From Verrucomicrobia bacterium UBA2281 (GTDB lineage Bacteria; Verrucomicrobiota; Kiritimatiellia; CAIQIC01; Lenti-01), in assembly GCA_002347655.1 (NCBI GenBank), contig DDWR01000024.1, positions 59,685 through 123,684 of the forward strand: a stretch of DNA of 64,000 nt, written 5' to 3'. Each line of letters opens with the position of its first letter. Positions within the stretch are counted from its first letter, which is position 1. The translations under genes and the position numbers were made by a program. Below are positions 1 to 64,000 of the stretch, one piece after another. The notes beneath the pieces are model-generated. The model made no database searches. It was not told where the DNA came from and was given only the letters and a program-made list of their open reading frames with translations.

Positions 1-3000
1 GCCCGCGACCGTCGCGCCGCCGGAAGCCAGTGCCAGGTTTTCGCCCACGTCGTCGTCCAGCACCGTCACGTCCACCATCTCGTCGGCCACGCCCACCGTC
101 GTGATCCGCAGCGTGGCCGTCTCGTTGACCGCGTCGGCGTCCGCGCCCGCCGTCACCGTGAGCGCCTGCCACGTGCTCCAGTCCGAGGGTTTGAAGGTCA
201 GCGTCGCCGGGCCCGACAGCGCCACGTCCGCGTCGCCCGCGTCCAGTTCGGCGTTGACCAGCACGTTGCCTTCCGGCGCGGAGGTCAGGCGCACGAACAG
301 CCGGCCTTCGCCCGCTTCGCGCACGTTGACGTTCGCCGCCGAGAACTCCAGCGCGACCGGATTGAGCCGGGTGCCGTACACTTCCCATTCCGGCAGGCAG
401 AAGCCGGCGTTGACGCTGTTCGTCAGCCCGGTCAGCCGCAGGTAGCGCAGCTGCGCGCCGCCGGCGTTCCAGTCCTCCCACCCGCGGTGGTCCCCGGCGC
501 TGGCGTCCACCAGCGTCGACCAGCTCGCGCCGTCCAGCGAGGACTCGATGGTATAGCTGTGGCTGCGGTAGTTCCAGTCCCAGGTCAGCAGCCGCACGCG
601 CGCCACGGTCGTCGTCGCCTGCAGATCCAGCGTGAGGGTGCCCGGCGGCACGCTCGTGAACGTCGTGAAGGCGTAGTTCGTGCTGGCCGCGTGCACGCCG
701 TCGATGGCCTGGGCCGCCCGGTAGCCGCGCACGCCCGAGATCGTCGCGCCCGCCGACGCCAGCGCCAGGTTGTCGCCGATCTCGTCGTCCAACGTGGCGG
801 CGTCCACCGTCACGTCGTCCGCGCCGGCCAGCGCCAGCGTGAAGGTCGCCGACTCGCTGTCCGCGTTGGCGTCTTCGGGCGCGGTCAGGGTCACCACCTG
901 CCAGATGCTCCAATCCGACGACTTGAACGTCAGCGAAGTCGTCGCACCGGGGATCGCGATGCTCGCGTTGCCCGCGCTGTGGCTCACGTCGACCTGGACG
1001 ATTCCGCCCGGATCCTGGTTCAAGCGCACGAAGAAGCGGCCTTCGCCGCCTTCGCGGACGTTGACCGTCGCTTGGCTGAGCACCGGCCGGAGGTGTTCCA
1101 AGGTGGTCGTGCTGGCCGTTGCGGAATCGCCGCTCGCGCAGTTGTCGCTCTCCGCGCGGACGCGGAAGTAGTAGACGGTGCCTTCCTCAAGACCCTCCAC
1201 CAGCTGGGCGGTGCCGGCCACCGCGTAGTTGTCGTAGCCGGAGACGAAGGACGGGGCGGTGTCGCCGGTGCAAACGTGGGTGCCCGGGGTCATGTCCGCC
1301 GCGTTGACGGTGCCGGCGGGAATGGTCCACTCGGAGACCGTCCAGGTCGCGTTGGGATCCGCCACGTCCGCGTTGCGCACGGCGTTCTTGTCGAGATATT
1401 CCCAAGCGTAGCCGGTGCCGTCCTGGTCGATCACGCCATAGGCATCCACGATGGTCCCCATCGTGACGGCATCGCCGCCCTGCACGAGGAAGTATCCGTC
1501 GTCGCCGTTGCCGGAAATGATGCCGGAATACTGGTCGGCGGCCTTGCCGAAGGTGCTCTCATACGTCGTTAGGCTGTAGGCCACGACGAAGGTGCCTCCG
1601 GCCGGGATCGTGCCCGCCAACTGGACGTTGCCCCAGCTGCCGCCGTTCGCCTGCCGCCACACGTACCAAGTCGAGGTTCCGAAATCGATCGCCGATCCGG
1701 AGGCGTTGTAGAGCTCGACGAACTTGGCGTTGGCCGCATCCAGCGGATCCGCCACTTCGGAGATGATCAGCCCGCCGTTGCCGGAGGTCTGGAAATCCGC
1801 TTCCGTGCTGACGTCGAGGCGGTAGCCGGTGGCGCCGGAGACGGCGTCCCAGCTCGCGACGAAGCTGGTGTAGTCCGGAACGGCCGACAGGCCGGTCGGA
1901 GCGTCCGGGCCATCGGTGTTGGCGCTGCCCGCCAAGCCCGAGGAGTAGAAGCCGTCCACGTACGACCACGCCTTGTAGTAGTAGGGCGTGCACGCATCCA
2001 GATTGTCGTGCGTCTGCGGGGACTCGGTCCCGACGTAGAGCACGGTGCCGCCGGCGAGAGCTTCGCCCACGACCGGAGCGCCGGCCGGCGCTTCGAAAAT
2101 GCCGGTGGAGTTGACGACGATCACCACGTCGTTGCCCGCGGCATTCGGCGCGAAGGACAATTCCACGGCATCCATGCCGGCCGAGAGGCCGGAGAACGAG
2201 ACCGGACTGGCCACCGACACCGTCAAGGTTTCCGTGTCCGAGCCCTGGTAGAGGTCGTCCACGACCGTGGCGACCACTTCGTATTGGCCGGGGTCCGTCG
2301 GCACGGTGGCTTCGCCGTCGTAGGTGACGTCCACCGTCAGGCCTTCGGGATCCGTCGCGACGGACGCGGCGCGCGGCGTGCCGTCGTAGGCCTGCGCCAG
2401 ATCGCTCAGGGTCACGGTGGCGATGGCCTTCGTCACGTCGAAGGTGTTGGTGACGGGGTCGGCCGGATCCCAGCCGCCGCCGCCGGCCTGGCTGGCCACG
2501 ACGCTCACTTCGCCCGCGCCGGTGAAGGTCAGGGTCACGCCGTCCACGTCGAGCTCGGCCGGGCCGGACAGCACGGCGAACGAGACGTCCAGGCCGCTGG
2601 AGGCCGTGGCGGACAGTTCGACCACGTCGGTGGTCACCTTGTCGGCGATGGCCGGGAAGTCGATCGTCTGCGGCCCGCCGATGGACTCGAGCGTGGTCAC
2701 GGAAGCGGTTTCCGAGTTTTCGCTCGGGCAGCCGCCTTCGCCTTCCGCGCGCACGCGGAAATAATAGGTCGTGTTGTCGTCCAAGCCTTCGACCAACTGG
2801 CTGGTTCCCGCCACCGCGAGATTCTCGTAGCCGGCCACGAAGGACGGCGTGGAGGGCGTGCCTTCCAGCGTCACGTCGTCGAGGCGCATGGCGACGCTGC
2901 CGGACTTGACCCAGCGCAGGCTCAGGGTCGCGCTGGCGGCGGCCGGAGGCAGCTCGATGCCCGAAATCAGATACCAGCCGGTCGCGGCGCCTTCCGCCGG

Positions 3001-5350
3001 CAGCCCGGTCACGGTGACCGGCGTCCAGGTCGATCCATCCGTCGAATAGGCCAGCTCGAACGTGGCGTTGGCGCTGGCGGATTCCTTGCGGTAGCCGAAG
3101 CTCAGGCTCAGGGAACCGTAGCCGGAGGCGTCGATGCCCGCGATGCCGAACCCGTACTCGCCCGCCGTGCTGGGGAACCAGATGTTCGCCACGCCGGACG
3201 CCCCGGTATAGCCGCTGGAGGCGCTGGTGGCCCGGACGTCGGCCGGGTTGGCGGCGCCGCCCGCCGACATCGTGTAGGCGTCGTTGTCGAAGCCGTCGGC
3301 CGCTTCGTGGTTGGCAATCGTGGTGGTGGTGCCCACCGTGCCCATCGATTCGGCGAAGACGGCTTCGGGGGTATCGCCGGCGCTGGAGAACGTCTCGCTC
3401 TCGCTGACGTCGAGGCGATAGCCCGTCGCGCGGGCGGTGGCGTCCCACGTCGCGGTGAAGTCCGTTTCATTGGTTTCGCCGGCATGGAGGCCCGTGGGGG
3501 CGTCCGGCTCGCACGGCAGGGTCGCGCCCTGGGCGGTCACGCCGGCGGCGTAATAGTCGTTGTTGACCGAGTAGAACTTGTAGTCGTAGGTCGAGTCGGC
3601 GCTCAGGCCGCTGTCCGTGGTCTCCGTGCCGGAGCCGACGTAGACGACCGTGCCGTCGCCGAGGGGGTCGGAAACCGAATAGGAACTGCCCTGCGTGGGC
3701 TCGGTCCAGGACGCGGCGGCGGCCTTGCGGACGATCATCACGTCGTGGCTCTGGGCGTTCTTCGACCAGCTCAGGTCGAGAGCGCCCGTCGGATCCGCGT
3801 CGTTGGGCTCGGCGTCTGGGTCGGCGGCGTCGTTGATCGCGCTGACGGCAAAATAGGCCGAGGCGAGATCCTCGGGCGGATAGAGCGTCGAATTGCCCCA
3901 GCCGTTGGCGGACTTCGAGGTGTAGTCGTCTTCGGCGGCGGCCCGGGCCTGGCAGATCACGTAGTGGTTGGCGACGGAGGTGAACTGAACGCCGCTCAGG
4001 TTGCGGCGGACGCGCTTGTTGGGCCAATCGCCGTCTTCATACCAGCTTGCCTCGCCCCAGCCGTAGCCGGTGCCTTCGGCGCTGGTGCCGATGCCGACCT
4101 GCGCGTAGTTCCAGGATTCCTGGCCGATTTCGAAGTTCACGAACCACTCGCCCAGCGTGTCGCCGAGGAAGTAGCTGCCCATCGGGGTGCCGGCGCTCAG
4201 CGGATTGATCCAGATGCCGGTCGCCGCCGCGGTGGTGGACTCGCTGGCCGCCGTGCCGAACGCGGTTTCCACGTTCGCGCCGTTGCGGGCCTTGACCTGG
4301 AAGGAATACTCGGTCTCGGGGGAGAGGCCGGTGGCGGTCGTGGTGTCCCATTCCGCCGCCGTCTGCCAATCTTCCGAAGCGCCGAAGGTCCCGTCGGCCT
4401 GCAGATAGTTGTCGTCGCTCGTGCGCTGGATCGCGAATTCCGTCGCCGCGGGGTTGCCGTTGGCGTTGACCGCCACGTCGAGGGTCGTGGCCGTGGGGTT
4501 GTCCACGGTCGGGGCAGCGGGCACGTTGGCCAGCGTGGTGAAGTTCAGTTCATTGGCCGCCAGCGTCGTGTCCACGCTGTTTTCCGCATAGGCGCGGAAG
4601 TAGTAGATCTGGTTGACGTCGAGCGAGGAGAGGTCGACCGAGAATTCGCCCGTCCCGCCGGCCGCCGCCGGCGTCGGGTTGTCCGTGAGCGTCACGCCGC
4701 TGGAGGTCTTGTAGCACACGCCGCGTTCCGTCACCGTGTCGCCGCCGTCGTCGGTCACGTCGCCGTTGGCCGTGGCGGAGGTCGTGTCGATGGCGCTGGC
4801 CGCCACCGTGGCCACGGACGGGGCCGCGGGGCCGCCGGAATACGAGGTGATCGCCACTTCGTCGAGGCTGAGCGTGCCGGCCGTGCGGTAGAACTGCACC
4901 TTGTTCACGCTGGCGCTGTCGACCGTGATTTGTTTCTGGGCCCACGCGGTCCCCAGACTTGTGAACGGCGAACCGGGAGCCGGGGTCCAATTGGCACCGC
5001 CGTCGGTCGAGAGATTGACCTGCAAGCTGCCCGTTGTCGTGGTGCAATACACCCAGAAACTAATCGTCCCCACGCCCCCGGCCAGGGTGGGCGTTTGGGC
5101 TTGCGCCCCGGTGGAACTGCGGATTTGGCAAGAGTAGGAGCCGGCATACCTGGTCGTGCCCCGGATCACGTTCACGAAGGACCAGGTGCCCGAACCGAGC
5201 GAATAGTCGCCGGTCGCATAGCTTGTCGGCATGCCGGTCTCGAAGCCTTCCGACAGGTCGGCCACGGCCTGCTGGGGTTGTCCCCACAGGACCGCCGCCA
5301 AACCGAGCCCCGCGCACCATTTCCACGTCTGCGAACCGATTGTTTTCATG
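1..5350 (-). CDS. giant secreted cell-surface adhesin-like protein with Fn3, lamin-tail-like, Calx-beta-like and discoidin-like domains; 3' end lies beyond the window
   Basis: My own minus-strand translation from ATG at 5348-5350 (MKTIGSQTWKWCAGLGLAAVLWGQPQQAVA...) is one open frame to position 1 (>1780 aa). Recurring TYYFRVRAE Fn3 signatures; a lamin-tail-like segment (SEVADPLDAANAKFVELYN...GTFVVAYS); two VNVREGGEGR(F/L)FVRL Calx-beta-like repeats; a discoidin-like block (TWDWNYRSHSYTIESSLDGASW). It is absent from the ORF track because it runs off the window edge. The overlapping track ORFs 1559..3448(-), 2008..5376(+) and others are spurious. Confidence 0.8.
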
Positions 5351-5585
5351 TGTCGACCCTCGTGTTCCTTTTTTAAATTGTCCTTGCGGCCGAGACCGGG
5401 CAAACGCCTTGCGTCCCGCGCCGCTGGGCGGTCGTCGCTTTTCCAACGCTTATTCGGATTTCTAGCTTAAAAACCAAAGCGTCGGCAACCGGTTTATTGT
5501 TCGTTTTGCGTTACGCCGCCGGTGCCTCGCGCTGGATGCCGGCCGTCTGGCCGCCGTCCCCGCATACCATCGAAAGCGCCCCCCC

Positions 5586-7793
5586 CTAGTGTTCCCCGAT
5601 GGACCGCGTCATTTCGATGAACACCGGCGTATCCCTCAATCCAGCCAGATCGGAATCCGCCCGGGCGGTATCCTTCAACGAGTCGTCGTAACCGAAAGCC
5701 GACCGGAGCGCCGCCAAGGCCGAGGATGCATCCCCGCGCGAAGCCAGCAGACAGGCGTAGTTGTAGAAAGCGACGGCCAACTTGCGGACGTGCAGGTCCT
5801 GGACTTCCCGGACCTGGGCCGGCCACCGGCGGCTCGGCACCTGCGCGGCGACGGCCTGCCAAGCATCGACCACCGCCGGATAATACTCCAACAGCAGCCG
5901 GTATTCGCGCAGGGCTCTCGCCTTGTCCTTCAAGACGAACTGGCTGTTTTGGGCCAATTCGTATTGAAACCGCATCAAATCCGGGCTCAGGCAAAAAGCT
6001 TGCTGCAAGGGGGTGGGCGGCCGGGGCGCGTATTCTTCCAGAAGCCGCGCGCGCGCGGCCAAGGTCGTGTCGATTTTCTGCATGTCCAGCAGGCATTCCA
6101 GCGCGGCGGCCTCGTGGCCCAGCGCCAGCCGGGAAAGCGCCATCCATCCCAGGTATTCGGTGGAGCGGGGTTCGAGCGCCACGACGCGGGCATAGGCCTC
6201 GATGGCCTTGTCGTGATCGCCGCTCAGGGAATAGGTCCGGCCGACCATGAGCGCGACGTACGCCGGATGGACCCCTTTGGCTTCCGCTCGGGCCAGCCAG
6301 TCCAAACTGGCCTCGAACTGGCCCGCCCGCTGGGTCTGGAACGCCTTGACCAGCATCGTCTGCCCGTCGCGCGCCGAGATCGCCAAGGCCCGGTCGGCAT
6401 AGCGCCCGGCTTCCTCCGGATCCCGCGCCGCCACGGCCTGGGCCATTCCGCCCAGGACGTAGGCCGAGTCCGGATATTTCGCCAGGGCGTCGCGCCAGAG
6501 CGTTTCGTCGTCGCCCCAGACCTGGCTGCGTTGCCAGGTGGCGACCGCCCAGAGCACAACCAGGCCGCCCGCCAGGCCGCGGCCGGCCCACCGCGCCACC
6601 GGCCGCCCCCGCATGAGCCCAAGCACCCCGCCGGCCAGCAGCAGGAAAAACCCGATCCCGGGCAAATAGAAGAAGCGATCTGCGGCGAGAAACCGCATGC
6701 CGACCGGAAGAATGCGCGAACTCGGCGACAACACGACCAGGAAAAACAGGACGCCGAAGACGAAAGGTCGCCCCTTGCCCCGGATGGCCAGCCAAGCCAC
6801 GCCGCCCAGGGTCGCCGCCAACGCCGCCAAGGCCATATAATAGGAAAGACCGAACGGCTGGCCGGGCTCGGGCACCGGATAGAACGCGCTCAAGCCGAAC
6901 GGCCAGACGAATTTCTCCAGATAGAGCGCGATGCCGCGCGCGGCGATCAGCAGATTGCTCCCCAGCGCCAGGACTTCGTGGCTCTTGGCCACGTGCGTCG
7001 AGACGTGGGTATAGAACGTGATCCAGATGCCCGCCGCCGACAGCGCCCACAGCGGCCACAGGCGGACGACGGCTTTTCCCCCCACCCGCCCTTGCCGATA
7101 GTAGTCGCACAGGAGGCAGGCCGCCGGCAGCGTCACCGCCAAGGGTTTGGACAGGAAGGCGGCCAGCCCCGCGAGCCAAACCGCCCGTCCGTTCCAGGGG
7201 CCGCCGCCGTCCCGGCGGCGGAGATGGAACGTCAACGCGAGCAAATAGAACAACGCGCTGAGCAGGTCCTTGCGTTCGGTCACCCACGCCACCGATTCGA
7301 CGTGCAGGGGATGCACGGCGAAAAAGGCCGCCGCCAGCCAGGCCACGTCCGCCTTCCCGGCCAACCGCCGCAGGAAGAGGAACACCAGCAGCACGTTCAG
7401 CCCGTGCAGCAGCACGTTGGTCAGGTGGAACAGGCCCGGCGCCAGCCCGAACAGGCGCTTCTCCAGCATGAAGGACAGTTCGACCAACGGCGTGTACTGC
7501 GCGTTGGGCATCCGGCCCCGTTGCGGATGGAGCCGGAACACGTCCGCGACGTTGCCCCAGTCGAGCTGGTGGATCCGGTAGTTCTGGAGCACGTAGACCC
7601 CGTCGTCCCAGGTCGGCAGAAAGTCGTGCTGCAACGTCGGCAGGAACGGCAAAAACGCCAGCAACGCCAAGACGGCGAGCATCAGGCCCCGCCGCGGCCA
7701 GGCGCCGGCCAGCGGTTCGGTGCGGTGCGGGCCCGATGCGGCGGCGAAAACCGGTTCGGTTGTCGAAAGGCTTTTCGGGTGCACGCCATCCAC
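5586..7793 (-). CDS. multi-pass membrane protein with PMT_2/TMTC-like N-terminal domain and C-terminal TPR repeats (putative protein O-mannosyltransferase-like glycosyltransferase)
   Basis: 735-aa ORF: 10+ hydrophobic helices in the first ~400 aa, then TPR-like repeats (AYVLGGMAQA..., AIEAYARVVALEP...). The start could be further upstream (track ORF 5494..7953 is the same frame). Confidence 0.7.
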   Translation of the reverse strand: MDGVHPKSLSTTEPVFAAASGPHRTEPLAGAWPRRGLMLAVLALLAFLPFLPTLQHDFLPTWDDGVYVLQNYRIHQLDWGNVADVFRLHPQRGRMPNAQYTPLVELSFMLEKRLFGLAPGLFHLTNVLLHGLNVLLVFLFLRRLAGKADVAWLAAAFFAVHPLHVESVAWVTERKDLLSALFYLLALTFHLRRRDGGGPWNGRAVWLAGLAAFLSKPLAVTLPAACLLCDYYRQGRVGGKAVVRLWPLWALSAAGIWITFYTHVSTHVAKSHEVLALGSNLLIAARGIALYLEKFVWPFGLSAFYPVPEPGQPFGLSYYMALAALAATLGGVAWLAIRGKGRPFVFGVLFFLVVLSPSSRILPVGMRFLAADRFFYLPGIGFFLLLAGGVLGLMRGRPVARWAGRGLAGGLVVLWAVATWQRSQVWGDDETLWRDALAKYPDSAYVLGGMAQAVAARDPEEAGRYADRALAISARDGQTMLVKAFQTQRAGQFEASLDWLARAEAKGVHPAYVALMVGRTYSLSGDHDKAIEAYARVVALEPRSTEYLGWMALSRLALGHEAAALECLLDMQKIDTTLAARARLLEEYAPRPPTPLQQAFCLSPDLMRFQYELAQNSQFVLKDKARALREYRLLLEYYPAVVDAWQAVAAQVPSRRWPAQVREVQDLHVRKLAVAFYNYACLLASRGDASSALAALRSAFGYDDSLKDTARADSDLAGLRDTPVFIEMTRSIGEH

Positions 7794-7947
7794 TCCTGGA
7801 ATGAAAATCCGCGGCGGAATTCGCCGCCATCACCGGCCGGAATCCTACCTTCCCCGCCTGGAAGCGCAACCTCCAATGCGGCCGGCAGGCGGATCCGGCG
7901 CGCCCCCCCGGCGCCGCAGGGCGTCCGGAAAGAGGCCTTTTTTGCCC

Positions 7948-7976
7948 TTGCATCCACCCGCCCCCCTCCGTATAGT
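7948..7976 (+). promoter_or_regulatory. sigma70-like promoter for rpsO (TTGCAT-17nt-TATAGT)
   Basis: TTGCAT at 7948-7953, 17-nt spacer, TATAGT at 7971-7976, about 35 nt upstream of the rpsO TTG start. It shares the block CCCCCCTCCGT..TATAGTC with the promoter at 56343. Confidence 0.45.
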
Positions 7977-8011
7977 CCGGCCTTCAATCAACCAGAAGAC
8001 AAGCAGCAAAG

Positions 8012-8293
8012 TTGGATCAAACAGTTATGATGGACAGCGCAGTCAAAGCGGCGATCAAGCAGGAATATCAACAGCACGAGAAGGATAGCGGCTCCGTGGA
8101 GGTCCAGGTGGCCCTCCTTTCCAAGCGGATCCAGGACCTGACCGGGCATCTTCAAACCCACAAGGGCGACCACAACTCGCGCCGCGGCCTGATCGTCATG
8201 GTCAGCCAACGCCGCCGGTTGCTGGACTACCTGCGCGACTCGGACCTCGCCCGCTACCAGAAGCTCATCGAGCGTCTCGGCCTGCGCCGCTAG
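8012..8293 (+). CDS. rpsO: 30S ribosomal protein S15
   Basis: 93 aa, ...[39 protein letters not shown]; TTG start in track (alternative ATG at MMDS a few codons in); immediately upstream of pnp. Confidence 0.95.
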
Positions 8294-8484
8294 TCCCCCG
8301 GGGGTCGGTTTCCCCCGTTTGGGGGAGCGCAGACCCCCGTCCGCTGGCGGCCTCCGCGGCCGTGGACGGACCGAGTCTTTCTCTTTCCTTTCAACGTGCC
8401 GCGCCGGGATCCCCGCCGCGCCGCGCCTCCGCGCGCACCGATGGAACAAGACAAGAAGAGAAGCAAGCAGCAAGGAAAGAAGAA

Positions 8485-10596
8485 ATGAAGAATACCACCT
8501 CCGTCAGCGTCGCCCTCGGCGACCAGACGTTGACGTTCGAAACGGGCCTGCTGGCCCGCCAGGCGGCCGGCCAGGCCACCTGCCAACTGGGAGAGACCAT
8601 GGTCTTCTCCGCCGTCTCCAACAGCAAGAAGCCGCGCGAAGGCGTCGATTTCTTCCCGCTGCAGGTCGAATACCGCGAGCGCTTCTACGCGGCGGGCCGC
8701 TTCCCCGGCGGCTATTTCAAGCGCGAAGGCCGCCCCACCGAGAAGGAAATCCTCACGGCGCGCATCACCGACCGCCCCATCCGCCCCCTGTTCGCCGAGG
8801 GCTACTACAACGAAGTCCAGATCAACAACGCCCTGATGACCTGCGACGGCGTCTATGAAAGCGACGCCCTCAGCGTCAACGCCGCCTCCGCCGCCCTCAT
8901 GCTCAGCGAACTGCCCTTCAACGGCCCCCTCGGCGCCGTCCGCGTCGGCCGCATCGATGGCCAGTTCATCCTGAATCCGACCCAGGAACAGACGCTCGTT
9001 TCGGACATCGACCTGATGTACGTCGGCAAGCGCGACCTCCCGATGATGATCGAAGGGTCCGCCCTGGAAGTCAGCAACGAGGACATGGTCGCCGCCATGA
9101 AGTTCGGCCACGAAGCCGTCGTGAAAATCTGCGACGCCCAGCTCGAACTGCGCGCCAAGATGGGCCTGCCGCCCAAGACCTTCACGCAGAAGAGCCTCGA
9201 TGCCGGGCAGATCGCCAAGCTCAACGAACTCTGCCGCGCCGATCTCACCGAAGCGCTCTTCACCGTCTCGAAAGTCGAACGCGGCAACAAGATGAGCGTC
9301 GTCTTCGACAAGGCCTTCGCCCAGATGCAGGAAATCTACGGCGCAGAGGTCATGAACGAGAAGTACTTCAAGATGATCTTCGACGCCGTCGAAATCGACA
9401 TCGTCCGCAAGGGCGTCCTCGACGAAAACCGCCGCATGGACGGCCGGGCGATGGATCAGCTCCGCCAGCTCGTCGCCGACGTGGCGATTCTCCCGCGCGT
9501 GCACGGGTCCTCGCTCTTCTCCCGGGGCGAAACCCAGGCGATCGCGACCGTCACCCTCGGCACCGGCCGCGACGAGCAGGAAATGGACGGCCTCACCGGC
9601 GGCCCGACCACGAAGCGCTTCACGCTGCATTACAACTTCCCGCCGTACAGCGTGGGCGAAGTCCGCCGGCTGGGCGGCCTGAACCGCCGCGAAATCGGCC
9701 ACGGCGCGCTCGCCGAACGCTCCATCGAACCGATGGTGCCGAAGGATTATCCCTACTCCGTGCGCGTGGTCTCCGAGATCATGGGCTCCAACGGCTCCTC
9801 CTCCATGGCCTCCATCTGCGCGGGCACCCTCGCCCTGATGGATGCCGGCGTGCCCCTGAAGAAGCCCGTCGCGGGCATCTCCATCGGCCTCGTCACCGGC
9901 GAAGGCAAGAAGCCCGTCCTGCTCACCGACATCCTCGGCGCCGAAGATCACTGCGGCGACATGGACTTCAAGGTCGGCGGCACGCGCGACGGCATCACCG
10001 GCTTCCAGGTCGATCTGAAGATCCACGGCCTGGACTGGGATCTGGTGAAGGGCGCCTTCGACCGCGCCCGGGAAGCCCGCCTGAAGATCCTCGACGTCAT
10101 GGAGCAGGCCCTGCCCGCCCCGCGTCCGGATCTCTCGCCCTACGCCCCGCGCATCGTCGTCGTCAACATCAACCCCGAGAAGATCGGCGCCCTCATCGGC
10201 CCCGGCGGCAAGAACATCCGCCGCATCACCGAAACCACCGGCACCCAGATCGACATCGAGGACGACGGCAAGGTCTCCATCTTCTCCAACAACAAGGAGA
10301 ACCTGGACGCCGCCCTGCGCGAAGTCTCGGCCCTCACGGCGGAAGCCGAGGTCGGCAAGATCTACCGCGCCACCGTCACCGGCATCAAGGACTTCGGCTG
10401 CTTCGCCGAGTTCCTCCCCGGCCAGGAAGGCCTCGTCCACATCAGCGAACTCGCCGACTTCCGCGTCAACCGCACGGAAGACGTCGTCAAGATGGGCGAG
10501 GAAATCTGGGTCAAGGTGCTCAGCGTGGAAGACAACGGCAAGGTCCGCCTCTCCCGCAAGGCCGCCATGGCCGAAAAGGGCGAAGCCAAGAAGTAG
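8485..10596 (+). CDS. pnp: polynucleotide phosphorylase/polyadenylase
   Basis: In-frame ATG at 8485 ([21 protein letters not shown]...) inside track ORF 8362..10596; RNase PH x2, KH and S1 domain sequence throughout; classic rpsO-pnp synteny. Confidence 0.95.
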
Positions 10597-10613
10597 TCCG
10601 GCCTGTGCGCCAC

Positions 10614-10642
10614 GGCCGCCGGGTTCGCCCGGCGGCCTTTTT
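10614..10642 (+). terminator. intrinsic terminator after pnp
   Basis: GGCCGCCGGG-TTCG-CCCGGCGGCC followed by TTTTT. Confidence 0.7.
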
Positions 10643-10791
10643 CGTTTTCCGGGGTTCGTTTCCCTTGCCTGCCGAACGGCGGAGGGCTAGGATTGGATTT
10701 TCGCCATCGCCTCTGGGTGGCCCAACCCGCGGCGGCGCTTTTCCCGCCGCGGCCGTACCGCAAAACCGAACCCGGGCGGCCGCCGCCCCTG

Positions 10792-12501
10792 ATGGAGAAC
10801 CGGACCATGACGCTCAAGGAAACGCTCGAACGTTCCGCGCTGAAAAACGGCGACAAAATCGCGATGAAATACAAGCGGGACGGGGCTTGGCAGACCCTGA
10901 CCTACCGCCAGTTCCTCGCCTTGGTGCGCAACGTGGCCGAAGCCCTCGTCCGGGTCTGCCACGTCCGCCCCGGCGACCGCGTCGCCCTGCTGGGCGCCAA
11001 CTCGCCCGAATGGTGCGCCATCCACTACGCCATCACCGGCCTCGGCGCCACCGCCGTCCCGGTCGACGTCAAGCTGCAGGACCAGGAAGTCACCCACATC
11101 CTCTCCGATTCCGGCGCCGCCGCCCTGCTGATGGATTCCGCCAGCGAAGCCAACGTCTACGGCCTCGCCGGGCGCTGCCCCAATCTCCGCCACGTCATCC
11201 TCTTCGGCGACCGCAAGCCCGAACTCGACAACGGCCGGGCCCGCGGCATCGTGATGCACGACTTCGACAAGCTCCTGGCCGAAACCCGGGAGCAGGCCGA
11301 AAGCCACGGCGCGGCCTACGACCGCCTCCAGCCCAAGGAAGACGACGTCGCCTCCTTCATCTACACCTCCGGGACCACCGGCCGCCAGAAGGGCGCCATG
11401 CTCACCCACGGCAACTTCACCGCCAACTTCAAGTCTATCGATGCCGCCATCGAAATCCTCCCGGACGACAACTTCATGGTGATCCTGCCCCTCCACCATT
11501 CCTTCGCCTTCACCGCCTGCCTCGTCACCCCCATCGCCTCCGGCACGCAGATGAGCTTCGTCGAGAGCCTCCGCACCGTCGGCGAAAACATCCGCGAAGC
11601 CTCGCCCACGCTCGTGCTGGCCGTGCCCCTGCTCCTCGAAAAGGTCTACAACAAGCTCCTCGCCGGCCTCAAGGCCAACCGCATGGGCAGCCTGCTGTGG
11701 AAACTCGGCGTCCGCAACCCCGTGCGCCAGGGCATCCGCGAAAAGCTCGGCGGGCGCCTGCGCCTGATGATTTCCGGCGGCGCCCCGGCCGATCCGCAAC
11801 TGCTCCGCGGCCTCGAAGAACTCGGGTTGAAGGCCCGCGAAGGCTACGGCCTGACCGAATGCGCCCCCGTCCTGACCATCTCCCCGTTCGACGCCCCCAT
11901 TCGCCCCGGCTCCTGCGGCAAGATCCTGCCCTTCGTCGAAATGCAGGTCTTCGACGCCAACGCCGAAGGCGTCGGCGAACTCGCCGCCAAGGGCGAGAAC
12001 GTCATGAAGGGCTATTACAACAACCCCGCCGCCACCGACGACGTCTTCCGCGACGGCTGGTTCCTGACCGGCGACCTCGGCTACATCGACGCCGACGGCT
12101 ACGTCTTCATCACCGGCCGCAAGAAAGCCCTCATCGTCAACCGCGAAGGCAAGAACATCTACCCCGAAGAGGTCGAACTCCAGATCAACCAGTCGCCGCT
12201 CATCCTCGAGTCCGTGGTGCTGGGCTACCGGCCGGTCGGCGAAACCGTCGGCGAACAGGTCGGCGTCATCGTCGTGCCCGACGAAGAAGGCATCGCCGCC
12301 CTCGAAGCCGCCGAAAAACGGAAATTCAGCGAAGCGGAAATCGAAGCGCGCCTGCGCGCCGAGGTCAAGAAACAGGTCGCCGCCCTGGCCGACTACAAGC
12401 ATCCCCGCCGCGTCCAGATCCGCTGGGAAGAGTTCAACAAGACCTCCACCGGCAAGATCAAGCGCTACCTCTACGCCATGACGGAGGCGACGCCCGAATA
12501 A
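10792..12501 (+). CDS. long-chain-fatty-acid--CoA ligase (AMP-dependent synthetase/ligase family)
   Basis: ATG at 10792 ([25 protein letters not shown]...); AMP-binding motifs [45 protein letters not shown]. The track ORF starts earlier at 10693 in the same frame. Confidence 0.85.
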
Positions 12502-12577
12502 GGCGCGCCCGTTGGGGTCAGCCCTTAAGAATCAAGAAATGGTTTCTTGATTCTTAAGGGCTGACCCCGGCAAGTTT

Positions 12578-13762
12578 TTGGGAGCATGGTATCGTGGGGG
12601 CGTGAGGAAACGAGGGATCATCGGGCTGGGAATGGCGTTGTTGTGGGGATTGCCGCTGGCCGGGGGCGCGGCATGCGGCTTTGATGCCCGGTTCTTCCGA
12701 TTCCCGCCGCTGGTGACGCATCCGCCCATCCACGCGCCTTTTTCCTGGCCGGTGTTCGCCGTTTTCGCGGTGATCGGCCTTCTCGCCGCCGCCATCCTGA
12801 TCGTCGGCTTCAAGCCCCCGCGCCTTTGCGGCACGGATGGATCGGTTTCATCCGCTCCGCCGCCGCCGCCCAAGGGCCCCTTCCCCCGCCACGGCCGCCT
12901 TGGCCTCGGCCTGCTCCTCGTCGCCTGGTTTCTCGCCTGGAGCCGCCTCGATCTGCCCGGCCCCGCCGAACAACACACCTTTTTTCCGCTCTGGCTCGGA
13001 TTCATCTTTTTCCTCGACGGACTCACCTACCGCCGCGCGGGACGCTCGCTCTTCGCGAACCGCCGCTCAACCTTCCTCCTGATGTTCCCCGTCTCCGCCC
13101 TCTCGTGGTGGTATTTCGAGTTCCTCAACCGCTTCGTCCGGAACTGGTGGTATCCCGACCGCCTGGATTTCGGCCCCGTCCATTACTTGGTCTACTCCTC
13201 GCTCTGCTTTTCCACCGTCCTCCCGGCCATCTTCGAAATCCGCGAACTGCTCATGACTGTCCCCGCCCTGCGCCGCCGCTGGTCCCACGGCCCGCGCGTC
13301 CGCCTGCCGCGCGCCGGCGCGATATTTTTCATTCTGGGCGCCGCGCTGCTGCCGCTGATTCCGCTTTTCCCCGATCCGCTCTTTTTCGCCGTCTGGCTCG
13401 CGCCTCTCGCCCTCCTCGCCGGCGCCCTTGGCCTCGCCGGCGCGAAATCGCCCTTCGCTCCCATCCGCGCCGGCAACTGGACACCCATCCTGACCCTCGC
13501 CCTCGCCGCGCTGGTCTGCGGCTTCTTCTGGGAGCTGTGGAACGCCTTCAGCTCCCCGCGCTGGGCCTACGCCGTGCCCTACGTCGGCCGCTTCCGCGTC
13601 TTCGCCATGCCCGCCGTCGGCTACGCCGGCTACCTGCCCTTCGGCCCCGTCTGCGCCTGCTTCTGGCTGGCCTGGACCGGCCTGCTCCGCAGGCGGGGGT
13701 CAGGGGCCAGGGTTCAGGATTCAGCCGGATCGGATCTTCTTTTCCTGAACCCCGAACCCTGA
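12578..13762 (+). CDS. hypothetical polytopic membrane protein
   Basis: 394-aa ORF with about 8 hydrophobic segments; no family recognised by eye. The C-terminal about 20 codons are read through the GGGTTCAG REP element, so the true stop or start is uncertain. Confidence 0.5.
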   Translation: MGAWYRGGVRKRGIIGLGMALLWGLPLAGGAACGFDARFFRFPPLVTHPPIHAPFSWPVFAVFAVIGLLAAAILIVGFKPPRLCGTDGSVSSAPPPPPKGPFPRHGRLGLGLLLVAWFLAWSRLDLPGPAEQHTFFPLWLGFIFFLDGLTYRRAGRSLFANRRSTFLLMFPVSALSWWYFEFLNRFVRNWWYPDRLDFGPVHYLVYSSLCFSTVLPAIFEIRELLMTVPALRRRWSHGPRVRLPRAGAIFFILGAALLPLIPLFPDPLFFAVWLAPLALLAGALGLAGAKSPFAPIRAGNWTPILTLALAALVCGFFWELWNAFSSPRWAYAVPYVGRFRVFAMPAVGYAGYLPFGPVCACFWLAWTGLLRRRGSGARVQDSAGSDLLFLNPEP

Positions 13763-13790
13763 CCCCTGTTTCTGAACCCTCTTCCGCTTG
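13697..13790. repeat. REP-like inverted repeat of GGGTTCAG/CTGAACCC units
   Basis: cagggttcaggattcag ... ctgaaccccgaaccctgaccc forms a long hairpin. The same unit family recurs at 29821-29853, 30296-30340 and 31211-31319. Confidence 0.5.
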
Positions 13791-13825
13791 CCCCTCCCCG
13801 CCCAATCGGCTAGGGTTCGGCCACC

Positions 13826-14767
13826 ATGAACAGCACCCCCCACGTCCTCGTCACCGGCGGCGCCGGCTACCTCGGCTCCATCCTCGTGCCCACCCTGCTC
13901 GCCCGCGGCTGTGCCGTCACCGTCGTCGACAACTTCCTCTACGGCCAGACCTCCCTCCTCGACTGCTGCGCCTACGAGAACTTCACCATCGTCCGCGGCG
14001 ACGTCCGCGACGAACGCCTCATGCTGCCGCTGCTGAAGAAGGCCGACGTGATCATGCCGCTGGCCTGCCTCGTCGGCGCGCCCCTCTGCGCCCAGAAACC
14101 CATCGAGGCCCGTTCCATCAACCTCGACGCCATCCTCATGCTGCTCAAGAACGCCTCGAAGGCCCAGCGCTTCATCTCCCCCACGACCAACTCCGGCTAC
14201 GGGGTCGGCCAGACCGGCGTCTTCTGCACCGAAGAAACGCCCATGAACCCCATCTCCCTCTACGGCGTCCTCAAGGTCGAGCTCGAACAGGCCCTGCTCG
14301 CCGCCGGCGCCGTCTCCCTGCGCCTCGCCACCGTCTGCGGCGTCAGCCCCCGCATGCGCCTCGACCTGCTCGTCAACGACTTCACCTACCGCGCCGTCGT
14401 CGACCGCTTCGTCGTCCTCTTCGAAGCCCACTTCAAGCGCAACTACGTCCACGTCCGCGACGTCGCCCGCGCCTTCTGCCACGCGCTGGACCACTTCGAC
14501 GCCATGCAGGGCCAGCCCTACAACGTCGGCCTCTCCGACGCCAACCTCTCCAAGATGGAGCTCTGCCAGGAAATCCAGAAGCAGATCCCCGACTTCACGA
14601 TCATGGAAGCCCCGATCGGCAAGGACCCCGACCAGCGCAACTACGTCGTCAGCAACGCCAAGATCGAAGCCACCGGCTACCAGCCCCAGGTTTCCATCCA
14701 GCGCGCCATCGCCGAGCTCATCAAGGGCTACCAAGTCGTTCGCCGCAACCAGCACGCCAACGTCTAG
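13826..14767 (+). CDS. NAD-dependent epimerase/dehydratase (extended SDR family)
   Basis: N-terminal Rossmann motif VLVTGGAGYLGS, catalytic YGVLK (YxxxK); 313 aa. Confidence 0.85.
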   Translation: MNSTPHVLVTGGAGYLGSILVPTLLARGCAVTVVDNFLYGQTSLLDCCAYENFTIVRGDVRDERLMLPLLKKADVIMPLACLVGAPLCAQKPIEARSINLDAILMLLKNASKAQRFISPTTNSGYGVGQTGVFCTEETPMNPISLYGVLKVELEQALLAAGAVSLRLATVCGVSPRMRLDLLVNDFTYRAVVDRFVVLFEAHFKRNYVHVRDVARAFCHALDHFDAMQGQPYNVGLSDANLSKMELCQEIQKQIPDFTIMEAPIGKDPDQRNYVVSNAKIEATGYQPQVSIQRAIAELIKGYQVVRRNQHANV

Positions 14768-14805
14768 CCGCGCGGAGACCGCGGCATGGCCCCCCATTCC
14801 AAAGT

Positions 14806-14855
14806 TTTTACGTTCTACGTAAAACTCCGCGAAAGTTTTTACGTTCTACGTAAAA
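14806..14855. promoter_or_regulatory. two tandem copies of the 19-bp palindrome TTTTACGT-TCT-ACGTAAAA (candidate operator)
   Basis: Perfect 8-3-8 palindromes at 14806-14824 and 14837-14855, AT-rich in a high-GC genome. The same palindrome pair occurs at 59431-59470 in the opposite orientation. Confidence 0.5.
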
Positions 14856-14870
14856 CTTTCGCCCCAGACC

Positions 14871-14891
14871 CCCACGGGCTTGCCCCGTGGG
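14871..14891. repeat. REP-like hairpin CCCACGGG-CTTGC-CCCGTGGG
   Basis: Same hairpin family as 23150-23225 and 26615-26720. Confidence 0.45.
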
Positions 14892-17374
14892 TGAATCAGG
14901 TCCGTTTTCCCGCGGGACCGGCCTCCTTCACCCGCGACGCAAGGCCGCGGGGGTCGCCGCCAAGGGGTCAGTCCCGTAATCTAGTAATTTTTGGGGCCCT
15001 TGCCTGGCTGCTCGCCGCGCCCCTCGCCGCCACCGCCGCGCGCCTGGTCGAGAATTTCGCCCCCGGCACGGCCGGCGCGTGGAAGCCCTACCTGAAATCG
15101 CCCGCCGTGGTGGCCACGGCCGACGGTCTGGCCTTTCCCGCGCCGTTTGCGCAGGCCGTCGACCGCGCCGCGTGGGACAAGGCGGTCAACTTCGACCTCT
15201 CCGCCGCCGTCGCCTTCGAACTGGACGTCGCCTGTCCCGCGCCCGACGCCGTGCGCGCGCTGGGGCTGTACTTCAAGAGCGGCGCGGGCTGGTATGTCGC
15301 CAACAAACCCCTCGCCGGCCCCACGCTCCACACCCTCGTTTTCAACAAGAGCGACTTCACGACCGAAGGCCAGCCCGCCGGCTGGAACCGCATCGACGGC
15401 ATCCGCCTCTCTCCGTGGAAAGGCGCCCGCGCCGCGGACGTCGCGCTGGTCTTTCGCCGCCTCGCCACGGTCGAAGGCTCGGCGCTCGTCGTCGTGCGCG
15501 GCACGACGTCGTGCCCCGACGCCGGCGCCCGCACCGTCGCCGAAAAAACCGCCGCGCGCGTCAGCGGCCTGCTGATCGAAGCCGGCCTCGGCCATGCCCT
15601 CGTGACCGACGACGATCTGCCCAAGGGCGCGCTGAAAGACGCCCGCGTGGCGCTGCTGCCCTACAATCCCAATCCCACGCCGGCGCAGCTCAAGGCGCTG
15701 ACCGATTTCGTCGCCCGCGGCGGCAAGCTGGGCGTCTTCTACGGTTCGTCGCCCGCGCTGGCCGCCGCCTTGGGCTTCCGGCTCGGGCCCTACGTCAAGT
15801 CCGACCGCCCCGGCCGCTGGCGGTCCATCGTGTTCGCCGATCCCATGGGCGGATTGGTGCCGCCGCGCATCTGGCAGGATTCATCCAACCTCATGCCCGC
15901 GTTCCCCGCCGGCCCCGGCGCGCAGGTCGTCGCCTATTGGCACGACGCCCGCGACGTCCGCCAGCCCGAGCCCGCCCTCGTCGCCTCGCCGCGCGGCTTC
16001 TGGATGTCGCATATCCTGCAAAGCGACGATCAGCCCTCGAAGAAAGAACTCCTTGTGGCCTTGTGCGCGCGGCTCGATCCCGCGCTCTGGACGCCGGCCG
16101 CCCTCCGCGCCATGCAGGATGCCGGCCGCATCAACGACTACGCCGGGATCGCCAGCGCGCTGGCGGGCATCGCCCGCCAGTTGCCGCTCGCCGCGCGGCC
16201 CGGCGACGTCCGCGCCCTGCTTGACCAGGCCGCCGTGCTCTCCGCGCAGATCCAGACCGCCCTCGCCGGCGGCCAACCCCAGAAGGCCCTGTTGCTGGCC
16301 CGACGCCAGCGCCAGCTCCTGCTGCGCGCCGACGCCGCCGTCCAGCCGCCCCGGCCCGGCGAATTCGTCGGCGTGTGGGACCACGACGGTACCGGGTTCG
16401 TCCCCGGCGACTGGAATTTCACCGCGAATCTGCTCGCGGCCAACGGCGTCACCGCCATCTTCCCCAACGTCGTCTGGGGCGGCTGCGCGCACTATCCCTC
16501 CAAGTTCCTGCCCGCCTCCGCCACCCTGCGGCTCTACGGCGACCAGATCGCCGCCGGCCTCGCCGCCGCCAAGGCCAAGGGCCTCGAGTACCACGTCTGG
16601 ATGGTGCTGGGCAAACTCGACGGCGCGCCGCCCGAGTTCGTCGAGCGCATGAAGAAGGAAGGCCGCCTGCAGGTCTCCGACGCCGGCGTCGTGCGCCCGT
16701 GGCTGAGCCCCCACCACAACGCCAACCGCGCGCTGCTGCTCGCCGTCGTCGAGGAAATCGCGCGGAATTATCCGGGCATCGACGGCATCCACCTCGACTA
16801 CATCCGGCTGCCGGACTCGCTCAGCTGCTATTCCGCCTCCACCCGCGCGCGCTTCGAGTCCGACACCCGCAAGAAGTGCAAGGTCTGGCCCGCCGAGGTC
16901 AAGACCGGCGGCAAGCGCAACGCCGAGTTCCGCAAATGGCGCACCGCCGACGTCACCCGGCTCGTCGCCGACATCCGCGCCACGCTGCGCCGCGCGAATC
17001 CCCGCGCCAAGCTCTCCGCCGCGGTCTTCGGCATCGCCGCGCCCGACGGCGGCAACATCGCGCAATACTGGCCCGACTGGCTCAAGGCCGGCACCGTCGA
17101 TTTCCTGACGCCGATGAACTACACCGAGTCGTCCGCCGAATTCGCCCGCCTCGTGCGCACGCAGGTTGCCTATCCCGGCGCCGCCGGCCGCATTATCCCC
17201 GGCATCGGCGTCACGGCCGACGAATCGCGCCTCGATCCCGCGCAGGTCGTGCGCCAGATCGCGCTGCTGCGCCAAGCCGGCTGCCCCGGCTTCATGCTCT
17301 TCGACCTCTCCGGCACCCTCCGCGACGAAACCCTCCCCGCGCTGCGGCAGGGCATCACCCGGCCCCTTCCTTGA
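14891..17374 (+). CDS. secreted glycoside-hydrolase-like family 10 (GHL10/DUF187) protein with a large N-terminal extension
   Basis: C-terminal region carries the GHL10 signature (IDGIHLDYIRLPD...WPDWLKAGTVDFLTPMNY). A signal-peptide-like segment (LVIFGALAWLLAAPLAATAA) follows the first in-frame GTG at 14891. The track ORF start at 14786 lies inside the palindromic operator repeats and is unlikely to be real. Confidence 0.6.
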   Translation: MNQVRFPAGPASFTRDARPRGSPPRGQSRNLVIFGALAWLLAAPLAATAARLVENFAPGTAGAWKPYLKSPAVVATADGLAFPAPFAQAVDRAAWDKAVNFDLSAAVAFELDVACPAPDAVRALGLYFKSGAGWYVANKPLAGPTLHTLVFNKSDFTTEGQPAGWNRIDGIRLSPWKGARAADVALVFRRLATVEGSALVVVRGTTSCPDAGARTVAEKTAARVSGLLIEAGLGHALVTDDDLPKGALKDARVALLPYNPNPTPAQLKALTDFVARGGKLGVFYGSSPALAAALGFRLGPYVKSDRPGRWRSIVFADPMGGLVPPRIWQDSSNLMPAFPAGPGAQVVAYWHDARDVRQPEPALVASPRGFWMSHILQSDDQPSKKELLVALCARLDPALWTPAALRAMQDAGRINDYAGIASALAGIARQLPLAARPGDVRALLDQAAVLSAQIQTALAGGQPQKALLLARRQRQLLLRADAAVQPPRPGEFVGVWDHDGTGFVPGDWNFTANLLAANGVTAIFPNVVWGGCAHYPSKFLPASATLRLYGDQIAAGLAAAKAKGLEYHVWMVLGKLDGAPPEFVERMKKEGRLQVSDAGVVRPWLSPHHNANRALLLAVVEEIARNYPGIDGIHLDYIRLPDSLSCYSASTRARFESDTRKKCKVWPAEVKTGGKRNAEFRKWRTADVTRLVADIRATLRRANPRAKLSAAVFGIAAPDGGNIAQYWPDWLKAGTVDFLTPMNYTESSAEFARLVRTQVAYPGAAGRIIPGIGVTADESRLDPAQVVRQIALLRQAGCPGFMLFDLSGTLRDETLPALRQGITRPLP

Positions 17375-17379
17375 ACGTT

Positions 17380-17470
17380 GGTTATTGGGCGTTGGATATT
17401 GGTCATTGAAGCCCGACGGCTTTCGATCTCAATTTCCAATAACCCATATTCAATATCCAATCATCAAGTG
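17380..17470. repeat. MITE-like AT-rich inverted-repeat element, copy A
   Basis: ggttattgggcgttggatattggtcattgaagcc ... aatttccaataacccatattcaatatccaatcatcaagtgaac; arms contain TTGGATATTGG / CCAATATCCAA and a cttgaac/ttcaagtgaac terminus. Confidence 0.55.
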
Positions 17471-17562
17471 AACCGCCCTCTCGACAAATGTTAAATTATC
17501 ATTTGCCGCCATTCCCGGCTTGATTTTCAATCAATTCTATACATGATGCATGGCGTGATTTT

Positions 17563-17604
17563 CAGACGCCAGACGCCAGACGCCAGACGCCAGACGCCAG
17601 ACGC
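17563..17604. repeat. heptanucleotide microsatellite (CAGACGC)x6
   Basis: Six perfect tandem 7-bp units ending about 25 nt upstream of the ATG at 17629. Confidence 0.8.
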
Positions 17605-17747
17605 TTCGGCGCTGGTGGATTCCTGCTGATGCCAAGCATCTGACGGTTATCCTGTTTCTGCTGGCAAAACCGTTCTCCGCCAGCGCCGATGAAGTCACCG
17701 TTGCGTTTTCCCCGCGCGGCGAGGCGCTCAATCTGGTCCTGAACGAG

Positions 17748-19448
17748 TTGCGCGCCGCCACCGGTCGCGTGGATCTCGCCCAGTTCTACGTCACCCACCC
17801 CGACTTGATCGATGCGCTGTGTGCATTGCCGGCCAAAGGCATCCAAGTGCGCCTGCTGACGGACGTCACCATGGGCGAGGCGGCCCAGCAACCCACTTTG
17901 GACAAGCTGACTCGCCACGGCGTGCTGCTCTACTTGATCGAACCGCCCAAGCGCGGCAAGATGCACATGAAGTGCCTCGTGGTGGACGCCAAAACCGTCG
18001 TCGCAGGCACCGCCAACTGGACCCAGCAGGCTTTCGATCTGAATTTCGAGGACACCCTCAAAATCGCCTCGCCCGCGCTGGCTGCGGTCTATTTGGCCAA
18101 GATGGATGAATTGACGTCCTCCGACATGGCCTCCGAAGTCCATGGCTCCGGCGCGAAGCCCGCGCGCCTGAATTTCCCCCTTCCCAAGCCACCGGTCGTT
18201 CGTACGCCTCCCGGCCGGGTGAACGCACCCGGGGGCCGAAAATTCACGGTGCCGGCTCCCGAGAGCTTTTTCCTGCCCAATCCCGAACCGTTCGACCGCT
18301 TGGCCGCGCAAATCCGTTCCGCCACCAGCCGCATCGACGTCGCCATCTTCCTCTTGAACGAGGACCGGATCGTTTCCGCTTTGACCGAACGCGCCAAAGC
18401 CCGAGGTTGCGCCATCCGGATTCTGGCCGACGTCGGCATGCTGGGCTCGGGCAATCTGGAAGTCCTCCAAAACCTGGCGACCGCCGGCGTCGAAATCCGC
18501 ACGTTCGGTTCGGACCGCGAAAACCTGCATATGAAAACCGGCGTCATCGACGGCCATTTCTTCTGGACGGGTTCCGCCAACTGGACCAAAGGGGCCATGT
18601 CCTTGAACGTGGAAGATATGCTCTGTTTCGATGCTCCCGAACTGGCCGCCTGGTACGGCAAATGGATGGATGGATTCGCCAAAGTCTGCCAGCCGTTTGC
18701 TCCGCTTCAGGCGCAAACGGCGTCCAACGCGACCCATCCGGCGCCCGCCGGAAAATGGCCGGTCGGCCTTCCGTCCACGGCACCCCGCGCCGATTGGGAT
18801 CATCTGGTGGAACACGTGGATTTTCCGCCGTTGGAAACCAACGCCTGGACCGCCTACCTGCCGGACGAGGCCTATGCTCCCGTGCTGCTCGACCTGATCC
18901 GCAAAGCCCACCAAACCATCTTGATCGCTATGTACAAGGTCGCCGAATCGGGCGAAAAAGCCGCGGCGGGTTTCCATGGGCAAATAGTCTCCGAACTGGA
19001 AAAAGCCGCCGCCCGAGGCGTATATGTGAGCCTTTTGCTCCACGTGCCCGTGTCGCCGCAAGACGCCCTGTACGACGCCCATTCCCATTGGGCCGAGCGT
19101 TTGCGCGCCAAAGGCATCGACGTCCGCCTGAGCCTCCCCACCCTGCCCATGCACGAGAAATTCGTGTCGGTGGACCTGTGCAAGGTCCTTGTCGGTTCGC
19201 ACAACTGGTCGGAAGGCGCCCTCGATGGCTCCCGCGTCTACGAGTCCAGCGCCCTCGTCGTCTACCCGCAGCAGCAAAAATGGCTGGCCGACTACTTCTT
19301 CAGCCGCCCCTCGGTCAGCGACATGTCCAGCCGCGAGGCCTGGGAACGCGAACTCACCCTCATCCGCCATGCCAAGAACATGGATGATAATCTTGAAAAA
19401 TACCAATTCCTCGAATCGCTCGGCGTGGAAACGGAGGCCACCCCGTGA
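17748..19448 (+). CDS. phospholipase D-family protein with three HKD motifs (probably secreted; true start likely the ATG near 17629)
   Basis: HKD motifs HMKCLVVDAKTVVAGTANWT, HMKTGVIDGHFFWTGSANWT and HEKFVSVDLCKVLVGSHNWS. An upstream ATG at ~17629 plus a signal peptide (ILTVILFLLAKPFSASA|DEV) is in frame in my reading of the displayed bases. The track instead starts at TTG 17748 and shows the ATG frame as MPSI*, a 1-nt discrepancy near 17640. Confidence 0.75.
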   Translation: MRAATGRVDLAQFYVTHPDLIDALCALPAKGIQVRLLTDVTMGEAAQQPTLDKLTRHGVLLYLIEPPKRGKMHMKCLVVDAKTVVAGTANWTQQAFDLNFEDTLKIASPALAAVYLAKMDELTSSDMASEVHGSGAKPARLNFPLPKPPVVRTPPGRVNAPGGRKFTVPAPESFFLPNPEPFDRLAAQIRSATSRIDVAIFLLNEDRIVSALTERAKARGCAIRILADVGMLGSGNLEVLQNLATAGVEIRTFGSDRENLHMKTGVIDGHFFWTGSANWTKGAMSLNVEDMLCFDAPELAAWYGKWMDGFAKVCQPFAPLQAQTASNATHPAPAGKWPVGLPSTAPRADWDHLVEHVDFPPLETNAWTAYLPDEAYAPVLLDLIRKAHQTILIAMYKVAESGEKAAAGFHGQIVSELEKAAARGVYVSLLLHVPVSPQDALYDAHSHWAERLRAKGIDVRLSLPTLPMHEKFVSVDLCKVLVGSHNWSEGALDGSRVYESSALVVYPQQQKWLADYFFSRPSVSDMSSREAWERELTLIRHAKNMDDNLEKYQFLESLGVETEATP

Positions 19449-19527
19449 GTACCGCCATGGCCCATGTTCGGAAAGGTAGGGCGGTCTCGCCGAGACCGCC
19501 GCGCTCCTCCGTGTCGTCCGGGCTGTT

Positions 19528-19600
19528 CGATCCAATTGGTCATTGGATATTGGGCGTTGGACATTGGATGTTGAGATTTCTCCAGCCTGTAGCCCGGCGC
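19528..19600. repeat. MITE-like element, copy B
   Basis: caattggtcattggatattgggcgttggacattggatgttgag; same TTGGATATTGG-containing unit as copy A, again immediately upstream of a PLD gene. Confidence 0.5.
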
Positions 19601-19675
19601 GTTGAGCCGGGCGGATTTCGATCCCACCGGGTCAACGCCCTGGCCTACAGCCGATCCCCATCCGTTCTGAGCACT

Positions 19676-20422
19676 TTGGGCGTGCTCCTTCTTCTATGCC
19701 CCGCCGTTCGAGCCGACGAAATTTCCCTCCGCGATGGCACCAGCCTGACCGGCCGGGTCCTCATGGTTCAATCCGGCGGCTACGTGTTCCAGGACGGCGC
19801 CCCCCGCGGAACGATGCAAAACATCCCCAAGGCCGCCGTTCGATATGCCCTCTACGACGATCCCGCGCAGGCCGACCGCGTCCTCGGAATCCGCAGTGCG
19901 CTGCGTCACGCCGAAGGGGAGGCCAGTTTTGTCCGCCTCCTCCCCACCCGCCCTTTCGGCCAAGCCATCCTCGAAGCCGTCCAAAACGCGCATGCCTCCA
20001 TTTGGGTCAGCGCCTACTATATTTCCGGAAGCTCCACGAGCCCTATCAAGGATTTCTACGCCGCCCTGGCCGAGAAGGCACAACAAGGGCTCGACGTGGT
20101 CGTCGTCAGCGAATACGGCCCCGGCACCAGCGCCCGCGTGCGCGAAGCCACCTACAACTTCGCCCGCGAACTGGAGCAATCCGGCATCCGCGTCCTGTTC
20201 ATGAGCGGCTACCGCATCCTGCACAAGAAGATGATCCTGGTGGACAGCCAAATCGCCCTGCTCGGCAGCGCCAACCTCACCATGGCCGGCACCCTCCAAA
20301 GCGACGAAATGAACGTCGAGATCCGCCAACCCGCCTATGTAGCCAGAATGCGTAAGGATTTTGAAAAGATCATGGCGTCCGCCCTAACGGCGGATGCTGC
20401 CAATGCAAAGGAGATAAAGTGA
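19676..20422 (+). CDS. secreted single-HKD phospholipase D/Nuc-like protein
   Basis: HKD motif HKKMILVDSQIALLGSANLT. A likely TTG/GTG start at 19676/19682 gives the signal peptide MGVLLLLCPAVRA|DEI. The track ORF starts at 19445, but that N-terminus is read through the MITE. The stop overlaps the next gene's GTG (GTGA). Confidence 0.65.
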   Translation: MGVLLLLCPAVRADEISLRDGTSLTGRVLMVQSGGYVFQDGAPRGTMQNIPKAAVRYALYDDPAQADRVLGIRSALRHAEGEASFVRLLPTRPFGQAILEAVQNAHASIWVSAYYISGSSTSPIKDFYAALAEKAQQGLDVVVVSEYGPGTSARVREATYNFARELEQSGIRVLFMSGYRILHKKMILVDSQIALLGSANLTMAGTLQSDEMNVEIRQPAYVARMRKDFEKIMASALTADAANAKEIK

Positions 20423-21075
20423 AATACAGAAATCACACCGGCCTTTGGACCAGCTCAGTCTGGCTCGCGGGGCTATTGCTTATAGGGCTTGTTTTGCCTG
20501 CTCGGCCCGCCGGAAAATCCCCCGGAGATTGCAAGGTTGAGGAATGTCAAGAATGGGATGAATACGAACACGATTGCGTTGATATGCCAAAAAATTGTGT
20601 TATTTTGGCGTGGTTTGGAGAAGACCGCGATGATGGAGATTGCAATCAGGGAATCACCTACAACACCAGGGATGTCCCGATATGCGGGACAAAAACTAAA
20701 ACCATCAAATATCAAGAGCACAAAAGCTGGTGTAAAGGTCACTACGCCTATGAACACGATTCAAGGAATGTTATATATACATGGATAATTACAACATGCC
20801 GTCCCCGATATGTAGGCCCTTCAATCGCTGATGACATTAAAAATGCCGCAGGGCTAGCTGCTTCCTGCCTTGAGGTGCTGCTGCAATTAGTTGCAGCAAC
20901 CCAAGGGGCGGGCAACTATCCAGATGCGTCTAATGTCGCAAGTTGTCTTGAGAGTCTTGCCAATTATTATAATTATGATGTTTCTACTTACTACTCCGGT
21001 TGCGAGGTGGCTGACATCCAATGGCAGGGGGCGGTTTTTAAATGCACCTTGTTGGGCGAAGGATGCGGCGAGTAA
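20419..21075 (+). CDS. hypothetical Cys-rich secreted protein (low-GC insert)
   Basis: GTG start with AAGGAG RBS 7 nt upstream; N-terminal TM/signal (LWTSSVWLAGLLLIGLVLPA); 16 Cys in 218 aa; local GC about 45% against about 68% for the flanks. Confidence 0.6.
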   Translation: MKYRNHTGLWTSSVWLAGLLLIGLVLPARPAGKSPGDCKVEECQEWDEYEHDCVDMPKNCVILAWFGEDRDDGDCNQGITYNTRDVPICGTKTKTIKYQEHKSWCKGHYAYEHDSRNVIYTWIITTCRPRYVGPSIADDIKNAAGLAASCLEVLLQLVAATQGAGNYPDASNVASCLESLANYYNYDVSTYYSGCEVADIQWQGAVFKCTLLGEGCGE

Positions 21076-21098
21076 TGTTTTTTACGAGGGATATATAA

Positions 21099-22109
21099 AT
21101 GAATAGATTCGATAAGTTGATGATTTGTATTGGGATGGCCGGGGTTCTACTCCTGAAAGGGTTCGCATACGGACAAGCACCCTCCCGGCAGGAGTATGTC
21201 CAAGCACTATTCAACCCAATTGCATTTCCAGCACAACATGTTCTTCACATGGACATCCAGAAGGAAAAGGCGGTTCAAGTCGTCGCGGATGGCGCCCTAC
21301 TTAATGAGCGTATTCGCGAATGTTATGAGTCGAGCGAAAGAATTCGGAGCGAATTTTCAACTCTGGAGGCATATGCGGCCGAGGTGAGGACGACTCAGTC
21401 CAATCAATTCCAGAAAACCAGCCAACGCATCACGACCTCCACGCAGTGCCAGCATCTTCGGGAATACGGAACCGACGGCGATCATGTGTCCAAGGAGGTC
21501 ATTCAATACCGCGTTGACGGGCAAAACTGGCAGACGCTCCAGATCGACCACGACCGACTTACTGCCTCCTTGCAGAAAGGAGCGAAAGGCATTTTCACCG
21601 ATTATCGAGAGACGGGCATGTTTAATAGCATGGACCAGTTACTGCTGATTATATTTTTCCGAATCCTGCCGAACATGAGCCAAGACGCCGCGGTCGATGC
21701 GTTGTGTAGCGGCGAAACCCTGTCGGCAGGCACCAAGTCAATGAAGCTGGAATCCCGGGAGGATGCCGATCCAGCCCATCTTCTTTTGACCTATCAAGAC
21801 GCGGTGGAGTCTTCGTCTATCGAATTCCAACTGGACCCTAAGAAGATCGGCGTGCTGATAAGCAAGAAATCCGCAATGCCTCAAGCTACCTCCCTGTGGG
21901 CTTTCACCCGGGATGCAACAATTCAAAATATCAGCTCTGCCTATCCGCGAAAAACCGTATTTACAAGGTTAGATACTGCCGGTCGCCTGCAGGAAAGAGA
22001 ATCGGTTACTTTAGAAGATATTTCGGAGGCGGCAGATTGGAATGTCCGACAGCTTTGGGCCGATAAAATGGACGAAATTAAAGTTTATCAAGTGTCGGTG
22101 CAGCCGTAG
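21099..22109 (+). CDS. hypothetical secreted protein (low-GC insert)
   Basis: ATG with GAGGG RBS; N-terminal hydrophobic segment MICIGMAGVLLL; 336 aa; no recognisable family; AT-rich codon usage unlike the neighbours. Confidence 0.6.
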   Translation: MNRFDKLMICIGMAGVLLLKGFAYGQAPSRQEYVQALFNPIAFPAQHVLHMDIQKEKAVQVVADGALLNERIRECYESSERIRSEFSTLEAYAAEVRTTQSNQFQKTSQRITTSTQCQHLREYGTDGDHVSKEVIQYRVDGQNWQTLQIDHDRLTASLQKGAKGIFTDYRETGMFNSMDQLLLIIFFRILPNMSQDAAVDALCSGETLSAGTKSMKLESREDADPAHLLLTYQDAVESSSIEFQLDPKKIGVLISKKSAMPQATSLWAFTRDATIQNISSAYPRKTVFTRLDTAGRLQERESVTLEDISEAADWNVRQLWADKMDEIKVYQVSVQP

Positions 22110-22131
22110 TTTGTCCTGATAATTGTCTATG

Positions 22132-22160
22132 GGCCGCCTCTATGAGGCGGCCGTTTTTTA
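22132..22160 (+). terminator. intrinsic terminator closing the low-GC insert
   Basis: GGCCGCCTC-TATG-GAGGCGGCC followed by TTTTTT. Confidence 0.75.
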
Positions 22161-22261
22161 TCTCTCTGGGCAAACAGACCTTTGGATTCTAATTTAATGT
22201 TTTCATACGGAGGTATTAGCATGGTATTTGTAGTCACCTAGCCAGTCCAAGGATATTTTTC

Positions 22262-23134
22262 ATGACCATCACCGCCCAGATCGTCGCCGACAGCGTTTCG
22301 CCGCAGGGCATCCGCCTCTCCACGCTTTCGCTGAAATATCCCCGCTGGATCCACGCGGAATTCATGACGCACCGCCTGTTTTCGCGCAACGCCAGCAGCT
22401 CGCGCGCCGTGCCGTCGAAGCGCCTGCGCGCGCTGGAGCGCGAGTATCCCCTCTGGTGGGGCGCCAACATTCCCGGCATGCAGGCCGGCGGGAAGCTCTC
22501 CGACGAGCAGGGCACCAAGGCCAAGGCCATCTGGGACCGCATGGCCGACGCCTGCATCGAAGGCGTCGCCGAGCTCGCCGAGCTGGGCCTGCACAAGCAG
22601 TGGGCCAACCGCCCGCTGGAATGGTTCACGTCCATTTCCGTGCTTGTGTCGGCCACGGCGTTCGACAATTTCTTCGGCGTGCGCTGGCATCCCGACGCGC
22701 AGCCCGAAATCCAGGAACTGGCCCGGCAGATGTTTTCGGCCCTGCAGTCCGCCACGCCCCGCCCCCTGGAACCCGACCAGTGGCACCTGCCCTACGTCTC
22801 CGCCGACGAGGAAAAAGCCCTCGGTCTCGACGTCGCCCGGCGCTGCTCGGCCGCGCGCTGCGCGCGCGTGTCCTACCTCAACCACGACGGCACCACGCCC
22901 AACGTCGCCAAGGACCTCGACACGTTCGCCAAGCTGGCCGGCGATCCCAACGGCCCGCCGCACCCGCTGCACGCCTCGCCGATGGAACACCAGGCCACGC
23001 CCGACCGCCTGCGCGACGCCGCCGATGCCGAATCGTGGCAGTTCCCGGCCCAGCACGGCAATTTCCGCGGCTGGCGGCAGTATCGCAAGATGCTCTCCAA
23101 CGAGCACATCGCGAGATTCACGCCGCCCGCTTGA
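22262..23134 (+). CDS. divergent ThyX-like (flavin-dependent thymidylate synthase family) protein
   Basis: LKYPRWIHAEFMTHRLFSRNASSSRA aligns with the ThyX RHRx7SxRY motif ([27 protein letters not shown]) but has T for the first R and A for Y. The C-terminal GNFRGWRQYRKMLSNEH matches ThyX NYRAWRHFIAMRASEH. A middle segment FFGVRWHPDAQPEIQELA also resembles that motif. Confidence 0.65.
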   Translation: MTITAQIVADSVSPQGIRLSTLSLKYPRWIHAEFMTHRLFSRNASSSRAVPSKRLRALEREYPLWWGANIPGMQAGGKLSDEQGTKAKAIWDRMADACIEGVAELAELGLHKQWANRPLEWFTSISVLVSATAFDNFFGVRWHPDAQPEIQELARQMFSALQSATPRPLEPDQWHLPYVSADEEKALGLDVARRCSAARCARVSYLNHDGTTPNVAKDLDTFAKLAGDPNGPPHPLHASPMEHQATPDRLRDAADAESWQFPAQHGNFRGWRQYRKMLSNEHIARFTPPA

Positions 23135-23149
23135 CGAATGGTTTTCCGG

Positions 23150-23225
23150 CGGGCCCCACGGTCTTGTGCCGTGGGGGAGCAAACTTTGCCTCCCACGGGA
23201 CAAGCCCGTGGGGGGGCTAAGATCC
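23150..23225. repeat. pair of REP-like hairpins (CCCACGG-N6-7-CCGTGGG)
   Basis: cccacggtcttgtgccgtggg and cccacgggacaagcccgtggg between the ThyX-like and RNR-like genes. Confidence 0.5.
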
Positions 23226-23311
23226 AATCGGGCCAAACTTCCGCTTTCCTCTCCCCTCCTTTTGACCTAGAATCCGCCCGAATTTTGCACCGCGTTTTTC
23301 CGGAGAACACC

Positions 23312-25297
23312 ATGCCCGAAACCTACCAGCCGTCGCTCCGCGCCCAGATCCTCACCCGCCGCACCTACAACCGCGTCCTCGACGACAAAGGCACCGTCTT
23401 CGAGACCTGGGCGCAGACCGTGGATCGCGTCATCGAACACCAGCGCTGGCTGTGGAAGCGCCAGATGCGCCGCGCGCTCAACAAGACGCAGGAAGCGGAA
23501 CTTGAAGAGCTCCGCGGCCTGCTCCTCGCCCGCAAGGTCGGCGTCGCCGGCCGCACGCTGTGGCTCGGCGGCACCGAAATCTCGAAGGTCCGCGAAGCCT
23601 GCCAGTTCAATTGCGCCCATCTCGAAATCCAGACCGTCGACGACATGGTGGACGCGCTCTGGCTCCTGCTGCAGGGCTGCGGCGTGGGCGTCACGCCGAA
23701 ATCCGGCGGCATCAGCGGCTTCACCCAGCCGATCCTCGACATCCAGATCGTCCGCTCCACGCGCCAGGACAAGAACGGGCGCGATGGCAACTTGGAAACC
23801 TGGGATCCCGAAACCAAGGTCTGGACCATCAGCGTCGGCGATTCTGCCGAAGCCTGGGCGAAGTCCGTCGGCAAGCTGCTCGCCGGCAAGTACGCGGCCG
23901 ACAAGCTGATCCTCGATTTCTCGGAAATCCGCCCCGCCGGCACGCGCCTCACCGGCTACGGCTGGATCGGCCAAGGCGACGAGACGATCTCCGTGGCCTA
24001 CCGGGCCATCGCCGAAATCATGAACCGCCGCGCGGGCCAGCTTCTGCGCAAGATGGACATCCACGACGTCTGCAACTGGCTGGGCACGATCCTCAGCACG
24101 CGCCGCTCGGCGGAAATCAGCCTGTTCGAATACGGCTCCCCCGAATGGCAGGAATTCGCCGTCTGCAAGAAGGACTACTGGAGCAAAGGCCAGCCCCAGC
24201 GCGGCATGTCCAACAATTCGCTCGTTTTCTACGACAAGCCCACGCGCGCGGAATTGCGCGGCCTCTTCGACCTCATGCTCGCCGCGGGCGGCTCGGAGCC
24301 CGGCTTCATCAACGGCGCGGCGGCGCTCAACCGCGCGCCGTGGTTCTCCGGCGTCAATCCCTGCGCCGAAATCCTGCTGGGCAACCGCGCGTTCTGCAAC
24401 CTGACGACGATCGATCTCGCCAAGTTCAAGGACAACCCCAGCGGCATGCACCGCGCCATTTCCGTCATCGCGCGCGCCAACTACCGCCAGACCTGCGTCA
24501 ACCTCAAGGACGGCATCCTCCAGCACTCCTGGCACGAGAACAACGACTTCCTGCACCTCTGCGGCGTATCGCTCACCGGCGTCGTGCGCCGGCCGGATCT
24601 CGGCCCCTACGAGCTGCGCCTGCTGCGCAACGCGGCCATCATGGGCGCCTATTCCATGGCCGACGAACTCGGCCTGCCGCGGCCCAAGAACGTCACCACC
24701 CTCAAGCCCGAGGGTACCATCTCGAAGTGCTACGACACGACGGAAGGCGCCCACAAGCCGCTCGCGCGCCACGTTTTCAACAACGTCACCTTCGTCAAGC
24801 ACGACCCGCTCGTGCCCGTCCTGCGCGAGGCCGGCTACAAGATCATGCCCCACCCCAACGGCACCGGCGACTGGGTCATCACGCTGCCCGTGGCGTGGGA
24901 CGACGTGGATTTCGAGAAGGTCGGCGACCTCGAAGTGAACGAAGAATCCGCCATCGACCAGCTCGAGCGGTACAAGCTTCTGATGGACAACTACGTCGAG
25001 CAGAACTGCTCGATCACCGTCAGCTACGATCCCTCGGAAGTGGACGCCATCGTGGAGTGGCTGCTGCAATATTGGGACCACTACGTCGGCGTGTCGTTCC
25101 TGCTGCGCGCCGATCCGCTGAAGACCGCCGCGGATCTCGGCTTCCCCTACCTGCCGCAACAGCCCGTCTCCAAGGCCGAATACGACGCCTACGTCGCCAG
25201 CCTCAAGCCCATCGATCTCGAGCGGGTCAAGGCCCAGTCCGAGGACGCCGTGGACATGGGCAACGAATGCGCCGGCGGCGCCTGTCCCGTCCGCTGA
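23312..25297 (+). CDS. divergent class II (B12-type) ribonucleotide reductase-like protein
   Basis: ATG at 23312 inside track ORF 23138..25297; the RNR active-site block VNPCAEILLGNRAFCNLTTIDL corresponds to NPCGEIxL...CNLGSINL; loop QGCGVGVTPKSGG corresponds to GGGVGxxxSxLRPKG; NrdJ-like N-terminus (LRAQILTRRTYNRVLDDKGTVFETWAQTVDRV); C-terminal Cys pair ECAGGACPVR; 661 aa. Confidence 0.7.
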   Translation: MPETYQPSLRAQILTRRTYNRVLDDKGTVFETWAQTVDRVIEHQRWLWKRQMRRALNKTQEAELEELRGLLLARKVGVAGRTLWLGGTEISKVREACQFNCAHLEIQTVDDMVDALWLLLQGCGVGVTPKSGGISGFTQPILDIQIVRSTRQDKNGRDGNLETWDPETKVWTISVGDSAEAWAKSVGKLLAGKYAADKLILDFSEIRPAGTRLTGYGWIGQGDETISVAYRAIAEIMNRRAGQLLRKMDIHDVCNWLGTILSTRRSAEISLFEYGSPEWQEFAVCKKDYWSKGQPQRGMSNNSLVFYDKPTRAELRGLFDLMLAAGGSEPGFINGAAALNRAPWFSGVNPCAEILLGNRAFCNLTTIDLAKFKDNPSGMHRAISVIARANYRQTCVNLKDGILQHSWHENNDFLHLCGVSLTGVVRRPDLGPYELRLLRNAAIMGAYSMADELGLPRPKNVTTLKPEGTISKCYDTTEGAHKPLARHVFNNVTFVKHDPLVPVLREAGYKIMPHPNGTGDWVITLPVAWDDVDFEKVGDLEVNEESAIDQLERYKLLMDNYVEQNCSITVSYDPSEVDAIVEWLLQYWDHYVGVSFLLRADPLKTAADLGFPYLPQQPVSKAEYDAYVASLKPIDLERVKAQSEDAVDMGNECAGGACPVR

Positions 25298-25301
25298 CCG
25301 C

Positions 25302-25919
25302 ATGAAGCGCCTCGCTCTCGCCGCAGTGCTCGTCCTGGCCGCCGCGTCCGGCGCGCGGGCCGACGGCGGCGTGCTGGCGGCCACCGCCGCCTCGACCCTC
25401 GGGGCGCGCGCCGCCAGCGGCTTCGTCAACGTCCCCTACGCCGGGCTCGGCGTCTTCGCCTCCCGCTGGGATAGCCAGGACTACGGCACGCTGACCGGCT
25501 ACGGCGTCCGGCTTGGCTGGAACGTGATCGAGCACCTCGGCCTCGAAGCCCGCGCGTCCTACTACGAATCCAAGGACGACGAAATCGAGACCACCGTCCT
25601 GCCTCTCGAAGCCGCCCTCGTCCTGCGCCTGCCGTTCCACCGCCGCTTCGTCCCCTACGTCGGCGGCGGCGCCGGCTATTATTTCAAGGACGCCGAATAC
25701 GAAGACGATACCGACACGTGGGAATCGTCGGAGGAAGTCGCCGGCTACTTCGGGATGGCCGGCCTCAATTTCTACCTCGGCGCCTTCTCTCTCTTCGCCG
25801 AGGCCAAGTACAACCTCGTCGGCACCGACGACGATCTCGAATGGCGCGGCGACGACGTCGAAGCGAAAAACTCCCTCGACGGCTTCTCCTTCTCCGCCGG
25901 ATTCAAGCTCGGGTTCTGA
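25302..25919 (+). CDS. outer-membrane beta-barrel protein (OmpA-like beta-barrel domain family)
   Basis: Signal peptide MKRLALAAVLVLAAASGARA, alternating amphipathic beta-strands, C-terminal ...SAGFKLGF; paralogous to the next gene. Confidence 0.7.
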   Translation: MKRLALAAVLVLAAASGARADGGVLAATAASTLGARAASGFVNVPYAGLGVFASRWDSQDYGTLTGYGVRLGWNVIEHLGLEARASYYESKDDEIETTVLPLEAALVLRLPFHRRFVPYVGGGAGYYFKDAEYEDDTDTWESSEEVAGYFGMAGLNFYLGAFSLFAEAKYNLVGTDDDLEWRGDDVEAKNSLDGFSFSAGFKLGF

Positions 25920-25999
25920 TTCCGTATTTTCCGGCTTGCCTCCCCGGTCGCCCCGGCCCATGCTTGGATCGGGTTTTCCCACAACCAAAGGAGCGCACC

Positions 26000-26584
26000 A
26001 TGAAAAAAACGATCGTTGGAATTCTGTTGGTTCTCGTTCTCGCGCCTCTGGCCTTCGCGGCCGGCGACGGAGCCGGCGGCTTGGGTGTTTTCGGTTCCTG
26101 GTGGGACAGCAAGGATTACGGCGCGCTCTACGGCGGCGGCGTCCGCTTCGGCGCCGAGATCTTCAGCGGCCTCGCCCTCGAAGCCCGCGTCTCCTACCTG
26201 GTCTCCGAAGACCGGGACGAGGTCGTCGAAGGCCGCAACGTCTCGACCGAACTGGAACTCGTGCCCCTTGAAGCGGCCGTCACCTGGACGCTCGACGTCA
26301 GCGAATCCATCAAGCCCTACGTCGGCGCAGGCGCGGGCTACTACCTGAAGAACGTCGATTGGAAAGCCGACGACGTGATCGACGAGGCCGACGACAAGGA
26401 CAGCGTCGGCTACTTCGCCCTCGCCGGCGCCAACGTCCTCCTCGGCCCCGTCGTGCTCTTCGCCGAAGCCAAATACAACATCATCCAGGACGACGACGAG
26501 TGGCGCTGGCAAGGCAGCGACACCAAGCAGAAAAACTCCCTCGACGGCTTCGCCGCCAACGTCGGCCTGAAACTCGCGTTCTAG
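26000..26584 (+). CDS. outer-membrane beta-barrel protein, paralog of the upstream gene
   Basis: ATG at 26000 with AAAGGAG RBS; signal peptide MKKTIVGILLVLVLAPLAFA; ends ...ANVGLKLAF; about 40% identical by eye to 25302..25919. Confidence 0.7.
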   Translation: MKKTIVGILLVLVLAPLAFAAGDGAGGLGVFGSWWDSKDYGALYGGGVRFGAEIFSGLALEARVSYLVSEDRDEVVEGRNVSTELELVPLEAAVTWTLDVSESIKPYVGAGAGYYLKNVDWKADDVIDEADDKDSVGYFALAGANVLLGPVVLFAEAKYNIIQDDDEWRWQGSDTKQKNSLDGFAANVGLKLAF

Positions 26585-26614
26585 CGCGCGTTGCGCTGAC
26601 GCTCGGGCTCTAGG

Positions 26615-26720
26615 CCCCCCGCGGCCTTGTGCCGTGGGCCTGCCCACCGTAGCCTTGGCGAAGGTGGGAGGCCAAGTCGGCCCCCCACGGCGCAAGGCCG
26701 TGGGGCCCGCTTTGGCAAAC
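26615..26720. repeat. complex REP-like palindromic element
   Basis: Two inverted copies of GGCCTTGYGCCGTGGG flanking a cccacc...ggtggg core. Confidence 0.45.
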
Positions 26721-26860
26721 ACCACGCCCCGTTAAAGCGTTTCGTCGCGGCGGCCGGCCCCGGTCCGGTTTTTCCTCGCTTCGACCCGTGAAATTGCGCT
26801 AAGAATAGAAGTTCGGCGGGCGGACGATACCGCCTTGCCGATTCAGGAGATGCACCACAG

Positions 26861-28399
26861 ATGAATACCCTCGGCCGCGTCAAGCAAGGCTTCTACTTCG
26901 ATTCCGTCACCCTCATGCGCGTCGGCCGCGAACTGTCCGGCTTCCCCGGCGTCGCCGAGGCTTCCGTCGTCATGGCCACCGAGGCCAACAAGTCCATCCT
27001 CGCGATGTCGGACCTGCTGCTGCCCGAATTCAAGAAGTGCGGCGACCAGGACCTGGCGATCGTCGTGCGCGCCAAGGACGCCAAGACCGCCAACGAGGCC
27101 CTGGCCAAGGCCGAGGAGATGCTTTCCCGCAAGAGGAAGCCCGCCGCCGGCGGCGCCGCGGAAGCCCCCGCACCGCGCGACCTCGCTTCCGCCGCCGCCG
27201 CCCTCCCCGGCGCGAACCTCGCCCTGATTTCCGTCGCCGGCCGCTACGCCGCGCGCGAAGCCCGGCGAGCCCTCGACCTCGGGCTCAACGTCATGCTCTT
27301 TTCCGACAACGTTTCCATCGCGGACGAAGTCGCCCTGAAAAAACTCGCCCACAAGAAGGGCCTGCTCGTCATGGGCCCCGACTGCGGGACCGCCATCCTC
27401 AACGGCGTGCCGCTGGCTTTCGCCAACGTCGTGCCCAAGGGGTCCATCGGCATCGTCGGCGCCTCCGGCACCGGCACGCAGGAGGTCACCTGCATCATCG
27501 CCAACGAGGGCTCCGGCGTGTCGCAGGCCATCGGCACCGGCGGGCGCGACGTCAAGGACGCCGTCGGCGGCATCGCGTTCCTCGACGCCATGCAGGCGCT
27601 GGCCGACGATCGGGAAACCAAGGTCATCCTCCTCGTCTCCAAACCGCCCCAGCCCGGCGTCCTCAAGAAGATCTACACCCTCATCCGCAAAATCAACAAG
27701 CCCGTCGTATCCCTGTTCCTCGGCGAGGACGGCACCCCGGCCACGCTCGAACAGGCCGCGCTCCTCGCCGTCGCCCACGCCAAGGGCGAAGATCCCGTGA
27801 AGGCGCTCGCCCATCTGACCCGCCGCGACGAGATCCTCGCGGCCGAAGCCCGCCAGATCGTCGCCAAGCGGAAGAAACCCAAAGGCCGCCATCTCCGCGG
27901 CCTCTTCAGCGGCGGCACCTTCTGCGCCGAGGCCCAGGTCGTCCTCGACGGCCTGATCCGCAACGTCTATTCCAACGCTCCCCTCGGCGATTCCCACAAG
28001 CTCAAGAACGCCTGGAAGCCCGAAAAGAACGCCGTCGTCGATCTCGGCGAGGACGAATTCACCGTCGGCCGCGCCCATCCGATGATCGATTTCACGCTGC
28101 GCAACAAGATGATCCTCGAGCAGGCCGCCGCCCCCGACGTCGCCGTGATTCTCCTCGACGTCGTCCTCGGCTACGGCGCCAATCTCGACCCCGCCGGCGA
28201 ACTGGTTCCCGCGATCAAGCAGGCGGCGAAGAAGGTCTTCGTCGTCGCGGGCGTCAACGGGACCATCGGCGATCCCCAGAACCGCGCCCAGGTCGTCGAA
28301 GCCCTCCGCGAAGCCGGCGCCCACGTCCAGCTCACCAACGCCGCCGCCTGCAAGCTCGCCGGCCTGATCGCCGCCGAGGTGGCCCGCAAGAACCGCTGA
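26861..28399 (+). CDS. FdrA-family protein (CoA-binding / succinyl-CoA-synthetase-alpha-like; AllF-like)
   Basis: MNTLGRVKQGFYFDSVTLMRVGREL...; CoA-binding and ligase-CoA domain sequence; 512 aa, typical FdrA architecture. Confidence 0.8.
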   Translation: MNTLGRVKQGFYFDSVTLMRVGRELSGFPGVAEASVVMATEANKSILAMSDLLLPEFKKCGDQDLAIVVRAKDAKTANEALAKAEEMLSRKRKPAAGGAAEAPAPRDLASAAAALPGANLALISVAGRYAAREARRALDLGLNVMLFSDNVSIADEVALKKLAHKKGLLVMGPDCGTAILNGVPLAFANVVPKGSIGIVGASGTGTQEVTCIIANEGSGVSQAIGTGGRDVKDAVGGIAFLDAMQALADDRETKVILLVSKPPQPGVLKKIYTLIRKINKPVVSLFLGEDGTPATLEQAALLAVAHAKGEDPVKALAHLTRRDEILAAEARQIVAKRKKPKGRHLRGLFSGGTFCAEAQVVLDGLIRNVYSNAPLGDSHKLKNAWKPEKNAVVDLGEDEFTVGRAHPMIDFTLRNKMILEQAAAPDVAVILLDVVLGYGANLDPAGELVPAIKQAAKKVFVVAGVNGTIGDPQNRAQVVEALREAGAHVQLTNAAACKLAGLIAAEVARKNR

Positions 28400-28416
28400 T
28401 CGCAAAGGAATCCGCC

Positions 28417-29820
28417 ATGAGCATCCAGAAACTCTTCTCCGCCCCCCTCCAGGTCGTCAACGTCGGCATCGAATCCTTCAAGGAAGCTTGCGAAAAGAAC
28501 GGCGCCCCGGCCGTCCAGGTCGATTGGCGCCCCCCCGTCGAGGTCGCGCCGGAATCCGAAGCCATCTTGGCCAAGCGCGCCGCGAAGATCGAGAAGGCCA
28601 ACCAGAAGGTCATGGAGATCATCCTGGCCGGCACGCCCAAGCTCGTCGGGCTCGACGTCGCCCGCAACGTGATCCCGGGCATGACCGAGGACACCATCCT
28701 GCACGCCGGTCCGCCGATCACCTGGGACCGCATGTGCGGCCCGATGCGCGGCGGCGTCATGGCCGGCCTCGTCTACGAAGGCCGCGCCAAGACGATCGAG
28801 GAAGCCGAAAAACTCGCTTCCTCCGGCAAAATCAAATACGCCCCCTGCCACGAGCATGGCGCCGTCGGGCCCATGGCCGGCATCGTCACGCCGTCCATGC
28901 CCGTTTGGATCGTCAAGAACGAGAAATACGGCAACATCGCTTTCTGCACCCTCAATGAAGGCCTCGGCAAAGTCCTGCGCTACGGCGCGTTCGGCGACGA
29001 AGTCACCCAGCGCCTCAAGTGGATGGAAACCGTCCTCTATCCCGTCCTCAAGGCCGCCGTCGCGCACTCCGGGCCCATCGACCTGAAGAACCTGATCGCC
29101 CAGGCCCTGCACATGGGCGACGAAGTCCACAACCGCAACCGCGCCGGCACCTCGCTGCTCTACCGCGCCCTCGCCCCCGCCATCGTCGCCACCTGCGACA
29201 ACAAGGACGACGCCGTCGCCGTGCTCAACTTCATCAACGGCAACGATCACTTCTTCCTGAACCTCTCCATGCCCGTCTGCAAGGCCACGCTCGACGCCGC
29301 CCGCAACGTCAAAGGCAGCTCCATCGCCGTCGTCATGGCCCGCAACGGCACCGATTTCGGCGTCCAGCTCGCCGGCACGGGCGACCTGTGGTTCACGGCT
29401 CCCGCCGAAGTGCCCGACGCGCTGTATTTCGCCGGCTTCACCAAGGCCGACGCCAATCCCGACATCGGCGACAGCGCCATCACGGAGACCGGCGGCCTCG
29501 GCGGCTTCGCCATCGCCGCCGCCCCCGCCATCGTGCAGTTCGTCGGCGGCTCCGCCGCCGACGCGGTGCGCTACACCCACCAGATGTACGAGATCACCGC
29601 CGGCGAAAGCCGCATGTACCAGATCCCCGCCCTCGATTTCCGCGGCACCCCCACCGGCATCGACGTCCGCAAGGTCGTCGAGAAGAACCTCGTCCCCGTC
29701 ATCGACACCGGCGTCGCCCACAAGCAGGCCGGCGTCGGCCAGGTCGGCGCCGGCATCGTCTCCGCCCCCATGGGACCTTTCGCCAAGGCCTACGACGCAT
29801 TGGCCAAGATCCTGAAGTAG
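28417..29820 (+). CDS. DUF1116-family protein (YlbE/AllG-like)
   Basis: In-frame ATG at 28417 (MSIQKLFSAPLQVVNVGIESF...), 467 aa, inside spurious track ORF 27037..29820; the fdrA-DUF1116 adjacency matches E. coli fdrA-ylbE. Confidence 0.75.
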   Translation: MSIQKLFSAPLQVVNVGIESFKEACEKNGAPAVQVDWRPPVEVAPESEAILAKRAAKIEKANQKVMEIILAGTPKLVGLDVARNVIPGMTEDTILHAGPPITWDRMCGPMRGGVMAGLVYEGRAKTIEEAEKLASSGKIKYAPCHEHGAVGPMAGIVTPSMPVWIVKNEKYGNIAFCTLNEGLGKVLRYGAFGDEVTQRLKWMETVLYPVLKAAVAHSGPIDLKNLIAQALHMGDEVHNRNRAGTSLLYRALAPAIVATCDNKDDAVAVLNFINGNDHFFLNLSMPVCKATLDAARNVKGSSIAVVMARNGTDFGVQLAGTGDLWFTAPAEVPDALYFAGFTKADANPDIGDSAITETGGLGGFAIAAAPAIVQFVGGSAADAVRYTHQMYEITAGESRMYQIPALDFRGTPTGIDVRKVVEKNLVPVIDTGVAHKQAGVGQVGAGIVSAPMGPFAKAYDALAKILK

Positions 29821-29853
29821 GAGTCAGGGTTCAGAGTTCAGGGTTCAGGCAAG

Positions 29854-30312
29854 ATGGGCGAGTTTCGGAAATTGGAGGATCTGATCGTCTACCAGAAGCT
29901 CTGCCAGCTCCATATCGAGATCTCGGGCATATCCCATCGCTGGCCGGCCGAGGAAAAATTCGAGTTGGGAGCGCAAATCCGGCGTTCCTCGAACAGCGCG
30001 GCCGCCCAGTTGGCCGAAAAGTACGATGATCGCCATATTCGCAACAAAATCGAGGGGATCAACCGCAGCCGCGGCGAGGCCGCAGAGTCCGTCCATCATC
30101 TGTTCATGGCCCATTTGAAAAGATACGAAACCCTTGAAACGTACGAATCATACCGTTTGCGCTATCAGGAATGCATCCGTATGCTGAACGGCATGGAACG
30201 AACTTTGGGAAAACAGCTTCCCGAAGCCGCTCGCCGCTGGCCGGCCGTGCAGGAGCAACCCGGCGATTACAGCGCCGTCGGCTTTCCGGACCCCTCTTCA
30301 ACTGAACCCTGA
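29854..30312 (+). CDS. four-helix-bundle protein (23S rRNA intervening-sequence protein family)
   Basis: 152 aa, MGEFRKLEDLIVYQKLCQLHIEISGISHRWPAEEKFELGAQIRRSSNSAAAQLAE..., typical of this family. The gene is flanked by inverted blocks of GGGTTCAG repeats at 29821-29853 and 30296-30340. Confidence 0.75.
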   Translation: MGEFRKLEDLIVYQKLCQLHIEISGISHRWPAEEKFELGAQIRRSSNSAAAQLAEKYDDRHIRNKIEGINRSRGEAAESVHHLFMAHLKRYETLETYESYRLRYQECIRMLNGMERTLGKQLPEAARRWPAVQEQPGDYSAVGFPDPSSTEP

Positions 30313-30358
30313 ACCCCGAACCCTGACCCCTATTGAAAAAAAGAAAGGACCCTCCAAA

Positions 30359-31210
30359 ATGAACAACAACCAATTCATCGACTTCCTGGACAACGCGCAG
30401 ATGTTCGATCTGACGATGCGCCTCAGCGTGCACACGCCGCCGTGGCCGTCGTACATGCCGCTGGGCATCCAGTACTTCAAGCGCCTCGCCGGCGCGCACA
30501 TGGGCCAGGGCGCCAACGGGCAGATCATCACCACCTCCAACCACGTCGGCACGCACATGGACGGCGAGATCCACTTCTATCCCGCCGGCCGCTCGATCGG
30601 CAACGTGCCCCTGCGCGAGTGGGTCGGCCCCGGCGTCGTCGTAGACATCTCCAAGGACGTCTCCGACTACTCGCTCTACACCCCCAAGATGATCACCGAC
30701 AAGGTCGAGGTGAAGAAGGGCGACATCCTGATCATCAACACCGGCTACCACCGCTATTCCTGGGACCAGAAGACCGGCGATGAAATCCGCTACTTCGTCA
30801 TGCACCCCGGCCCGAGCCCGGACTTCGACGACTGGTGCGAGAAGATGCAGATCAAGTGGATCGGCGTGGACTGCGGCAGCGCAGACCACCCCATGAACAC
30901 GATCATCCGCACCTGGCATCCGGGCCGCTTCCAGGAATGCGACGCCAAGATGAAGAAGATCTACGGCAAGTCCTTCGACGAGATCTTCCCGCTCAAGAAG
31001 TACTACCAGGTCATGCACCTCAAGCTCTTCCCCAAGGGCATCGTGCACGCCGAAAACATCGCGGGCGACATCGCCAAGCTCGGCAGCACCCGCTGCTGGA
31101 TCGGCTGCTTCCCGCTGCGCGGCATCGAGCTGGAATCCAGCATGTGCCGCATCGTCGCCTGGCTGCCGCCCAAGGCCAAGAAGGCCGCCAAGAAGGCCAA
31201 GAAGAAGTAG
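30359..31210 (+). CDS. putative cyclase family protein (kynurenine formamidase-like metal hydrolase)
   Basis: HxGTHxDxPxH motif NHVGTHMDGEIHF; 283 aa; Lys-rich tail. Confidence 0.75.
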   Translation: MNNNQFIDFLDNAQMFDLTMRLSVHTPPWPSYMPLGIQYFKRLAGAHMGQGANGQIITTSNHVGTHMDGEIHFYPAGRSIGNVPLREWVGPGVVVDISKDVSDYSLYTPKMITDKVEVKKGDILIINTGYHRYSWDQKTGDEIRYFVMHPGPSPDFDDWCEKMQIKWIGVDCGSADHPMNTIIRTWHPGRFQECDAKMKKIYGKSFDEIFPLKKYYQVMHLKLFPKGIVHAENIAGDIAKLGSTRCWIGCFPLRGIELESSMCRIVAWLPPKAKKAAKKAKKK

Positions 31211-31319
31211 CCAGAGTTCAGAGGTCAGGGTTCAGGGAAGACGGGCCGGGATCGAATCCCGAACCCCGAACCCTGAACCCTTTTGCTTTCCCCCCTGAAC
31301 TCCGAACCCTGAACCCTTT
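31211..31319. terminator. bidirectional REP-like hairpin cluster between the cyclase (+) and recR (-) genes
   Basis: agggttcagggaag...cccgaaccccgaaccctgaaccc inverted GGGTTCAG units form long stems followed by T-runs (cttttgctttcc / ccttttcacg). Confidence 0.5.
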
Positions 31320-31931
31320 TCACGCCTCGGTGCGCCCGCGGATCGCCCGCCCCAGCGTCACCGGATCGGAGAAGGCGATCGCGCTGCCCGCCGGAATCCC
31401 CAGCGCCAGGCGGCTGAGCTTCAGCTGCGGCAGTTTCTGCGAAATCACGTGCCGCAGATAGGACGCCGTCGCTTCGCTTTCCACGTCGCAGTTCAGCGCC
31501 AGCAGGACTTCCTGCGCCCGCGCGGCCCGCTCCAGCAGCGCCGGCAGCCGCAGATCCCCGATGCCCTCGCCGCGCATGGGCGAAATCTTCCCCATCAGCG
31601 CGAAATAGCGTCCGCGGTATTCCCCGCTGCGCTCGATCAGCGCGATGTCGGACGGATCCTCCACCACGCACAGGATGGCGTCGTCGCGCCGCGGATCGGC
31701 ACATAGCCGGCAGGGGTTTTCGTCCTTGGACGTCACGCTGCCGCACAACTTGCAGGCCGTCAGCTTCGTCCGCGCCCCGTCGAGCGCTGCGGCCAGTTCG
31801 CGCGCCGGTCCCGCCGGATTCCGCGCCAGGTGCGTGGCCAGCCGTTCGGCCGTCCGCCGGCCGATGCCCGGCAGCTTCGCCAGCGCTTCCGTCAGCTGGT
31901 GCAGCGGCTCCATGCGGCGCCTAGAAACCAA
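31320..31931 (-). CDS. recR: recombination protein RecR
   Basis: LTEALAKLPGIGRRTAERLATHL helix-hairpin-helix, C4 zinc finger CKLCGSVTSKDENPCRLC, Toprim; dnaX-ybaB-recR synteny. Confidence 0.92.
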   Translation of the reverse strand: MVSRRRMEPLHQLTEALAKLPGIGRRTAERLATHLARNPAGPARELAAALDGARTKLTACKLCGSVTSKDENPCRLCADPRRDDAILCVVEDPSDIALIERSGEYRGRYFALMGKISPMRGEGIGDLRLPALLERAARAQEVLLALNCDVESEATASYLRHVISQKLPQLKLSRLALGIPAGSAIAFSDPVTLGRAIRGRTEA

Positions 31932-32238
31932 AGCCCGGCGGCAGGTTAAGCCCGGCGGTCAGTTTTTGCATCTCGCTCGCCGCCGTATCCCGCGCCAGCT
32001 CCTGCGCGCCGCGCACCGCCGTCAGGATCAAATCTTCCAGCATGTCCGCGTCGCCCGGCTGGATCGCCTTCGGATCGATCCGGATGGCCGTGATATTGCC
32101 GTCGCCGGCGATCTTGACCGTCACCGCCCCGCCGCCGCTGGTGTGTTCCAGCTCCAGCGCCGCCAGCGACTCCTGGGCCTTGGCCATGTTTTTCTGCATG
32201 TCCGCGGCCTGCTTCATCATCTTCATGATATTCGCCAT
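31921..32238 (-). CDS. ybaB: nucleoid-associated protein YbaB/EbfC
   Basis: 105 aa, MANIMKMMKQAADMQKNMAKAQESLAALELEHTSGGGAVTVKIAGDG..., typical YbaB. Confidence 0.9.
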   Translation of the reverse strand: MANIMKMMKQAADMQKNMAKAQESLAALELEHTSGGGAVTVKIAGDGNITAIRIDPKAIQPGDADMLEDLILTAVRGAQELARDTAASEMQKLTAGLNLPPGFGF

Positions 32239-32247
32239 CTGCTGCTC

Positions 32248-33912
32248 CTATTCCCGGACGTCGAACACGTCGCCGCCGAACAGTTCCGCCGTCTTCTTGA
32301 CGATCGGATCGTCGGCCAAATTTCGTTTTTTCGCCGCCGGCGCCTTGGCCGGCGCTTCCTGCGCTTTCGGCGCGGGCGCCGGCGGAGGCGGCGGCTGCGG
32401 CTCGGACTCGGCCTGCGGGCGCTCCTCGATCGCGAACTTCACGCCGACGGTCCGTTTCAACTCGTGCCCGAGGGCTTTTTCGATCGCCAAGCGCGTCCGG
32501 GACGTATCCACCCGCTTGAGATGTTCGCCGAATTCCGGATCGAACCCGAGGATGACATGGTCGCCCTCCACCCGCAGCGGTTCGGCTTCCTTCAGATAGG
32601 GCGCGGCCAGTTGCGCCGTTTCGGCGATCACCCCCAGCAGCGCCGGCCAGCGGCTCTTGAGGTGGGCGGCTTCGTCGTGGCCCGGGCGCTTGCCGTGGGC
32701 CGGAGGCGGAGGCGCCGCCGCGCGCGCCGGAGGGATATAGGTGCCGGCGGACGGCGCCGGCGCGCCGCCATCCGCCGAACTCGCCTGGATCTGCGCGATC
32801 AGCTCGTCGAGGCTGACCACCGTGGCCGCGCGCGCCGCTTTCAGCAGCGCCACTTCCACCACCGTGCGGCGCGAGAGCGCGAAACGCGCCTGATTCGCCG
32901 CCTCGGTCAGGATTTCCACCACGCGCAGCAGCTTCTCGCCGTCGGCGAGCGCCGCCTGCGCCTTCAGGCCGTCGAGCTGCGCGCTCGTCAGGTCGAACGA
33001 ATCCGCCAGCTCCGGCGCGTGTTTCCACACCAGGACGTTGCGGAAATGCCCCAGCAGCTCCTGCACCAGGCGCTGCAGGTCGCGGCCGCCCTCGTCCAGT
33101 TCCGCCACGGTCTTCAGCGCCGCCGCGGCGTCGCCTTTCAGGACCGCCGTCGCGAGCTGGTCGATCGTCGTCCACGACACCAGCCCGAACGTGCCGAGCA
33201 CGTCGGCCTCTTCGATCTTCTCGCCCTTGAAGGCGACGATCTGGTCCAGCGCCGACTCCGCGTCGCGCAGGCCGCCTTCCGCGCCGCGGGCGATCGCCAG
33301 CAGCGCCTCTTCGCTGATCTTCCACTTCTCCGCCTGGGCGATTTCCTTCAGCCGTCCGACGATTTCCTTGAGCCCGATGCGCCGCAGGTCGAACCGCTGG
33401 CAGCGCGAGAGGATCGTCGCCGGCACCTTGTGGACGTCCGTCGTGGCCAGCAGGAATTTCGCGTGCGGGGGAGGTTCTTCCAGCGTCTTGAGCAGGGCGT
33501 TGAAGGCGCCCGCGCTCAGCATGTGGACTTCGTCGATGATGTAGATCTTGTAGGGCCCCCGCGCCGGCGCGTAGCGCACGTTGTCGCGCAGGTCGCGCAC
33601 CTGGTCGACGTTGTTGTTCGAGGCGCCGTCGATCTCGATCACGTCGAGGCTGTTGCCCGCGACGATCTCCTTGCAGGAATCGCACTTGTCGCAGGGGTCG
33701 GCGTTCTTCCCGCGCTTGGGACAATTCAGCGCCTTCGCGAGCAGGCGCGCGGTGGTGGTCTTGCCCGTGCCCCGCGGCCCCACGAACAGGTAGGCGTGCG
33801 CCACCCGGTTCGTCTGGATCGCGCGCGCGAGCGTCTGGATCACGTGGTCCTGGCCGACCACCTGCTCGAACTGCTGCGGGCGCCATTTGCGCGCCAAAAC
33901 TTCGTATGACAT
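32248..33912 (-). CDS. dnaX: DNA polymerase III subunits gamma/tau
   Basis: MSYEVLARKWRPQQFEQVVGQDHV..., Walker A GPRGTGKTT, Zn module CPKRGKNADPCDKCDSC. Confidence 0.93.
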   Translation of the reverse strand: MSYEVLARKWRPQQFEQVVGQDHVIQTLARAIQTNRVAHAYLFVGPRGTGKTTTARLLAKALNCPKRGKNADPCDKCDSCKEIVAGNSLDVIEIDGASNNNVDQVRDLRDNVRYAPARGPYKIYIIDEVHMLSAGAFNALLKTLEEPPPHAKFLLATTDVHKVPATILSRCQRFDLRRIGLKEIVGRLKEIAQAEKWKISEEALLAIARGAEGGLRDAESALDQIVAFKGEKIEEADVLGTFGLVSWTTIDQLATAVLKGDAAAALKTVAELDEGGRDLQRLVQELLGHFRNVLVWKHAPELADSFDLTSAQLDGLKAQAALADGEKLLRVVEILTEAANQARFALSRRTVVEVALLKAARAATVVSLDELIAQIQASSADGGAPAPSAGTYIPPARAAAPPPPAHGKRPGHDEAAHLKSRWPALLGVIAETAQLAAPYLKEAEPLRVEGDHVILGFDPEFGEHLKRVDTSRTRLAIEKALGHELKRTVGVKFAIEERPQAESEPQPPPPPAPAPKAQEAPAKAPAAKKRNLADDPIVKKTAELFGGDVFDVRE

Positions 33913-33964
33913 GCTGTCCTCTCCGGCGGGTCACCGCGCCCGCGCCCCGTCCGAGCCGGCCGCC

Positions 33965-34065
33965 GCGAGCCAGGATTCCCACGGCACCCGGAAGGACCGC
34001 CATACCGTTGCTGCCTTCCGGCCCTGGCGGGGTTTTGGCGGCATCCGTCGCATGGGACCCAACCC
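33965..34065 (-). ncRNA. ffs: probable SRP RNA (4.5S/ffs-type)
   Basis: Minus-strand sense CCGCCAGGGCCGGAAGGCAGCAACGGUAUGGCGG matches SRP domain IV (E. coli CAGGUCCGGAAGGAAGCAGCCAAGG) with a GGAA tetraloop; it sits immediately upstream of dnaX, the conserved ffs-dnaX arrangement. Exact ends are uncertain. Confidence 0.5.
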
Positions 34066-34182
34066 GCGACGACCGGCCCGGACGGAGCCCGGAACCGCCC
34101 GCCGAAACCCGTCCCGGCGAGCGTCGGACAACCTAGCCCCCCCCGAAGGCGAACGCAATTCTTTTTGCCGCTGCGCGGCCGC

Positions 34183-35004
34183 TCAGGCGCGGCGGCGGCG
34201 GAAGGCCAGCAGGCCGGCCAGGCCGGCGAGAGCCAGCGCCGTCGTGCCGGGCTCCGGAACGACCTGGATGCTGTTGAAAAAGCCGTCGTTGGCGGAAGCG
34301 CCGCCCGCGTTGAAGTTGTATAGCTCGATGTGGTCGAAATTGGTCGCATCGATCAGGAACGACCCGTTCAGGGTCGTCGTCGAGCCGCCGGCGGGCGTGA
34401 TGGCCACCGAATAGGCCTGCGCGCCGGTCAGCGTGAAGGCCACCTGCAAGCCCGCCGAGGTGAACGGCACGCCCGTATCGGTCTGGGTGATCCAATACAT
34501 CTGGCCCGTGCCCGTGAAATAGTTGTTCGAGCCGCCCAGGAAATAGAAACTGAACCGCTCGGTGGAGCCGATGTCGCCATAGGCCGTCAGCGTGAAGCCG
34601 AACTGGCCGCCCGCCTCGACGTAGCCGTTGTCCATGTCGAGGATCACCGACTGGCCGATGCCCAGCGTGCCGGCGAAGGGCCGCGTGGCGTAGCTCATGT
34701 AGCCGCTGTTCGCATAGAGCCCCCACGACGCGCCGGACACGTCGACGTTGCCGTCGCCGTTGCCGTTGTTCTGCGAGGTTCCGACGAAATGCCCGGCGAC
34801 GTTGCCGTCCGGCGGCACGACCGACGTGTTCAGGTTCCACGCGCCGCCCCAGCCGGAGCCGCCGGCGTCGCCGGTCTGCCAGCCGTCGCCATAGGCGCCT
34901 TCCCCGGCATTGTCCCACGCCAAACCGGCCGCGGCCGCGATTCCTGCCGAACCCAGCCACATCGCCGCCATCGCCAATATCCACCGTCCACGAGTGCCCA
35001 GCAT
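34183..35004 (-). CDS. PEP-CTERM sorting-domain protein (putative exosortase substrate)
   Basis: Signal peptide, Gly/Asn-rich body, C-terminal VPEPGTTALALAGLAGLLAFRRRRA (PEP motif + TM + Arg cluster). Confidence 0.8.
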   Translation of the reverse strand: MLGTRGRWILAMAAMWLGSAGIAAAAGLAWDNAGEGAYGDGWQTGDAGGSGWGGAWNLNTSVVPPDGNVAGHFVGTSQNNGNGDGNVDVSGASWGLYANSGYMSYATRPFAGTLGIGQSVILDMDNGYVEAGGQFGFTLTAYGDIGSTERFSFYFLGGSNNYFTGTGQMYWITQTDTGVPFTSAGLQVAFTLTGAQAYSVAITPAGGSTTTLNGSFLIDATNFDHIELYNFNAGGASANDGFFNSIQVVPEPGTTALALAGLAGLLAFRRRRA

Positions 35005-35132
35005 GGTCGATTCTCCTTCTTTCCGCGGCCATAAACCAAATATTCCGCGGCGCAGTCAAGCGATTTACCCTACTATTTTATTGGGATTATGGCCGGATTT
35101 CGGAATTCGCGCGGCGGCCGGCCGTTGACAAG

Positions 35133-35669
35133 ATGATCCAATGTTGTATTATCCCATTCCGAATCAAAGGAACGGCCATGACTACCTCTCCAGCCCAGCA
35201 TCCCTATCGGCGCGACTGCCATCCGCATGAACAGGTGCCCGCCACTAGCATGTTGCCCCTCTGGCGGCGCGTCCACCAGGAGCTGATGATCCGCGGCCAG
35301 AAGTGGAACCTCCCCACCAACGTCGCCATGGTCCTCGTCCATCTCCATCTGCATCCCGAGGATTCGGAACCGGCCGCCGTGGCCGCCGCCAATTATTTTC
35401 CCCGCCAAACCATCACGTTCATCCTCGATCTGCTGGAACGCGAAGGCCTCGCCGTCCGCCAGCCCCACCCCAACGACCGCCGCCGCAAGCTCGTCGTGCT
35501 GACGTCCAAGGGCAAGGAGAAAGCCGAGGAAATGGTCCGGGACATGATCGCATTCGAATCCGCCGCCCTGCGCACCATCGCGGACGTGGATCTCCCCCGC
35601 CTGCAATCCTTCCTGACCCGCTATGCGGATGCCCTCGCCGCCCAGAACGACCGCGATTTGAAAGCCTGA
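35133..35669 (+). CDS. MarR-family transcriptional regulator
   Basis: Winged-helix MarR core ...ANYFPRQTITFILDLLEREGLAVRQPHPNDRRRKLVVLTSKGKE...; the true start is probably ATG at ~35178 (MTTSPAQ); it lies upstream of the efflux operon. Confidence 0.75.
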   Translation: MIQCCIIPFRIKGTAMTTSPAQHPYRRDCHPHEQVPATSMLPLWRRVHQELMIRGQKWNLPTNVAMVLVHLHLHPEDSEPAAVAAANYFPRQTITFILDLLEREGLAVRQPHPNDRRRKLVVLTSKGKEKAEEMVRDMIAFESAALRTIADVDLPRLQSFLTRYADALAAQNDRDLKA

Positions 35670-35680
35670 AAGGAATCCCC

Positions 35681-37063
35681 ATGCGTTCCCGCTCCGATTT
35701 TCCTCCGATTCTCCTCGGCCTGCTGTTGCTGGTTGCGGCTTCCGGCTGCGCCCGCTTCGAGCCGGCCCGCGCCCGCCGCGAGCAGACCGACGCCTTCACG
35801 ACGAACCTCGCGGCCCGCGCCGCGACCGAGCTGGCCCAGCCGCTTTCGCTCGACGCCTGCATCCGCATCGCCATGTCCAACAACTACGCAGTGCGCAAGG
35901 CCGATCTCGACCGCGAGCTCTACCGCATCGGCAAGAACGTCGCCTTCACCGCCTTCCTGCCCAACGTCGCGGCTTCCGCCGGCTACACTTCCTATGAGAA
36001 GGCCATGCCGCAACAGCACGAGCAGCGGTTCGGCACGGCCGACCTCACGGCCAGCATGCCGATCTTCATGCCGTCGACGTGGTTCCTCTACGCCGCCGCG
36101 CGCCAGGGCTACGCCGCCGCCGGCGTCGCCGCCCACTACGTGCGGCAGGGCATCGTCCTGCAGACCAGCGTCGATTACTACAACGTCCTCGTCCAGCAGG
36201 ACACCGTCGCCGCCCTCGAAACCCAGCTCGAGGCCGCGCGCCAGACCGCCGACCGCGTGGCGGGCCTCGCCGACGAAGGTCTCGTCGCGCAGTGGGAGGG
36301 CGACCAGGCGCGCCTCGCCGCCGAACTGCGCGAGAGCGAACTGAACAAGGCCCGGCGGCAATTGACCGTGTTTCGCGGCGAACTCCTCCAAGGCCTCGGC
36401 CTCTCGCCGGCCGCGCCCATCGCGCTCTCCGGCGAAACCGGTGCAAAAGACATGCCGGCGGGTTCCGTCGAGGATCTCGTGCTGCAGGCGCTGGAAATCC
36501 ATCCCGAACTGGCCCTCGCCGACCGGCAGGTCGTCATCCAGGACCACCAGGTACGGCAGGCGTTCTGCAACTTCCTGCCAACGATCTCCCTGTTCTCCAC
36601 CGGTTCGTGGACCGGCAACGACCTGGCCGCGCACGCCGAAAACTGGGTCTCCGGATTCCACGGCGCGTGGACGCTGTTCGACGGCCTCGCCAACGTCGCG
36701 CGCTACAAGGCCGCCAAGGTCGAGCGGCAGCAGACAAAGCTCGAACGCGAAAACACCTTCTTGTCCGTCATGGTCGGCGTCGTCGCCGCCGAAGCCGCCG
36801 CGCGCGATGCCGCGGATGGCGCCCGCGTCCGTCGGCGCGCCTACGACGTGGCCGCCGCCAAATGGGCGGATTACGACGCCCAGGCCCGCGAAGGACTCCG
36901 CCCCCTTTCCGACGCGCTCGACGCGCGCGCCGCCATGGACCTCGCCCAGGTCGCGCTCGTCCAAAGCCGTTACCAGGAAAAGATCGCCGTCGCGAGCCTC
37001 GAACTGGCCATGGGCCTCACCCTCGTCCCCGAAAACGATTCCGAAACGAAAGCAGAGAAGTAA
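35681..37063 (+). CDS. efflux outer-membrane factor lipoprotein (TolC/NodT family)
   Basis: ATG at 35681 inside spurious track ORF 35303..37063; lipobox LLVAASGC; OMF repeats; 460 aa. Confidence 0.8.
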   Translation: MRSRSDFPPILLGLLLLVAASGCARFEPARARREQTDAFTTNLAARAATELAQPLSLDACIRIAMSNNYAVRKADLDRELYRIGKNVAFTAFLPNVAASAGYTSYEKAMPQQHEQRFGTADLTASMPIFMPSTWFLYAAARQGYAAAGVAAHYVRQGIVLQTSVDYYNVLVQQDTVAALETQLEAARQTADRVAGLADEGLVAQWEGDQARLAAELRESELNKARRQLTVFRGELLQGLGLSPAAPIALSGETGAKDMPAGSVEDLVLQALEIHPELALADRQVVIQDHQVRQAFCNFLPTISLFSTGSWTGNDLAAHAENWVSGFHGAWTLFDGLANVARYKAAKVERQQTKLERENTFLSVMVGVVAAEAAARDAADGARVRRRAYDVAAAKWADYDAQAREGLRPLSDALDARAAMDLAQVALVQSRYQEKIAVASLELAMGLTLVPENDSETKAEK

Positions 37064-37064
37064 C

Positions 37065-38228
37065 ATGAAAACCGCCCGCCTCGCCCTTGTCCTCTTCGCC
37101 GCCGTCTTGCCCGCCGCGCTCCTCGCGACCGGCTGCGGGAAAAAAGAAGCCGCCGCCGCCGACACCGTCCGCGCGCTCGCCGTCCGCGTCCAGCCCGTCG
37201 CCGCGCGCGATTTCGAGCGCCGCCTGACCGTGCAGGGCACGCTCGAGGCCAAGAACTACGCCACCGTCGCCTCCCGCGCCGACGGCAACCTCGACGCCAT
37301 CTGGGTGGACGAAGGCGACGCCGTCGTCGCCGGCGAAACCGCCCTCTTCCAGATCGATCCCGTCGGCCGCGAAAACGCGCGGACCATCGCCAAGCAGAAC
37401 CTCGCCGTCGCCCAGGCTTCCCTGGACGTCGCCCAGGCCTCCGCGAAGAAAACCGAGGCCGAAGCCCGCAAGGCCACGCTCGACTTCGCGCGCTACGAAC
37501 GCCTCCACCAGGCCGGCAAGGTCAGCGACAACGAATTCGAGTCCGCCGAGGTCGCCCGCGCCCAGGCCCAGGCCGGCCGCGCCGTCGCCGAAGCGCAGGT
37601 GGATCTCGCCGAGCGCCAGGTCAAGCAGGCCGAAGCCAATCTCGCCATCGCCGAGAAAAACCTCGCCGACGCCCGGATCCTCGCGCCGATCACCGGCGTC
37701 GTCAGCGCCCGCCACGCCGAGCCCGGCGAACAGATGTCCGTCGGCAAGCCCGTTCTGCGCATCGACGACCTCTCCGTCGTCGAAGCCGCCGCCTATCTCC
37801 CCGCCCAGTACTATCCGGAAGTCGAGCCGGGCAAAACCGAATTCCGCCTCGGCGTCGGCGGCCGCGCCGCCGGCACGCACGTCGTCGCCTATCGCAGCCC
37901 CGTCATCGACCCCACCTTGCGCACGTTCGAAATCAAGGGGCGGGTCGCCGCCGCCGACGGCCTCGCCGTCCCCGGCCAGATGGCCGATCTGACGATCGTC
38001 TTCGAGACCCGGGCGGGCCTCGGCGTCCCCTCCGCGTCCATCCTGACCCGCAACGGCCGGACCATCGTCTTCGTCGCGCAGGACGGCCTAGCCGCCGCCC
38101 GCGAAGTCCAACCCGGCCTCCAGAACGACGCCTGGACCGAAATCCTCTCCGGGCTCGAAGCCGGCGGAAGCATCGTGACCGAAGGCCAGACCCAGCTCCG
38201 CGACGGCCTGGCCGTCGAGATCCTTTAA
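37065..38228 (+). CDS. efflux RND periplasmic adaptor subunit (MFP/HlyD family)
   Basis: ATG at 37065 (MKTARLALVLFAAVLPAALLATGCGKKE...), coiled-coil and beta-barrel regions; 387 aa; inside spurious track ORF 36441..38228. Confidence 0.8.
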   Translation: MKTARLALVLFAAVLPAALLATGCGKKEAAAADTVRALAVRVQPVAARDFERRLTVQGTLEAKNYATVASRADGNLDAIWVDEGDAVVAGETALFQIDPVGRENARTIAKQNLAVAQASLDVAQASAKKTEAEARKATLDFARYERLHQAGKVSDNEFESAEVARAQAQAGRAVAEAQVDLAERQVKQAEANLAIAEKNLADARILAPITGVVSARHAEPGEQMSVGKPVLRIDDLSVVEAAAYLPAQYYPEVEPGKTEFRLGVGGRAAGTHVVAYRSPVIDPTLRTFEIKGRVAAADGLAVPGQMADLTIVFETRAGLGVPSASILTRNGRTIVFVAQDGLAAAREVQPGLQNDAWTEILSGLEAGGSIVTEGQTQLRDGLAVEIL

Positions 38229-38388
38229 CTCCATGAACAGCTGTTTTTCACACGGAGATTCACGGAGATCCACAGAGAAGATTGTCTTGTCGGCTTCTCT
38301 CTGTGAACCTCTGTGGCCCTCTGTGAGAGACAGGGATCGGGGCTGTTCGGTGCCATTGAATTTTCTGAAACCCACATAGGAGAATCCC

Positions 38389-41300
38389 ATGTTCCTCGCC
38401 AATGCCTCCACGAAACGACCGATCGCGATGGGCTGCCTGCTCATCGCCCTCGTCGTGCTCGGATTGAATTCCGCCCGCAAGCTTTCCATCGAGGACATGC
38501 CCGCGGTCGACATCCCCTACATCGCCGTCATCACCACCTGGGTCGGCGCCTCGCCCGAAGACGTCGAGAAGGACGTCAGCAAGTACATTGAGGACGCCGT
38601 CTCCGGCATCGACGGCCTCAAGCACATCGAGTCCTCCAGCCTCGAGAACGTGTCCCAGGTCGTCCTCGAGTTCAACTTGTCCGTCGACGTGGACACGGCC
38701 GCGCAGGACGTGCGCGAAAAGCTCGACCCCATCCTTTCCAAGCTGCCCGCGGACGCCGAACGCCCCGTCATCCAGAAAATCAACATCAACGCCAAGCCCA
38801 TCGCCAACGTCTTCCTTTCCGGCGAAGCGCCCATCGACGACCTTTACGACTACGCCGACAACGTGGTCGCCGACCGTTTCGCCACCATTCCCGGCGTCGC
38901 CGAAGTCCAGGTCATCGGCGGCAACGAGCGCGAAGTGTGGGTCGAGCTCGACCGCGACGCCCTCGCCGCCGCCGGCCTGACCGCCATGGACGCCACGGCC
39001 GCGCTGCAAGGCGGCGTCCTCTCCCTCCCCGGCGGCCGCATCCGCGAGCGCGGCAACGAATACTCCATCCGGTTCGACGCCGAATACCAGGACGTCGCCG
39101 ACATCGCCAACCTCGAAGTCGCCAACCGCGACGGCGCCCGCCGCCGCCTCGGCGACCTCGGCTCCGTGCGCCTCGCCACCGCCGAAGTCCGCCAGCGCGC
39201 CATTCTCGACGGGAAACAGGGCATCGTGCTCAAGGTCGTCAAAAAGGCGGAAGGCAACATCGTCTCCGTCGTCGAGGAATCCCGCCGGCGCTTCGAGGAA
39301 ATCCGCGAAACCCTCCCCGGCGGCATGGAACTCACCTGGGTTTCGGACGAGGCCGCCAACATCCAGGCCTCCGTCGATTCCGCCATCTCCGGCGTGCTCC
39401 AGGCCGTCGGCGTCTGCGCCCTGATCCTCTTCCTCTTCCTCGTCAACCTCCGCACGACCGTCGTCGTGGCCATCACGATGCCCGTCACCATCCTGATCGG
39501 CCTGTTTTTCATGCAACTGGTCGGCCAGACCCTCAACACCGTCACCTTGCTGGCCATCGGCCTCTCGACCGGCGTGCTGGTCTCCAATTCCATCGTCGTC
39601 CTCGAAAACGTCGTCTCGAAGTTCGAGACCATGGACGACCATTGGGCCGCCGCGGGCGAAGGCGCCTCGGAGGTCACCGTCGCCGTGCTGGCCTCGGCGG
39701 GCACCAACGTCGTCGTCATGTTCCCCATCGCCATGATGTCCAGCATGGTGGGCCGCATCCTGGCCCCCTTCGCCGTCGCCACCCTCATCGTCAACGCTGC
39801 GTCCATCTTCGTCAGCTTCACCCTCACCCCCATCCTGTGCGCGCTCCTGATGCAGCCGGCTTCGAAGCGCAAGGACAACGCGCTGGCCCGCTTCGGCCAG
39901 CGCTGGGACGCCGGCTTCCAGGCCTTCGCCGTCCGCTACGCCAACGGCCTCCGGCGCATCGCCCGCAGCCGCTTCTTCACCGCCGCCGTCGTCCTCGGGT
40001 TCGTCGCGCTGTTCCTGGGCACGATGAAATTCGGCGGCGGCCGGCTCGGTTTCACGTTCTTCGAAACCGCCGACAACGGGCGCATCTTCGTCCGCGTCGA
40101 AACGCCTCCCTACTACGACCTCGAAAAGACCGTCGCCCGCATCGAGGGCATCCAGGCGCGCCTGATGGGCTTCCCCGACCTCGAACACGTCCTCACCACC
40201 GCCGGCAAGGCCGAGTCCATGAGCGGCCAGGCCAGCGAAGGCGTCTACATGGGCCAGATCGAGCTGTTCTTCGCCCCCAAGACCGAACGCCGCTGGAAGA
40301 TCGTCGACCGCATCGAGGAAATCCGCGCCTTGCTGCGCGACGAAACCGACTGCCTGGTCTCCGCCGCGCTGCCCAGCAAGATGGGCGGCCAGAATTTCCA
40401 GATCGACCAAAACCTTTCCGGCGACGACCTCGAGGAGCTCGACCGCGCCGCGCTCGCCATCCAGGCCGCCGCGCTCGCCCGGCCCGGCGTCAGCACGCTC
40501 GAAACCACCGTCCGCGACACCAAGCCCGAAATCTGCATCCAGCCCAAGCGCGCCGTGCTGTCCGACCTCGGCCTGCCGGCCGCCCGGCTCGGGGCCATCG
40601 TCCGCGCCAACGTCGACGGCATCGAGGCCGCCAGCTACAAGCGCGGCGACCGCACCTACGACGTCCGCGTCAAGCTCGCCGAGCGCGAAGGCAAGGATCA
40701 GATCCGCCAGTTCATGCTGCCCGGTGCCGATGGCCGCCCCATCCCCCTCGAAACCGTCGCCGACGTCGTCGACGCGCGCTCCTTCATCCAGATCTACCGC
40801 GTCGACAAGCGCCGCACCGTCAAGATCCTCGGCGACATCCGGCCCGGCGCCACCATGAGCGGCGTCGGCGCCGACCTGGCCCGCACCGTCGCGGAAAAGA
40901 ACCTGCTGCCCGCCGGCTATACCCTCGGCAATTCCGGCATGTCCGAGATCATGGACGATGCCATCGCCGATTTCGGCGAGGCGATCCTGCTCGCCGTCTT
41001 CCTCACCTTGCTGACCCTCGCCGCCATCCTCGAATCCTGGAGCCGCCCCGGCTTCGTGCTGCTCACGCTGCCCATGGCCCTCATCGGCGTCGTCGCGGGG
41101 CTCGTGTTCAGCGGCTCCGCCATCACCATCCTCGTCCTGCTGGGCATCCTCATGCTCATCGGCGTCGTCGTCAACGGAGCCATCCTGATCGTGGACAAGA
41201 TGGCCCAGCATCTGCGCGAAGGCGTTTGCCGTCGCGAGGCCATGCTCACCGCCATGGTCGAGCAGTTCCGGCCCGTGCTGATGGTCGTGCTGGCCTCGGG

Positions 41301-41496
41301 CCTCGGCATGCTGCCCATCGCCGTCAGTTCCGGCATCGGCTCGGAAAACCGCGCGGGCATCGGCATTGCCTCCGTCGGCGGCATCCTCGTCGCCGGCCTG
41401 CTCACCCTGACCGTCCTGCCGCTGATCTACACCCTCTTCACCGGCCGGCCCAGAGGCGAAGCGCTTGCGAAATCCGGCCAACCTTGCGAAGATTGA
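38389..41496 (+). CDS. RND multidrug efflux permease (AcrB/HAE1 family)
   Basis: 1035 aa, 12 TM helices and two large periplasmic loops, typical AcrB N-terminus MFLANASTKRPIAMGCLLIALVVLG. Confidence 0.9.
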   Translation: MFLANASTKRPIAMGCLLIALVVLGLNSARKLSIEDMPAVDIPYIAVITTWVGASPEDVEKDVSKYIEDAVSGIDGLKHIESSSLENVSQVVLEFNLSVDVDTAAQDVREKLDPILSKLPADAERPVIQKININAKPIANVFLSGEAPIDDLYDYADNVVADRFATIPGVAEVQVIGGNEREVWVELDRDALAAAGLTAMDATAALQGGVLSLPGGRIRERGNEYSIRFDAEYQDVADIANLEVANRDGARRRLGDLGSVRLATAEVRQRAILDGKQGIVLKVVKKAEGNIVSVVEESRRRFEEIRETLPGGMELTWVSDEAANIQASVDSAISGVLQAVGVCALILFLFLVNLRTTVVVAITMPVTILIGLFFMQLVGQTLNTVTLLAIGLSTGVLVSNSIVVLENVVSKFETMDDHWAAAGEGASEVTVAVLASAGTNVVVMFPIAMMSSMVGRILAPFAVATLIVNAASIFVSFTLTPILCALLMQPASKRKDNALARFGQRWDAGFQAFAVRYANGLRRIARSRFFTAAVVLGFVALFLGTMKFGGGRLGFTFFETADNGRIFVRVETPPYYDLEKTVARIEGIQARLMGFPDLEHVLTTAGKAESMSGQASEGVYMGQIELFFAPKTERRWKIVDRIEEIRALLRDETDCLVSAALPSKMGGQNFQIDQNLSGDDLEELDRAALAIQAAALARPGVSTLETTVRDTKPEICIQPKRAVLSDLGLPAARLGAIVRANVDGIEAASYKRGDRTYDVRVKLAEREGKDQIRQFMLPGADGRPIPLETVADVVDARSFIQIYRVDKRRTVKILGDIRPGATMSGVGADLARTVAEKNLLPAGYTLGNSGMSEIMDDAIADFGEAILLAVFLTLLTLAAILESWSRPGFVLLTLPMALIGVVAGLVFSGSAITILVLLGILMLIGVVVNGAILIVDKMAQHLREGVCRREAMLTAMVEQFRPVLMVVLASGLGMLPIAVSSGIGSENRAGIGIASVGGILVAGLLTLTVLPLIYTLFTGRPRGEALAKSGQPCED

Positions 41497-41507
41497 TTCT
41501 CGAATCC

Positions 41508-42185
41508 ATGTCCACCGCCCAAGACATCCTCGCCGGCGCCCAGCGCTGGGAACTCCTGCGCAAGCGCCGCGCCAAGGAAACCGAGCGCTCCGTCTTCCGC
41601 GTGGACGACCGCTACGTCGTCAAGAAATTCGAGCTCCCGCGGACCGCGCGCCGCTACCGGCGCCCCTGGCTTGCCGAAGACGCCTGCCTGCGCCGCCTCG
41701 ACGGCCGCGGCGCGCCGCGCTCCTTCGGCTGGCACGAGGAAACCGCCGGCGACTGGCGCGTCGTCTGGCTGGTGAAGGAATACGTCGCCGGCACACCCGT
41801 CGAAACCTTCGCCGTGGGCGATCTGCCCGCCGCCGCCCGCCTGCTGGCGGGCGTCCACGCCCTGGCCGTCTTCACCGACGATGCCAGCGCCGGCAATTTC
41901 CTCCGCACCCCCGACGGCCAGATGGAGTTCCTCGATTTCGGCCGCGCCCGGCCCTACCGGCGCGCGGGGTGGCGCTTCGATGCCGCCATCGGCTGCGAAC
42001 TCGCCAAGCTGCGGCGCGAAGGCTTCCGCTGGGACGACGCGTTGTGGCGCGCCTTCCGGCCGCTCTATTTCGCGGCGCTCGGCGCCTCGAGATTCCGGCA
42101 AATCCGCATTCGCCTCGCCTGCGCCGCCGCCGTCGCGCTGCGCCAAGCGCGCAAGACCCTGCAAGGGAAAAACCCACGGAGCTGA
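41508..42185 (+). CDS. lipopolysaccharide/Kdo kinase-like protein (protein-kinase-like fold)
   Basis: ATG at 41508 (MSTAQDILAGAQRWELLRKRRAKETERSVFRVDDRYVVKKFE...), HxD-like FTDDASAGNF and DFGRA (DFG-like) motifs; 225 aa; inside spurious ORF 38937..42185. Confidence 0.55.
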   Translation: MSTAQDILAGAQRWELLRKRRAKETERSVFRVDDRYVVKKFELPRTARRYRRPWLAEDACLRRLDGRGAPRSFGWHEETAGDWRVVWLVKEYVAGTPVETFAVGDLPAAARLLAGVHALAVFTDDASAGNFLRTPDGQMEFLDFGRARPYRRAGWRFDAAIGCELAKLRREGFRWDDALWRAFRPLYFAALGASRFRQIRIRLACAAAVALRQARKTLQGKNPRS

Positions 42186-42252
42186 GCCGGGCCGGACGCG
42201 GCGAGCCGTTCGCTTTGCCACGCCGGCCCGCTTGGGGTATAGTGGGCGCTCC

Positions 42253-43194
42253 ATGGTGTTCTTCTTCCAGATCCTGTGCGTGCTCGGGCTCGTTTCCGCC
42301 GGCTTCTTCGCCCGGCGGCGCGGCCTGCTCTCCGCGCACGGCACCAACGACCTCGCCCACGTCGCGCTCTCCATCGTCTATCCCGCGCTCATCTTCGTCT
42401 CGATCCTCGAACTGTCCTTCGCCGACCTGCGCACGAACCTGACGCTGCCTCTGCTCGTCATGGCCATCGCCATGGTCGGTTTCGGGCTGGGCCTGCTGGC
42501 CGTGCGCTTCCTCGGGCGCGTGCCGCCGGAAACGTCCCGGGCCTTCCTCTTCCACTGCCTGATCAACAACTATTCGTTCCTGCCTCTGCCGCTCGTGCTG
42601 TTCCGCTACGGCGACTCCGGCGTGGCCCTGCTGGTGTTTTCCTCCGTGGGCTACGAGCTCCTGCTGTGGTCGCTCGGCGTCATGCTGTTCTCCCGCGCCG
42701 ACCGCAAGCGCGACCGGCTCAAGTCCCTCTTCAGCCCGCCGTTCGTCACGCTGCTGGCCAGCCTAGCCCTCGTCGCCGCGCGCGATCTCCTGCCCTGGCC
42801 CGCGCCGCCGCCGTGGCTGGCCTTGGCGGCCGACACTTTCCGCGGCGGCCTCAAGACCCTCGGCGCCGCCACCATCGCCCTGTCCATGCTCGTCGCCGGC
42901 AGCCGGTTCGCCACGCTGAAGTTCGCGACCATCCTCGGCTGGCGCATCTGGTTCGTCTCGGTCATCCGACTCGTCGCCGTGCCCCTCGTCATGATCCCCC
43001 TGCTCGGCGCGATCCCCATGGCCCCCGTCGCGCGCGGCATCCTCTACATCGTCTCCGTCATGCCCTCCGCCATGGTCAGCGTCCTCTTCTCCGAACGCTA
43101 CGGCGGCGACACGGACTTCATCGCCGGCGGTTTGCTCCTGACCCATCTCTGGGCGCTCGTGACGGTCCCGCTGTTCCTCGCCTGGGCGTTCTGA
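42253..43194 (+). CDS. AEC-family transporter (auxin efflux carrier/malate permease-like)
   Basis: ATG at 42253 (MVFFFQILCVLGLVSAGFFARRRGLL...), 10 TM segments; 313 aa. Confidence 0.7.
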   Translation: MVFFFQILCVLGLVSAGFFARRRGLLSAHGTNDLAHVALSIVYPALIFVSILELSFADLRTNLTLPLLVMAIAMVGFGLGLLAVRFLGRVPPETSRAFLFHCLINNYSFLPLPLVLFRYGDSGVALLVFSSVGYELLLWSLGVMLFSRADRKRDRLKSLFSPPFVTLLASLALVAARDLLPWPAPPPWLALAADTFRGGLKTLGAATIALSMLVAGSRFATLKFATILGWRIWFVSVIRLVAVPLVMIPLLGAIPMAPVARGILYIVSVMPSAMVSVLFSERYGGDTDFIAGGLLLTHLWALVTVPLFLAWAF

Positions 43195-43720
43195 ACGGGG
43201 CCAGCGCCGCCCGCCACGCCGCCAGCTTCTGCGCGAACGTGCGCGCCGCGTGCGCCGGGCTCGTGGAGGGCAGCCGCGCCAGTTTCAGCTTCGCCAGCCG
43301 CGCGCCGCATTCCGGCGCCACGTGCCGCCGGAACAGCGCTTCCGCCGGAGCGCCGTTGAAGACGATCGCTTCCAGTTCCGGATGCCGCGCCAGCAATTCG
43401 GGGATCGCGTTCGCTTCCCGCCGCCGCGGATGGATCGCGGAATCCAGGCTCCCCGGCCGGTGCGCGGCCCGCAGCACGTCCCACAGCATCACCCCGCGCG
43501 CCCCCAGCCTGCGCAGGCGCCGGTCGTACGGCCACTCCCGCCCCGTGCCGAACACTTCCCCCATGATCGGCCAGAACGCGTTGCGCGGATGCGCATAGTA
43601 CTGCCCCTGCCGGATCGATTCCGCGCTCGGTAGCGTGCCCAGGATCAGCACCCGCGCCCGCCGCGGCTCCACCGCGGGAAACCCCTCCGCCCAATGCTCA
43701 GCCTGCGAATTCATTCGCAT
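43118..43720 (-). CDS. uracil-DNA glycosylase superfamily protein (DNA-deoxyinosine glycosylase-like)
   Basis: RVLILGTLPSAESIRQGQYYAHPRNAFW...GVMLWDVL matches the UDG-superfamily motifs; the 3' end overlaps the AEC gene and the exact stop is uncertain. Confidence 0.6.
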   Translation of the reverse strand: MRMNSQAEHWAEGFPAVEPRRARVLILGTLPSAESIRQGQYYAHPRNAFWPIMGEVFGTGREWPYDRRLRRLGARGVMLWDVLRAAHRPGSLDSAIHPRRREANAIPELLARHPELEAIVFNGAPAEALFRRHVAPECGARLAKLKLARLPSTSPAHAARTFAQKLAAWRAALAPFRTPRRGTAGPSRAPRDGSGANRRR

Positions 43721-43759
43721 GGTTTTAGCCGACCTTTCAGCCCCCGAAATCTCGTCAAC

Positions 43760-43830
43760 GGAATTTAATTAATTACATATAGTGACGCCATGTATTGCAA
43801 TACATGAATTCATATATTGTAATTAATGAA
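43760..43830. promoter_or_regulatory. AT-rich nested palindromic region (candidate promoter/operator of the UDG-like gene)
   Basis: Perfect 16-bp palindrome ATGTATTGCAATACAT (43790-43805) nested inside the imperfect inverted repeat TAATTAATTACATATA / TATATTGTAATTAATGA; about 30% GC in a 68% GC genome; immediately upstream (minus sense) of 43118..43720. Confidence 0.5.
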
Positions 43831-43879
43831 CGGTTCTTCCGTGAGATATCCGCCATTCGACGCGGCCTTTCTCCAGCCA

Positions 43880-44368
43880 TTACTTCTCCGGCGTCTGGGG
43901 CACGAACCGCAGCGCGGCGGAGTTGATGCAGTAGCGCAGCCCCGTCGGCCGCGGCCCGTCGTCGAACACGTGCCCCAAGTGCGCGTCGCACCGCGCGCAG
44001 AGCACCTCCGTGCGCACCATGCCGCGGCTGCGGTCCTTCCGTTCCGCCACGTGCCCCGGCGCCGCCGGCTGGAAATAGCTCGGCCAACCCGTGCCCGACT
44101 CGAACTTGGCGGCCGACGAAAACAGCGGCAGATCGCAGCCCACGCAATGGTAGATGCCCGCCTCGTGGTGGTCGTGGAACGCCCCCGTGCAGGCGCGCTC
44201 CGTCCCTTGCTGCCGCGTCACGCGGTACTGCTCGGGCGTCAACAGCGCCCGCCACTCGGCATCGGTTTTCACGATCTTTTCCATGGGGACTCCTTCCGCC
44301 GGTTCCGCCCCGCGCCCAACGGAGACGAACCCCGCCGCCAAGGCCATGATGATGATTTCGCGTTTCAT
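43880..44368 (-). CDS. msrB: peptide-methionine (R)-S-oxide reductase MsrB with N-terminal signal peptide
   Basis: [11 protein letters not shown], CxxC...CxxC zinc ligands ([22 protein letters not shown]); start ATG at 44368 gives [18 protein letters not shown] signal; part of spurious fused track ORF 43880..45511. Confidence 0.85.
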
Positions 44369-44437
44369 GCCCGCCAATATACCCCATCCGGCCCTTTGGC
44401 GCTTGCGCCGACTTGCGCCGCGTGGCAAATTGTCGCC

Positions 44438-45322
44438 ATGGACGGCTCGTGGACAGAATGGCTCCGGCACATCCCCTTGCCCGGCGTGGGCGGGCTGCTG
44501 GAGATCCTCGTCCTGGCCGTGCTGTTCTACTACACCATCCTCTTCTTCCGCGGCACCCGCGGCGCCCAGGTCCTGCTCGGTTTCGTCACCGCCTTGGTCG
44601 CGCTGCTGGTCCTGACGCGGATTTTCAGCCTCGACACCTTGAATTGGCTGCTCCAGCAGGTCTCCGTCTATCTCGTCATCGCCTTCGTCGTCATCTTCCA
44701 GCCCGAAATCCGCCGGGCCCTCGCCGAACTGGGCAAGCAGCACGTGTTTTCCACCCAGCGCGAGCGCGGCATGCTCGACGAAATCGTCAAGGCCGTCGCG
44801 TTGCTGGCCGCGGACAAGATCGGCGCGCTCATCGCCATCGAGCGCGAAATCGGCACCCTCGCCGTGCAGGAGTCCGGCACGCGCCTCGACGCGGCGGTCT
44901 CCGCCGACCTGCTCGCCACGATCTTCTATCCCCGCACCGCGCTGCACGACGGCGGCGTCATCATCGAAGGCGACCGCGTCCGCGCCGCCGGCTGCGTGTT
45001 TCCGCTCTCCTCGCGCGACATCGGCAAAACCGGCACCCGCCACCGCGCCGCCGTCGGCCTCTCCGAGGAAACCGACGCCCTCGTCGTCGTCGTGTCCGAG
45101 GAAACCGGCGCCATTTCCCTCGCCTACAAGGGCCGGCTCATCCGCGGCCTCGACGAAGAACGGCTCCGCCGCATCCTCGCGTCCGTCCTGATGCGCGGCG
45201 CCAAATCCACCCAGGGCCGCTGGCAGCGCCTCCGCCGCAACCTCGACCTCTCCGCCGAAGGCCTCGCCCACACCGACGAACTGATGGAGCGCGAATTTGA
45301 AGAGCCCCCGAAAAATCCTTGA
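44438..45322 (+). CDS. cdaA: diadenylate cyclase CdaA
   Basis: ATG at 44438 ([15 protein letters not shown]...), three N-terminal TM helices, DAC domain with DGA (HDGGVII) and RHR ([10 protein letters not shown]) motifs. Confidence 0.88.
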
Positions 45323-46247
45323 GTATCTCGGCACCCGCAACGGCCTGCGCCTGGTTTCCGCGGTGGCCGCCGTCGCGGTCTGGTACGCCATCCGCTCCGC
45401 CACCAGCAATTCCACCCTCGTCACGGACATCGCCCTGACCATCCAGCCGCCGCCGGACTGGAGCGTCGTGGACTGCTCCGCCAAGACCGTCGACGTCGCC
45501 TTCCTCGGCACGCGCGACGACCTGCGCTATCTCAACCGCGAACTGATCAAGGCCACCGTCGACGCCCGCGACCAGCAGCACAACCGCCCGGTCACCGTCG
45601 TCCTCGGTTCGGCCAACGTCAACATCTTCGGCAACGCCCGCATCGATTTCATCCGCCCGGCCACCGTCACGCTGCGCCTCGACCGGGAAATCCAGAGGCA
45701 AGTCCCCGTCAAGGTCGAAACCCAGAACCTGTTGCCGGACGGCTACGAGATCGAAAAGACCGTCGTGACTCCGGCGACCGTGCTGTTGTCCGGCCCGGCC
45801 CAGATCGTCGACGGCGTCGAATCCATCCGTACCGCGCCCGTCGATCTCGACGGCCGCATCCGCTCGTTCAACAAGCGCCGCCTGCCGCTCGTTCCCGGCG
45901 ACAATTTCGCCGGCGTCAAGCTCGACCCGGTCGCCGTCACCCTCGATATGGCGATCGTCGAGCGCTCCGTCAGCACCCGCTTCCCGGACATGCCCATTCT
46001 GCCGATGCTGCCGCCCGGCCGCGCCCGCCGCGTCGATCTCGAACCCGACGTCGCCACCCTCACCGTCAAGGGCCGGCCCGAACTCATCAACGCCCTCGCC
46101 GCCGAAGATCTCCGCCTGTTCGTGGATCTGTCGGAACTCGACGACGACAAGCCGGCCAAGGCCCTGCCCGTGCGGGCCGTGTTGCCCAACGGCATCGTCT
46201 TCGTGCGGACCGAGCCGTCCGCCGTCGAGGCCCGGTCGAAGGAGTAG
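45297..46247 (+). CDS. cdaR: CdaA regulatory protein CdaR (YbbR-like domain protein)
   Basis: N-terminal TM, repeated YbbR-like beta-rich domains; conserved cdaA-cdaR adjacency with overlapping start. Confidence 0.75.
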
Positions 46248-46249
46248 CG

Positions 46250-46849
46250 ATGCGCCGCCCGTGGGTCCTCGCCGCCTGGCCGCTTGTCGGTTGGCTGCTC
46301 CTTGCGCCCGCCGGCGCCGGCTGGCGCGACCTGCCGGTGCCGCCCGAGGCCGAGCGGCTCAACCGCACCGCCGACCACGCCGCCAGCGCCGCCACGGCCG
46401 TCCGGCTCTACGCCCAGTCCCTCAAGCTGGCGCCGCGCAACGGGCCCGCCCTCTACGGCCTCGGGCGCGCCCTGCTCGACCAGGATCGCCCCGCCGAAGC
46501 CCTCAAGGTTTTCCGGCGGCTGGCCGTTTCGTTCCCCGGCGAACCGGAAATCCTCGAAGCCCTCGCCGCCGCCATCGCCCGCCAGCCCGACCTGCGCCGC
46601 GCCGACGTGGCCGAAGGCCGCGCCCTCGCCGACCGGGCCGCGCAGCTCCAGCCCGACCGCCCCGAAGCCTGGCACGGGCTCTCCGTCCTGTGCCACCTCG
46701 ACGGCGACTACGCCGCCGGCGCCGAAGCCGCCCGCCGCGCCGTCGAACTCGACGCCCGGAATCCTTCCGACCCCGAAACCACGGCCCTCTACCAGCAACA
46801 GGAGATCGCATGCACCGACGCCTTGTCCGTCTTCTCGCCCTTGGACTGA
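46250..46849 (+). CDS. TPR-repeat protein with signal peptide
   Basis: MRRPWVLAAWPLVGWLLLAPAGA signal; TPR-like pairs (AVRLYAQSLKLAPRNGPALYGLGRALL...). Confidence 0.6.
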   Translation: MRRPWVLAAWPLVGWLLLAPAGAGWRDLPVPPEAERLNRTADHAASAATAVRLYAQSLKLAPRNGPALYGLGRALLDQDRPAEALKVFRRLAVSFPGEPEILEALAAAIARQPDLRRADVAEGRALADRAAQLQPDRPEAWHGLSVLCHLDGDYAAGAEAARRAVELDARNPSDPETTALYQQQEIACTDALSVFSPLD

Positions 46850-47562
46850 TCCTCGCCCGCCCCGCCTTCGCCCAGGACTCCTCCCCGGCTTCAGATCCCC
46901 TCTCTCCGGCTTCGGACCTCGGATCTCGGACCTCGGACTTCGCCCCTCCTCCCGTCTACCCCGTCGGCTCCGAGCCCCAGCCCGAGCCCTCGCCCGTCCG
47001 CTGGGAAGGCCAGACCGCCCTCCTCGGCGCCGTGCGGCTCGATTCCGCCACCAAGACCGTGACCGCCACCGGCTGGGTCAACCAGACCGCCGGGGCCATC
47101 GAAGTCCTCGCCTGCGGCCTCGCCGGCAAGGTCCATGAATCCGTCTTCGTCCTGCCCGTCAACGCCCTCGATCTGCAGGCCGCGCTGCTGCTTGCCGGCC
47201 TCAAGGGCGGCGAACCCATGCCCGCCATCGGCCAAGGACCGCCCAAGGGCTCGCCCGTGGATATTTTCGTCGATTGGCAGGCCGACGGCGAGCCCAAGAC
47301 CGCCCGCGCCGAGTCGTTCGTGTGGAACGTCGAAGAAAACGCCGTTTTGCCCGACGCCCCCTGGACCTTCACCGGCTCCATGATCAAGGAGGGGCAGTTC
47401 AAGGCCTTCGCCGAAGAATCCTTCGTCGTCACCTACTGGGATCCCTACGCCATCGTCAATCTTTCCCACCCCGCCGGATCCAACGACGAACTCCTCGTCG
47501 TCAACACCAACGTCGTCCCCGCAGTCAAAACCCCCGTCGCCCTCCGCTTCATCCCGCGCTAG
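46810..47562 (+). CDS. hypothetical secreted protein
   Basis: ATG at 46810 (MHRRLVRLLALGLILARPAFAQDSSPASD...), signal peptide, Pro-rich linker, conserved-looking core TGWVNQTAGAIEVLACG; inside spurious track ORF 46261..47562. Confidence 0.55.
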   Translation: MHRRLVRLLALGLILARPAFAQDSSPASDPLSPASDLGSRTSDFAPPPVYPVGSEPQPEPSPVRWEGQTALLGAVRLDSATKTVTATGWVNQTAGAIEVLACGLAGKVHESVFVLPVNALDLQAALLLAGLKGGEPMPAIGQGPPKGSPVDIFVDWQADGEPKTARAESFVWNVEENAVLPDAPWTFTGSMIKEGQFKAFAEESFVVTYWDPYAIVNLSHPAGSNDELLVVNTNVVPAVKTPVALRFIPR

Positions 47563-47896
47563 CCCCACGCAAGGCCCGCAAGAATCAAGGATAGAGCCCC
47601 GAACGGCTCACGCAAAGGCACCAAGCCGCAAAAAGATAAATTCCGTCTTCTCGGCGCCTCTGCGTCTTTGCGCGAGAAAATCCGGCTTCCCTCGATCAAA
47701 TAATTCGTTGTTTGACCCGGCTTTTGCCCCATTCGCGTGAATTCGCGTTCATTTGCAAATAGGGCCTTCGGAGCCCCAATACGGATGGGCACGGATTGAA
47801 TCATGGCCCCGCCGGGTCTATTCCCAATGCTGCGGCCCGTTGACCCCCTTCCGCGTTTTGCCTAATATCAGGCCAGTAAAGGCCAACTCACAAGGC

Positions 47897-48442
47897 ATGG
47901 AACAGGCAACTCGATTTGAGGCCACATCATTGTCCGCCAAGTTACCGATGAAAACCGGCACCAAGCGATCCGCGGCATATTTCCTCCTGCTCGGAGCCGC
48001 AGGCTATGTGCTCCACGGACTCGACAACCAGATGCTGTTCGCCTACATGCCCTACTGGCTGGCGCTAGGTGCGTGCGCGGCCGTTCTTGTTCCGCTTGTG
48101 CCCAAAGGGCCGTGGATGGTTAAAACGGCAGCCCTGGCTATATTCGCCGTTTGGCTTCTGGCGGTTCTTCCCCAATCGAGATCCAGCGAGCTCAAAGGGT
48201 TTTACGTGGACGCGTGGAGCCTCAAGCGCGGCATGAGCGTCGCCCAAGTCGATGAAATCATGGCGAAGTACGTCAAAAACCCCTCCGGCCCCCTGTCGGG
48301 TGCGCACATGGTCGGCATCGCCGAATCCGCCGCCGAGCACGATGCGCGGATTCTCTACACGCACAAGGACCACCCCGCCGATTGGTGCGTGGTCTATCCG
48401 CAAGACGGAATCGTCCAGCGAGTGGTGATCCATCCGGATTGA
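47897..48442 (+). CDS. hypothetical membrane protein
   Basis: Internal ATG at 47897 (MEQATRFEATSLSAKLPMKTGTKRSAAYFLLLGAAGYV...), 3-4 TM segments; lower GC than the core genome; start uncertain (47753/47897/47948). Confidence 0.5.
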   Translation: MEQATRFEATSLSAKLPMKTGTKRSAAYFLLLGAAGYVLHGLDNQMLFAYMPYWLALGACAAVLVPLVPKGPWMVKTAALAIFAVWLLAVLPQSRSSELKGFYVDAWSLKRGMSVAQVDEIMAKYVKNPSGPLSGAHMVGIAESAAEHDARILYTHKDHPADWCVVYPQDGIVQRVVIHPD

Positions 48443-48480
48443 CGTTCGCCTTGACATATGCATATGAATGAAGCATATTC

Positions 48481-48678
48481 ATGCACATGAGGACCACCAT
48501 CATCATCAAAGAAGACGTGCTCTCCAAGGCCTCGGCCTTGACGGGCGTGAAAGAAAAGACCGCGCTCGTCCATATGGGGCTGGAAGCCCTCATTGCGCGG
48601 GCCAGCGCGGCACGACTCGCCAGGCTGGGCCGATCGGAGCGGGGCTTGCGGCCCATCCCGCGGCGCAGGATTCCGTAA
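48481..48678 (+). CDS. vapB: type II antitoxin, VapB family
   Basis: 65 aa, MRTTIIIKEDVLSKASALTGVKEKTALVHMGLEALI..., abuts vapC with a 1-nt gap. Confidence 0.8.
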   Translation: MHMRTTIIIKEDVLSKASALTGVKEKTALVHMGLEALIARASAARLARLGRSERGLRPIPRRRIP

Positions 48679-49032
48679 ATGATCCTCGTCGACACGTCCG
48701 TATGGGTCGACCACCTGCGCAATGGCAACGAGGCTTTGGCCGAGTTGCTGCTCAAGGACGAGGTGGCATGCCATCCAATGGTGATCGGCGAATTGGCTTG
48801 CGGAAACCTCAAGCGCCGGAAAGAACTTCTGGCGCTGTTGCACGCCCTGCCCTTGGTCGAGCGCGTGTCGGACGATGAAATACTCTTTTTCATCGAACAA
48901 CGCCGCCTTAGCGGGCGTGGCCTGGGATTGGTCGATATGCACATCCTCGCATCCTGCGCAATTTCCCATGCGACGTTATGGACGTTGGATGGTCGGCTGC
49001 AGCAGGCGGCAGATGTCATGGCCAGACCATAA
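48679..49032 (+). CDS. vapC: type II toxin VapC (PIN-domain ribonuclease)
   Basis: MILVDTSVWVDHL (PIN Asp), ...LVDMHILASC...; 117 aa. Confidence 0.85.
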   Translation: MILVDTSVWVDHLRNGNEALAELLLKDEVACHPMVIGELACGNLKRRKELLALLHALPLVERVSDDEILFFIEQRRLSGRGLGLVDMHILASCAISHATLWTLDGRLQQAADVMARP

Positions 49033-49065
49033 GGAGTTTCATTTCGTTGCGCCCCTGCGCGCCGC

Positions 49066-49602
49066 ATGTGGTGCGCGGGTGAACGCCGACGCCAATTGCT
49101 GGACACCATGATCGCCATTCGCCAAGACATCCGGCCGGAGGATTGCCGGCGCGCGGTATTTTTGTACCTGCGGCCGCGGCCAGGCTACGGGGTGGCCGGG
49201 ACCCTGATCCTGGCGCTGGCCGCCCTGGGAACCATCCAGAAGATTTGTTCGCCCAACCCGTGGACCTCGTCCACGTTCGTGCCATTGGCCAGCTTGGCGT
49301 TCCTCGCCGTTTTCTTCTTCGTCGTGCTCCCCTGGCAGGCCACCCGGCACTTCAGGCAAAATCGCTTCTTGGCCCACCCGACCGAATACCGGATCGACGA
49401 GACCGGAGTGCACGTTCAGTCGGACCTCGGCACGACGGAAATCCCGTGGGACCACCTGCGCAAGTGGAAAGAGAACCGGCGGCTGATCCTGCTGTACCCG
49501 ACGGACGCGACGTACTTCCTCTTCCCGCGCCGGCTGTTCACCGCCGAGGAGTGGGAGGAATTCCGCGCCCTCGCGGCCAAGCACCTGAAAAAGAGCCGCT
49601 GA
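49066..49602 (+). CDS. YcxB-like membrane protein (PH-like domain)
   Basis: Two TM helices (GVAGTLILALAALG, LASLAFLAVFFFVVL), then TEYRIDETGVHVQSDLGTTEIPWDHLRKWKENRRLILLY typical of the YcxB family. Confidence 0.6.
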   Translation: MWCAGERRRQLLDTMIAIRQDIRPEDCRRAVFLYLRPRPGYGVAGTLILALAALGTIQKICSPNPWTSSTFVPLASLAFLAVFFFVVLPWQATRHFRQNRFLAHPTEYRIDETGVHVQSDLGTTEIPWDHLRKWKENRRLILLYPTDATYFLFPRRLFTAEEWEEFRALAAKHLKKSR

Positions 49603-49654
49603 CCCGCGCCGATGCTCTCCGCTTCGTCCCGCCTTAATCCTGCCCCGGCCCAAA

Positions 49655-49700
49655 CTTGAACCTTGGACATTGATTATTGGATATTGGATATTCCGCCCCC
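49655..49700. repeat. MITE-like element, half-copy C
   Basis: cttgaaccttggacattgattattggatattggatattccgccccc equals one arm of the element at 56566-56712 including the ttccgccccc terminus. Confidence 0.5.
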
Positions 49701-49722
49701 ATCCGTTTGGCGAATATTCAGG

Positions 49723-50322
49723 CTAAATCTTTCGCACGGACAGCCGCCCGATGGGCTTGGTGGCGACGTAGTAGCGCTCGAAGTCGGTCTGTTCGTCTTC
49801 CGGCGGGACGTAGGGCGCAACGGGCGCGAAGCGCGCATCGCCCGCGAAGATGCCCGAGAGCTGCTCGAAGTACGGCAGGTGGTCGGTCGCCACGTGCACG
49901 ACGCCGCCGGGCGCGAGCGTCCGGTGCAGGGCGTCGAGGAACAACTTGTTGAACAGCCGGTGGCCTTCGTGCCGGGCCTTGGGCCACGGATCGGGGAAAA
50001 AGACGTAGTAGACGTCCACCGCGGCGGGCGGAATCAGATAGGCCACCGCGTAGTAACCTTCCACGCGCATCAGGCGCACGTTGTCCAGGTCGAGCCGCCG
50101 CGCGCGGTTGTCCACCTTGCGGATGCGCCGCAGCATGCGGTCGATGCCGAGGAAATTGGTTTCGGGGCATTTCGCCGCGCGGGCCAGCAGGAACCGCCCC
50201 TTGCCGCTGCCCAGATCGATCTCCAGCCGCCGCTCCGGATGCGCGAATCCCTCGCGCACGGGCAAGGGCCCGAGCCATTCGGCTTCCGTTTGCGGCTCCC
50301 GCCGCAGGCTGTCCGCGATCAT
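49723..50322 (-). CDS. trmB: tRNA (guanine46-N7)-methyltransferase
   Basis: Start ATG at 50322 (MIADSLRREPQ...), SAM motif EIDLGSGKGRF, ...YYVFFPDPWPK; 199 aa; C-terminal part of fused track ORF 49723..51261. Confidence 0.88.
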   Translation of the reverse strand: MIADSLRREPQTEAEWLGPLPVREGFAHPERRLEIDLGSGKGRFLLARAAKCPETNFLGIDRMLRRIRKVDNRARRLDLDNVRLMRVEGYYAVAYLIPPAAVDVYYVFFPDPWPKARHEGHRLFNKLFLDALHRTLAPGGVVHVATDHLPYFEQLSGIFAGDARFAPVAPYVPPEDEQTDFERYYVATKPIGRLSVRKI

Positions 50323-50330
50323 CGCCGCGC

Positions 50331-51206
50331 TCAGCCGTAGGCCAGGACGACCGGATTGCGCAGCGTGCCGATGCCGTCGATTTCGCACTCGACCACGTCG
50401 CCGTCGTGCAGCACCACGGGCGGCTTGCGCGCGGACCCGATGCCCCCCGGCGTGCCCATGGAGATCACGTCGCCCGGCTCCAGCGTCAGCACCCGGCTCA
50501 GGTCCGCCAGCACCATGTCGATGCGGAAGATCATCTGGGCGGTCTTGGATTCCTGGAGGATCTCGCCGTTGACGCGCTGGCGGATGCCCAAGGCGTGCGG
50601 CCGCTTGATTTCGTCGCGCGTGACGAGCCACGGGCCCATCGGCCCGAACGAGTCCGCGCTCTTGGCGAAGAACCACTGCAGGCGCGCCTTCTGGAGGTCG
50701 CGGTTGGTCACGTCGTTGAGCACCGCGTAGCCGGCGACGTGGGCCAGGGCCTCGCCTTCGTGGATATCGCGCGCGCGCTTGCCGATCACGACGGCCAGTT
50801 CGGCCTCGCCGTCCACGCGTTCCATGCCGGGCTTGAGCCGGATGGGATCGTGCGGGCCGCTCAGGGAGCCGGGGCTCTTGGAAAAATAGACGGGAAATTC
50901 GGGCACCTTGGCGTCGAATTCCTTGGCGTGGTCGCGGTAGTTCTTGCCCAGGCAGATGATCTGCCGCGGCGGCGCCACCGGCGGTCCCAGGCGGACGCCC
51001 TCGGCCGGGATCGTCTTGAGGTTCGGCTCTTTGAGCAGGGCCTGCAGGCGCTCGACGCCGTGCGCGGCCCAGAAGCGCGCGTCGTAGTCGGCGATGTCGA
51101 AGACCATGCCGCGCACGTCCAAGATCCGCGCAGGCTCCTTTTTCGTCGCGTCCAGCCAGATGCCCGGCCGTTCGGCGCCGGGCGCGCCGTATCTCACCAG
51201 TTTCAT
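50331..51206 (-). CDS. fumarylacetoacetate hydrolase (FAH) family protein
   Basis: Start ATG at 51206 (MKLVRYGAPGAERPGIWLD...), FAH fold motifs; 291 aa. Confidence 0.85.
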   Translation of the reverse strand: MKLVRYGAPGAERPGIWLDATKKEPARILDVRGMVFDIADYDARFWAAHGVERLQALLKEPNLKTIPAEGVRLGPPVAPPRQIICLGKNYRDHAKEFDAKVPEFPVYFSKSPGSLSGPHDPIRLKPGMERVDGEAELAVVIGKRARDIHEGEALAHVAGYAVLNDVTNRDLQKARLQWFFAKSADSFGPMGPWLVTRDEIKRPHALGIRQRVNGEILQESKTAQMIFRIDMVLADLSRVLTLEPGDVISMGTPGGIGSARKPPVVLHDGDVVECEIDGIGTLRNPVVLAYG

Positions 51207-52174
51207 CGGCACCCCTTCTTTCGGGCCGGTTGCGCATATGGGCCGAGAAAACGACTGCCATTCAAATGAATCAGGTGGTCGGGATGCTCCGCAACCCACA
51301 CCTCGGTTTCCCATGCCAATTCATTCCAGTATTTGGACATAATGGCGCGGGACGGAAACGCCGTGACGAAAACCAATCCCGCCATGGACTTTCCAAACAA
51401 CCTTTTCAACTCCTCGTGCCGCTTGGGATTCACCGGCCCATGACTGGTGACTACCTCGATCAACACCAGCCATTTTCGCCTTCCGTCATGCACGACCACG
51501 TCCGGCATCTTTCCGTGTTCATCGAGTTGGATGCCGAGCGTGCCGAAGCCCTTTTCATCCCGAAAAGCCCACTTTTTACCCGTGTCGCCGACATACAGCA
51601 AGTTGCCCCCCGGAACAAACCGAGAAGCAAATTGCTCCACCACCGCACGAATCAACAGGCTGTGCGCCCCTGGGGTCAAATGCAGAATGCGATTGCCCGC
51701 CATGCGAACCGGAACGCGCTTCAAATCGCGAATGTGCGCATAGCGATCCGCCAAAGTGCTTCTCTGCGCCCCGGAGGTCGCCACCATTTCCGTCCAGTTT
51801 TTCGATTTCCGCGCTCTCAGCAACCGCAACGCTTCAGGCGCGATTTTATAAACCGTTTTCGGACTGTTCACGGGCCGGGCGGGATTGTCCGGATTCGGCA
51901 AGACGAGTCCGGCCTGCACCAATTGATGAACAGAAAAACGCCGGAACGTTTCGCGTGTATTGGGCGCATATTGAACCCCGTAGCGATCACGCGCGAAGTC
52001 CATCATGGGCGTAATGCCAACCAGCGGCTCTGCAGCATCACACCACTTCTTGTCCGGATCGAGATCCAAGAGCGCCAACAAGCATAGCGCCGTTCGGTCG
52101 TTTTGCTGTTCTCGCGGCATTCCCATTGCCCGCAGGACCTGAACCGCCTCGCGGATTCTCGACTTAGCGTTCAT
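51203..52174 (-). CDS. type II restriction endonuclease, BsuBI/PstI family
   Basis: 323 aa; family-typical blocks (GNLLYVGDTGKKWAFRDEKGFGTLGIQLDEHGKMPDVVVHDGRRKWLVLIEVVTSHGPV); overlaps the upstream methyltransferase by 11 nt and the downstream FAH by 4 nt; lower GC (about 55%). Confidence 0.75.
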   Translation of the reverse strand: MNAKSRIREAVQVLRAMGMPREQQNDRTALCLLALLDLDPDKKWCDAAEPLVGITPMMDFARDRYGVQYAPNTRETFRRFSVHQLVQAGLVLPNPDNPARPVNSPKTVYKIAPEALRLLRARKSKNWTEMVATSGAQRSTLADRYAHIRDLKRVPVRMAGNRILHLTPGAHSLLIRAVVEQFASRFVPGGNLLYVGDTGKKWAFRDEKGFGTLGIQLDEHGKMPDVVVHDGRRKWLVLIEVVTSHGPVNPKRHEELKRLFGKSMAGLVFVTAFPSRAIMSKYWNELAWETEVWVAEHPDHLIHLNGSRFLGPYAQPARKKGCR

Positions 52175-53663
52175 TCAATTTCTCCACCAGCGAATCAATG
52201 CGCTCTTGGCTATATCGCCGGACTTTGGCCATCTTTTTCCCCAAGCCCGTCAATTGCCGGACGGATGGATAGGGCAATTTCCTTAAATCCGTCGCGTTGA
52301 CTTGGGTATGGCCGTTGAAGGCCCGGAAATAACGATCGACCGGCGTGGAATTCAAATATGCGCACAGGCCCCGCGCCAAGTCTTCATCTAAACCGTTTTT
52401 CGCGGTGTGGAACACGTTCAAATGATTTTCGAAGCCGACCCGTGCATATTCCGGCATGGCGGCGCGTGCAACGACGCTGGCCACGATCCGCCGCGACTCT
52501 TCCTTGGATGAAAGGCGGCGCGTCACGACATAGCACCCGGCCGGATACAACCAGCGGCGTGTTTCCGGAACGTCCATAATGGCGCACTTCTTTTTAGTCG
52601 AGCCCAAAGGCCAGCGCATTTTCCCGTCGGCGAAATGGCAGGGATAGACCAGTGGCACGGAGTTGCCGGCCGCCTGATCCAACAGGAATTCTCGAAGACG
52701 GAAATCCACGACCGGACCGGTGGAAACCTGAAGCCCCAGTTCATTCAGGTCGTGAGCGAAGGGCAACGTTGCTGCAACCGCATCGGCTGCCTGCGGAATC
52801 CGAATGAATTTCTCCGCATCGCCAGCATTCACGACGGAATCGAAAGGCAAAAACCGGATTTCGCAATCACCGGATGAATCATCCCGGCTGACGCTGATGC
52901 CCACCGGTCCCTGTCGGCCGCCGCGAACCAGTTTGATGATGACGTTTTCCTGTAGCACCCCGTCCGCCTTGAACGCCGCCGTACGGGACTCGAACAGGTG
53001 GATGCGTTCAATGGCCGCATTCCTTAAGACCATCTCGCGGAACGGCCGATAATAGGGCCCATTGCAAAAGCTGCGGGGCACGATGGCCACCAGTTGGCCG
53101 CCGGGCTTGAGGAGCTGCAACGCCACGGCAACGAATCCCGAATACAGGTTCACCGTCTCGATCCCCAAATCCCGCAGCCATTTCCGATGCGGGGAATCGC
53201 TGGCGATTTTCTTATAGGGGGGGTTCAAAATTGCGTGGGTGTAGGTGCCTGGATTCCCGAACTCGAAGGGACTGGCCACGGCCTGGATGAAATCACAAGG
53301 CTGAATGGCCACCTCCAACTTCCCACCTTGCCGCTCCACGTCCAAAGCGCAGCGACGTAGGAATGGACGCAAATATTCCTGCATGCCGGGATCCACCTCG
53401 TATGCCGTTAAAAACAACGGCATCCGCAGATCCGTTTTCTCGCTCCACGCCCGGATGAAAGCTCCGGAAAGCGCACCTTGCCCAGCACCGGCATCCAGCA
53501 CAAAGGTGGCATTGTCGCCCTTGAAGTCGAACAGCGAAGCCATGAAATCGGCAATCTCCAACGGCGTCATGATCTGGCCCAGTTCGGCCCTTTTCCCCGC
53601 ACGGGCGTCGAGTTCGACTGCTTGGGGACGTCGGGATTTTCGCTTGGACAAAATACCGATCAT
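52164..53663 (-). CDS. N6-adenine DNA methyltransferase (M.PstI/M.BsuBI-like)
   Basis: FxGxG SAM motif FVLDAGAGQGAL, catalytic NPPY (AILNPPYKKI); 499 aa; paired with the BsuBI/PstI-family endonuclease. Confidence 0.8.
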   Translation of the reverse strand: MIGILSKRKSRRPQAVELDARAGKRAELGQIMTPLEIADFMASLFDFKGDNATFVLDAGAGQGALSGAFIRAWSEKTDLRMPLFLTAYEVDPGMQEYLRPFLRRCALDVERQGGKLEVAIQPCDFIQAVASPFEFGNPGTYTHAILNPPYKKIASDSPHRKWLRDLGIETVNLYSGFVAVALQLLKPGGQLVAIVPRSFCNGPYYRPFREMVLRNAAIERIHLFESRTAAFKADGVLQENVIIKLVRGGRQGPVGISVSRDDSSGDCEIRFLPFDSVVNAGDAEKFIRIPQAADAVAATLPFAHDLNELGLQVSTGPVVDFRLREFLLDQAAGNSVPLVYPCHFADGKMRWPLGSTKKKCAIMDVPETRRWLYPAGCYVVTRRLSSKEESRRIVASVVARAAMPEYARVGFENHLNVFHTAKNGLDEDLARGLCAYLNSTPVDRYFRAFNGHTQVNATDLRKLPYPSVRQLTGLGKKMAKVRRYSQERIDSLVEKLNER

Positions 53664-53669
53664 ATCCGC

Positions 53670-54668
53670 TTATGCCTTTGCCGGTCTCCGGGGCACGAAC
53701 GCCTTGCGTTCCGGCGCGGCGGGCAGGTTTTCGCTCGCGCGCGATTTGCCGAGCGGGCCGAGCACGTCGTCGGTCGTCTTGAAGTGGCACTTGGCCACGT
53801 CGAGAAACGCGGCACCGCCGTGTTTCTTGGCGATTTCGCCGGCCACCTGCTTGACCTTGTCGGATGCGCCCTTGGGCAGCTTGACGCCGTATTTCTCGCC
53901 CAGCTTGTCCATCGCCGTCAGGAAACCCGACCGCGCGAGAATCGAGGCCGCGGCCACGGCAACGTCGCTTTCCGCCTTGTGGCGCTGCTCGAGCTTGATC
54001 TTCCGCCCCTTCTGCTGCAGGGCGCGCTGGATCTGCTGCTCGGGGCCGAACTGGTCGCTCAGGGCGCGGGGACAGGTCGGCACTTTTTCGAGCAGGTTTT
54101 CGATGGCGCGGGCATGGCCCCACGCCAGAATGCGGTTCACGCTGCCCATCGTGGCGTAGAGCCGGTTGTAGGCCGCCGGGCCGATGGACACCACGACGAA
54201 CTTGTCGCCCAGCCGCGTCCGGATCTTCTTGGCCAGGTCCTGCGCCGCCTTGTCGGTCGTGATGGTCTTGCTGTCGCGCACGTTCAGCGCCTTGAGATCC
54301 TTGGCGATGGTTTCGTCGACGTAGGCCGCCGCGATGACCAGCGGGCCGAAGAAATCGCCCTTGCCGCTTTCGTCCACGCCCATGTGCGGGGCGTTGGCTT
54401 CGGGGTTGAGCACGTCCTCGTAGCCCAGGCGGGCCTCGCCCAGCACCTGCGGCTCGAGCACGAACGTCACCCAGTCCGCCGCGCCCTTGCCCTGCACCAG
54501 GCACTTGCCGCTTTGGTAGAGCACGATCTGGCAGTCTTCGCCCTCCGCCGCCGCGAGGGCGTACTCCACGCGCCGGGGCCGGTAGTTGCCCTCCCGCAGG
54601 ATCCGCGCCGCCGCGTCCATCTGGTCCGGCGTCAGCTTGATCGTGTACGAATTCTTCTTGTCCGTCAT
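53670..54668 (-). CDS. rnhC: ribonuclease HIII
   Basis: Start ATG at 54668 (MTDKKNSYTIKLTPDQMDAAARIL...), N-terminal TBP-like domain, then RNase HII/HIII catalytic GVDESGKGDFFGPLVIAAAYV; track ORF extends to 54770. Confidence 0.85.
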   Translation of the reverse strand: MTDKKNSYTIKLTPDQMDAAARILREGNYRPRRVEYALAAAEGEDCQIVLYQSGKCLVQGKGAADWVTFVLEPQVLGEARLGYEDVLNPEANAPHMGVDESGKGDFFGPLVIAAAYVDETIAKDLKALNVRDSKTITTDKAAQDLAKKIRTRLGDKFVVVSIGPAAYNRLYATMGSVNRILAWGHARAIENLLEKVPTCPRALSDQFGPEQQIQRALQQKGRKIKLEQRHKAESDVAVAAASILARSGFLTAMDKLGEKYGVKLPKGASDKVKQVAGEIAKKHGGAAFLDVAKCHFKTTDDVLGPLGKSRASENLPAAPERKAFVPRRPAKA

Positions 54669-54800
54669 GGTTCGGACCCTAGCAGACCCCACCCCCGCTG
54701 GCAACCGCCCGACCATTGACTTTCCCCTTTTCGCGGCATAGATTCCGGGCGTGAAAACCGCGGTGGACAACTCCGTCCCCGCCGTTTATGGAGACCGTTC

Positions 54801-55103
54801 ATGAAACGCACGATTCCGTTCCTGGTCTTGGCCGCCTTGCTCGCCTGGTCCGGTTGCGCCGCCCTCGAAGGTCGGGACCTGGCCGCCGAACCCGTTTCCG
54901 ACGACGGCATCGCCGCCGTCGCAACCAGCCGCCTCAACGACGATTCCATGGTCGGCCGCGCCACCCTGAGCGTGACCGTGGACAACGGTCTCGCCACGCT
55001 CTACGGCACCGTCCCCGACGAAGCCTCCCGCCAGCGGGCCCTCCAGATCGTCCGCGGCACGCCGGGCATTTTCGACGTGCTGGACCGCACGCGCAAACGC
55101 TAG
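54801..55103 (+). CDS. BON-domain lipoprotein (OsmY-like)
   Basis: Lipobox LLAWSGC, then BON domain ...ATLSVTVDNGLATLYGTVPDEASRQRALQIVRGTPGIFDV. Confidence 0.8.
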   Translation: MKRTIPFLVLAALLAWSGCAALEGRDLAAEPVSDDGIAAVATSRLNDDSMVGRATLSVTVDNGLATLYGTVPDEASRQRALQIVRGTPGIFDVLDRTRKR

Positions 55104-55111
55104 GCCCGCCC

Positions 55112-56323
55112 ATGTGCTGCCCCCGCCACTCGTTCCTGCGCCGGCAGGGCGGCTGGCTCGGGCTCCTGCCGCTGCTGGCGCTGGCCGCCGGCTGCGCCAC
55201 GCCCGGCCGGCCCGGCGCCGAACGCTGGGCCTTGAAACGTCTGCCCGAAGTGCCGGCGGATTCGGCGCGCGCCGACCGCGCCATCGTCGCCGCCTTTTTC
55301 GCCGCCAACGGCGCGCGGCTCGACGCCCAGCAACTCGAGAAGATCCTGCCCCCGGCCGCGCGGCCCGCCCAGATGGACCGCAACGCCCTGCGCGCCGCGG
55401 CCCGTGCCAACCATCGCGTGCTGGCGGTCGTGAAGGCCGACGAGGCGGAGTTGGCCAAGTGGCTCGCCGGCAATCGGCCCTTGCTGGTGCTGCTGCCGCC
55501 GGGACTGCGCTACGAGCCCAACGCCGCCGCCTTCGTGCCCGTCGCCTGGGACCGGGCGAAAGGCACCGTGGACCTGCTCGACGGCAACGGGGAAATCCAG
55601 ACCTTGCCCGAGGCGGAATTCTTCGCGCGCCGCGAACCGCTCAAGCACGCCGCGCTGTGCCTGCTCAAGCCCGGCGCCCTGGAGCGCATGCAGCCCACGC
55701 GCGACCAGAAACTCGTGCTGGCGGATTTCTGGTTCGACCAGGGCTTCTACCGCCGCGCCCAGGCCGCCTATTCCGCCATCCAGGAAGAAGCCCCGCTGGG
55801 CACCACCGACGTGGACGCGCTCGTCGGCCAAGGCAACGTCCTCGTCCGCAAGAAGCGCTACAAGGAAGCGATTCCGGTTTTCCGCGCCGCCCTCGCTCTC
55901 GAACCGGACAATCCCCGGATCCTCAACAACCTCGCCTACTGCATGCTTCACGGCGGCGGCGAGTTGATGACCGCGCTGCGCCACGCCGCCAAGGCCGACC
56001 GGCTCGATCCCGAAAATCCGCTCGTCCTCGAAACGCTCGGCAGCATCAATCTCCGGATCGGCGACGCCCCCGCCGCCGCGCGCTATCTCGAACGGGCCTG
56101 GGCCCGCGCGCTCAAGCGCTCGCCGGAAATCCAGATCGCCATCATGGACCAGCTGGTCCGAGCCTGGATCGGCGCCCAGCGGCGCGATCTGGCCTGGCAG
56201 GTCGCCGAATACCGGCAGCGCGCCTTCCCCGAATACCGGTTCCCCAAGGACATTCTCCGCACCTTTCCCGCTCTCCGCCAACCCGTTAATCCCCTGCCCG
56301 AAAACCGGTCCGGGGCCAGATGA
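55112..56323 (+). CDS. TPR-repeat lipoprotein
   Basis: ATG at 55112 (MCCPRHSFLRRQGGWLGLLPLLALAAGC lipobox), multiple TPR units (FYRRAQAAYSAI..., YKEAIPVFRAALALEPDN...); 403 aa; the track shows this frame only inside the longer ORF 54788..56323. Confidence 0.7.
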   Translation: MCCPRHSFLRRQGGWLGLLPLLALAAGCATPGRPGAERWALKRLPEVPADSARADRAIVAAFFAANGARLDAQQLEKILPPAARPAQMDRNALRAAARANHRVLAVVKADEAELAKWLAGNRPLLVLLPPGLRYEPNAAAFVPVAWDRAKGTVDLLDGNGEIQTLPEAEFFARREPLKHAALCLLKPGALERMQPTRDQKLVLADFWFDQGFYRRAQAAYSAIQEEAPLGTTDVDALVGQGNVLVRKKRYKEAIPVFRAALALEPDNPRILNNLAYCMLHGGGELMTALRHAAKADRLDPENPLVLETLGSINLRIGDAPAAARYLERAWARALKRSPEIQIAIMDQLVRAWIGAQRRDLAWQVAEYRQRAFPEYRFPKDILRTFPALRQPVNPLPENRSGAR

Positions 56324-56342
56324 AAATATTCCGCCCCAAGGG

Positions 56343-56371
56343 TTGACACCCCCCCCTCCGTCCCGTATAGT
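56343..56371 (+). promoter_or_regulatory. consensus sigma70 promoter TTGACA-17-TATAGT
   Basis: TTGACA 56343-56348, 17-nt spacer, TATAGT 56366-56371; shares CCCCCCTCCGT...TATAGTC with the rpsO promoter; no ORF follows. Confidence 0.55.
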
Positions 56372-56377
56372 CGTTGG

Positions 56378-56552
56378 ACAAATCGGGGATTCGTTGATTT
56401 CCCGCCGTTCTTTTTTAAATCCATTTTAGCGACTTGCTGCTAACCACGCAGCAAGCAGATGGGACTACGGAGACCCCCCCATACTCCGCCCGTCTGCACT
56501 CATCCGTGCCAGGCTACCCCCCCCGATAACGCCTGGCACGGACCTTTTTTTG
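56378..56552 (+). ncRNA. candidate small RNA (about 175 nt) of unknown class
   Basis: Bounded by the consensus promoter and a strong intrinsic terminator (CCGTGCCAGGC-loop-GCCTGGCACGG + ACC + TTTTTTTT at 56504-56552); internal hairpin CTTGCTGC-TAACCAC-GCAGCAAG; no convincing ORF. Confidence 0.45.
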
Positions 56553-56565
56553 CCCATGCGAGATC

Positions 56566-56712
56566 AATCTTCAATAACCAATGTCCAATATCCAATGTTC
56601 AAGTGAACAGCCGGGGATGCCGGATTGGTTTCATTGGACACGGACAATCGCCTCGATCAACAACCGACCCGGGCTGTTCACTTGGAAATTGAACATTGAA
56701 TATTGGATATTG
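56566..56712. repeat. MITE-like element, full copy D (about 147 bp, terminal inverted repeats)
   Basis: Left arm caataaccaatgtccaatatccaatgttcaagtgaacagcc, right arm ggctgttcacttggaaattgaacattgaatattggatattgaatatt; GC-rich core between arms; no coding capacity. Confidence 0.6.
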
Positions 56713-56750
56713 AATATTCCGCCCCCGTTATTTCCGAGCCCCTGTTCCCC

Positions 56751-57656
56751 CTACAGCTTTTCCGGATACTCCCCCGCGGCGACAAGCGCGCGGATCGACT
56801 CCTGCACCGTCGCCTTGTCCTCGCGGTAGGTCACCCCGAACCACCGCGACGCCGTCTCCAGCACCTTCACGGTGCCCCGCCCCGACCGGATCAACCCGTC
56901 CACCACCGCCGGGATCGTAAATTCCTTCTTCGGCGACTGCCCGCCCTCGCCCCGCAGGAATTGCTCGAACGCCGCGTCCAGGTCCCCGAAGACCGACGGC
57001 ATGAACCCCCAGCAATTCATCGAAACCGGTTCCGCGCCCGTCAGCGCCGCCGCCGTTCCGCCGTCCGGTTCGTCCCACAGCGACCCGTCCGCGTGCCGCG
57101 TGATCTTCGTGCGCTCCTGGATGCCCGTCAGCAGCCGATCCGTCCCGCACAGGCACACCCCGCGGCTCACGCTGCCGTGTTCGGAGAGCGTCTGGTCCAG
57201 GCGGAACGCGACCATGCAGTGGCCCGCCGCGCGCTGCTCGCCGGTCAGGTGCGCCGCCAAGGCGCGGAACGAGGCCGCGCCGTAGAAATCGTCCGCGTTG
57301 ATCGCCGCGAACGGCTCCGCGATCTCGCGGCGTCCCGCTCGAATCGCGTGCGCCGTGCCCCACGGCTTCGCCCGGCCCGCCGGCACCGCGAAGCCCGCCG
57401 GCACGTCGGCCAGATCCTGGAACGCATAGGCGCAGGGGATCCGCGCCTCCCACTTCGCTCCGACCGTCTCCCGGAACGCCGCCTCGAGATCCCGCCGGAT
57501 CACGAAGACGACGCGGCCAAAACCGGCGCGGATCGCATCGAAGATGGAGTAATCCAGCACGATCTCGCCCGAGGGCCCCACCGGATCGATCTGCTTCAGT
57601 CCCCCGTAGCGGCTGCCCATCCCGGCGGCCAGGATCATCAAAGTCGGCTTGTTCAT
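56751..57656 (-). CDS. sugar-phosphate nucleotidyltransferase family protein
   Basis: N-terminal LMILAAGMGSRYGGLKQ (GxGxR NTP-transferase P-loop-like motif); 301 aa. Confidence 0.7.
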   Translation of the reverse strand: MNKPTLMILAAGMGSRYGGLKQIDPVGPSGEIVLDYSIFDAIRAGFGRVVFVIRRDLEAAFRETVGAKWEARIPCAYAFQDLADVPAGFAVPAGRAKPWGTAHAIRAGRREIAEPFAAINADDFYGAASFRALAAHLTGEQRAAGHCMVAFRLDQTLSEHGSVSRGVCLCGTDRLLTGIQERTKITRHADGSLWDEPDGGTAAALTGAEPVSMNCWGFMPSVFGDLDAAFEQFLRGEGGQSPKKEFTIPAVVDGLIRSGRGTVKVLETASRWFGVTYREDKATVQESIRALVAAGEYPEKL

Positions 57657-57755
57657 GCGGGAACCTTACCAAGGCCGCCGTCCCAAGAAAACTTTTTCCG
57701 CCCGCGCCGCATCCGTGGTATCTTCGGCGAAAACCAACCGCCCCAGGAGGTCCCC

Positions 57756-58484
57756 ATGAAATCGCCGCTCCGTTTGTTCGCCGCCCTTTTCCTCGCGCTG
57801 GCCTGCGCCGCGCCTGCCTTCGCCCAGGAATCCGATTCGAAGGCTTCGCAGCCCTGGATGAAGCTCGAGAAGGAACTCGGGCTCCAGACCACCTACTCCG
57901 TCGACATGGTCATGCAGGCCATGGGCATGAACATGACCTCCCGCACCGTCCGCGACGGCGGCAAAACCCGCACCGAAATGTCCATGCCCTTCATGAACCT
58001 CAAGATGGTCGCCCTCGAAATCCCCCAGGGCGGCCAGTCCGTCTCCTACACCCTCTTCCCCGACAAGAAGAAATACGTCCGCAACGAGGAAACCGACAAC
58101 GATGGTATTTCCTCCGCCATGCCGAAGATCGAGGAACTCGGCACGGAGACCTACGAAGGCGAGGCCTGCATCAAGCGCCGCGTGACCCTGACCGAACAAG
58201 GCATTTCCACCGACATGATCATGCTCTTCTCGCCCAAGCAGAAGAACATGCCCGTCAAGATGACCGTCACCGCCAACGCCTCCATGGGCGAAGGCCAGCC
58301 ATCCATGCCCATCCAATCCGTCGTCCTCTTCAAGAACTACGACTTCTCCACGCCGAACGCCGCGCAGTTCGCGCTTCCGGCCGACTACGTCCAGGCCGCC
58401 AGCCTGCAGGCCGTCATGATGGAAGGCCTGGACCTCGGCGCCATGATGCAGCAGATGCAGCAGATGATGCCGACGGAAGAATGA
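57756..58484 (+). CDS. hypothetical secreted protein (LolA-like/DUF4412-like by composition)
   Basis: ATG at 57756 with AGGAGG RBS; signal peptide MKSPLRLFAALFLALACAAPAFA; Met-rich C-terminus; inside spurious track ORF 56703..58484. Confidence 0.55.
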   Translation: MKSPLRLFAALFLALACAAPAFAQESDSKASQPWMKLEKELGLQTTYSVDMVMQAMGMNMTSRTVRDGGKTRTEMSMPFMNLKMVALEIPQGGQSVSYTLFPDKKKYVRNEETDNDGISSAMPKIEELGTETYEGEACIKRRVTLTEQGISTDMIMLFSPKQKNMPVKMTVTANASMGEGQPSMPIQSVVLFKNYDFSTPNAAQFALPADYVQAASLQAVMMEGLDLGAMMQQMQQMMPTEE

Positions 58485-58548
58485 GACCCCCATGGCCTGA
58501 CGCCATGGGTAAACGAGGTCGGCCGCACTGGCCGACCTTTTGCTTGCC

Positions 58549-59376
58549 CTAATACACTTCCGGCACGAACAACTGGTCGGTGAGCGGCGGGCGGACGTAG
58601 CCCCGGCGCTTTTGCTTGGGCGGAAGCTTGATCGGCGCAGGCGTCAGATCCTTGTAGGGGATTTTGGTCAACAGGTCGTGGATGCAGTTCAGGCGCGCGC
58701 GCTTCTTGTTGTCGGCGTTGACGACGTTCCAGCGCGCCTGCGGGATGTCGCAGACCGCGAACATCTTGTCTTTGGCCTTGGAATAGTCCACCCACTTCGA
58801 GCGGGCTTCCAAATCCATCGGGCTGAGCTTCCAGCGCTTGGTGGGATCTTCGATCCGCGCCTTGAACCGCTTCTCCTGCTCGTCGTCGGAAACGGAGAAC
58901 CAGTACTTGATCAGGACGATTCCGGACCGGACGAGCATGCACTCGAACTCGGGGCACGAGCGCATGAATTCCTGATATTGCTCTTCGGTGCAGAACCCCA
59001 TCACGCGCTCCACGCCGGCGCGGTTGTACCAGCTGCGGTCGAACAACACCATTTCCCCCGCGGCGGGCAGATGCGGCACGTAGCGCTGGAAATACCACTG
59101 CGTCTTTTCCTTGTCCGTGGGCGTGCCCAAAGCCACCACGCGGCAGATGCGGGGATTCAGGCATTCCGTGATGCGCTTGATCGCGCCGCCCTTGCCCGCC
59201 GCGTCGCGCCCCTCGAAAATCACGACGACCCGCAAGCCCTTCTGCTTGATCCACTCCTGCAATTTCACCAGCTCGACCTGCAGTTTGGCGAGTTCCTTCT
59301 CGTACTTGAGCTTCTTCTCCCCGTCCTTCTTCGTCTTCATGCGCAGCTCCTCCACGGCGTCTGCCGACGTCCCCAT
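58549..59376 (-). CDS. ppk2: polyphosphate kinase 2 (polyphosphate:nucleotide phosphotransferase)
   Basis: Walker A EGRDAAGKGG, PPK2 lid ...MVLFDRSWYNRAG...; start ATG at 59376 (or 59340); C-terminal part of fused track ORF 58549..61509. Confidence 0.85.
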   Translation of the reverse strand: MGTSADAVEELRMKTKKDGEKKLKYEKELAKLQVELVKLQEWIKQKGLRVVVIFEGRDAAGKGGAIKRITECLNPRICRVVALGTPTDKEKTQWYFQRYVPHLPAAGEMVLFDRSWYNRAGVERVMGFCTEEQYQEFMRSCPEFECMLVRSGIVLIKYWFSVSDDEQEKRFKARIEDPTKRWKLSPMDLEARSKWVDYSKAKDKMFAVCDIPQARWNVVNADNKKRARLNCIHDLLTKIPYKDLTPAPIKLPPKQKRRGYVRPPLTDQLFVPEVY

Positions 59377-59430
59377 CCTACGCCCCCGCCCCGCCCCGGC
59401 CAAGCCCCGATTTGGCCCGGTTTTCCGGGG

Positions 59431-59470
59431 TTTTACGTAGAACGTAAAATGTTTTACGTAGCACGTAAAA
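59431..59470. promoter_or_regulatory. two tandem copies of the palindrome TTTTACGT-N3-ACGTAAAA (same motif as 14806-14855)
   Basis: ttttacgtagaacgtaaaa (59431-59449) and ttttacgtagcacgtaaaa (59452-59470), 55-95 nt upstream of the ppk2 start on the minus strand. Confidence 0.5.
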
Positions 59471-59483
59471 ACTTTCGCGCGGA

Positions 59484-61715
59484 TCATTCCACGGCGATCT
59501 GGACGCGGTCGCCGAGGCCCCGGGCGGTGCTGCACACGATCTGGTGCGCGCCGCGTTCCAGCGGCCAGAACAGCTTCTCGCCGGGGCGGGACCGGCCGAT
59601 CGGCCGGTCGTCCACAAACCAATGGATCGTCTCGCCCGCGCGGTCGCTGGCCGCCTCCAGCGCCAGCCGCTGCGCGTCCGCTTCCAGCCCGGCCAGCCGC
59701 CGGTAGACGCTGCCGCGCGCCGGCGCGAGGATGCGCACGGCGGCCGCCGGCTCCTCCGGCGCGGGCGCCGCGCGCCGCGCCAGGAACGACGCCACCGCCG
59801 CCGGCCACGCATCCTCCGGCCCCGCGCGGTGCACCGGGCAGATTTCGCGCCGCGACACTTTCGCGATGGCCCAGTCTTCGGTGCGGTGCGCGCAATGCGG
59901 GCCCGGCGCGCAGCCGCTGACGGCGCACAACTCGCGCCTCTCCACCCCCGCCGGCCGCGCGAACCACGGCCCCGCGTTGTCCGGGTACAGCTGCCGGAAG
60001 AGATCCCACGCGATGGGCGTCGCGACCTCGCGCCCCACGAGCCCCTCCGCCGGCGAGCCGTCGGGATTGCCCACCCACGTGCCGATCACGTATTCCGGAT
60101 TCCACGCCACGGTCCAGGCGTCGCGCAGCCCCGCCGAGGTCCCCGTCTTCCAGGCCATCGGCGGCAGGCGCACGTCGGCCGCGTGCCCCGTCGTATCCAT
60201 CGCGCGTTCTTCGCCGGAGAGCATGTCGCTCACCAGCCAGCAGGCTTCGGGCGAAAAGATCGGTTTCGGCGCCAGAGGTTTCCCCGTCTCCACGAACCGC
60301 GCCGGCGCCCAGCCGCCGCCGCGCGCCAGGCAGGCGTAGGCGTTCGCCAAATCCAGCAGCCGCACTTCCGCGTTGCCCAGCACGAGCCCCAAGCCGTAAT
60401 GCGCCGCCGGCCGGTCGATCGTCGCCAGCCCCAGCGCGCGCAGCGTTCCCCAGAAGCGCTCCTGCCCGACGCGCCGCTCGATCTCGATCGCGGGCAGATT
60501 CAGCGACGCCACCAAGGCGTCGCGCACGCTGACCAATCCGCGGCAATCCAGCGAGAAATTGCGCGGATCGAGATCGCGGAAGCGCAGCGGCACGTCGGGA
60601 ATCACCGTCGCGGGCACGGCCAGTCCGCGGTCGAGCGCCAGCGCATAGGCAAAAGGCTTGAGGGTCGAGCCCGCCGCGCGCCGCGCGACGGCGCCGTTGA
60701 CCTGGCCCGCCTTTCGCTCGGCGAAGTAGTCTGGGGAGCCCGCCAGCGCCCGCACCGCGCCGGTCTGCACCTCCAGCACCACGACCGCCCCGCCGGACGC
60801 CGGGCCGCCCGCCAGATGCCGCCGCAAGACGGCTTCCGCCTGCCGCTGCAGAGCGCCGTCGAGCGTCGTGCGCACCGTCGCGTCGGGCGCAAGTTGCCCC
60901 GGCACGCCGACGAGATCGCAGAAGTGCGGCGCGCGGAACGGATACTTTCCCGGCCGCGCGGCCAGCGGCTGCGCCAGCGCCTCGGCGCGCTCCGGCGCCG
61001 TGATGAATCCGCACGCCTCCATCCGCTCCAGCACGTAGGCCTGACGCTTTTTCGCCGCGTCCGGATGCCGGTCGGGCCGCAGGCGCGATGGCGATTGCGG
61101 CAAGCCCGCCAGCAGCGCCGCTTCCGCCAGGCTCAGGTCCGCCGCGCCCTTGCCGAAATAACGCCGGGCCGCGGCCTCGATGCCTACGAGGTTGCCGCCG
61201 AACGGCGCGCGGTCGAGGTATTGCGCCAGGATCGCGCGCTTGTCCAGCCGCCGTTCCATCTGCAGCGCGCGGAAGGCCTCGATGGCCTTCGTCGCCAGCG
61301 TCCGCCGCCGCGGCTCCGCCAGGCGGATCACCTGCGTGGAAATCGTGGAAGCCCCCGACACGCGCCGGCCGCCGGCCAGATTCTGCGCAACGGCCCGCGC
61401 CAGCGCCCAGACGTCTACGCCCGGATGCGCCCAGAAGCGGCGGTCTTCCGCCGCCACCAGCGCCTGTGCGATCCAATGCTCCGGCGCCGGCACGTGGCCC
61501 GGCCGGCAATCGAAGCCGCCTGCCGCCAGTTTCACGCGCAGCGGCTCGCCGTTCCGGTCCGCCAGCACCGCCGCCGCATCCAGCCGCGCCAGCTTATTCT
61601 CGGGAAACGGCACCCAGCGCACGGCCGCGACGAACGCGGCGACGGCAATGATCGGAAGGCTTAACCAAGGTAGGGCGAGGCGTCCACGCCGAGCCGGGCT
61701 GTTCGGACGGCTCAC
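59484..61715 (-). CDS. pbpC: penicillin-binding protein 1C (transglycosylase/transpeptidase)
   Basis: GT51 motifs RFWAHPGVD, GASTISTQVIRL; transpeptidase STLKP; C-terminal PbpC domain. Probable GTG start at 61715 (or 61733) just after the A2M stop. The track shows it only inside ORF 59484..63764, whose upstream 2 kb is antisense to A2M and not part of the protein. Confidence 0.8.
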   Translation of the reverse strand: MSRPNSPARRGRLALPWLSLPIIAVAAFVAAVRWVPFPENKLARLDAAAVLADRNGEPLRVKLAAGGFDCRPGHVPAPEHWIAQALVAAEDRRFWAHPGVDVWALARAVAQNLAGGRRVSGASTISTQVIRLAEPRRRTLATKAIEAFRALQMERRLDKRAILAQYLDRAPFGGNLVGIEAAARRYFGKGAADLSLAEAALLAGLPQSPSRLRPDRHPDAAKKRQAYVLERMEACGFITAPERAEALAQPLAARPGKYPFRAPHFCDLVGVPGQLAPDATVRTTLDGALQRQAEAVLRRHLAGGPASGGAVVVLEVQTGAVRALAGSPDYFAERKAGQVNGAVARRAAGSTLKPFAYALALDRGLAVPATVIPDVPLRFRDLDPRNFSLDCRGLVSVRDALVASLNLPAIEIERRVGQERFWGTLRALGLATIDRPAAHYGLGLVLGNAEVRLLDLANAYACLARGGGWAPARFVETGKPLAPKPIFSPEACWLVSDMLSGEERAMDTTGHAADVRLPPMAWKTGTSAGLRDAWTVAWNPEYVIGTWVGNPDGSPAEGLVGREVATPIAWDLFRQLYPDNAGPWFARPAGVERRELCAVSGCAPGPHCAHRTEDWAIAKVSRREICPVHRAGPEDAWPAAVASFLARRAAPAPEEPAAAVRILAPARGSVYRRLAGLEADAQRLALEAASDRAGETIHWFVDDRPIGRSRPGEKLFWPLERGAHQIVCSTARGLGDRVQIAVE

Positions 61716-61768
61716 CCGGAGGGTTCGCCCCACCCAAAACCGGTGGAACCGCTTTGGATGCTTCCAAA

Positions 61769-64000
61769 TCACGGCGCCACGCGCACCTGTCCGCCCACGC
61801 CCACGCCGCGGATCTCCGGCTCGTACATACCCGTCACCGTCGGCGGCGGCAGCGCATAGGTCCCCGGCGTCGTCGCCCGCACGGCGTAGTGGAACGCCGT
61901 TTCGCCCTGGATCGGCCCGGTGAAGATCAGCATCCGGTCGTCGCGCGCCTCGCGGTGCAGGTCGCCTTCGTTCTTCTCGCGCAGCCAGCCGAACTGCTGG
62001 GAGGTCGCCAGATTCGGGTTCTCGATCTCCCAGCCCGCCGGCAGCAGGTCCTCGATGGCGAGCTGGTCGAGCCGCCGCCCCTTCGTATCCACCTTCAACC
62101 GCACCACGATCAGTTCGCCCTGCGGCAGCGCGGCGGCAGCGAGCGCGTTCCCGGCCTGATCCAGGAACTCGCGGCGGATGGCGATGCCGTCCGCGCGTTC
62201 CGGTTCCGGCTCGCTGGAGACGCCTTCGAACCGCGCGCCCAGGTAGAGCTTGCCCGGCCCGTCGTTTTGCACCGTCGCCGCGCCGCCCGCACCGGGCTCC
62301 AACGACCACGCCACGTCGTTCGTGCCCGCAAACGCGCGGACGTCCCCGGCCGGCAATTCCAGTTTTCCGGCGAATGGCTGCGCTTCGTCGGGCAGATGCC
62401 GGGCCAGCTTGCCGAACGCCAGCAACGCCAAGGCGTCGTCCTGCGTATTGCCCCAGTGGCCGTCTTGCTGCCGGTCGCGCAGATATTGCGCCAGCCGCGC
62501 CACGGCGTCGTTTTCCGGTTCCACGTCGAGCCACGCGGACAGCAGCAGCGCGGCGTCGCGCACGTCGCTGTCCAGCAGCCGCCCCGGCACGCGCGGACGC
62601 GCCACCGGCAGAACCATGGATTCCATCAGCGGCAGCGCCCCCCGCGGCTCGCCCGCCAGCAGCAGGGCCGACGCCGCATGCGCCCGCGCCGCGAAATTCA
62701 GCCGGGCGGTCTGCTCGCGCAGCCGCGCGTTCCAGCCCGCGTCCGGCCGCCCCGCCAGCGCCAGCACGTGGCACAGGTAGGCCCGCGCCTGCATGTCGAG
62801 GATCCATTCGTTTTCCGACGCGTCCGAGGGCATCGTCCGGTCGAGACGCCCGCGCACCCAGCCCAGCGCCGCGTCGAGGCGGTCGGCGGGCACGTCGAAA
62901 CCCGCCGCTTTCGCTTCCACGAGGAAATGGACGGCATAGATCGAGGCGTCGTCCGCCGCGCCGCGCGCGAACGGCCACAACGCGAAGCCGCCGTTTTCCT
63001 GCTGCATGGAAGTCACGCGCCGGATCGCCGCTGGCACGAAGGCCGCCACGTCGCCGATGGCCCGGTTGCCCGGCAATAGGCGTTGCGCCCAGTCGCCCGC
63101 ATACAGCAGCGGGAACGCGCCGGACACCGTCTGCTCGAGGCAGCCGTACGGATAATGCACGACGTGGTCCAACGCCCGGCCTAGCTGCAGCGACGGCAGC
63201 GTCGACAAGGCGCCCGACATGGAAACCGATTCCGGCAGCCAACCTGCCGGCGGTTCGAGCGTCGCGCTCTCGCCGGCCTTCAGCACGCGGTTGACCGTTG
63301 CCACGCGACTGCCCGCCGCCGGCCGCACCGCCAGCTCGATCGTATCGCGGAAAGAATCCGCGCCGGCTTCGACTTCGATCGTGCACAGCGCCTTGCCCGG
63401 GCCGGGCCCCGCCATCAGCGGCAGCGCGGCCGTCGCCGCACCGCCCGCCGGGATTTCGAGGACCTGTTCCGCCGTTTCGGCCCGCAGCGGCCCGCCGCAG
63501 GTCGCGCGCACCGTGACCGTCCGCGGCGCCTTCCCTTCGTTGTAGAGCACGACCGACGCTTCGCAGCGGTCGCCGATGGCCAGGAACCGCGGCAGCGCGG
63601 GCTGCACGACGAGATCGCGCTTGACCTTCATGGGCATCGACGTCGCGCCGGTCTGCGTCGCATCGTAGGCCACCGCCATCAGCCGCAGTTCGCCGTTGAA
63701 CTCGGGCAGATCCAGCCGCACCGCGGCCTGCCCGTTGGTGTCCAGCGGCAAGGCCGCCTGCCACAGGGCCACCGGTTTGAACCGGCTGGCCTTGATCGGA
63801 TTCAGCCGCCGCCGCAAGGCGTCGCCGCCGTCGCCGCCGGGCGCCGGCACGCCTTCGGTGCGGTCGTCCGTCACCGGCATCAGTTCGGCGTAGAGATCGA
63901 ACGGCGACACGCCCAGCGCGCGCTGCGCCGAAAACGTTTGGTCGGGATCCGGCGTCGCGAACGCCGTCAGCATGCAGATCGCTTCGTCCACCGCCATCAC
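61769..64000 (-). CDS. alpha-2-macroglobulin family protein (YfhM-like), C-terminal part; N-terminus beyond window
   Basis: Thioester motif GCLEQ in ...HYPYGCLEQTVSGAFPLLYAG; open to the window edge; classic A2M-pbpC operon. Confidence 0.85.
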   Translation of the reverse strand: MMAVDEAICMLTAFATPDPDQTFSAQRALGVSPFDLYAELMPVTDDRTEGVPAPGGDGGDALRRRLNPIKASRFKPVALWQAALPLDTNGQAAVRLDLPEFNGELRLMAVAYDATQTGATSMPMKVKRDLVVQPALPRFLAIGDRCEASVVLYNEGKAPRTVTVRATCGGPLRAETAEQVLEIPAGGAATAALPLMAGPGPGKALCTIEVEAGADSFRDTIELAVRPAAGSRVATVNRVLKAGESATLEPPAGWLPESVSMSGALSTLPSLQLGRALDHVVHYPYGCLEQTVSGAFPLLYAGDWAQRLLPGNRAIGDVAAFVPAAIRRVTSMQQENGGFALWPFARGAADDASIYAVHFLVEAKAAGFDVPADRLDAALGWVRGRLDRTMPSDASENEWILDMQARAYLCHVLALAGRPDAGWNARLREQTARLNFAARAHAASALLLAGEPRGALPLMESMVLPVARPRVPGRLLDSDVRDAALLLSAWLDVEPENDAVARLAQYLRDRQQDGHWGNTQDDALALLAFGKLARHLPDEAQPFAGKLELPAGDVRAFAGTNDVAWSLEPGAGGAATVQNDGPGKLYLGARFEGVSSEPEPERADGIAIRREFLDQAGNALAAAALPQGELIVVRLKVDTKGRRLDQLAIEDLLPAGWEIENPNLATSQQFGWLREKNEGDLHREARDDRMLIFTGPIQGETAFHYAVRATTPGTYALPPPTVTGMYEPEIRGVGVGGQVRVAP

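What the first reader, a model, noticed from the sequence alone, without database searches (positions are those of the whole stretch)
17380..22160. Secreted PLD module: 3xHKD + 1xHKD phospholipase-D genes, each behind a MITE, coupled to a low-GC two-gene secreted insert
- The first PLD-family protein has three HKD motifs. One HKD active site needs two motifs, so an odd count is unusual.
- The gene immediately downstream has exactly one HKD motif, giving 3 + 1 = 4 and suggesting a heteromeric enzyme or a complementing partner.
- Both carry AXA-type signal peptides (SASA|DEV and AVRA|DEI).
- Each is directly preceded by a copy of the same AT-rich MITE-like element.
- PLD1 is also preceded by a (CAGACGC)x6 microsatellite.
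- The stop of the 1xHKD gene overlaps (GTGA) the GTG start of a Cys-rich secreted protein. There the GC content drops abruptly from about 68% to about 45% and stays low through a second 336-aa secreted protein.
- The unit ends at a textbook terminator at 22132-22160.
- No family was recognisable for the two low-GC proteins.
This looks like a horizontally acquired, exported four-protein module of unknown function: a lipase or nuclease with accessory, chaperone or inhibitor proteins.
Basis: partly seen in the sequence, partly recalled or inferred. Interest (0 to 1): 0.7.

Follow-up and report, generated by a model that had tools for sequence, protein, structure and literature searches.

The report
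Phase-variable split phospholipase-D operon
A four-gene operon encodes an exported phospholipase-D-type enzyme split over two proteins (3 + 1 active-site motifs) whose expression is gated by a 7-base repeat inside the first gene; the copy here is out of frame, and the two downstream secreted proteins are swapped between closely related strains.

Summary
PLD1 has three complete HKD motifs and PLD2 has one. The GTGA overlap, the GC drop and the terminator are real.

The 3+1 idea is strongly supported. A PLD2 homologue follows or is fused to PLD1 in 31 of 32 related loci. Five natural fusion proteins carry all four HKD domains in one chain. One of them folds as a compact four-domain protein (pLDDT 90, pTM 0.87).

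The (CAGACGC)x6 repeat lies inside the signal-peptide coding region, not upstream of the gene. With 6 copies, the start codon at 17543 runs into a stop at 17627-17629, so this allele is OFF. Relatives carry 2, 3, 5, 7, 8, 13 or 16 copies. Alleles with the same flanks are in frame only when n mod 3 = 2.

Across the family, frame-shifting repeats (2-, 7- and 8-base units) sit at this same position. They are about 370 times more frequent there than in flanking DNA.

Genes 3 and 4 form a replaceable cassette (20393-22260), bounded by the PLD2 3' end and the thyX start. The "MITE" is a dispersed heptamer-array hairpin, fixed at the same site in relatives. The substrate is unknown.

The parts
17372..17468 (+). 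Imperfect hairpin made of ATTGGNN and CAATATC heptamer arrays. It starts at the TGA stop of the upstream GHL10-like gene.
   Evidence: RNA fold dG -29.7, z -3.4. Repeat family D5 has 4 copies in the window. The element is at the same place in L003, L005 and L006.
17486..17542 (+). Conserved upstream region with the imperfect palindrome AAATGTTAAATTATCATTT (17486-17504). Inferred promoter or operator. No sigma-70 consensus match.
   Evidence: Nearly identical in L003, L005 and L006. The promoter scan found nothing here.
17543..17629 (+). OFF-state leader ORF. ATG ATG (17543 and 17546) reads MMHGVIFRRQTPDARRQTPDASALVDSC and stops at TGA 17627-17629.
   Evidence: In L003 and L006 the same ATG opens a 638-aa ORF.
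17563..17604 (+). (CAGACGC)x6 tract inside the n-region of the signal-peptide coding sequence. Inferred slipped-strand switch. The gene is in frame only when n mod 3 = 2.
   Evidence: It is the only perfect SSR of at least 21 nt with a unit not divisible by 3 in the 64 kb window.
17604..19448 (+). PLD1 body in frame 0. The frame is open from 17559, and the mature protein starts at D 17688. It has three Nuc-like PLDc_2 domains with HKD motifs at 17964-18017, 18528-18581 and 19152-19205.
   Evidence: Pfam PLDc_2, 232 bits, 3 stretches. Motifs. 83 homologues. The motifs are conserved in almost all of them.
19534..19580 (+). It lies between the PLD1 stop and the PLD2 signal peptide.
   Evidence: family D5. 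The element is coded in an open frame in the window, L004, L005, L006 and L088. It is absent in L009, where PLD2 starts at the PLD1 stop.
19568..20422 (+). PLD2: leader, a small beta domain (ISLRDG...) and one PLDc_2 domain with its HKD motif at 20222-20275. The start is uncertain: ATG 19568, or GTG 19445 overlapping the PLD1 stop.
   Evidence: It aligns to residues 636-851 of the fusion protein P0049 (36% identity, E 5e-40).
20393..22260 (+). Replaceable cassette: gene 3, gene 4, the terminator and the thyX upstream region. It is non-homologous between window and L006, although the flanks are homologous.
   Evidence: blastn breakpoints at 20392 and 22261. GC 0.475 and 0.504 against 0.62 for the PLD genes.
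20419..21075 (+). Gene 3: secreted 218-aa protein with 13 Cys. The GTG start overlaps the PLD2 stop. Conserved N-terminal head CKVEECQEWDEYEHDC at 20530-20577. The rest is polymorphic.
   Evidence: (only 4 clusters among 5.8 billion proteins).
21099..22109 (+). Gene 4: secreted 336-aa orphan protein. Tentatively a LolA/LolB-like open beta-barrel fold.
22132..22160 (+). Intrinsic terminator that closes the operon.

Best explanation
WHAT IT IS
This is one operon (about 17543-22160) of a PVC-superphylum bacterium. The closest records are labelled Verrucomicrobia or Kiritimatiellia MAGs.

PARTS
1. PLD1 and PLD2 together make one exported PLD-superfamily phosphodiesterase with four Nuc-like HKD domains, which gives two composite active sites. 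PLD1 supplies three domains. PLD2 supplies a small beta domain and the fourth HKD domain. The most likely pairing is D1 with D2 and D3 with PLD2.
2. Expression is gated by the (CAGACGC)n tract in the n-region of the signal-peptide coding sequence. Translation from ATG 17543 reaches the enzyme only when n mod 3 = 2.
   - The window has n = 6, so the ribosome stops at 17627-17629 and the allele is OFF.
   - Loss of one unit, or gain of two, by slipped-strand mispairing would switch it ON.
   - Because the tract codes for a leader that is cleaved off, its length does not change the mature enzyme.
3. PLD2, gene 3 and gene 4 follow with overlapping or very short junctions. The OFF state therefore probably lowers them too, by polarity.
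4. Genes 3 and 4 are a swappable cassette. Gene 3 is a Cys-rich secreted protein with a conserved head and a variable body. Gene 4 is a second variable secreted partner, here tentatively LolA-like.

SHOWN AND INFERRED
- Shown: the architecture, the frame states, tract-length polymorphism, conserved synteny, the fusions, and the cassette boundaries.
- Inferred: the switching itself, export, the domain pairing, and polarity.
- The substrate is not known. Sequence neighbours are nucleases (NucT, Nuc, Zucchini, DrmC), so a nucleic-acid or other phosphodiester substrate outside the cytoplasm is my leading guess, at roughly 55%. A lipid substrate is roughly 35%.
For: FRAME STATES
- Window n = 6 is out of frame. 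Simulated n = 5 gives a 632-aa ORF and n = 8 a 639-aa ORF; n = 7 is out of frame.
- Alleles with the same flanks: L003 and L006 have n = 8 and a 638-aa ORF; L005 has n = 7 and is out of frame, and the gene caller gives a truncated 558 aa.
- Other alleles: n = 2 (L004, in frame), 3 (L083, out), 5 (L088/P0004 and P0007, in frame), 13 (L084 and L085, out), 16 (L008, out). P0011 has about 12 CAGCCGC units, inferred from its QPPAASR x4 leader, and is in frame.

FAMILY-WIDE REPEATS
- Heptamers, octamers and (CT)13-18 sit at the same 5' position in homologues of 38-46% identity. A 20-base poly-C run in L017 also lies there but fell below the 21-nt count.
- 18 perfect SSRs in 9.3 kb of 5' ends, against 2 in 381 kb of flanks.
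- A contig ends in the tract (L007), and an N-gap lies inside a tract (L027).

THE 3+1 ENZYME
- A PLD2 homologue lies directly downstream of or fused to PLD1 in 31 of 32 loci with downstream DNA.
- Fusions P0044, P0046, P0049, P0056 and P0058 carry four HKD motifs.
- The AlphaFold model of P0049 has pLDDT 90.3 and pTM 0.87.
- Its best Foldseek matches are bilobed two-HKD enzymes: 7e0m, PLD3, PLD4, F13 and PssA.
- All four motifs are conserved.
- One active site needs two HKD motifs, either within a chain or by dimerisation (PMC10783504).

THE CASSETTE
- Breakpoints at 20392 and 22261.
- Different gene 3 and gene 4 in L004, L005, L006 and L088.
- Window-type genes 3 and 4 occur next to a PLD1 of only 68% identity in L009.
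- Conserved gene 3 head.

PRECEDENT
- A heptanucleotide repeat controls phase variation of meningococcal pglE (PMC7157529).
Against: - No within-population length variation was seen. Two independent JGI assemblies of the same strain are 100% identical to the window and both have n = 6.
- Many alleles are OFF. That is also what slow decay of a dispensable gene would produce.
- About half of the distant homologues have no SSR. In some, for example L024, an in-frame start lies downstream of the tract, so tract control is not universal.
- No ribosome-binding site or promoter was identified.
- I could not obtain model coordinates, so which domains pair is inferred from linker confidence and gene order only.
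- Signal peptides were judged by eye.
- L011 has a PLD1 homologue with no detectable PLD2 downstream.
- The substrate, and the roles of genes 3 and 4, are unknown.
Confidence: 0.72

Rival explanations
1. The window copy of PLD1 is simply a decaying pseudogene. Tract-length differences between strains are neutral microsatellite drift, not a switch.
For: - 7 of about 13 close alleles are out of frame.
- Two assemblies of the same strain share n = 6.
- The module has atypical GC3.
Against: - The 1,890-nt PLD1 body frame is intact, with all three HKD motifs.
- Frame-shifting SSRs of unrelated sequence (2-, 7- and 8-base units) recur at the same position in homologues down to 38% identity, with about 370-fold enrichment. 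Drift does not explain that.
- In-frame and out-of-frame alleles are interleaved among close relatives.
Confidence: 0.1
2. The tract is 5' untranslated. Translation starts downstream at a non-canonical codon such as CTG 17640 or ATT 17619, so the gene is always ON. The repeat at most tunes transcription or mRNA structure.
For: - No Shine-Dalgarno sequence marks ATG 17543.
- Start-codon usage and ribosome-binding signals were not examined for this genome, and non-canonical starts cannot be excluded from sequence alone.
Against: - There is no ATG, GTG or TTG in frame between 17559 and 17748.
- In L003, L006, L088, P0007, P0023 and P0026 the ORF runs from a conserved Met through the tract as RRQTPDA repeats into the signal peptide.
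- A start at CTG 17640 would leave a leader with no charged n-region.
Confidence: 0.08
3. PLD1 and PLD2 are independent enzymes. PLD2 is a Nuc-like homodimer. PLD1 pairs D1 with D2 internally and dimerises through D3. The 3 + 1 count is a coincidence.
For: - Single-HKD nucleases normally homodimerise (PMC10783504).
- L011 has a PLD1 homologue without a detectable PLD2.
Against: - Adjacency in 31 of 32 loci, with overlapping or near-abutting junctions.
- Five fusion proteins join PLD2 directly after D3.
- The fusion folds as one compact four-domain body with pTM 0.87.
Confidence: 0.1
4. The module acts on envelope lipids or lipoproteins, not nucleic acids. The periplasmic four-HKD enzyme remodels phospholipid or lipid-linked head groups, and gene 4 (LolA/LolB-like) carries the lipid. 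Phase variation then changes the cell surface, as in LOS-modifying contingency genes.
For: - The gene 4 model best matches LolB, LolA3 and other LolA-superfamily structures.
- The structural neighbours of the fusion include PssA and phospholipases.
- Enzymes with both motifs in one unit are typically lipid-directed (PMC10783504).
Against: - The nearest sequence relatives of each domain are the nucleases NucT, Nuc, Zucchini and DrmC.
Confidence: 0.3

Closest known systems
Simple-sequence-repeat contingency loci: Neisseria opa with CTCTT repeats in the leader-coding region (my own knowledge), and meningococcal pglE with a heptanucleotide repeat (PMC7157529)
   Same: - A perfect tandem repeat with a unit not divisible by 3 lies in the 5' coding region.
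- Copy number differs between strains and sets the reading frame.
- As in opa, the tract sits in the part coding for the leader, so the mature protein is unaffected.
   Different: - The host is an uncultured environmental PVC bacterium, not a host-adapted pathogen.
- The target is an exported PLD-type enzyme operon rather than an adhesin, a glycosyltransferase or a restriction system.
- Switching itself has not been observed.
- Orthologues use different units (2, 7 and 8 bases) at the same site.
Single-HKD PLD nucleases: Nuc (1byr), NucT (6ehi), Zucchini/PLD6 (4ggj)
   Same: - Each of the four domains is a roughly 150-aa Nuc-like PLDc_2 domain with a full HKD motif. These are the best sequence matches in the PDB.
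- Nuc is also exported with a signal peptide (my own knowledge).
   Different: - Those enzymes are homodimers of one domain.
- Here four domains are spread 3 + 1 over two chains, or fused into one chain.
- NCBIfam NucT scores are far below the family cut-offs.
Two-HKD bilobed enzymes: bacterial PLD 7e0m, PLD3/PLD4 5' exonucleases, vaccinia F13, PssA
   Same: Adjacent domains of the fusion model superpose on these bilobed units (TM-score on the target 0.6-0.7).
   Different: - Sequence identity is only 13-17%.
- Those enzymes have two domains per chain and one site per chain. This one has four domains and presumably two sites.
DISARM DrmC (PLD-domain defence protein)
   Same: Best NCBIfam and PADLOC hits by score.
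   Different: - The score is 108 bits against a cut-off of 133.
- The proteins carry secretion leaders.
- The immediate neighbours are a GHL10-like hydrolase, thyX and a class II ribonucleotide reductase, not DISARM genes.
Polymorphic toxin-immunity cassettes (Rhs, CDI and related loci; my own knowledge)
   Same: - Gene 3 has a conserved head and a variable, mosaic body.
- It is followed by a variable partner gene of many unrelated folds: LolA-like, CarboxypepD_reg, HEAT, ankyrin.
- Pairs are tandemly repeated in L019, L022 and L036.
- The cassette has low GC.
   Different: - No known toxin or immunity domain was detected.
- Both proteins carry signal peptides.
- The conserved head is only about 20 aa.
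- No link to a known secretion system was found.

Membership tests
PLD superfamily (Pfam PLDc_2, PF13091) | HxK(x)4D(x)6G(G/S)xN motif within a domain that scores above the Pfam gathering cut-off | tested here: met
   PLD1 scores 232 bits with 3 stretches and PLD2 75.5 bits, against a cut-off of 27. Four complete motifs were located.
PLD superfamily (Pfam PLDc_2, PF13091) | Two HKD domains pack into a bilobed unit with one composite active site | tested here: inconclusive
   The model of the fusion homologue P0049 is compact (pTM 0.87) and matches bilobed enzymes. The window proteins themselves were not modelled as a complex.
Nuc/NucT nuclease equivalogs (NCBIfam NF010490-NF010493) | Score above the curated equivalog cut-off | tested here: not met
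   Best score 84.8 bits against a cut-off of 297.
DISARM DrmC (NF038319) | Score above the cut-off, and DISARM partner genes nearby | tested here: not met
   108 bits against a cut-off of 133. The neighbours examined are GHL10-like, ThyX and RNR.
SSR contingency locus (slipped-strand phase variation) | Perfect tandem repeat, with a unit not a multiple of 3, inside the ORF or promoter | tested here: met
   (CAGACGC)x6 at 17563-17604, between the start codon and the signal-peptide h-region.
SSR contingency locus (slipped-strand phase variation) | Copy number differs between strains and toggles the reading frame | tested here: met
   n = 2, 3, 5, 6, 7, 8, 13 and 16. Among alleles sharing the window's flanks (n = 6, 7, 8, 8), only n mod 3 = 2 is in frame.
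SSR contingency locus (slipped-strand phase variation) | Reversible high-frequency switching within one clonal population, with ON/OFF protein expression | not testable with these tools
   This needs read-level data or a culture. Two assemblies of the strain both show n = 6.
MITE | Terminal inverted repeats, target-site duplication, many near-identical copies, and presence/absence polymorphism | tested here: inconclusive
   Copy 1 is hairpin-like. The window has only 4 copies at 64-87% identity, two of them single arms. The elements occupy the same sites in L003-L006. No target-site duplication was seen. An IS200-like Y1 transposase sits next to the element in L005, which hints at a REP-like element instead.
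Polymorphic toxin-immunity system | Conserved N-terminal part with a variable C-terminal part, followed by a co-varying partner gene | tested here: met
   Alignment A7. Different gene 3 and gene 4 pairs occur behind 87-92% identical PLD genes. Tandem pairs occur.
Polymorphic toxin-immunity system | A recognisable toxin domain, or demonstrated toxicity and neutralisation | tested here: not met
   No family hit for gene 3 in four libraries. Toxicity cannot be tested here.
LolA/LolB superfamily (gene 4) | Open beta-barrel with a helical plug, and a sequence-family match | tested here: inconclusive
Intrinsic (Rho-independent) terminator | GC-rich stem-loop followed by a T-run | tested here: met
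   9-bp stem with 8 GC pairs, 3-nt loop, then GTTTTTT; dG -19.8, z -4.5.

The most novel reading that the evidence does not exclude
This is the conserved core of an undescribed, family-wide contingency system of Kiritimatiellia and related PVC bacteria. In it, a four-HKD exported phosphodiesterase is switched ON and OFF by leader-embedded repeats. It works together with exchangeable Cys-rich effector and partner cassettes that behave like toxin-immunity or antigen modules. The enzyme might process, anchor or deliver the Cys-rich proteins, or attack competitors or phage jointly with them. That would make it a new kind of polymorphic extracellular system in free-living anaerobes.
Probability: 0.25. 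Interest if true: 0.8.

Novelty: new variant of a known kind. Interest (0 to 1): 0.66.

Why it matters
- Slipped-strand contingency loci are described almost entirely in host-adapted pathogens. Here one protein family in uncultured environmental PVC bacteria carries frame-shifting repeats of many different units at the same leader position. That argues for long-term selection for switchability outside the pathogen world.
- The split 3 + 1 HKD enzyme, with natural four-HKD fusions, is a clean case for studying how PLD active sites are assembled from separate chains.
- The exchangeable Cys-rich cassettes give a concrete handle on an unknown extracellular function.
- Practically, gene callers truncate or mis-start these genes. 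P0001, P0006 and several others lack the leader. Annotation pipelines therefore miss both the export signal and the switch.

Tried and rejected
- **Alignments for folding.** MAFFT alignments that mix PLD1 and PLD2 homologues with the fusions (A1, A3, A4) put PLD2 onto domain 3 instead of domain 4. Only A2 places it correctly. A1 was still used for folding, because the misplaced rows are true paralogues.
- **Model coordinates.** They are not exposed, and Foldseek gives no aligned ranges. The domain pairing could therefore not be read off.
- **Metagenome scan with PLD1.** It returned only 3 loci, too few for a population distribution of tract lengths.
- **afdb50 library.** It was unavailable.
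- **Gene 3 head motif.** A six-frame search of the window found no further copies. No silent cassettes lie within these 64 kb.
- **Weak matches of gene 4.** The hits to long proteins P0134-P0136 are low-complexity or coiled-coil noise.
- **DISARM or defence-system reading.** Rejected: scores are below cut-off, the proteins have secretion leaders, and no partner genes are present.
- **Prophage reading.** Considered because of thyX and RNR, but not pursued. Those genes have host-like GC3 (0.88-0.90) and are syntenic at 96-99% identity in L006.
- **Literature.** Searches found nothing on PLD genes of Kiritimatiellae and no phase-variable PLD.

Full report
**1. What is in the sequence**

The region between a GHL10-like glycoside-hydrolase gene (14786-17374) and thyX (22262-23134) holds four co-oriented ORFs.

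- PLD1 has three PLDc_2 domains (Pfam 232 bits, three stretches). Each has a full HxK(x)4D(x)6G[ST]xN motif, at 17964-18017, 18528-18581 and 19152-19205.
- PLD2 (19568-20422, or starting at GTG 19445) has one such domain, with its motif at 20222-20275.
- Gene 3 (20419-21075; 218 aa, 13 Cys) starts with a GTG that overlaps the PLD2 stop as GTGA.
- Gene 4 (21099-22109; 336 aa) follows after 23 nt.
- A strong terminator closes the unit at 22132-22160 (dG -19.8, z -4.5).
- GC and GC3 by gene:

| Gene | GC | GC3 |
|---|---|---|
| GHL10-like | 0.705 | 0.888 |
| PLD1 | 0.618 | 0.771 |
| PLD2 | 0.620 | 0.754 |
| Gene 3 | 0.475 | 0.457 |
| Gene 4 | 0.504 | 0.567 |
| thyX | 0.684 | 0.897 |

The GC step starts from 62%, not 68%.

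**2. The microsatellite is inside the gene, and this allele is out of frame**

- The PLD1 frame is open from 17559. It contains no ATG, GTG or TTG until TTG 17748, which lies beyond the signal peptide and about 20 residues into the first domain.
- The only credible start is ATG ATG at 17543 and 17546. In the window it reads MMHGVIFRRQTPDARRQTPDASALVDSC and stops at TGA 17627-17629.
- In the closest relatives (L003 and L006, 91-92% identical) the same start and the same flanks enclose 8 repeat units. The ORF then runs through the tract as RRQTPDA repeats, into RRWRFPADAKHLTVILFLLAKPFSASA|DEV and on through the enzyme, for 638 aa.
- L005 has 7 units and is out of frame. The gene caller gave a truncated 558-aa product.
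- Removing one unit from the window sequence in silico gives a 632-aa ORF. Adding two gives 639 aa.
- Further alleles:
  - n = 2 (L004, in frame);
  - n = 3 (L083, out of frame);
  - n = 5 (L088/P0004 and P0007, in frame);
  - n = 13 (L084 and L085, out of frame);
  - n = 16 (L008, out of frame), with mixed CAGACGC, CAGCCGC and CAACCGC units;
  - about 12 CAGCCGC units in P0011, inferred from its QPPAASR x4 leader, in frame.
- Two independent JGI assemblies of the window's own strain are identical to it, and both have n = 6. The count is therefore not an assembly slip. It also means I have no direct evidence of variation within one population.

**3. The repeat is a property of the whole family**

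- Homologues of only 38-48% identity carry other frame-shifting repeats at the same place, between the start codon and the hydrophobic core of the leader:
  - CAGCCGT x9 (L024) and GCATCTC x4 (L023);
  - octamers CAGCCGTC x5 (L010), CAGCACGT x4 (L011), GGCATCTC x7 (L016, L027, L029), GGCATCTT x8 (L018) and CGACATCT x7 (L035);
  - (CT)13-18 (L021, L031, L036);
  - a 20-base poly-C run (L017), which fell below the 21-nt count below.
- Counting only perfect repeats of at least 21 nt with units of 1, 2, 4, 5, 7 or 8 bases gives 18 in 9.3 kb of PLD1 5' ends. The 381 kb of flanking DNA in the same loci holds 2. That is about 370-fold enrichment.
- In the 64-kb window the tract at 17563-17604 is the only such repeat.
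- One contig ends in the tract (L007), and one assembly has an N-gap inside it (L027). This is what assemblers do with length-heterogeneous repeats.
- The pattern is the signature of a slipped-strand contingency locus. Heptanucleotide control is documented for meningococcal pglE (PMC7157529). A repeat placed in the leader-coding region, which leaves the mature protein unchanged, parallels Neisseria opa (my own knowledge).

**4. The 3 + 1 enzyme**

- PLD chemistry needs two HKD motifs per active site. They are supplied within one chain or by dimerisation of single-HKD chains, the latter being typical of nucleases (PMC10783504).
- A PLD2 homologue lies immediately downstream of or fused to PLD1 in 31 of the 32 related loci that have downstream DNA. 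The exception is L011. This holds across PLD1 identities from 38% to 92%.
- Five proteins (P0044, P0046, P0049, P0056, P0058; 804-869 aa) are natural fusions.
  - P0049 residues 31-618 align with PLD1 (42% identity).
  - Residues 636-851 align with PLD2 (36% identity, E 5e-40).
  - There are four HKD motifs in total.
- AlphaFold2 folds P0049 as one compact body: pLDDT 90.3, pTM 0.87.
  - Domains: D1 31-175, D2 235-376, D3 419-575 plus helices to 634, a small beta domain 638-681, and D4 702-853.
- Its best PDB matches are bilobed two-HKD enzymes: PLD 7e0m, the PLD3/PLD4 5' exonucleases, F13 and PssA, with target TM-scores of 0.6-0.7.
- The least confident linkers are D2-D3 and beta-D4. Together with the fusion order, this suggests D1 pairs with D2 and D3 pairs with D4 (PLD2).
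- All four motifs are conserved across homologues. There is no fourth degenerate motif in PLD1.

**5. What kind of enzyme**

- Each domain is closest to single-HKD nucleases: NucT 6ehi, Zucchini 4ggj and Nuc 1byr, and DrmC and NucT models.
- Every equivalog score is below its cut-off. This is not a member of those families.
- The DISARM reading is further excluded by the secretion leaders and the neighbours.
- I favour an exported nuclease-like phosphodiesterase. A lipid-directed activity is a serious rival.

**6. Genes 3 and 4 are an exchangeable cassette**

- Window and L006 are homologous from 14000 to 20392 (89.6% DNA identity). They are non-homologous from 20393 to 22260. They become homologous again exactly at the thyX start (96% in DNA, 99% in protein).
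- Behind PLD genes of 87-92% identity, the cassette differs:

| Locus | Gene 3 | Gene 4 |
|---|---|---|
| L006 | 204 aa, Cys-rich | 306 aa |
| L005 | 238 aa | not determined |
| L004 | 603 aa, with about 20 PGPKPGxCFELNxxCEW repeats | 683 aa, CarboxypepD_reg |
| L088 | 181 aa, mosaic | 241 aa |

- Window-type genes 3 and 4 reappear next to a PLD1 of only 68% identity in L009. The cassette history therefore disagrees with the PLD history.
- All gene 3 versions share a leader and the head C-x(2-4)-C-x-EWD-x-Y-x3-C.
- In more distant loci the gene after PLD2 is again a Cys-rich, lower-GC secreted protein. One subclade has a DUF1573-like protein instead.
- It is followed by a Cys-poor secreted partner of many unrelated types, including HEAT, ankyrin, CarboxypepD_reg and SHOCT.
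- The pairs are sometimes repeated in tandem, in L019, L022 and L036.
- The window's gene 3 has only 4 clusters among 5.8 billion proteins. Gene 4 has only 3 true relatives among 1.84 billion representatives.
- The arrangement resembles polymorphic effector-partner cassettes. No toxin or immunity domain is recognisable.

**7. The 'MITE'**

- Copy 1 (17372-17468) is an imperfect hairpin of ATTGGNN and CAATATC heptamer arrays that begins at the stop codon of the upstream gene.
- Copy 2 (19534-19580) is a single arm.
- Two more partial copies lie at 49654-49700 and 56572-56726.
- Both local copies occupy the same sites in L003-L006 and L088. I saw no target duplications.
- In L005 an IS200-like Y1 transposase gene sits beside copy 1. 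This is more suggestive of a REP-like element than of a MITE.
- Copy 2 is absent in L009, where PLD2 starts at the PLD1 stop with a compact leader.

**8. Verdict**

The key features were missed:
- the repeat is a coding-region switch, and the window allele is OFF;
- the same switch design recurs across the family;
- the low-GC genes are one allele of a cassette system.

The mechanism of switching is a known kind. Its setting and target are new, as is the split four-HKD enzyme. The substrate and the biological role remain unknown.

Noticed in passing
window 13696-13768, 29824-29849, 30302-30331, 31212-31317, 38251-38326, 46912-46942: Several other families of short intergenic heptamer or decamer arrays, often as inverted pairs: TCAGGGT/CTGAACC, TCGGACC, CACGGAGATC/CTCTGTGAAC. 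The genome seems rich in array-type hairpin elements beyond the ATTGG family.
   Followed up: no
window 14801-14857 and 59426-59472: Two perfect 26-nt direct repeats, AAAGTTTTTACGTTCTACGTAAAACT, lie at the 5' end of the GHL10-like ORF. Two related copies lie on the other strand 45 kb away. Each unit is palindromic (GTTTTACGT.ACGTAAAAC), like an operator.
   Followed up: no
L005 625-1665: An IS200-like Y1 transposase gene (Pfam Y1_Tnp, 26.3 bits) is inserted between the GHL10-like gene and the ATTGG hairpin. The last roughly 130 nt of the GHL10-like gene are duplicated on both sides.
   Followed up: partly
L004 379-450 and 7419-7490: The first 72 nt of thyX are present twice: once upstream of PLD1 and once at the real thyX. 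The whole PLD operon is therefore flanked by direct repeats in that strain, which hints that the module can move or be excised as a unit.
   Followed up: partly
L006 with L019 (CALKWZ01); L008 with L015 and L016 (MWEZ01): The same genomes carry two or three paralogous copies of the PLD module, split and apparently fused versions, each with its own Cys-rich downstream gene.
   Followed up: partly
L019 12563-15799; L022 3526-6629; L036 8052-11843: Cys-rich gene and partner gene pairs are repeated in tandem. The repeats have near-identical leaders and heads but divergent bodies, like arrays of orphan cassettes.
   Followed up: no
window 17486-17504: An imperfect palindrome, AAATGTTAAATTATCATTT, lies between the hairpin and the PLD1 start. 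It is conserved in L003, L005 and L006 and may be a regulator binding site.
   Followed up: no
window 25400-26600: Two paralogous OMP_b-brl genes in tandem lie downstream of the class II ribonucleotide reductase. Repeat families D10, D17 and D20 are spaced 635-665 nt apart there.
   Followed up: no
L011 10001-21761: This is the only PLD1 homologue (46% identity, in frame through a CAGCACGT x4 tract) with no detectable PLD2 within 10 kb downstream.
   Followed up: no

What the first reader, a model, noticed from the sequence alone, without database searches (positions are those of the whole stretch)
17380..56712. Family of AT-rich MITE-like inverted-repeat elements built on TTGGATATTGG / cttgaac...gttcaag
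Four copies or fragments share roughly 45-bp arms: CACTTGAAC-ATTGGATATTGG-ACATTGG-TTATTG. They occur as inverted pairs around a short core.
- 17380-17470 (copy A).
- 19528-19600 (copy B).
- 49655-49700, a half copy that includes the ttccgccccc terminus.
- 56566-56712, a full copy of about 147 bp.
They are non-coding and far more AT-rich than the genome. Two sit directly upstream of the PLD genes and one follows the candidate sRNA terminator. This is the signature of a miniature inverted-repeat transposable element family, or a dispersed protein-binding array, that may supply promoters.
Basis: seen in the sequence. Interest (0 to 1): 0.55.

Follow-up and report, generated by a model that had tools for sequence, protein, structure and literature searches.

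The report
Capped heptad-repeat intergenic element family
Six copies of a ~52-bp AT-rich element (a GGCTGTTCAC cap followed by six TTGRAYA heptads) sit between genes of this GC-rich, Kiritimatiellia-like genome; they belong to a high-copy repeat family that stays at the same positions in related species, resembles REP elements more than a MITE, and has no demonstrated function.

Summary
A position-weight matrix trained only on non-window copies finds exactly six "arms" at the four reported sites (51-85 bits; best shuffled score -18).

The arms are not generic inverted repeats. Each is a fixed ~52-nt unit: cap ccGGCTGTTCAC, then six phased heptads TTGRAYA with position-specific variants.

- **Distribution:** the same unit occurs about once per 10-12 kb in related metagenome-assembled genomes (MAGs). 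A truncated scan gave 4-10 strict matches per MAG.
- **Location:** always intergenic and close to gene ends, in either orientation.
- **Pairs:** about 40% of arms lie in inverted pairs, cap-to-cap at 13 of 14 independent positions.
- **Conservation:** sites A, B, C and D are at orthologous positions in sister species. Other arms precede trpD, deoA, deoB and a rumA-like gene in several genomes.

I found no target-site duplication, no transposase and no sigma-70-like promoter inside the arms. The two arms of a pair are barely more alike than random arms. MITE and promoter readings are therefore not supported.

The best reading is a host-maintained, REP-like element whose 7-nt phasing suggests side-by-side binding of about six protomers of a nucleic-acid-binding protein. 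Whether it acts on DNA or RNA is unresolved. The closest precedents are cyanobacterial STRR, Beggiatoaceae TAACTGA and Geobacter heptamer arrays, all of unknown function.

The parts
17361..17412 (+). Arm A-left. Six heptads, TTGAACG TTGGTTA TTGGGCG TTGGATA TTGGTCA TTGAAGC. It has no canonical cap, and the first heptad contains the TGA stop of the GHL10-like gene.
   Evidence: PWM 51.6 bits. Sequence. Present in L103 and L112, shortened by 14 nt in L124, absent in L107.
17413..17425 (.). Short spacer between the two arms of site A (CCGACGGCTTTCG). With the end of A-left it forms a small GC stem-loop.
   Evidence: Fold of 17362-17480: -36.1 kcal/mol, z = -3.57.
17426..17477 (-). Arm A-right. Cap GGCGGTTCAC, then TTGATGA TTGGATA TTGAATA TGGGTTA TTGGAAA TTGAGAT.
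   Evidence: PWM 77.0 bits. Conserved in all five syntenic species. In the L107 alignment only 5 of 52 positions differ, while third codon positions are 61.5% identical.
19526..19577 (+). Arm B, single. The cap is interrupted (GGCTGTTCG-ATCCAA). Heptads: TTGGTCA TTGGATA TTGGGCG TTGGACA TTGGATG TTGAGAT. It lies 87 nt after the PLD stop.
   Evidence: PWM 56.6 bits. Orthologous copy in L124.
49646..49697 (+). Arm C, single. Five heptads, TTGAACC TTGGACA TTGATTA TTGGATA TTGGATA, then TTCCGCCCCC. It lies between the convergent YcxB-like (+) and TrmB-like (-) genes.
   Evidence: PWM 56.7 bits. Gene calls. The ortholog in L143 is 38/44 identical, while the adjacent spacer is poorly alignable.
56561..56612 (-). 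Arm D-left. Cap GGCTGTTCAC, then TTGAACA TTGGATA TTGGACA TTGGTTA TTGAAGA TTGATCT. It starts a few nt (about 9) after the terminator of a conserved sRNA candidate.
   Evidence: PWM 85.4 bits. 51/52 identical in L143.
56613..56671 (.). Non-repetitive core between the two caps of site D.
   Evidence: Visibly less conserved against L143 than the flanking arms, with several indels. Cores at other cap-to-cap pairs vary from 7 to 111 nt.
56672..56723 (+). Arm D-right. Cap GGCTGTTCAC, then TTGGAAA TTGAACA TTGAATA TTGGATA TTGAATA, then TTCCGCCCCC. Its tail faces the stop of the convergent NTP-transferase-like gene (56751).
   Evidence: PWM 83.6 bits. 47/54 identical in L143. Its changes (TTGAACA to TTGGGCG) are not compensated in D-left.

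Best explanation
**What is shown.** Each arm is one copy of a defined ~52-nt intergenic element: a conserved cap (cc)GGCTGTTCAC followed by six phased 7-nt units TTGRAYA. The consensus is TTGAAcA TTGGATA TTGAAyA TTGGATA TTGGATA TTGAgaT. The arm is the unit; 'full copies' are two arms placed next to each other, almost always cap-to-cap. The family is high-copy (about one arm per 10-12 kb) in a narrow clade of uncultured Kiritimatiellia-like bacteria and is retained at the same intergenic positions across species. It behaves like a host-maintained, REP-like element, not like a transposon.

**Most likely mechanism (inferred, not shown).** The arm is a docking platform. About six protomers of one nucleic-acid-binding protein with a 7-nt footprint line up on it, nucleated at the cap, in the untranslated spacers at gene boundaries. 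The phasing fits one cold-shock/OB-fold domain per heptad on single-stranded RNA. It equally fits ribbon-helix-helix-type dimers on contiguous 7-bp repeats of duplex DNA.

**Possible consequence (speculative).** The unit is strongly strand-asymmetric: the TTGRAYA strand has almost no C, and the complement has almost no G. Transcribed in sense, it would give an unstructured, C-free spacer in front of the next cistron. Transcribed in antisense, it would give a C-rich, G-free tract directly after a stop codon.
For: **Architecture**
- Information content shows a sharp inner boundary at the cap. TTG is retained at 0.94-0.98 in heptad 5 and 0.93/0.90/0.68 in heptad 6 (these heptads were not constrained by the search pattern), and is lost in heptad 7.
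- Heptad variants are position-specific. Heptad 1 is never TTGGATA among its eight commonest variants, while heptads 2 and 5 mostly are.
- This is not what slippage-generated simple repeats look like.

**Copy number**
- At least 106 loci in a truncated genome scan, with 4-10 strict matches per MAG.
- 45 extra arms in 552 kb of fetched loci, and 6 in the 64-kb window.

**Position conservation**
- Sites A-D are present in syntenic species.
- Arms lie upstream of trpD (6 genomes), deoA (4), a rumA-like gene (4), deoB (3) and a 157-aa gene (6).

**Constraint**
- A-right is about 90% identical in L107, where third codon positions are 61.5% identical.
Indels are multiples of 7.

**The arm, not the hairpin, is the unit**
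- The two arms of a pair are 0.79 identical, against 0.76 for random arms.
- Changes between orthologs are uncompensated.

**Non-random pair geometry**
- 13 cap-to-cap against 1 tail-to-tail independent positions, p = 0.002.

**Footprint**
- Cold-shock domains bind one heptanucleotide per protein (PMC1904285; PMC4679880).
Against: - No binding protein is identified. Regex searches for cold-shock-domain (CSD), CsrA and Hfq motifs in the window and loci found nothing.
- Bacillus CspB binds the ATTGG core only weakly (PMC1904285).
- At short evolutionary distance, arms are no better conserved than third codon positions: 0.72-0.92 against 0.85-0.88. Constraint therefore rests mainly on one distant comparison and on retention of the pattern.
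- Similarity among copies could also come from concerted evolution.
- Orientation relative to genes is only weakly biased once orthologous positions are collapsed: 14 against 6 groups, p = 0.12, and 24 against 11, p = 0.04. RNA-level action is therefore not demonstrated.
- The proposed downstream effects on translation or termination are untested inference.
Confidence: 0.4

Rival explanations
1. Selfish, non-autonomous mobile element (MITE or REPIN-like) that spreads through intergenic DNA, with arms as terminal repeats.
For: - Many dispersed, near-identical ~52-nt copies with the same order of variant heptads.
- About 40% of arms are in inverted pairs.
- One arm (A-left) is present or absent among species.
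- Many arms lie within a few hundred nt of contig ends in the fetched loci, as expected if the repeats break assemblies.
- In a Victivallales MAG, a ~200-nt repeat unit containing a palindromic array pair recurs at several loci.
Against: - No target-site duplication at pairs or at the A-left indel.
- No transposase seen in the annotated parts of the window or near arms.
- The outer ends are the least conserved part and the inner cap the most conserved, the opposite of transposon termini.
- Most arms are single.
- Sites A-D and many others sit at orthologous positions across species.
Confidence: 0.2
2. RNA hairpin elements. Paired arms fold into long stem-loops in transcripts and act as 3'-end stabilisers, processing sites or terminators, as REP elements do. 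Single arms would be decayed halves.
For: - Sites A and D fold well below shuffles: z = -3.57 and -4.82, with 0 of 200 shuffles as stable.
- At W 12501-12578 the window has a 25-bp-stem hairpin plus T-run where relative L103 has a cap-to-cap arm pair.
- GC-rich heptad arrays of a second family (GGTTCAG) form a hairpin followed by a T-run between the convergent cyclase and recR genes at 31212-31317.
Against: - Arms of a pair are hardly more complementary than random arms: 0.79 against 0.76.
- Changes in D-right are not compensated in D-left.
- No T-run follows sites A or D, and no terminator is called there.
- About 60% of arms are single yet equally well conserved.
- A hairpin model does not explain the 13:1 cap-to-cap bias.
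Confidence: 0.15
3. Promoter or UP-like modules. Overlapping TTGAAC/TTGGAT (-35-like) and GATATT (-10-like) hexamers 18 nt apart would drive transcription toward the tail.
For: - Many arms point at a start codon 3-60 nt away, for example trpD at +28, deoA at +12 to +19 and rumA-like at +4 to +24.
- They are the most AT-rich spots in a GC-rich genome.
Against: - The consensus scan finds no promoter in the arms. By my reading of the consensus the best hexamer pairs reach only about 8 of 12 matches with an 18-nt spacer. The same genome has a TTGACA-17-TATAGT promoter at 56343-56371.
- 30 of 68 single arms with a called downstream gene face the stop codon of a convergent gene, and sites C and D do so in the window.
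- Pairs sit in co-directional or convergent regions, not divergent ones.
- Arms are no commoner in divergent regions than in other intergenic regions: 4/27 against 43/177.
- Arms lie inside operons such as trp and deo.
Confidence: 0.08
4. Functionless simple-sequence repeats made by replication slippage of a heptamer (STRR/LSSR-like), tolerated only outside genes.
For: - Period 7 is the commonest class of long simple repeats in bacteria, as cited in PMC4679880.
- The window has other period-7 arrays, including a perfect CAGACGC x6 that has 9 copies in a relative.
- A-left lost exactly two heptads in L124.
Against: - Unit number is fixed at 5-6.
- Units differ and occur in a recurring, position-specific order.
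- A non-repeat cap is part of the element.
- Copy number is otherwise stable between species.
Confidence: 0.07
5. LexA operators. The cap plus first heptad, TGTTCACTTGAACA, equals the Verrucomicrobia LexA box TGTTC-N4-GAACA.
For: - The motif is experimentally defined in Verrucomicrobium spinosum (PMC4951493).
- D-left carries a perfect match, as do 22 of 84 canonical arms.
Against: - 62 of 84 canonical arms lack the palindrome because heptad 1 is often TTGATGA, TTGAAGA or TTGATCA.
- Five of the six window arms lack it.
- The adjacent genes are housekeeping, not SOS genes.
- Hundreds of sites per genome would titrate a repressor.
Confidence: 0.03

Closest known systems
REP / BIME / REPIN elements of Proteobacteria
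   Same: - Short (tens of bp), extragenic and high-copy.
- Occur singly or as inverted doublets.
- Lie in intercistronic and 3' regions, in both orientations.
- Positions are often conserved between related genomes.
- Thought to be bound by host proteins and to affect mRNA ends (established knowledge, from memory).
   Different: - A REP is itself an imperfect palindrome. An arm is not palindromic but a phased array of six heptads with a non-repeat cap.
- No RAYT transposase link could be examined.
- Pair geometry is almost exclusively cap-to-cap.
Cyanobacterial STRR and other heptanucleotide long simple repeats
   Same: - 7-nt period, intergenic.
- Several heptamer families in one genome (here TTGGATA, GGTTCAG, CAGACGC and TCGGACC).
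- One STRR unit, TTGGTCA (from memory), also occurs here as a heptad.
- Function unknown.
   Different: - STRR/LSSR arrays are runs of identical units with variable copy number.
- These arms have a fixed 5-6 units, position-specific variants and a cap.
TAACTGA direct repeats of marine Beggiatoaceae, cyanobacteria and Bacteroidetes (MacGregor 2015, PMC4679880)
   Same: - Heptamer arrays of 2-6 units at hundreds of intergenic sites.
- Many lie a few nt upstream of start codons of unrelated housekeeping genes.
- S1, Csp and CsrA-type binders have been proposed.
   Different: - Different unit sequence.
- TAACTGA sets are almost all direct and forward-oriented, with one indirect repeat reported.
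- Here about 40% of arms are in inverted pairs, and many arms abut stop codons in antisense.
- A conserved cap is present here.
Geobacter metallireducens multicopy heptanucleotide elements: GGACCGG x4 (49 sites) and MTYCTGA x5 (PMC2700814)
   Same: - Fixed small number (4-5) of tandem heptamers at dozens of sites.
- Annotated as putative global regulator sites or regulatory RNA elements.
- Some are drawn as strand-switching pairs.
   Different: - Different sequences and phylum.
- Some Geobacter copies lie inside genes.
- No cap is described.
- Their function is also untested.
Operator/centromere arrays of ribbon-helix-helix proteins, e.g. omega of pSM19035, which binds contiguous 7-bp heptads in direct and inverted orientation (from memory, not checked here)
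   Same: Contiguous 7-bp units, 6-10 per site, in direct and inverted arrangements; cooperative side-by-side binding.
   Different: - Those are a few plasmid sites with a known binder.
- Here there are probably a few hundred chromosomal sites per genome (extrapolated from one arm per 10-12 kb; genome size not known), an unrelated unit sequence and no known binder.

Membership tests
MITE | Terminal inverted repeats that define the element ends | tested here: not met
   Only sites A and D (and about 40% of arms overall) are in inverted pairs. B and C are single. The outer ends are the least conserved part and the inner cap the most conserved.
MITE | Target-site duplication flanking the element | tested here: not met
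   No direct repeat flanks site A, site D or the A-left indel between the window and L107. Alignments, checked by eye because the outer boundaries are fuzzy.
MITE | Insertion polymorphism between close relatives | tested here: not met
   A-right, B, C, D-left and D-right are all present at orthologous sites in species 78-92% identical. Only A-left varies. One further sense arm upstream of the thyX-like gene was lost together with an island insertion.
MITE | Related autonomous IS with matching termini | tested here: inconclusive
   No transposase among the annotated window genes or next to arms in the loci. Whole genomes could not be searched, and the window was not scanned ORF by ORF.
REP/REPIN | Each unit is a short imperfect palindrome | tested here: not met
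   An arm is a direct heptad array. Its sense strand has almost no C, so it cannot pair with itself.
REP/REPIN | Extragenic, high copy, singlets and inverted doublets | tested here: met
REP/REPIN | Cognate RAYT (Y1 transposase) gene flanked by the repeats | not testable with these tools
   This needs complete genomes of the clade.
STRR / heptanucleotide simple repeats | Tandem repeat with a 7-nt period | tested here: met
   TRF and the period scan detect period 7 at all sites.
STRR / heptanucleotide simple repeats | Identical units with variable copy number | tested here: not met
   Fixed 5-6 units with position-specific variants. Length is stable between species except for one 14-nt deletion.
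TAACTGA-type start-codon-proximal heptamer repeats | Forward orientation immediately upstream of start codons at most sites | tested here: not met
   38 of 68 single arms with a called downstream gene have a co-directional gene downstream. 30 face a convergent stop codon.
Sigma-70 promoter | -35/-10 hexamers at 16-18 nt, matching at least 9 of 12 positions | tested here: not met
   0 sites in 17200-19800. The only site in 56200-56900 lies outside the arms.
Verrucomicrobia LexA operator (TGTTC-N4-GAACA) | Perfect or near-perfect 14-bp dyad | tested here: not met
   22 of 84 canonical arms and 1 of 6 window arms have it.
Any Rfam RNA family | Match at the gathering score | tested here: not met
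   The only window hit is the SRP RNA. Permissive searches over sites A, B and D gave only sub-threshold matches to animal miRNA hairpin models.

The most novel reading that the evidence does not exclude
The arms are a previously undescribed gene-boundary punctuation system. In this reading, a capped array of exactly six 7-nt units is read by a hexameric or filament-forming nucleic-acid-binding protein. The extreme strand asymmetry makes the effect depend on orientation. Transcribed in sense, the C-free, unstructured RNA would favour ribosome loading on the next cistron and resist Rho. Transcribed in antisense, the G-free tract with YC every 7 nt would sit directly after a stop codon and act as an entry site for Rho or another factor. 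The same logic might then explain the long-unexplained heptamer arrays of cyanobacteria, Beggiatoaceae and Geobacter.
Probability: 0.12. Interest if true: 0.75.

Novelty: new variant of a known kind. Interest (0 to 1): 0.45.

Why it matters
Dispersed heptanucleotide arrays have been catalogued in cyanobacteria, Beggiatoaceae, Bacteroidetes and Geobacter for decades without a mechanism. This family has features that make the question testable:

- a sharp cap;
- a fixed number of six phased units;
- a strict cap-to-cap pairing rule;
- conserved positions in front of, and behind, ordinary housekeeping genes.

Together these give a defined 52-nt probe for pull-downs and reporter assays.

Practically, the arms probably break assemblies: many lie close to contig ends in the fetched loci. 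They also lie next to genomic-island insertion points. They should therefore be masked, or modelled, when annotating genomes of this clade.

Tried and rejected
- **Promoter scan around A, B and D:** nothing inside arms.
- **Rfam at gathering and permissive thresholds:** no family.
- **Target-site duplications and a parent IS:** none seen.
- **LexA-box reading of cap plus heptad 1:** present in only 26% of canonical arms.
- **Selection for hairpin complementarity:** pair arms 0.79 identical against 0.76 for random arms, partly driven by a separate Victivallales subfamily.
- **Orientation bias relative to genes:**
  - It looked strong with raw counts: upstream gene co-directional 43 against 15, and sense 22 against antisense 5, p = 0.0015.
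  - It shrank after collapsing orthologous positions into 40 groups: 14 against 6, p = 0.12, and 24 against 11, p = 0.04.
- **Depletion from divergent (promoter) regions:** not significant with whole-locus gene calls, 4/27 against 43/177.
- **'Phylum-spanning' distribution:** rejected.
  - The MAGs carry labels from Kiritimatiellia to Spartobacteria and Lentisphaerae.
  - In the one gene compared across four differently labelled MAGs (deoA), codon positions 1/2/3 are 98/98/83% identical over the first 60 codons, so at least these belong to one narrow clade; the other MAGs were not compared directly.
  - Only variant arrays (TTGAGCA/TTGAACA units) occur in Victivallales, Phycisphaerae and Acidobacteriota MAGs and in some viral contigs.
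- **Regex search for CSD, CsrA and Hfq genes in the window and loci:** nothing found, which is uninformative.
- **Metagenome scan:** only 23 loci, mostly bioreactor samples. The window's own sample is not in that collection, so there is no census of the source genome.
- **Literature searches for TTGGATA or heptamer repeats in PVC bacteria:** no prior description found.
- **Caveat:** my gene calls in the fetched loci come from a crude codon-position GC method and are approximate.

Full report

Yes. The four sites read as described.

- A pattern of four consecutive TTGR-N3 units gives 13 overlapping hits, all at these sites, against none in 100 dinucleotide-preserving shuffles.
- A 52-nt position-weight matrix trained only on 125 copies from other genomes recovers exactly six arms in the 64 kb and nothing else above 10 bits. 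They are 17361-17412(+), 17426-17477(-), 19526-19577(+), 49646-49697(+), 56561-56612(-) and 56672-56723(+), scoring 51.6-85.4 bits. The best shuffled score was -18.
- Arm GC is 0.29-0.43 in a 0.66-GC window, the lowest 0.2-2.3% of 42-nt windows.

Site A is two arms tail-to-tail, site D is two arms cap-to-cap around a 59-nt core (56613-56671), and B and C are single arms.

**2. Source and gene context**

The window is 100% identical to part of a 382-kb JGI metagenome contig and to a Logan contig. It is 78-92% identical at the nucleotide level to syntenic pieces of four MAGs. The closest is labelled Kiritimatiellia bacterium AMR_MDS_2896.

| Site | Position relative to genes |
|---|---|
| A | Starts inside the TGA stop of a GHL10-like gene, about 270 nt upstream of a PLD gene |
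| B | 87 nt downstream of the PLD stop |
| C | Between the convergent YcxB-like and TrmB-like genes |
| D | Between a conserved sRNA candidate and the stop of a convergent nucleotidyl-transferase-like gene |

At least C and D are therefore not in promoter positions for their neighbours.

**3. What one arm is**

Aligning 81 canonical arms gives ccGGCT GTTCAC | TTGAAcA | TTGGATA | TTGAAyA | TTGGATA | TTGGATA | TTGAgaT, followed by C/T-rich sequence.

- The fifth and sixth heptads were not part of the search pattern. They still keep TTG at 0.94-0.98 and 0.93/0.90/0.68.
- The seventh position set is random.
- Heptad variants are position-specific: the commonest heptad-1 variants do not include TTGGATA, while heptads 2 and 5 mostly are TTGGATA.

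The unit is therefore a fixed ~52-nt element with a sharp inner boundary (the cap) and a fuzzy outer end. It is not a slippage-type simple repeat.

Density is about one arm per 10.7 kb in the window. In the fetched loci it is one extra arm per 12.3 kb beyond the arm that triggered retrieval.

**4. How wide is the family?**

The carrier MAGs are labelled Kiritimatiellia, Verrucomicrobiota, Spartobacteria, Opitutia or Lentisphaerae. In the one gene compared across four differently labelled MAGs (deoA), codon positions 1/2/3 are 98/98/83% identical over the first 60 codons. At least these MAGs therefore form one narrow clade; the remaining carriers were not compared directly.

Related but distinct arrays (units TTGAGCA/TTGAACA, often perfect palindromic pairs) occur in a Victivallales MAG, a Phycisphaerae MAG, an Acidobacteriota MAG and some viral contigs.

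A stricter pattern found only 23 loci in the metagenome collection, mostly from bioreactor samples.

**5. Mobile or fixed?**

Mostly fixed.

- A-right is present in all five syntenic species. A-left is present in three relatives, has lost exactly two heptads in L124, and is absent in L107 without any flanking duplication.
- B is conserved in L124. C and both D arms are conserved in L143.
- Elsewhere the same arm precedes trpD in six genomes (ATG at +28 to +30), deoA in four, a rumA-like gene in four, deoB in three and a 157-aa gene in six.
- The things that do come and go next to arms are other sequences:
  - a 4.8-kb island carrying the PLD gene (17481-22261), absent in L112 and L107;
  - a restriction-modification island (51206-53677), absent in L143;
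  - a 64-nt palindromic element at 19587-19650, absent in L124.
- No transposase was seen in the annotated parts of the window or near arms in the loci.

**6. Is the sequence constrained?**

- Against close relatives, arms are 0.72-0.92 identical, similar to third codon positions at 0.85-0.88. That comparison is uninformative.
- Against L107, third positions are 0.615 identical, yet A-right differs at only 5 of 52 positions.
- A sense arm upstream of the thyX-like gene persists as an array in both L112 and L107, with different heptads.

This indicates selection for the pattern, or homogenisation toward the family consensus. The data cannot separate the two.

**7. Hairpin, promoter or platform?**

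*Hairpin.*
- Paired arms fold far better than shuffles: z = -3.57 for A and -4.82 for D.
- The two arms of a pair are only 0.79 identical, against 0.76 for random arms.
- Three changes in D-right between species are not compensated in D-left.
- The complementarity is therefore a by-product of a shared consensus.
- Pair geometry is nevertheless far from random: 13 of 14 independent positions are cap-to-cap, p = 0.002.

*Promoter.*
- No sigma-70-like site is predicted in the arms, although a TTGACA-17-TATAGT promoter lies at 56343-56371.
- 30 of 68 single arms with a called downstream gene face the stop codon of a convergent gene, often within 3-20 nt.

*Orientation.*
- Bias relative to genes looked strong in raw counts: sense 22 against antisense 5.
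- It falls to 14 against 6 groups (p = 0.12) once orthologous positions are collapsed. The upstream gene is co-directional in 24 against 11 groups, p = 0.04.
- Arms are not significantly depleted from divergent regions.

*What remains.* The element is capped and phased with a fixed number of units. The simplest reading is side-by-side binding of about six protomers of a protein with a 7-nt footprint. Cold-shock domains have that footprint on single strands (PMC1904285; discussed for TAACTGA repeats in PMC4679880). Ribbon-helix-helix repressors bind contiguous 7-bp repeats on duplex DNA (from memory). I cannot decide between DNA and RNA.

The strand asymmetry is shown: almost no C on the TTGRAYA strand. 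Its proposed consequences are inference only. These are a C-free spacer before a ribosome-binding site and a G-free, YC-rich tract after a stop codon. The latter is only partly compatible with the YC-N9-13 spacing reported for Rho (PMC6144790).

**8. Comparison with known families**

- **Behaviour** is most like REP/BIME elements.
- **Substructure** is most like cyanobacterial STRR, the TAACTGA repeats of Beggiatoaceae (PMC4679880) and the four- or five-heptamer elements of Geobacter metallireducens (PMC2700814). None of these has a known mechanism.
- **Membership tests failed** for MITE (ends, duplication, polymorphism), REP (unit not palindromic), simple repeats (fixed number, heterogeneous units) and sigma-70 promoter. 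They also failed for the Verrucomicrobia LexA operator (only 22 of 84 canonical arms carry TGTTC-N4-GAACA) and for any Rfam family.
- **Literature:** full-text searches found no description of these arrays in PVC bacteria.

**9. Verdict**

This is a real, lineage-specific, high-copy intergenic element with an unusual capped six-heptad architecture. It is best classed as a new variant of REP-like or heptamer-array repeats. MITE and promoter-donor interpretations are not supported, and its function is not established. Interest is moderate (0.45). The value lies in offering a sharply defined substrate for finding out what heptamer arrays do.

Noticed in passing
window 13694-13770; 29822-29849 and 30302-30331; 31212-31317: A second heptad family, GGTTCAG/CCCTGAA, forms GC-rich inverted pairs. 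One pair plus a T-run fills the gap between the convergent cyclase and recR genes, like a bidirectional terminator. In related MAGs, such arrays often lie directly 5' of the TTGGATA-arm cap.
   Followed up: partly
window 29854-30312 (+): A 152-aa 23S_rRNA_IVP (PF05635, E = 1.2e-19; Avd-like four-helix-bundle) gene is inserted between an AllG-like gene and a cyclase gene. It is bracketed exactly by inverted GGTTCAG heptad arrays, resembling an rRNA intervening-sequence cassette. No other copy occurs in the fetched loci.
   Followed up: partly
window 17563-17604: A perfect CAGACGC x6 repeat lies between ATG codons at 17543/17546 and the PLD reading frame. Relative L124 has 9 copies. Both numbers leave the ATG out of frame with the PLD body (4, 7 or 10 copies would be needed). 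This could be a slipped-strand phase-variation switch, or the gene may use an unusual start codon.
   Followed up: partly
window 17481-22261: The segment carrying the PLD gene, arm B and three low-GC ORFs without Pfam hits (GC 0.51) is absent from relatives L112 and L107, and only 17481-20392 is present in L124. It is an island inserted right next to arm A-right, and it displaced a sense arm that precedes the thyX-like gene (22262) in the relatives.
   Followed up: yes
window 51206-53677: A restriction-modification gene pair (BsuBI/PstI-type endonuclease plus Eco57I-type methylase; GC about 0.57-0.60) is absent from the syntenic relative L143.
   Followed up: partly
window 19587-19650: A 64-nt palindromic element, CTGTAGCCCGGCGCG...GGCCTACAG (30-nt arms, 80% complementary), is present here but absent from L124. 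A related copy sits upstream of arm C in L143 but not in the window. It is a better candidate for a mobile REPIN- or MITE-like element than the heptad arms.
   Followed up: partly
window 56343-56552 (+): A near-consensus promoter (TTGACA-17-TATAGT, 56343-56371) and a GC-rich hairpin with a T7 run (about 56506-56552) bracket a candidate sRNA of about 175 nt. Its 3' two-thirds (about 56430-56555) are almost identical in L143, while the 5' part is less conserved. It has no Rfam match.
   Followed up: partly
window 12501-12585: A 25-bp-stem hairpin followed by a T-run lies between two co-directional genes, with the next ATG 8 nt after the T-run. At the same position, relative L103 has a cap-to-cap pair of heptad arms whose last heptad overlaps the ATG.
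   Followed up: partly
window 43789-43830 and 59430-59470: Two other AT-rich intergenic repeats: a 22-bp unit x1.9 (CATATATTGCAATAAATGAATT; local GC 0.21) and a 21-bp unit x2 (GTTTTACGTAGAACGTAAAAT, internally palindromic). Both look like operator sites.
   Followed up: no
window 46903-46942: A further period-7 array (TCGGACC x4.4) in a very GC-rich stretch. Whether it is coding was not determined.
   Followed up: no
L003-L049 (viral contigs): About 20 related phage-like contigs (GC about 0.55) carry TTGGTTA TTGGATA TTGGTTA TTGG directly next to GCATTGCGTTC 11-mer repeats. L004 and L027 (GC 0.60-0.65) carry arrays like the bacterial ones.
   Followed up: no
L063, L104, L116, L132, L070 (Victivallales MAG CAZKRK01): Palindromic TTGAGCA/TTGAACA array pairs (7-nt gap) lie inside a ~110-210-nt unit that recurs at several loci at 80-90% identity. 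In that genome the arrays may be part of a true dispersed, possibly mobile, element.
   Followed up: partly
window 33965-34064 (-): Bacterial small SRP RNA (RF00169, 69.8 bits). It is the only Rfam family in the window.
   Followed up: no

What the first reader, a model, noticed from the sequence alone, without database searches (positions are those of the whole stretch)
22262..25297. Divergent ThyX-like and class-II-RNR-like pair with altered catalytic motifs
Two adjacent genes encode recognisable but non-canonical nucleotide-metabolism folds.
- The 290-aa protein aligns to ThyX signature blocks, but the dUMP-phosphate-binding RHR reads THR and SxRY reads SSRA. It also appears to carry an extra internal copy of the C-terminal ThyX motif.
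- The 661-aa protein has the NrdJ-like N-terminus, the thiyl-radical block and a C-terminal Cys pair. However NPCGE reads NPCAE, the GGGVG-LRPKG loop reads GCGVG-TPKSG, and it is 40-180 aa shorter than typical class II RNRs.
- The pair is bracketed by REP hairpins and sits next to the PLD/low-GC island.
They could be the organism's unusual housekeeping thyX/nrdJ. Alternatively they could be neofunctionalised paralogs, for example a nucleotide C5-modifying enzyme plus a radical nucleotide-processing enzyme.
Basis: partly seen in the sequence, partly recalled or inferred. Interest (0 to 1): 0.6.

Follow-up and report, generated by a model that had tools for sequence, protein, structure and literature searches.

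The report
Rearranged ThyX plus B12 ribonucleotide reductase
These are two working DNA-precursor genes of a Kiritimatiellae bacterium, an ordinary B12-dependent ribonucleotide reductase and a thymidylate synthase from a very large, phage-rich ThyX subfamily; the odd motifs are the normal signature of their families, not a sign of a new function in this genome.

Summary
Both genes exist as described, and the motif readings (THR, SSRA, NPCAE, GCGVG) are correct. They are family-wide signatures, not local decay.

- **The 661-aa protein** is a full-score member of the monomeric adenosylcobalamin ribonucleoside-triphosphate reductase family (TIGR02505, 535 bits against a cut-off of 340). All five catalytic cysteines, Asn and Glu are present. 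Its predicted fold is closest to 1L1L. NPCAE and a length of about 660 aa are the norm in its clade.
- **The 290-aa protein** has a ThyX fold but belongs to a huge subfamily (at least 4,100 clusters at 50% identity; 1,034 cultured-phage records).
  - In this subfamily the segment that is N-terminal in canonical ThyX sits at the C-terminus.
  - THR…SSRA is near-invariant. Three flavin-contacting residues are lost family-wide.
  - There is no "extra copy of the C-terminal motif".
- **The pair** is syntenic in about 15 Kiritimatiellae species. It is under strong purifying selection (dN/dS 0.03–0.20) and has host-like codon GC. Its nearest outside relatives are phage genes, often in thyX–RNR–dUTPase modules.
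- **The REP-like doublet** lies between the genes and does not bracket them.

Verdict: lineage-typical working enzymes of phage-type ancestry. The only moderately novel point is the rearranged ThyX architecture, which I found described in no paper and for which no direct enzyme assay turned up.

The parts
22132..22160 (+). Intrinsic terminator of the preceding low-GC gene (GGCCGCCTC-tat-GAGGCGGCC plus a T run). It marks the upstream boundary of the thyX-like transcription unit and is not a REP element.
22262..23134 (+). Rearranged ThyX-family flavin-dependent thymidylate synthase homologue, 290 aa.
22367..22408 (+). ThyX signature block, residues 36-49: T-H-R-L-F-S-R-N-A-S-S-S-R-A (canonical R-H-R-x-x-S-x-x-x-x-S-x-R-Y).
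   Evidence: THR/SSRA is found in 115/116 family proteins and 57/58 genome loci, whereas 120/120 canonical ThyX read RHR and SxRY.
22844..22990 (+). Relocated segment, residues 195-243 (CSAARCARVSY...HASPMEH). It corresponds to helices alpha1-alpha2 and the HxxPxEH flavin/folate motif, residues 21-59 of T. maritima ThyX.
   Evidence: hhalign P 2.6e-6, probability 88.6%. HMMER profile against PDB. Visible in the alignment with canonical-order phage ThyX.
23154..23213 (.). REP-like hairpin doublet (REPIN-like) in the 177-nt spacer between the two genes.
   Evidence: Inverted repeat I2, 22-nt arms, 91% complementary. The motif CCCACGG-N7-CCGTGGG occurs 4 times in the window against 0.02 expected. 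The same motif is dispersed in related genomes, and it is present in this spacer in the closer relatives L009, L010, L014 and L016 and absent in the more distant ones.
23312..25297 (+). Monomeric class II (adenosylcobalamin-dependent) ribonucleoside-triphosphate reductase, RTPR type, 661 aa.
   Evidence: TIGR02505 equivalog 535 bits against cut-off 340. phrog_367 E 9e-160. Aligns end to end with 1L1L. The AF2 model is closest to 1L1L, E 7.7e-35, TM 0.70.
24356..24370 (+). Thiyl-radical loop N349-P350-C351-A352-E353 (1L1L N406-P-C408-G-E410).
   Evidence: In 25 clade members the fourth position is A in 20, V in 3 and G in 2; N, P, C and E are invariant.
25268..25285 (+). C-terminal redox cysteine pair C653-x4-C658 (1L1L C731/C736).
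   Evidence: both invariant.

Best explanation
The two genes form a resident, conserved deoxynucleotide-supply pair of a Kiritimatiellae lineage. Their ancestry is shared with phage nucleotide-metabolism modules.

**Gene 2** is a monomeric adenosylcobalamin-dependent ribonucleoside-triphosphate reductase.
- AdoCbl homolysis generates the thiyl radical on C351.
- C101/C362 deliver the reducing equivalents, with N349/E353 assisting.
- The C-terminal C653/C658 pair shuttles electrons in from a thioredoxin- or glutaredoxin-type reductant.
- The output is dNTPs, made without oxygen.

**Gene 1** is a flavin-dependent thymidylate synthase of a rearranged ThyX subfamily.
- It is inferred to methylate dUMP to dTMP with methylene-tetrahydrofolate and reduced flavin.
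- It would use the retained uracil-binding residues (S46, R48, R141, R28) and the retained flavin/folate residues (H37, R38, H237, S239, E242, H243). The last four now come from a C-terminal segment.

**What is shown:** homology, fold, retention and loss of individual residues, family-wide conservation of the 'aberrant' motifs, synteny, purifying selection, and host-like composition.

**What is inferred:** the enzymatic activities, co-transcription, and that the pair is the main (housekeeping) source of dNTPs and dTMP in this organism.
For: **RTPR**
- Equivalog HMM above its cut-off.
- C119, C408, C419, C731, C736, N406 and E410 of 1L1L all align to identical residues, and these are invariant in 25 relatives.
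- The model is closest to 1L1L, clearly ahead of dimeric NrdJ.

**ThyX-like**
- ThyX-only fold matches.
- Both halves align to canonical ThyX at P of about 2e-6.
- Of the eight FAD/dUMP contacts listed in review PMC6514825, five are kept: Ser71/T55 = S239, Arg199/R174 = R141, Ser105/S88 = S46, Arg107/R90 = R48, and Arg87 = R28 by spacing.
- 60 columns are invariant across 34 sequences down to 50% identity.

**Family behaviour**
- At least 4,110 clusters at E <= 1e-30.
- 1,034 cultured-phage records, mostly annotated as thymidylate synthase.
- Family members sit next to dUTPase/Dcd, dNMP kinase and RNR genes in phage or prophage loci.
- PaP1 gp110 is a member (38% identity). It is highly expressed during infection while thymidine rises (PMC5377924).
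- In Eremiobacterota the gene sits in a non-phage chromosomal setting (ilvC/ilvB/leuA). Its adjacency to an M48 peptidase gene is conserved in about 20 species.

**This lineage**
- The pair is adjacent in 17 of the 20 Kiritimatiellae-type loci. In two of the other three the contig ends at or just after the first gene; the third is L015.
- The flanks PNPase...GHL10 and AllF/AllG are collinear.
- dN/dS is 0.03-0.20 (thyX-like) and 0.03-0.11 (RTPR). GC3 is 0.90/0.91, against 0.906 for the neighbouring gene AllF.
Against: - I found no enzymatic data for any member of the rearranged ThyX subfamily; the PaP1 evidence is correlative.
- The protein scores below the TIGR02170 thyX equivalog cut-off.
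- Family-wide it lacks three canonical flavin-contacting residues (R78->T36, R165->T132, Y91->A49), plus E86->A44 and H178->D145.
- Whether the genome holds another thymidylate synthase or RNR (for example anaerobic class III) could not be checked. 'Housekeeping' therefore rests on conservation only.
- One related species (L015) has the thyX-like gene without the reductase next to it.
- No promoter was found, and co-transcription across the REP doublet is untested.
Confidence: 0.75

Rival explanations
1. The rearranged THR-type ThyX subfamily as a whole, including this gene, is not a dUMP-to-dTMP synthase. It would catalyse a different flavin-dependent pyrimidine C5 reaction, such as UMP methylation (as PolB does), dCMP methylation or hydroxymethylation. 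Alternatively it would use a different flavin-binding mode or cofactor.
Confidence: 0.1
2. The pair is an accessory, phage-derived module (a domesticated remnant) that supplements other thymidylate synthase and RNR genes in the genome. It is not the organism's principal dNTP/dTMP pathway.
For: The nearest non-Kiritimatiellae relatives of both proteins lie on phage-like contigs. For RTPR: 75% identity on L006, 67% on L090, 63% on L007 and L008. For the thyX-like gene: 61% on L092, 54% on L091, 50% on L004. The same thyX-RTPR(-dUTPase) module occurs in Rhizobium and Hoeflea loci and on a phage contig. The pair abuts an insertion hot spot (RAYT in L001; PLD genes and low-GC ORFs here). L015 lacks the adjacency.
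Against: No phage structural, integrase or replication gene is near the pair here or in relatives. The backbone is conserved across species whose synonymous divergence is saturated (dS up to 1.5). GC3 is identical to that of native genes. This rival concerns dispensability, not activity, and is compatible with the enzymology of the best explanation.
Confidence: 0.3
3. One or both genes are decaying, inactive relics whose motif changes reflect loss of function.
For: Departures from textbook motifs (THR, SSRA, NPCAE, GCGVG).
Against: The same residues are invariant or clade-typical in thousands of homologues. dN/dS is 0.03-0.20. The reading frames are intact and full-length in about 20 species.
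Confidence: 0.02

Closest known systems
Lactobacillus leichmannii ribonucleoside-triphosphate reductase (RTPR, PDB 1L1L; NCBIfam TIGR02505)
   Same: The proteins align end to end. The radical cysteine loop, both redox cysteines, the C-terminal CxxxxC tail and the DIRPYG/EIRPAG loop are shared. The predicted fold is closest to 1L1L (TM 0.70). The equivalog HMM score is above its cut-off.
   Different: Only about 21% identical, and 78 aa shorter: shorter N-terminus, a shorter insertion domain (PF21995 only 20.7 bits) and one shorter loop. NPCGE reads NPCAE, as in most of its phage-rich clade.
Canonical flavin-dependent thymidylate synthase ThyX (T. maritima TM0449, PDB 1O26 family; M. tuberculosis 2AF6)
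   Different: The order of segments differs: the alpha1-alpha2-HxxPxEH segment follows the core instead of preceding it. Replacements are R78->T, Y84->R, E86->A, Y91->A, R165->T and H178->D. There are extra conserved blocks and a 45-residue conserved tail. The score is below the TIGR02170 cut-off.
Phage 'thymidylate synthase' of PHROG 85, e.g. Pseudomonas phage PaP1 gp110; also N4-like, rV5-like and ICP1 phages
   Same: Same rearranged architecture and THR...SSRA signature over the full length (38% identity to PaP1 gp110, E 6e-62). These genes are often linked to RNR genes.
   Different: The window gene is chromosomal, in a conserved bacterial backbone, GC-ameliorated, and paired with an RTPR rather than PaP1's class I RNR.
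PolB, the ThyX-like UMP/dUMP C5-methylase of polyoxin biosynthesis (PDB 4P5A)
   Different: The score is not distinguishable from ordinary ThyX. There is no nucleoside-antibiotic gene cluster around the window gene. PolB has the canonical segment order (inferred from its sequential alignment).

Membership tests
RTPR, monomeric class II RNR (TIGR02505) | Equivalog HMM score above the curated cut-off | tested here: met
   535 bits against cut-off 340.05, residues 14-661 = profile 15-724.
RTPR, monomeric class II RNR (TIGR02505) | Catalytic set: thiyl-radical Cys, two reducing Cys, Asn and Glu, C-terminal Cys pair | tested here: met
   C351, C101, C362, N349, E353 and C653/C658 align to 1L1L C408, C119, C419, N406, E410 and C731/C736. 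All are invariant in 25 relatives.
RTPR, monomeric class II RNR (TIGR02505) | Fold closest to the monomeric enzyme rather than dimeric NrdJ | tested here: met
   Foldseek: 1L1L E 7.7e-35, TM 0.70. T. maritima NrdJ E about 1e-16, TM about 0.52.
RTPR, monomeric class II RNR (TIGR02505) | Insertion domain that mimics the dimer interface (PF21995) | tested here: inconclusive
   PF21995 scores 20.7 bits, below the 27 cut-off, at residues 162-223. The region is about 33 aa shorter than in 1L1L.
RTPR, monomeric class II RNR (TIGR02505) | Adenosylcobalamin dependence and NTP (not NDP) substrates | not testable with these tools
   Needs an enzyme assay.
ThyX / Thy1 (PF02511; TIGR02170) | Pfam domain above the gathering score | tested here: met
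   50 bits against 24.8, but only profile positions 60-190 of 191 are matched.
ThyX / Thy1 (PF02511; TIGR02170) | thyX equivalog HMM above the cut-off | tested here: not met
   53.7 bits against cut-off 87.9.
ThyX / Thy1 (PF02511; TIGR02170) | ThyX motif RHRxxSxxxxSxR(Y) | tested here: not met
   Reads THRLFSRNASSSRA. H, the second R, both S and the last R are kept. The first R and the Y are replaced.
ThyX / Thy1 (PF02511; TIGR02170) | ThyX fold | tested here: met
ThyX / Thy1 (PF02511; TIGR02170) | Canonical order of structural segments (N-terminal helices before the core) | tested here: not met
   Residues 195-243 = Tm 21-59 and residues 21-166 = Tm 63-199.
ThyX / Thy1 (PF02511; TIGR02170) | Uracil- and folate/flavin-stacking residues (S88, R90, R174, H53, E58) | tested here: met
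   S46, R48, R141, H237 and E242 are aligned and invariant.
ThyX / Thy1 (PF02511; TIGR02170) | dUMP-to-dTMP activity with FAD, NAD(P)H and methylene-THF | not testable with these tools
   Only correlative evidence for a family member, PaP1 gp110 (PMC5377924).
Rearranged phage-type ThyX subfamily (PHROG 85) | Full-length match, THR...SSRA signature and C-terminal SAARCARVSY...HxSPxEH segment | tested here: met
   phrog_85 E 6.8e-82. The signature is present in 115/116 family proteins and 57/58 genome loci.
PolB-like UMP C5-methylase | Specific similarity to PolB beyond generic ThyX, and a nucleoside-antibiotic cluster context | tested here: not met
REP/REPIN elements | Short palindromic unit, dispersed and over-represented, in inverted doublets, with a RAYT transposase in the genome | tested here: inconclusive
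   4 copies against 0.02 expected, including one inverted doublet. The unit is dispersed in relatives. No RAYT in the window, but a Y1_Tnp gene lies next to the thyX-like gene in L001-L003.

The most novel reading that the evidence does not exclude
The rearranged THR-type ThyX subfamily is a structurally distinct and biochemically uncharacterised class of flavin-dependent pyrimidine methylase. It has at least 4,100 clusters at 50% identity, occurs in over a thousand cultured phages, and is fixed in the chromosomes of Kiritimatiellae and Eremiobacterota. Its flavin pocket has been rebuilt, with R78, R165 and the Y91 lid lost and new invariant blocks gained. It may therefore bind or use the flavin differently, or accept a different substrate or give a different product than canonical ThyX.
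Probability: 0.12. Interest if true: 0.6.

Novelty: new member of a known kind. Interest (0 to 1): 0.3.

Why it matters
For this window, the result removes a false lead. The 'altered catalytic motifs' are the normal signatures of two well-populated families, and the genes are ordinary, conserved dNTP-supply genes.

Two points have some wider value.

1. A phage-style thyX-RTPR module appears to have become a stable chromosomal feature of a Kiritimatiellae lineage. The same ThyX subfamily is fixed in Eremiobacterota. This illustrates exchange of nucleotide-metabolism genes between phages and cells, though the direction is unresolved.
2. The ThyX subfamily carried by many therapeutic and model phages (N4-like, rV5-like, PaP1-like, ICP1) has a non-sequential rearrangement and lacks three canonical flavin contacts. 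I found no structure and no direct enzyme assay for it. ThyX is a drug target, and phage nucleotide metabolism is under active study, so a structure and an assay of one member would be a cheap and useful experiment.

Tried and rejected
- **Single-sequence searches of the ThyX-like protein.** phmmer against PDB gave only noise. The C-terminal 128 residues alone gave no Pfam hit even at E <= 10. The relocation became visible only with profiles.
- **The conserved tail as a relic of a second copy.** I tested whether G266-N-F-x-G-W-x-Q-Y-R275-K is a relic of a second copy's '[11 protein letters not shown]', so that R275 would replace the lost R78. hhalign gave no such alignment. The idea is unsupported and the tail remains unexplained.
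- **N-terminal strand.** The equivalence of residues 1-20 with canonical beta1/beta2 could not be shown by hhalign because the segment is too short. It rests on the predicted secondary structure only.
- **Regulatory RNA.** Rfam at E <= 1 over 21800-25600 gave one chance-level hit, on the REP doublet. The promoter scan found nothing.
- **Defence systems.** Neither gene matches PADLOC. Only the neighbouring PLD protein has weak DrmC-like PLD-domain hits.
- **A second thymidylate synthase in the window.** A 64-kb window says nothing about the genome.
- **AlphaFold-database fold search.** The library was unavailable.
- **Model coordinates.** These are not exposed, so I could not inspect which residues occupy the positions of R78, Y91 and R165.
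- **Literature.** Searches for a permuted ThyX or for biochemistry of phage ThyX of this type found nothing relevant. A search on Kiritimatiellae RNRs was not read further.


Full report
**What is at the coordinates**

The window is GC-rich (about 0.66). It carries, on the plus strand, a 290-aa ORF (22262-23134) and a long ORF ending at 25297. All relatives of the second protein begin at the methionine encoded at 23312 (MPETYQ..., 661 aa). The in-frame extension back to 23138 runs through a repeat element and is spurious. The closest genomes are Kiritimatiellae/Verrucomicrobiota MAGs.

**The reductase is ordinary**

- The 661-aa protein scores 535 bits on NCBIfam TIGR02505, the equivalog for adenosylcobalamin-dependent ribonucleoside-triphosphate reductase. 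The cut-off is 340.
- It scores E 9e-160 on phrog_367.
- It aligns from end to end with the Lactobacillus leichmannii enzyme 1L1L. C101, C351, C362, C653 and C658 fall on C119, C408, C419, C731 and C736. N349 and E353 fall on N406 and E410.
- All of these are invariant in an alignment of 25 relatives.
- In that alignment NPCAE is the majority form (A in 20, V in 3, G in 2). QGCGVGF is nearly invariant. Lengths of the other 24 sequences are 642-667 aa.
The loop that matches DIRPYG of 1L1L is EIRPAG (205-210).
- An AlphaFold model (pLDDT 81) is closest to 1L1L (E 7.7e-35, TM 0.70). It is well ahead of the dimeric Thermotoga NrdJ (E about 1e-16, TM about 0.52).
- The one soft spot is the insertion domain, which is shorter and scores below the Pfam threshold.

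**The ThyX-like protein has the fold but a rearranged chain**

- Pfam Thy1 matches residues 21-166 only, to profile positions 60-190.
- The thyX equivalog TIGR02170 scores below its cut-off (53.7 against 87.9).
- phrog_85 'thymidylate synthase' matches the full length at E 7e-82.
- In BFVD, family members align over about 300 columns, but canonical phage ThyX align over only 150-170.
- A profile of 34 family members against the PDB showed that residues 196-245 pair with residues 31-75 of the tagged T. maritima protein.
- I verified the T. maritima sequence, built a canonical alignment and ran hhalign on sub-alignments.
  - The core (21-166) aligns to Tm 63-199, P = 2e-6.
  - The C-terminal part alone (195-243, SAARCARVSY...HASPMEH) aligns to Tm 21-59, P = 2.6e-6, probability 88.6%.
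- So the alpha1-alpha2-HxxPxEH segment, which precedes the core in canonical ThyX, follows it here.
- The same is visible by eye against two canonical-order phage ThyX proteins.
- I infer only from predicted secondary structure that the N-terminal beta-hairpin stays in place. If so, this is a segment relocation rather than a simple circular permutation.

**Which active-site residues are kept and lost (T. maritima numbering)**

| Status | Residues |
|---|---|
| Kept | H79=H37, R80=R38, S83=S41, N85=N43, S88=S46, R90=R48, N169=N136, R174=R141, R25=R199, R28=R202, S30=S204, H53=H237, T55=S239, E58=E242, H59=H243 |
| Replaced | R78->T36, Y84->R42, E86->A44, Y91->A49, R165->T132, H178->D145 |
| Shifted | R147 aligns to N116, with the invariant R117 next to it |

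- According to review PMC6514825, the first Arg of RHR hydrogen-bonds the isoalloxazine ring and dUMP. Arg190(Mtb)/Arg165(Hp) binds the FAD phosphates. The Tyr after SxR is a lid over uracil C5 and flavin N5. All three are lost here.
- The listed uracil and phosphate contacts (Arg199/174, Ser105/84, Arg107/86, Ser71/50, and Arg87/66 by spacing = R28) are kept.
- The mapping between the three numbering schemes is my inference from motif spacing.

**The 'aberrant' motifs are a family signature**

- THR and SSRA occur in 115/116 retrieved family proteins and 57/58 genome loci.
- All 120 canonical ThyX retrieved read RHR and SxRY.
- Sixty columns are invariant among 34 sequences down to 50% identity.
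- The family is very large: 4,110 clusters (50% identity) at E <= 1e-30 and 6,156 at E <= 1e-3.
- It is present in 1,034 cultured-phage records: N4-like, rV5-like, Phapecoctavirus, Pakpunavirus, ICP1, phiCbK-like and others. Most are annotated as thymidylate synthase.

**Evidence for what the family does**

- In phage and prophage loci the gene sits with dUTPase/Dcd-family genes, dNMP kinase and RNR genes.
- It sits next to class I RNR in PaP1.
- PaP1 gp110 is a full-length member (38% identity, E 6e-62). It is reported as highly expressed during infection while thymidine rises (PMC5377924). This is correlative only.
- In Eremiobacterota/Vulcanimicrobiota the gene lies in a non-phage chromosomal setting, next to ilvC/ilvB/leuA in a complete chromosome. 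About 20 species share its adjacency to an M48 peptidase gene, although that neighbour has diverged to 34-48% identity. This looks like a vertically inherited core gene.
- I found no paper describing the rearrangement or assaying a member.

**The pair in its lineage**

- A scan of one genome per species found 353 loci. The top 20 (79-99% identity) are all Kiritimatiellae/Verrucomicrobiota-type MAGs, followed by a gap down to 48% or less.
- The reductase follows the thyX-like gene directly in 17 of these 20 loci. In two others (L011, L026) the contig ends at the first gene, and in L014 it ends about 150 nt after it. The single real exception is L015, where iPGM and HypD follow instead.
- The window is collinear with L001 (GCA_040770285.1) on both sides: PNPase, an AMP-binding enzyme, an epimerase and GHL10 upstream, and AllF/AllG and a cyclase downstream.
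- Against six relatives, dN/dS is 0.03-0.20 for the thyX-like gene and 0.03-0.11 for the reductase, with dS up to 1.5. GC3 is 0.90 and 0.91, against 0.906 for AllF.
- These are therefore resident, functional, long-held genes.
- Outside the lineage the nearest relatives of both proteins are on phage-like contigs.
  - RTPR: 75% on L006, 67% on L090, 63% on a T7-like contig L007 and a myophage contig L008.
  - thyX-like: 61% on L092, 54% on L091, 50% on a 185-kb phage contig L004.
- The same thyX-RTPR arrangement, with dNMP kinase and dUTPase, occurs in Rhizobium and Hoeflea loci. L090 carries RTPR and a rearranged ThyX three genes apart.
- The simplest reading is that a phage-type module was fixed in an ancestor of this lineage. 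The direction of transfer was not tested by phylogeny.

- The hairpin motif CCCACGG-N7-CCGTGGG occurs four times in the window against 0.02 expected.
- Two copies form an inverted doublet in the 177-nt spacer between the two genes. None flanks the pair.
- The doublet or a single copy is present at this spot in the closer relatives and absent in the more distant ones. The motif is dispersed in the lineage.
- A Y1 (RAYT-type) transposase gene sits next to the thyX-like gene in L001-L003.
- Upstream of the thyX-like gene is an ordinary terminator.
- The stretch 17.4-22.2 kb is the non-conserved part of the backbone. It holds two PLD-domain genes and two low-GC ORFs without homologues.

**Verdict**

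- The reductase is already known in kind.
- The thyX-like gene is a new member of a catalogued but uncharacterised, rearranged ThyX subfamily.
- Still open: whether the genome has other TS or RNR genes (not testable here), and what compensates for the three lost flavin contacts.
- Interest is low to moderate.

Noticed in passing
window 17369-22261: An insertion hot spot in an otherwise collinear backbone. Here it holds two PLD-domain genes (17748-19448, three PLDc_2 stretches; 19445-20422, with weak DrmC-like hits in PADLOC). It also holds two low-GC ORFs with no Pfam or PADLOC match (20419-21075 and 21099-22109; GC3 0.46 and 0.57). L001 has a Y1/RAYT transposase at this spot. L009, whose ThyX-like and RTPR proteins are 99% identical to the window's, has a different, non-homologous low-GC filler.
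   Followed up: partly
window 14871, 23155, 23192, 26684; also L001, L009-L016, L022, L028: A lineage-wide REP-like palindrome family, CCCACGG-N7-CCGTGGG, sometimes occurring as inverted doublets. Its presence in the thyX-RTPR spacer varies between species, which suggests recent mobility.
   Followed up: partly
window 25302-25919 and 26009-26584: Two tandem outer-membrane beta-barrel paralogues (PF13505) about 47% identical to each other, directly after the reductase (4 nt after its stop). This block diverges much faster between relatives than its neighbours do.
   Followed up: no
L015 (JBFXHR010000044.1), 845-1714 and downstream: A Kiritimatiellia species in which the rearranged thyX (88% identical) is followed by iPGM and HypD rather than by the RTPR. 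The pairing is therefore not universal in the class.
   Followed up: partly
L034-L063 and other Eremiobacterota/Vulcanimicrobiota loci (e.g. L044, OY969579.1): The rearranged ThyX is a conserved chromosomal gene next to an M48 peptidase gene in about 20 species of this phylum. In L044 it lies beside ilvC-ilvB-leuA. It may be their only thymidylate synthase.
   Followed up: partly
L006:5925-6620 and L007:6358-7143: Phage ThyX proteins with canonical segment order, encoded near RTPR genes, in which RHR reads FKH-M/Q with an extra residue before the Ser (FKHMVGFSYNEVSRRYV). This is a second divergent ThyX signature.
   Followed up: no
P0368, P0414, P0418, P0437, P0471, P0473, P0486, P0504: Family members of 550-650 aa that match the profile in two stretches. 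They may contain inteins or be fusion proteins.
   Followed up: no
L004 (185-kb phage contig), 867-8519: A rearranged-ThyX phage that also carries a 7-deazaguanine DNA-modification gene set (PTPS/QueD, radical SAM QueE-like, TGT/DpdA-like, GTP cyclohydrolase I).
   Followed up: no
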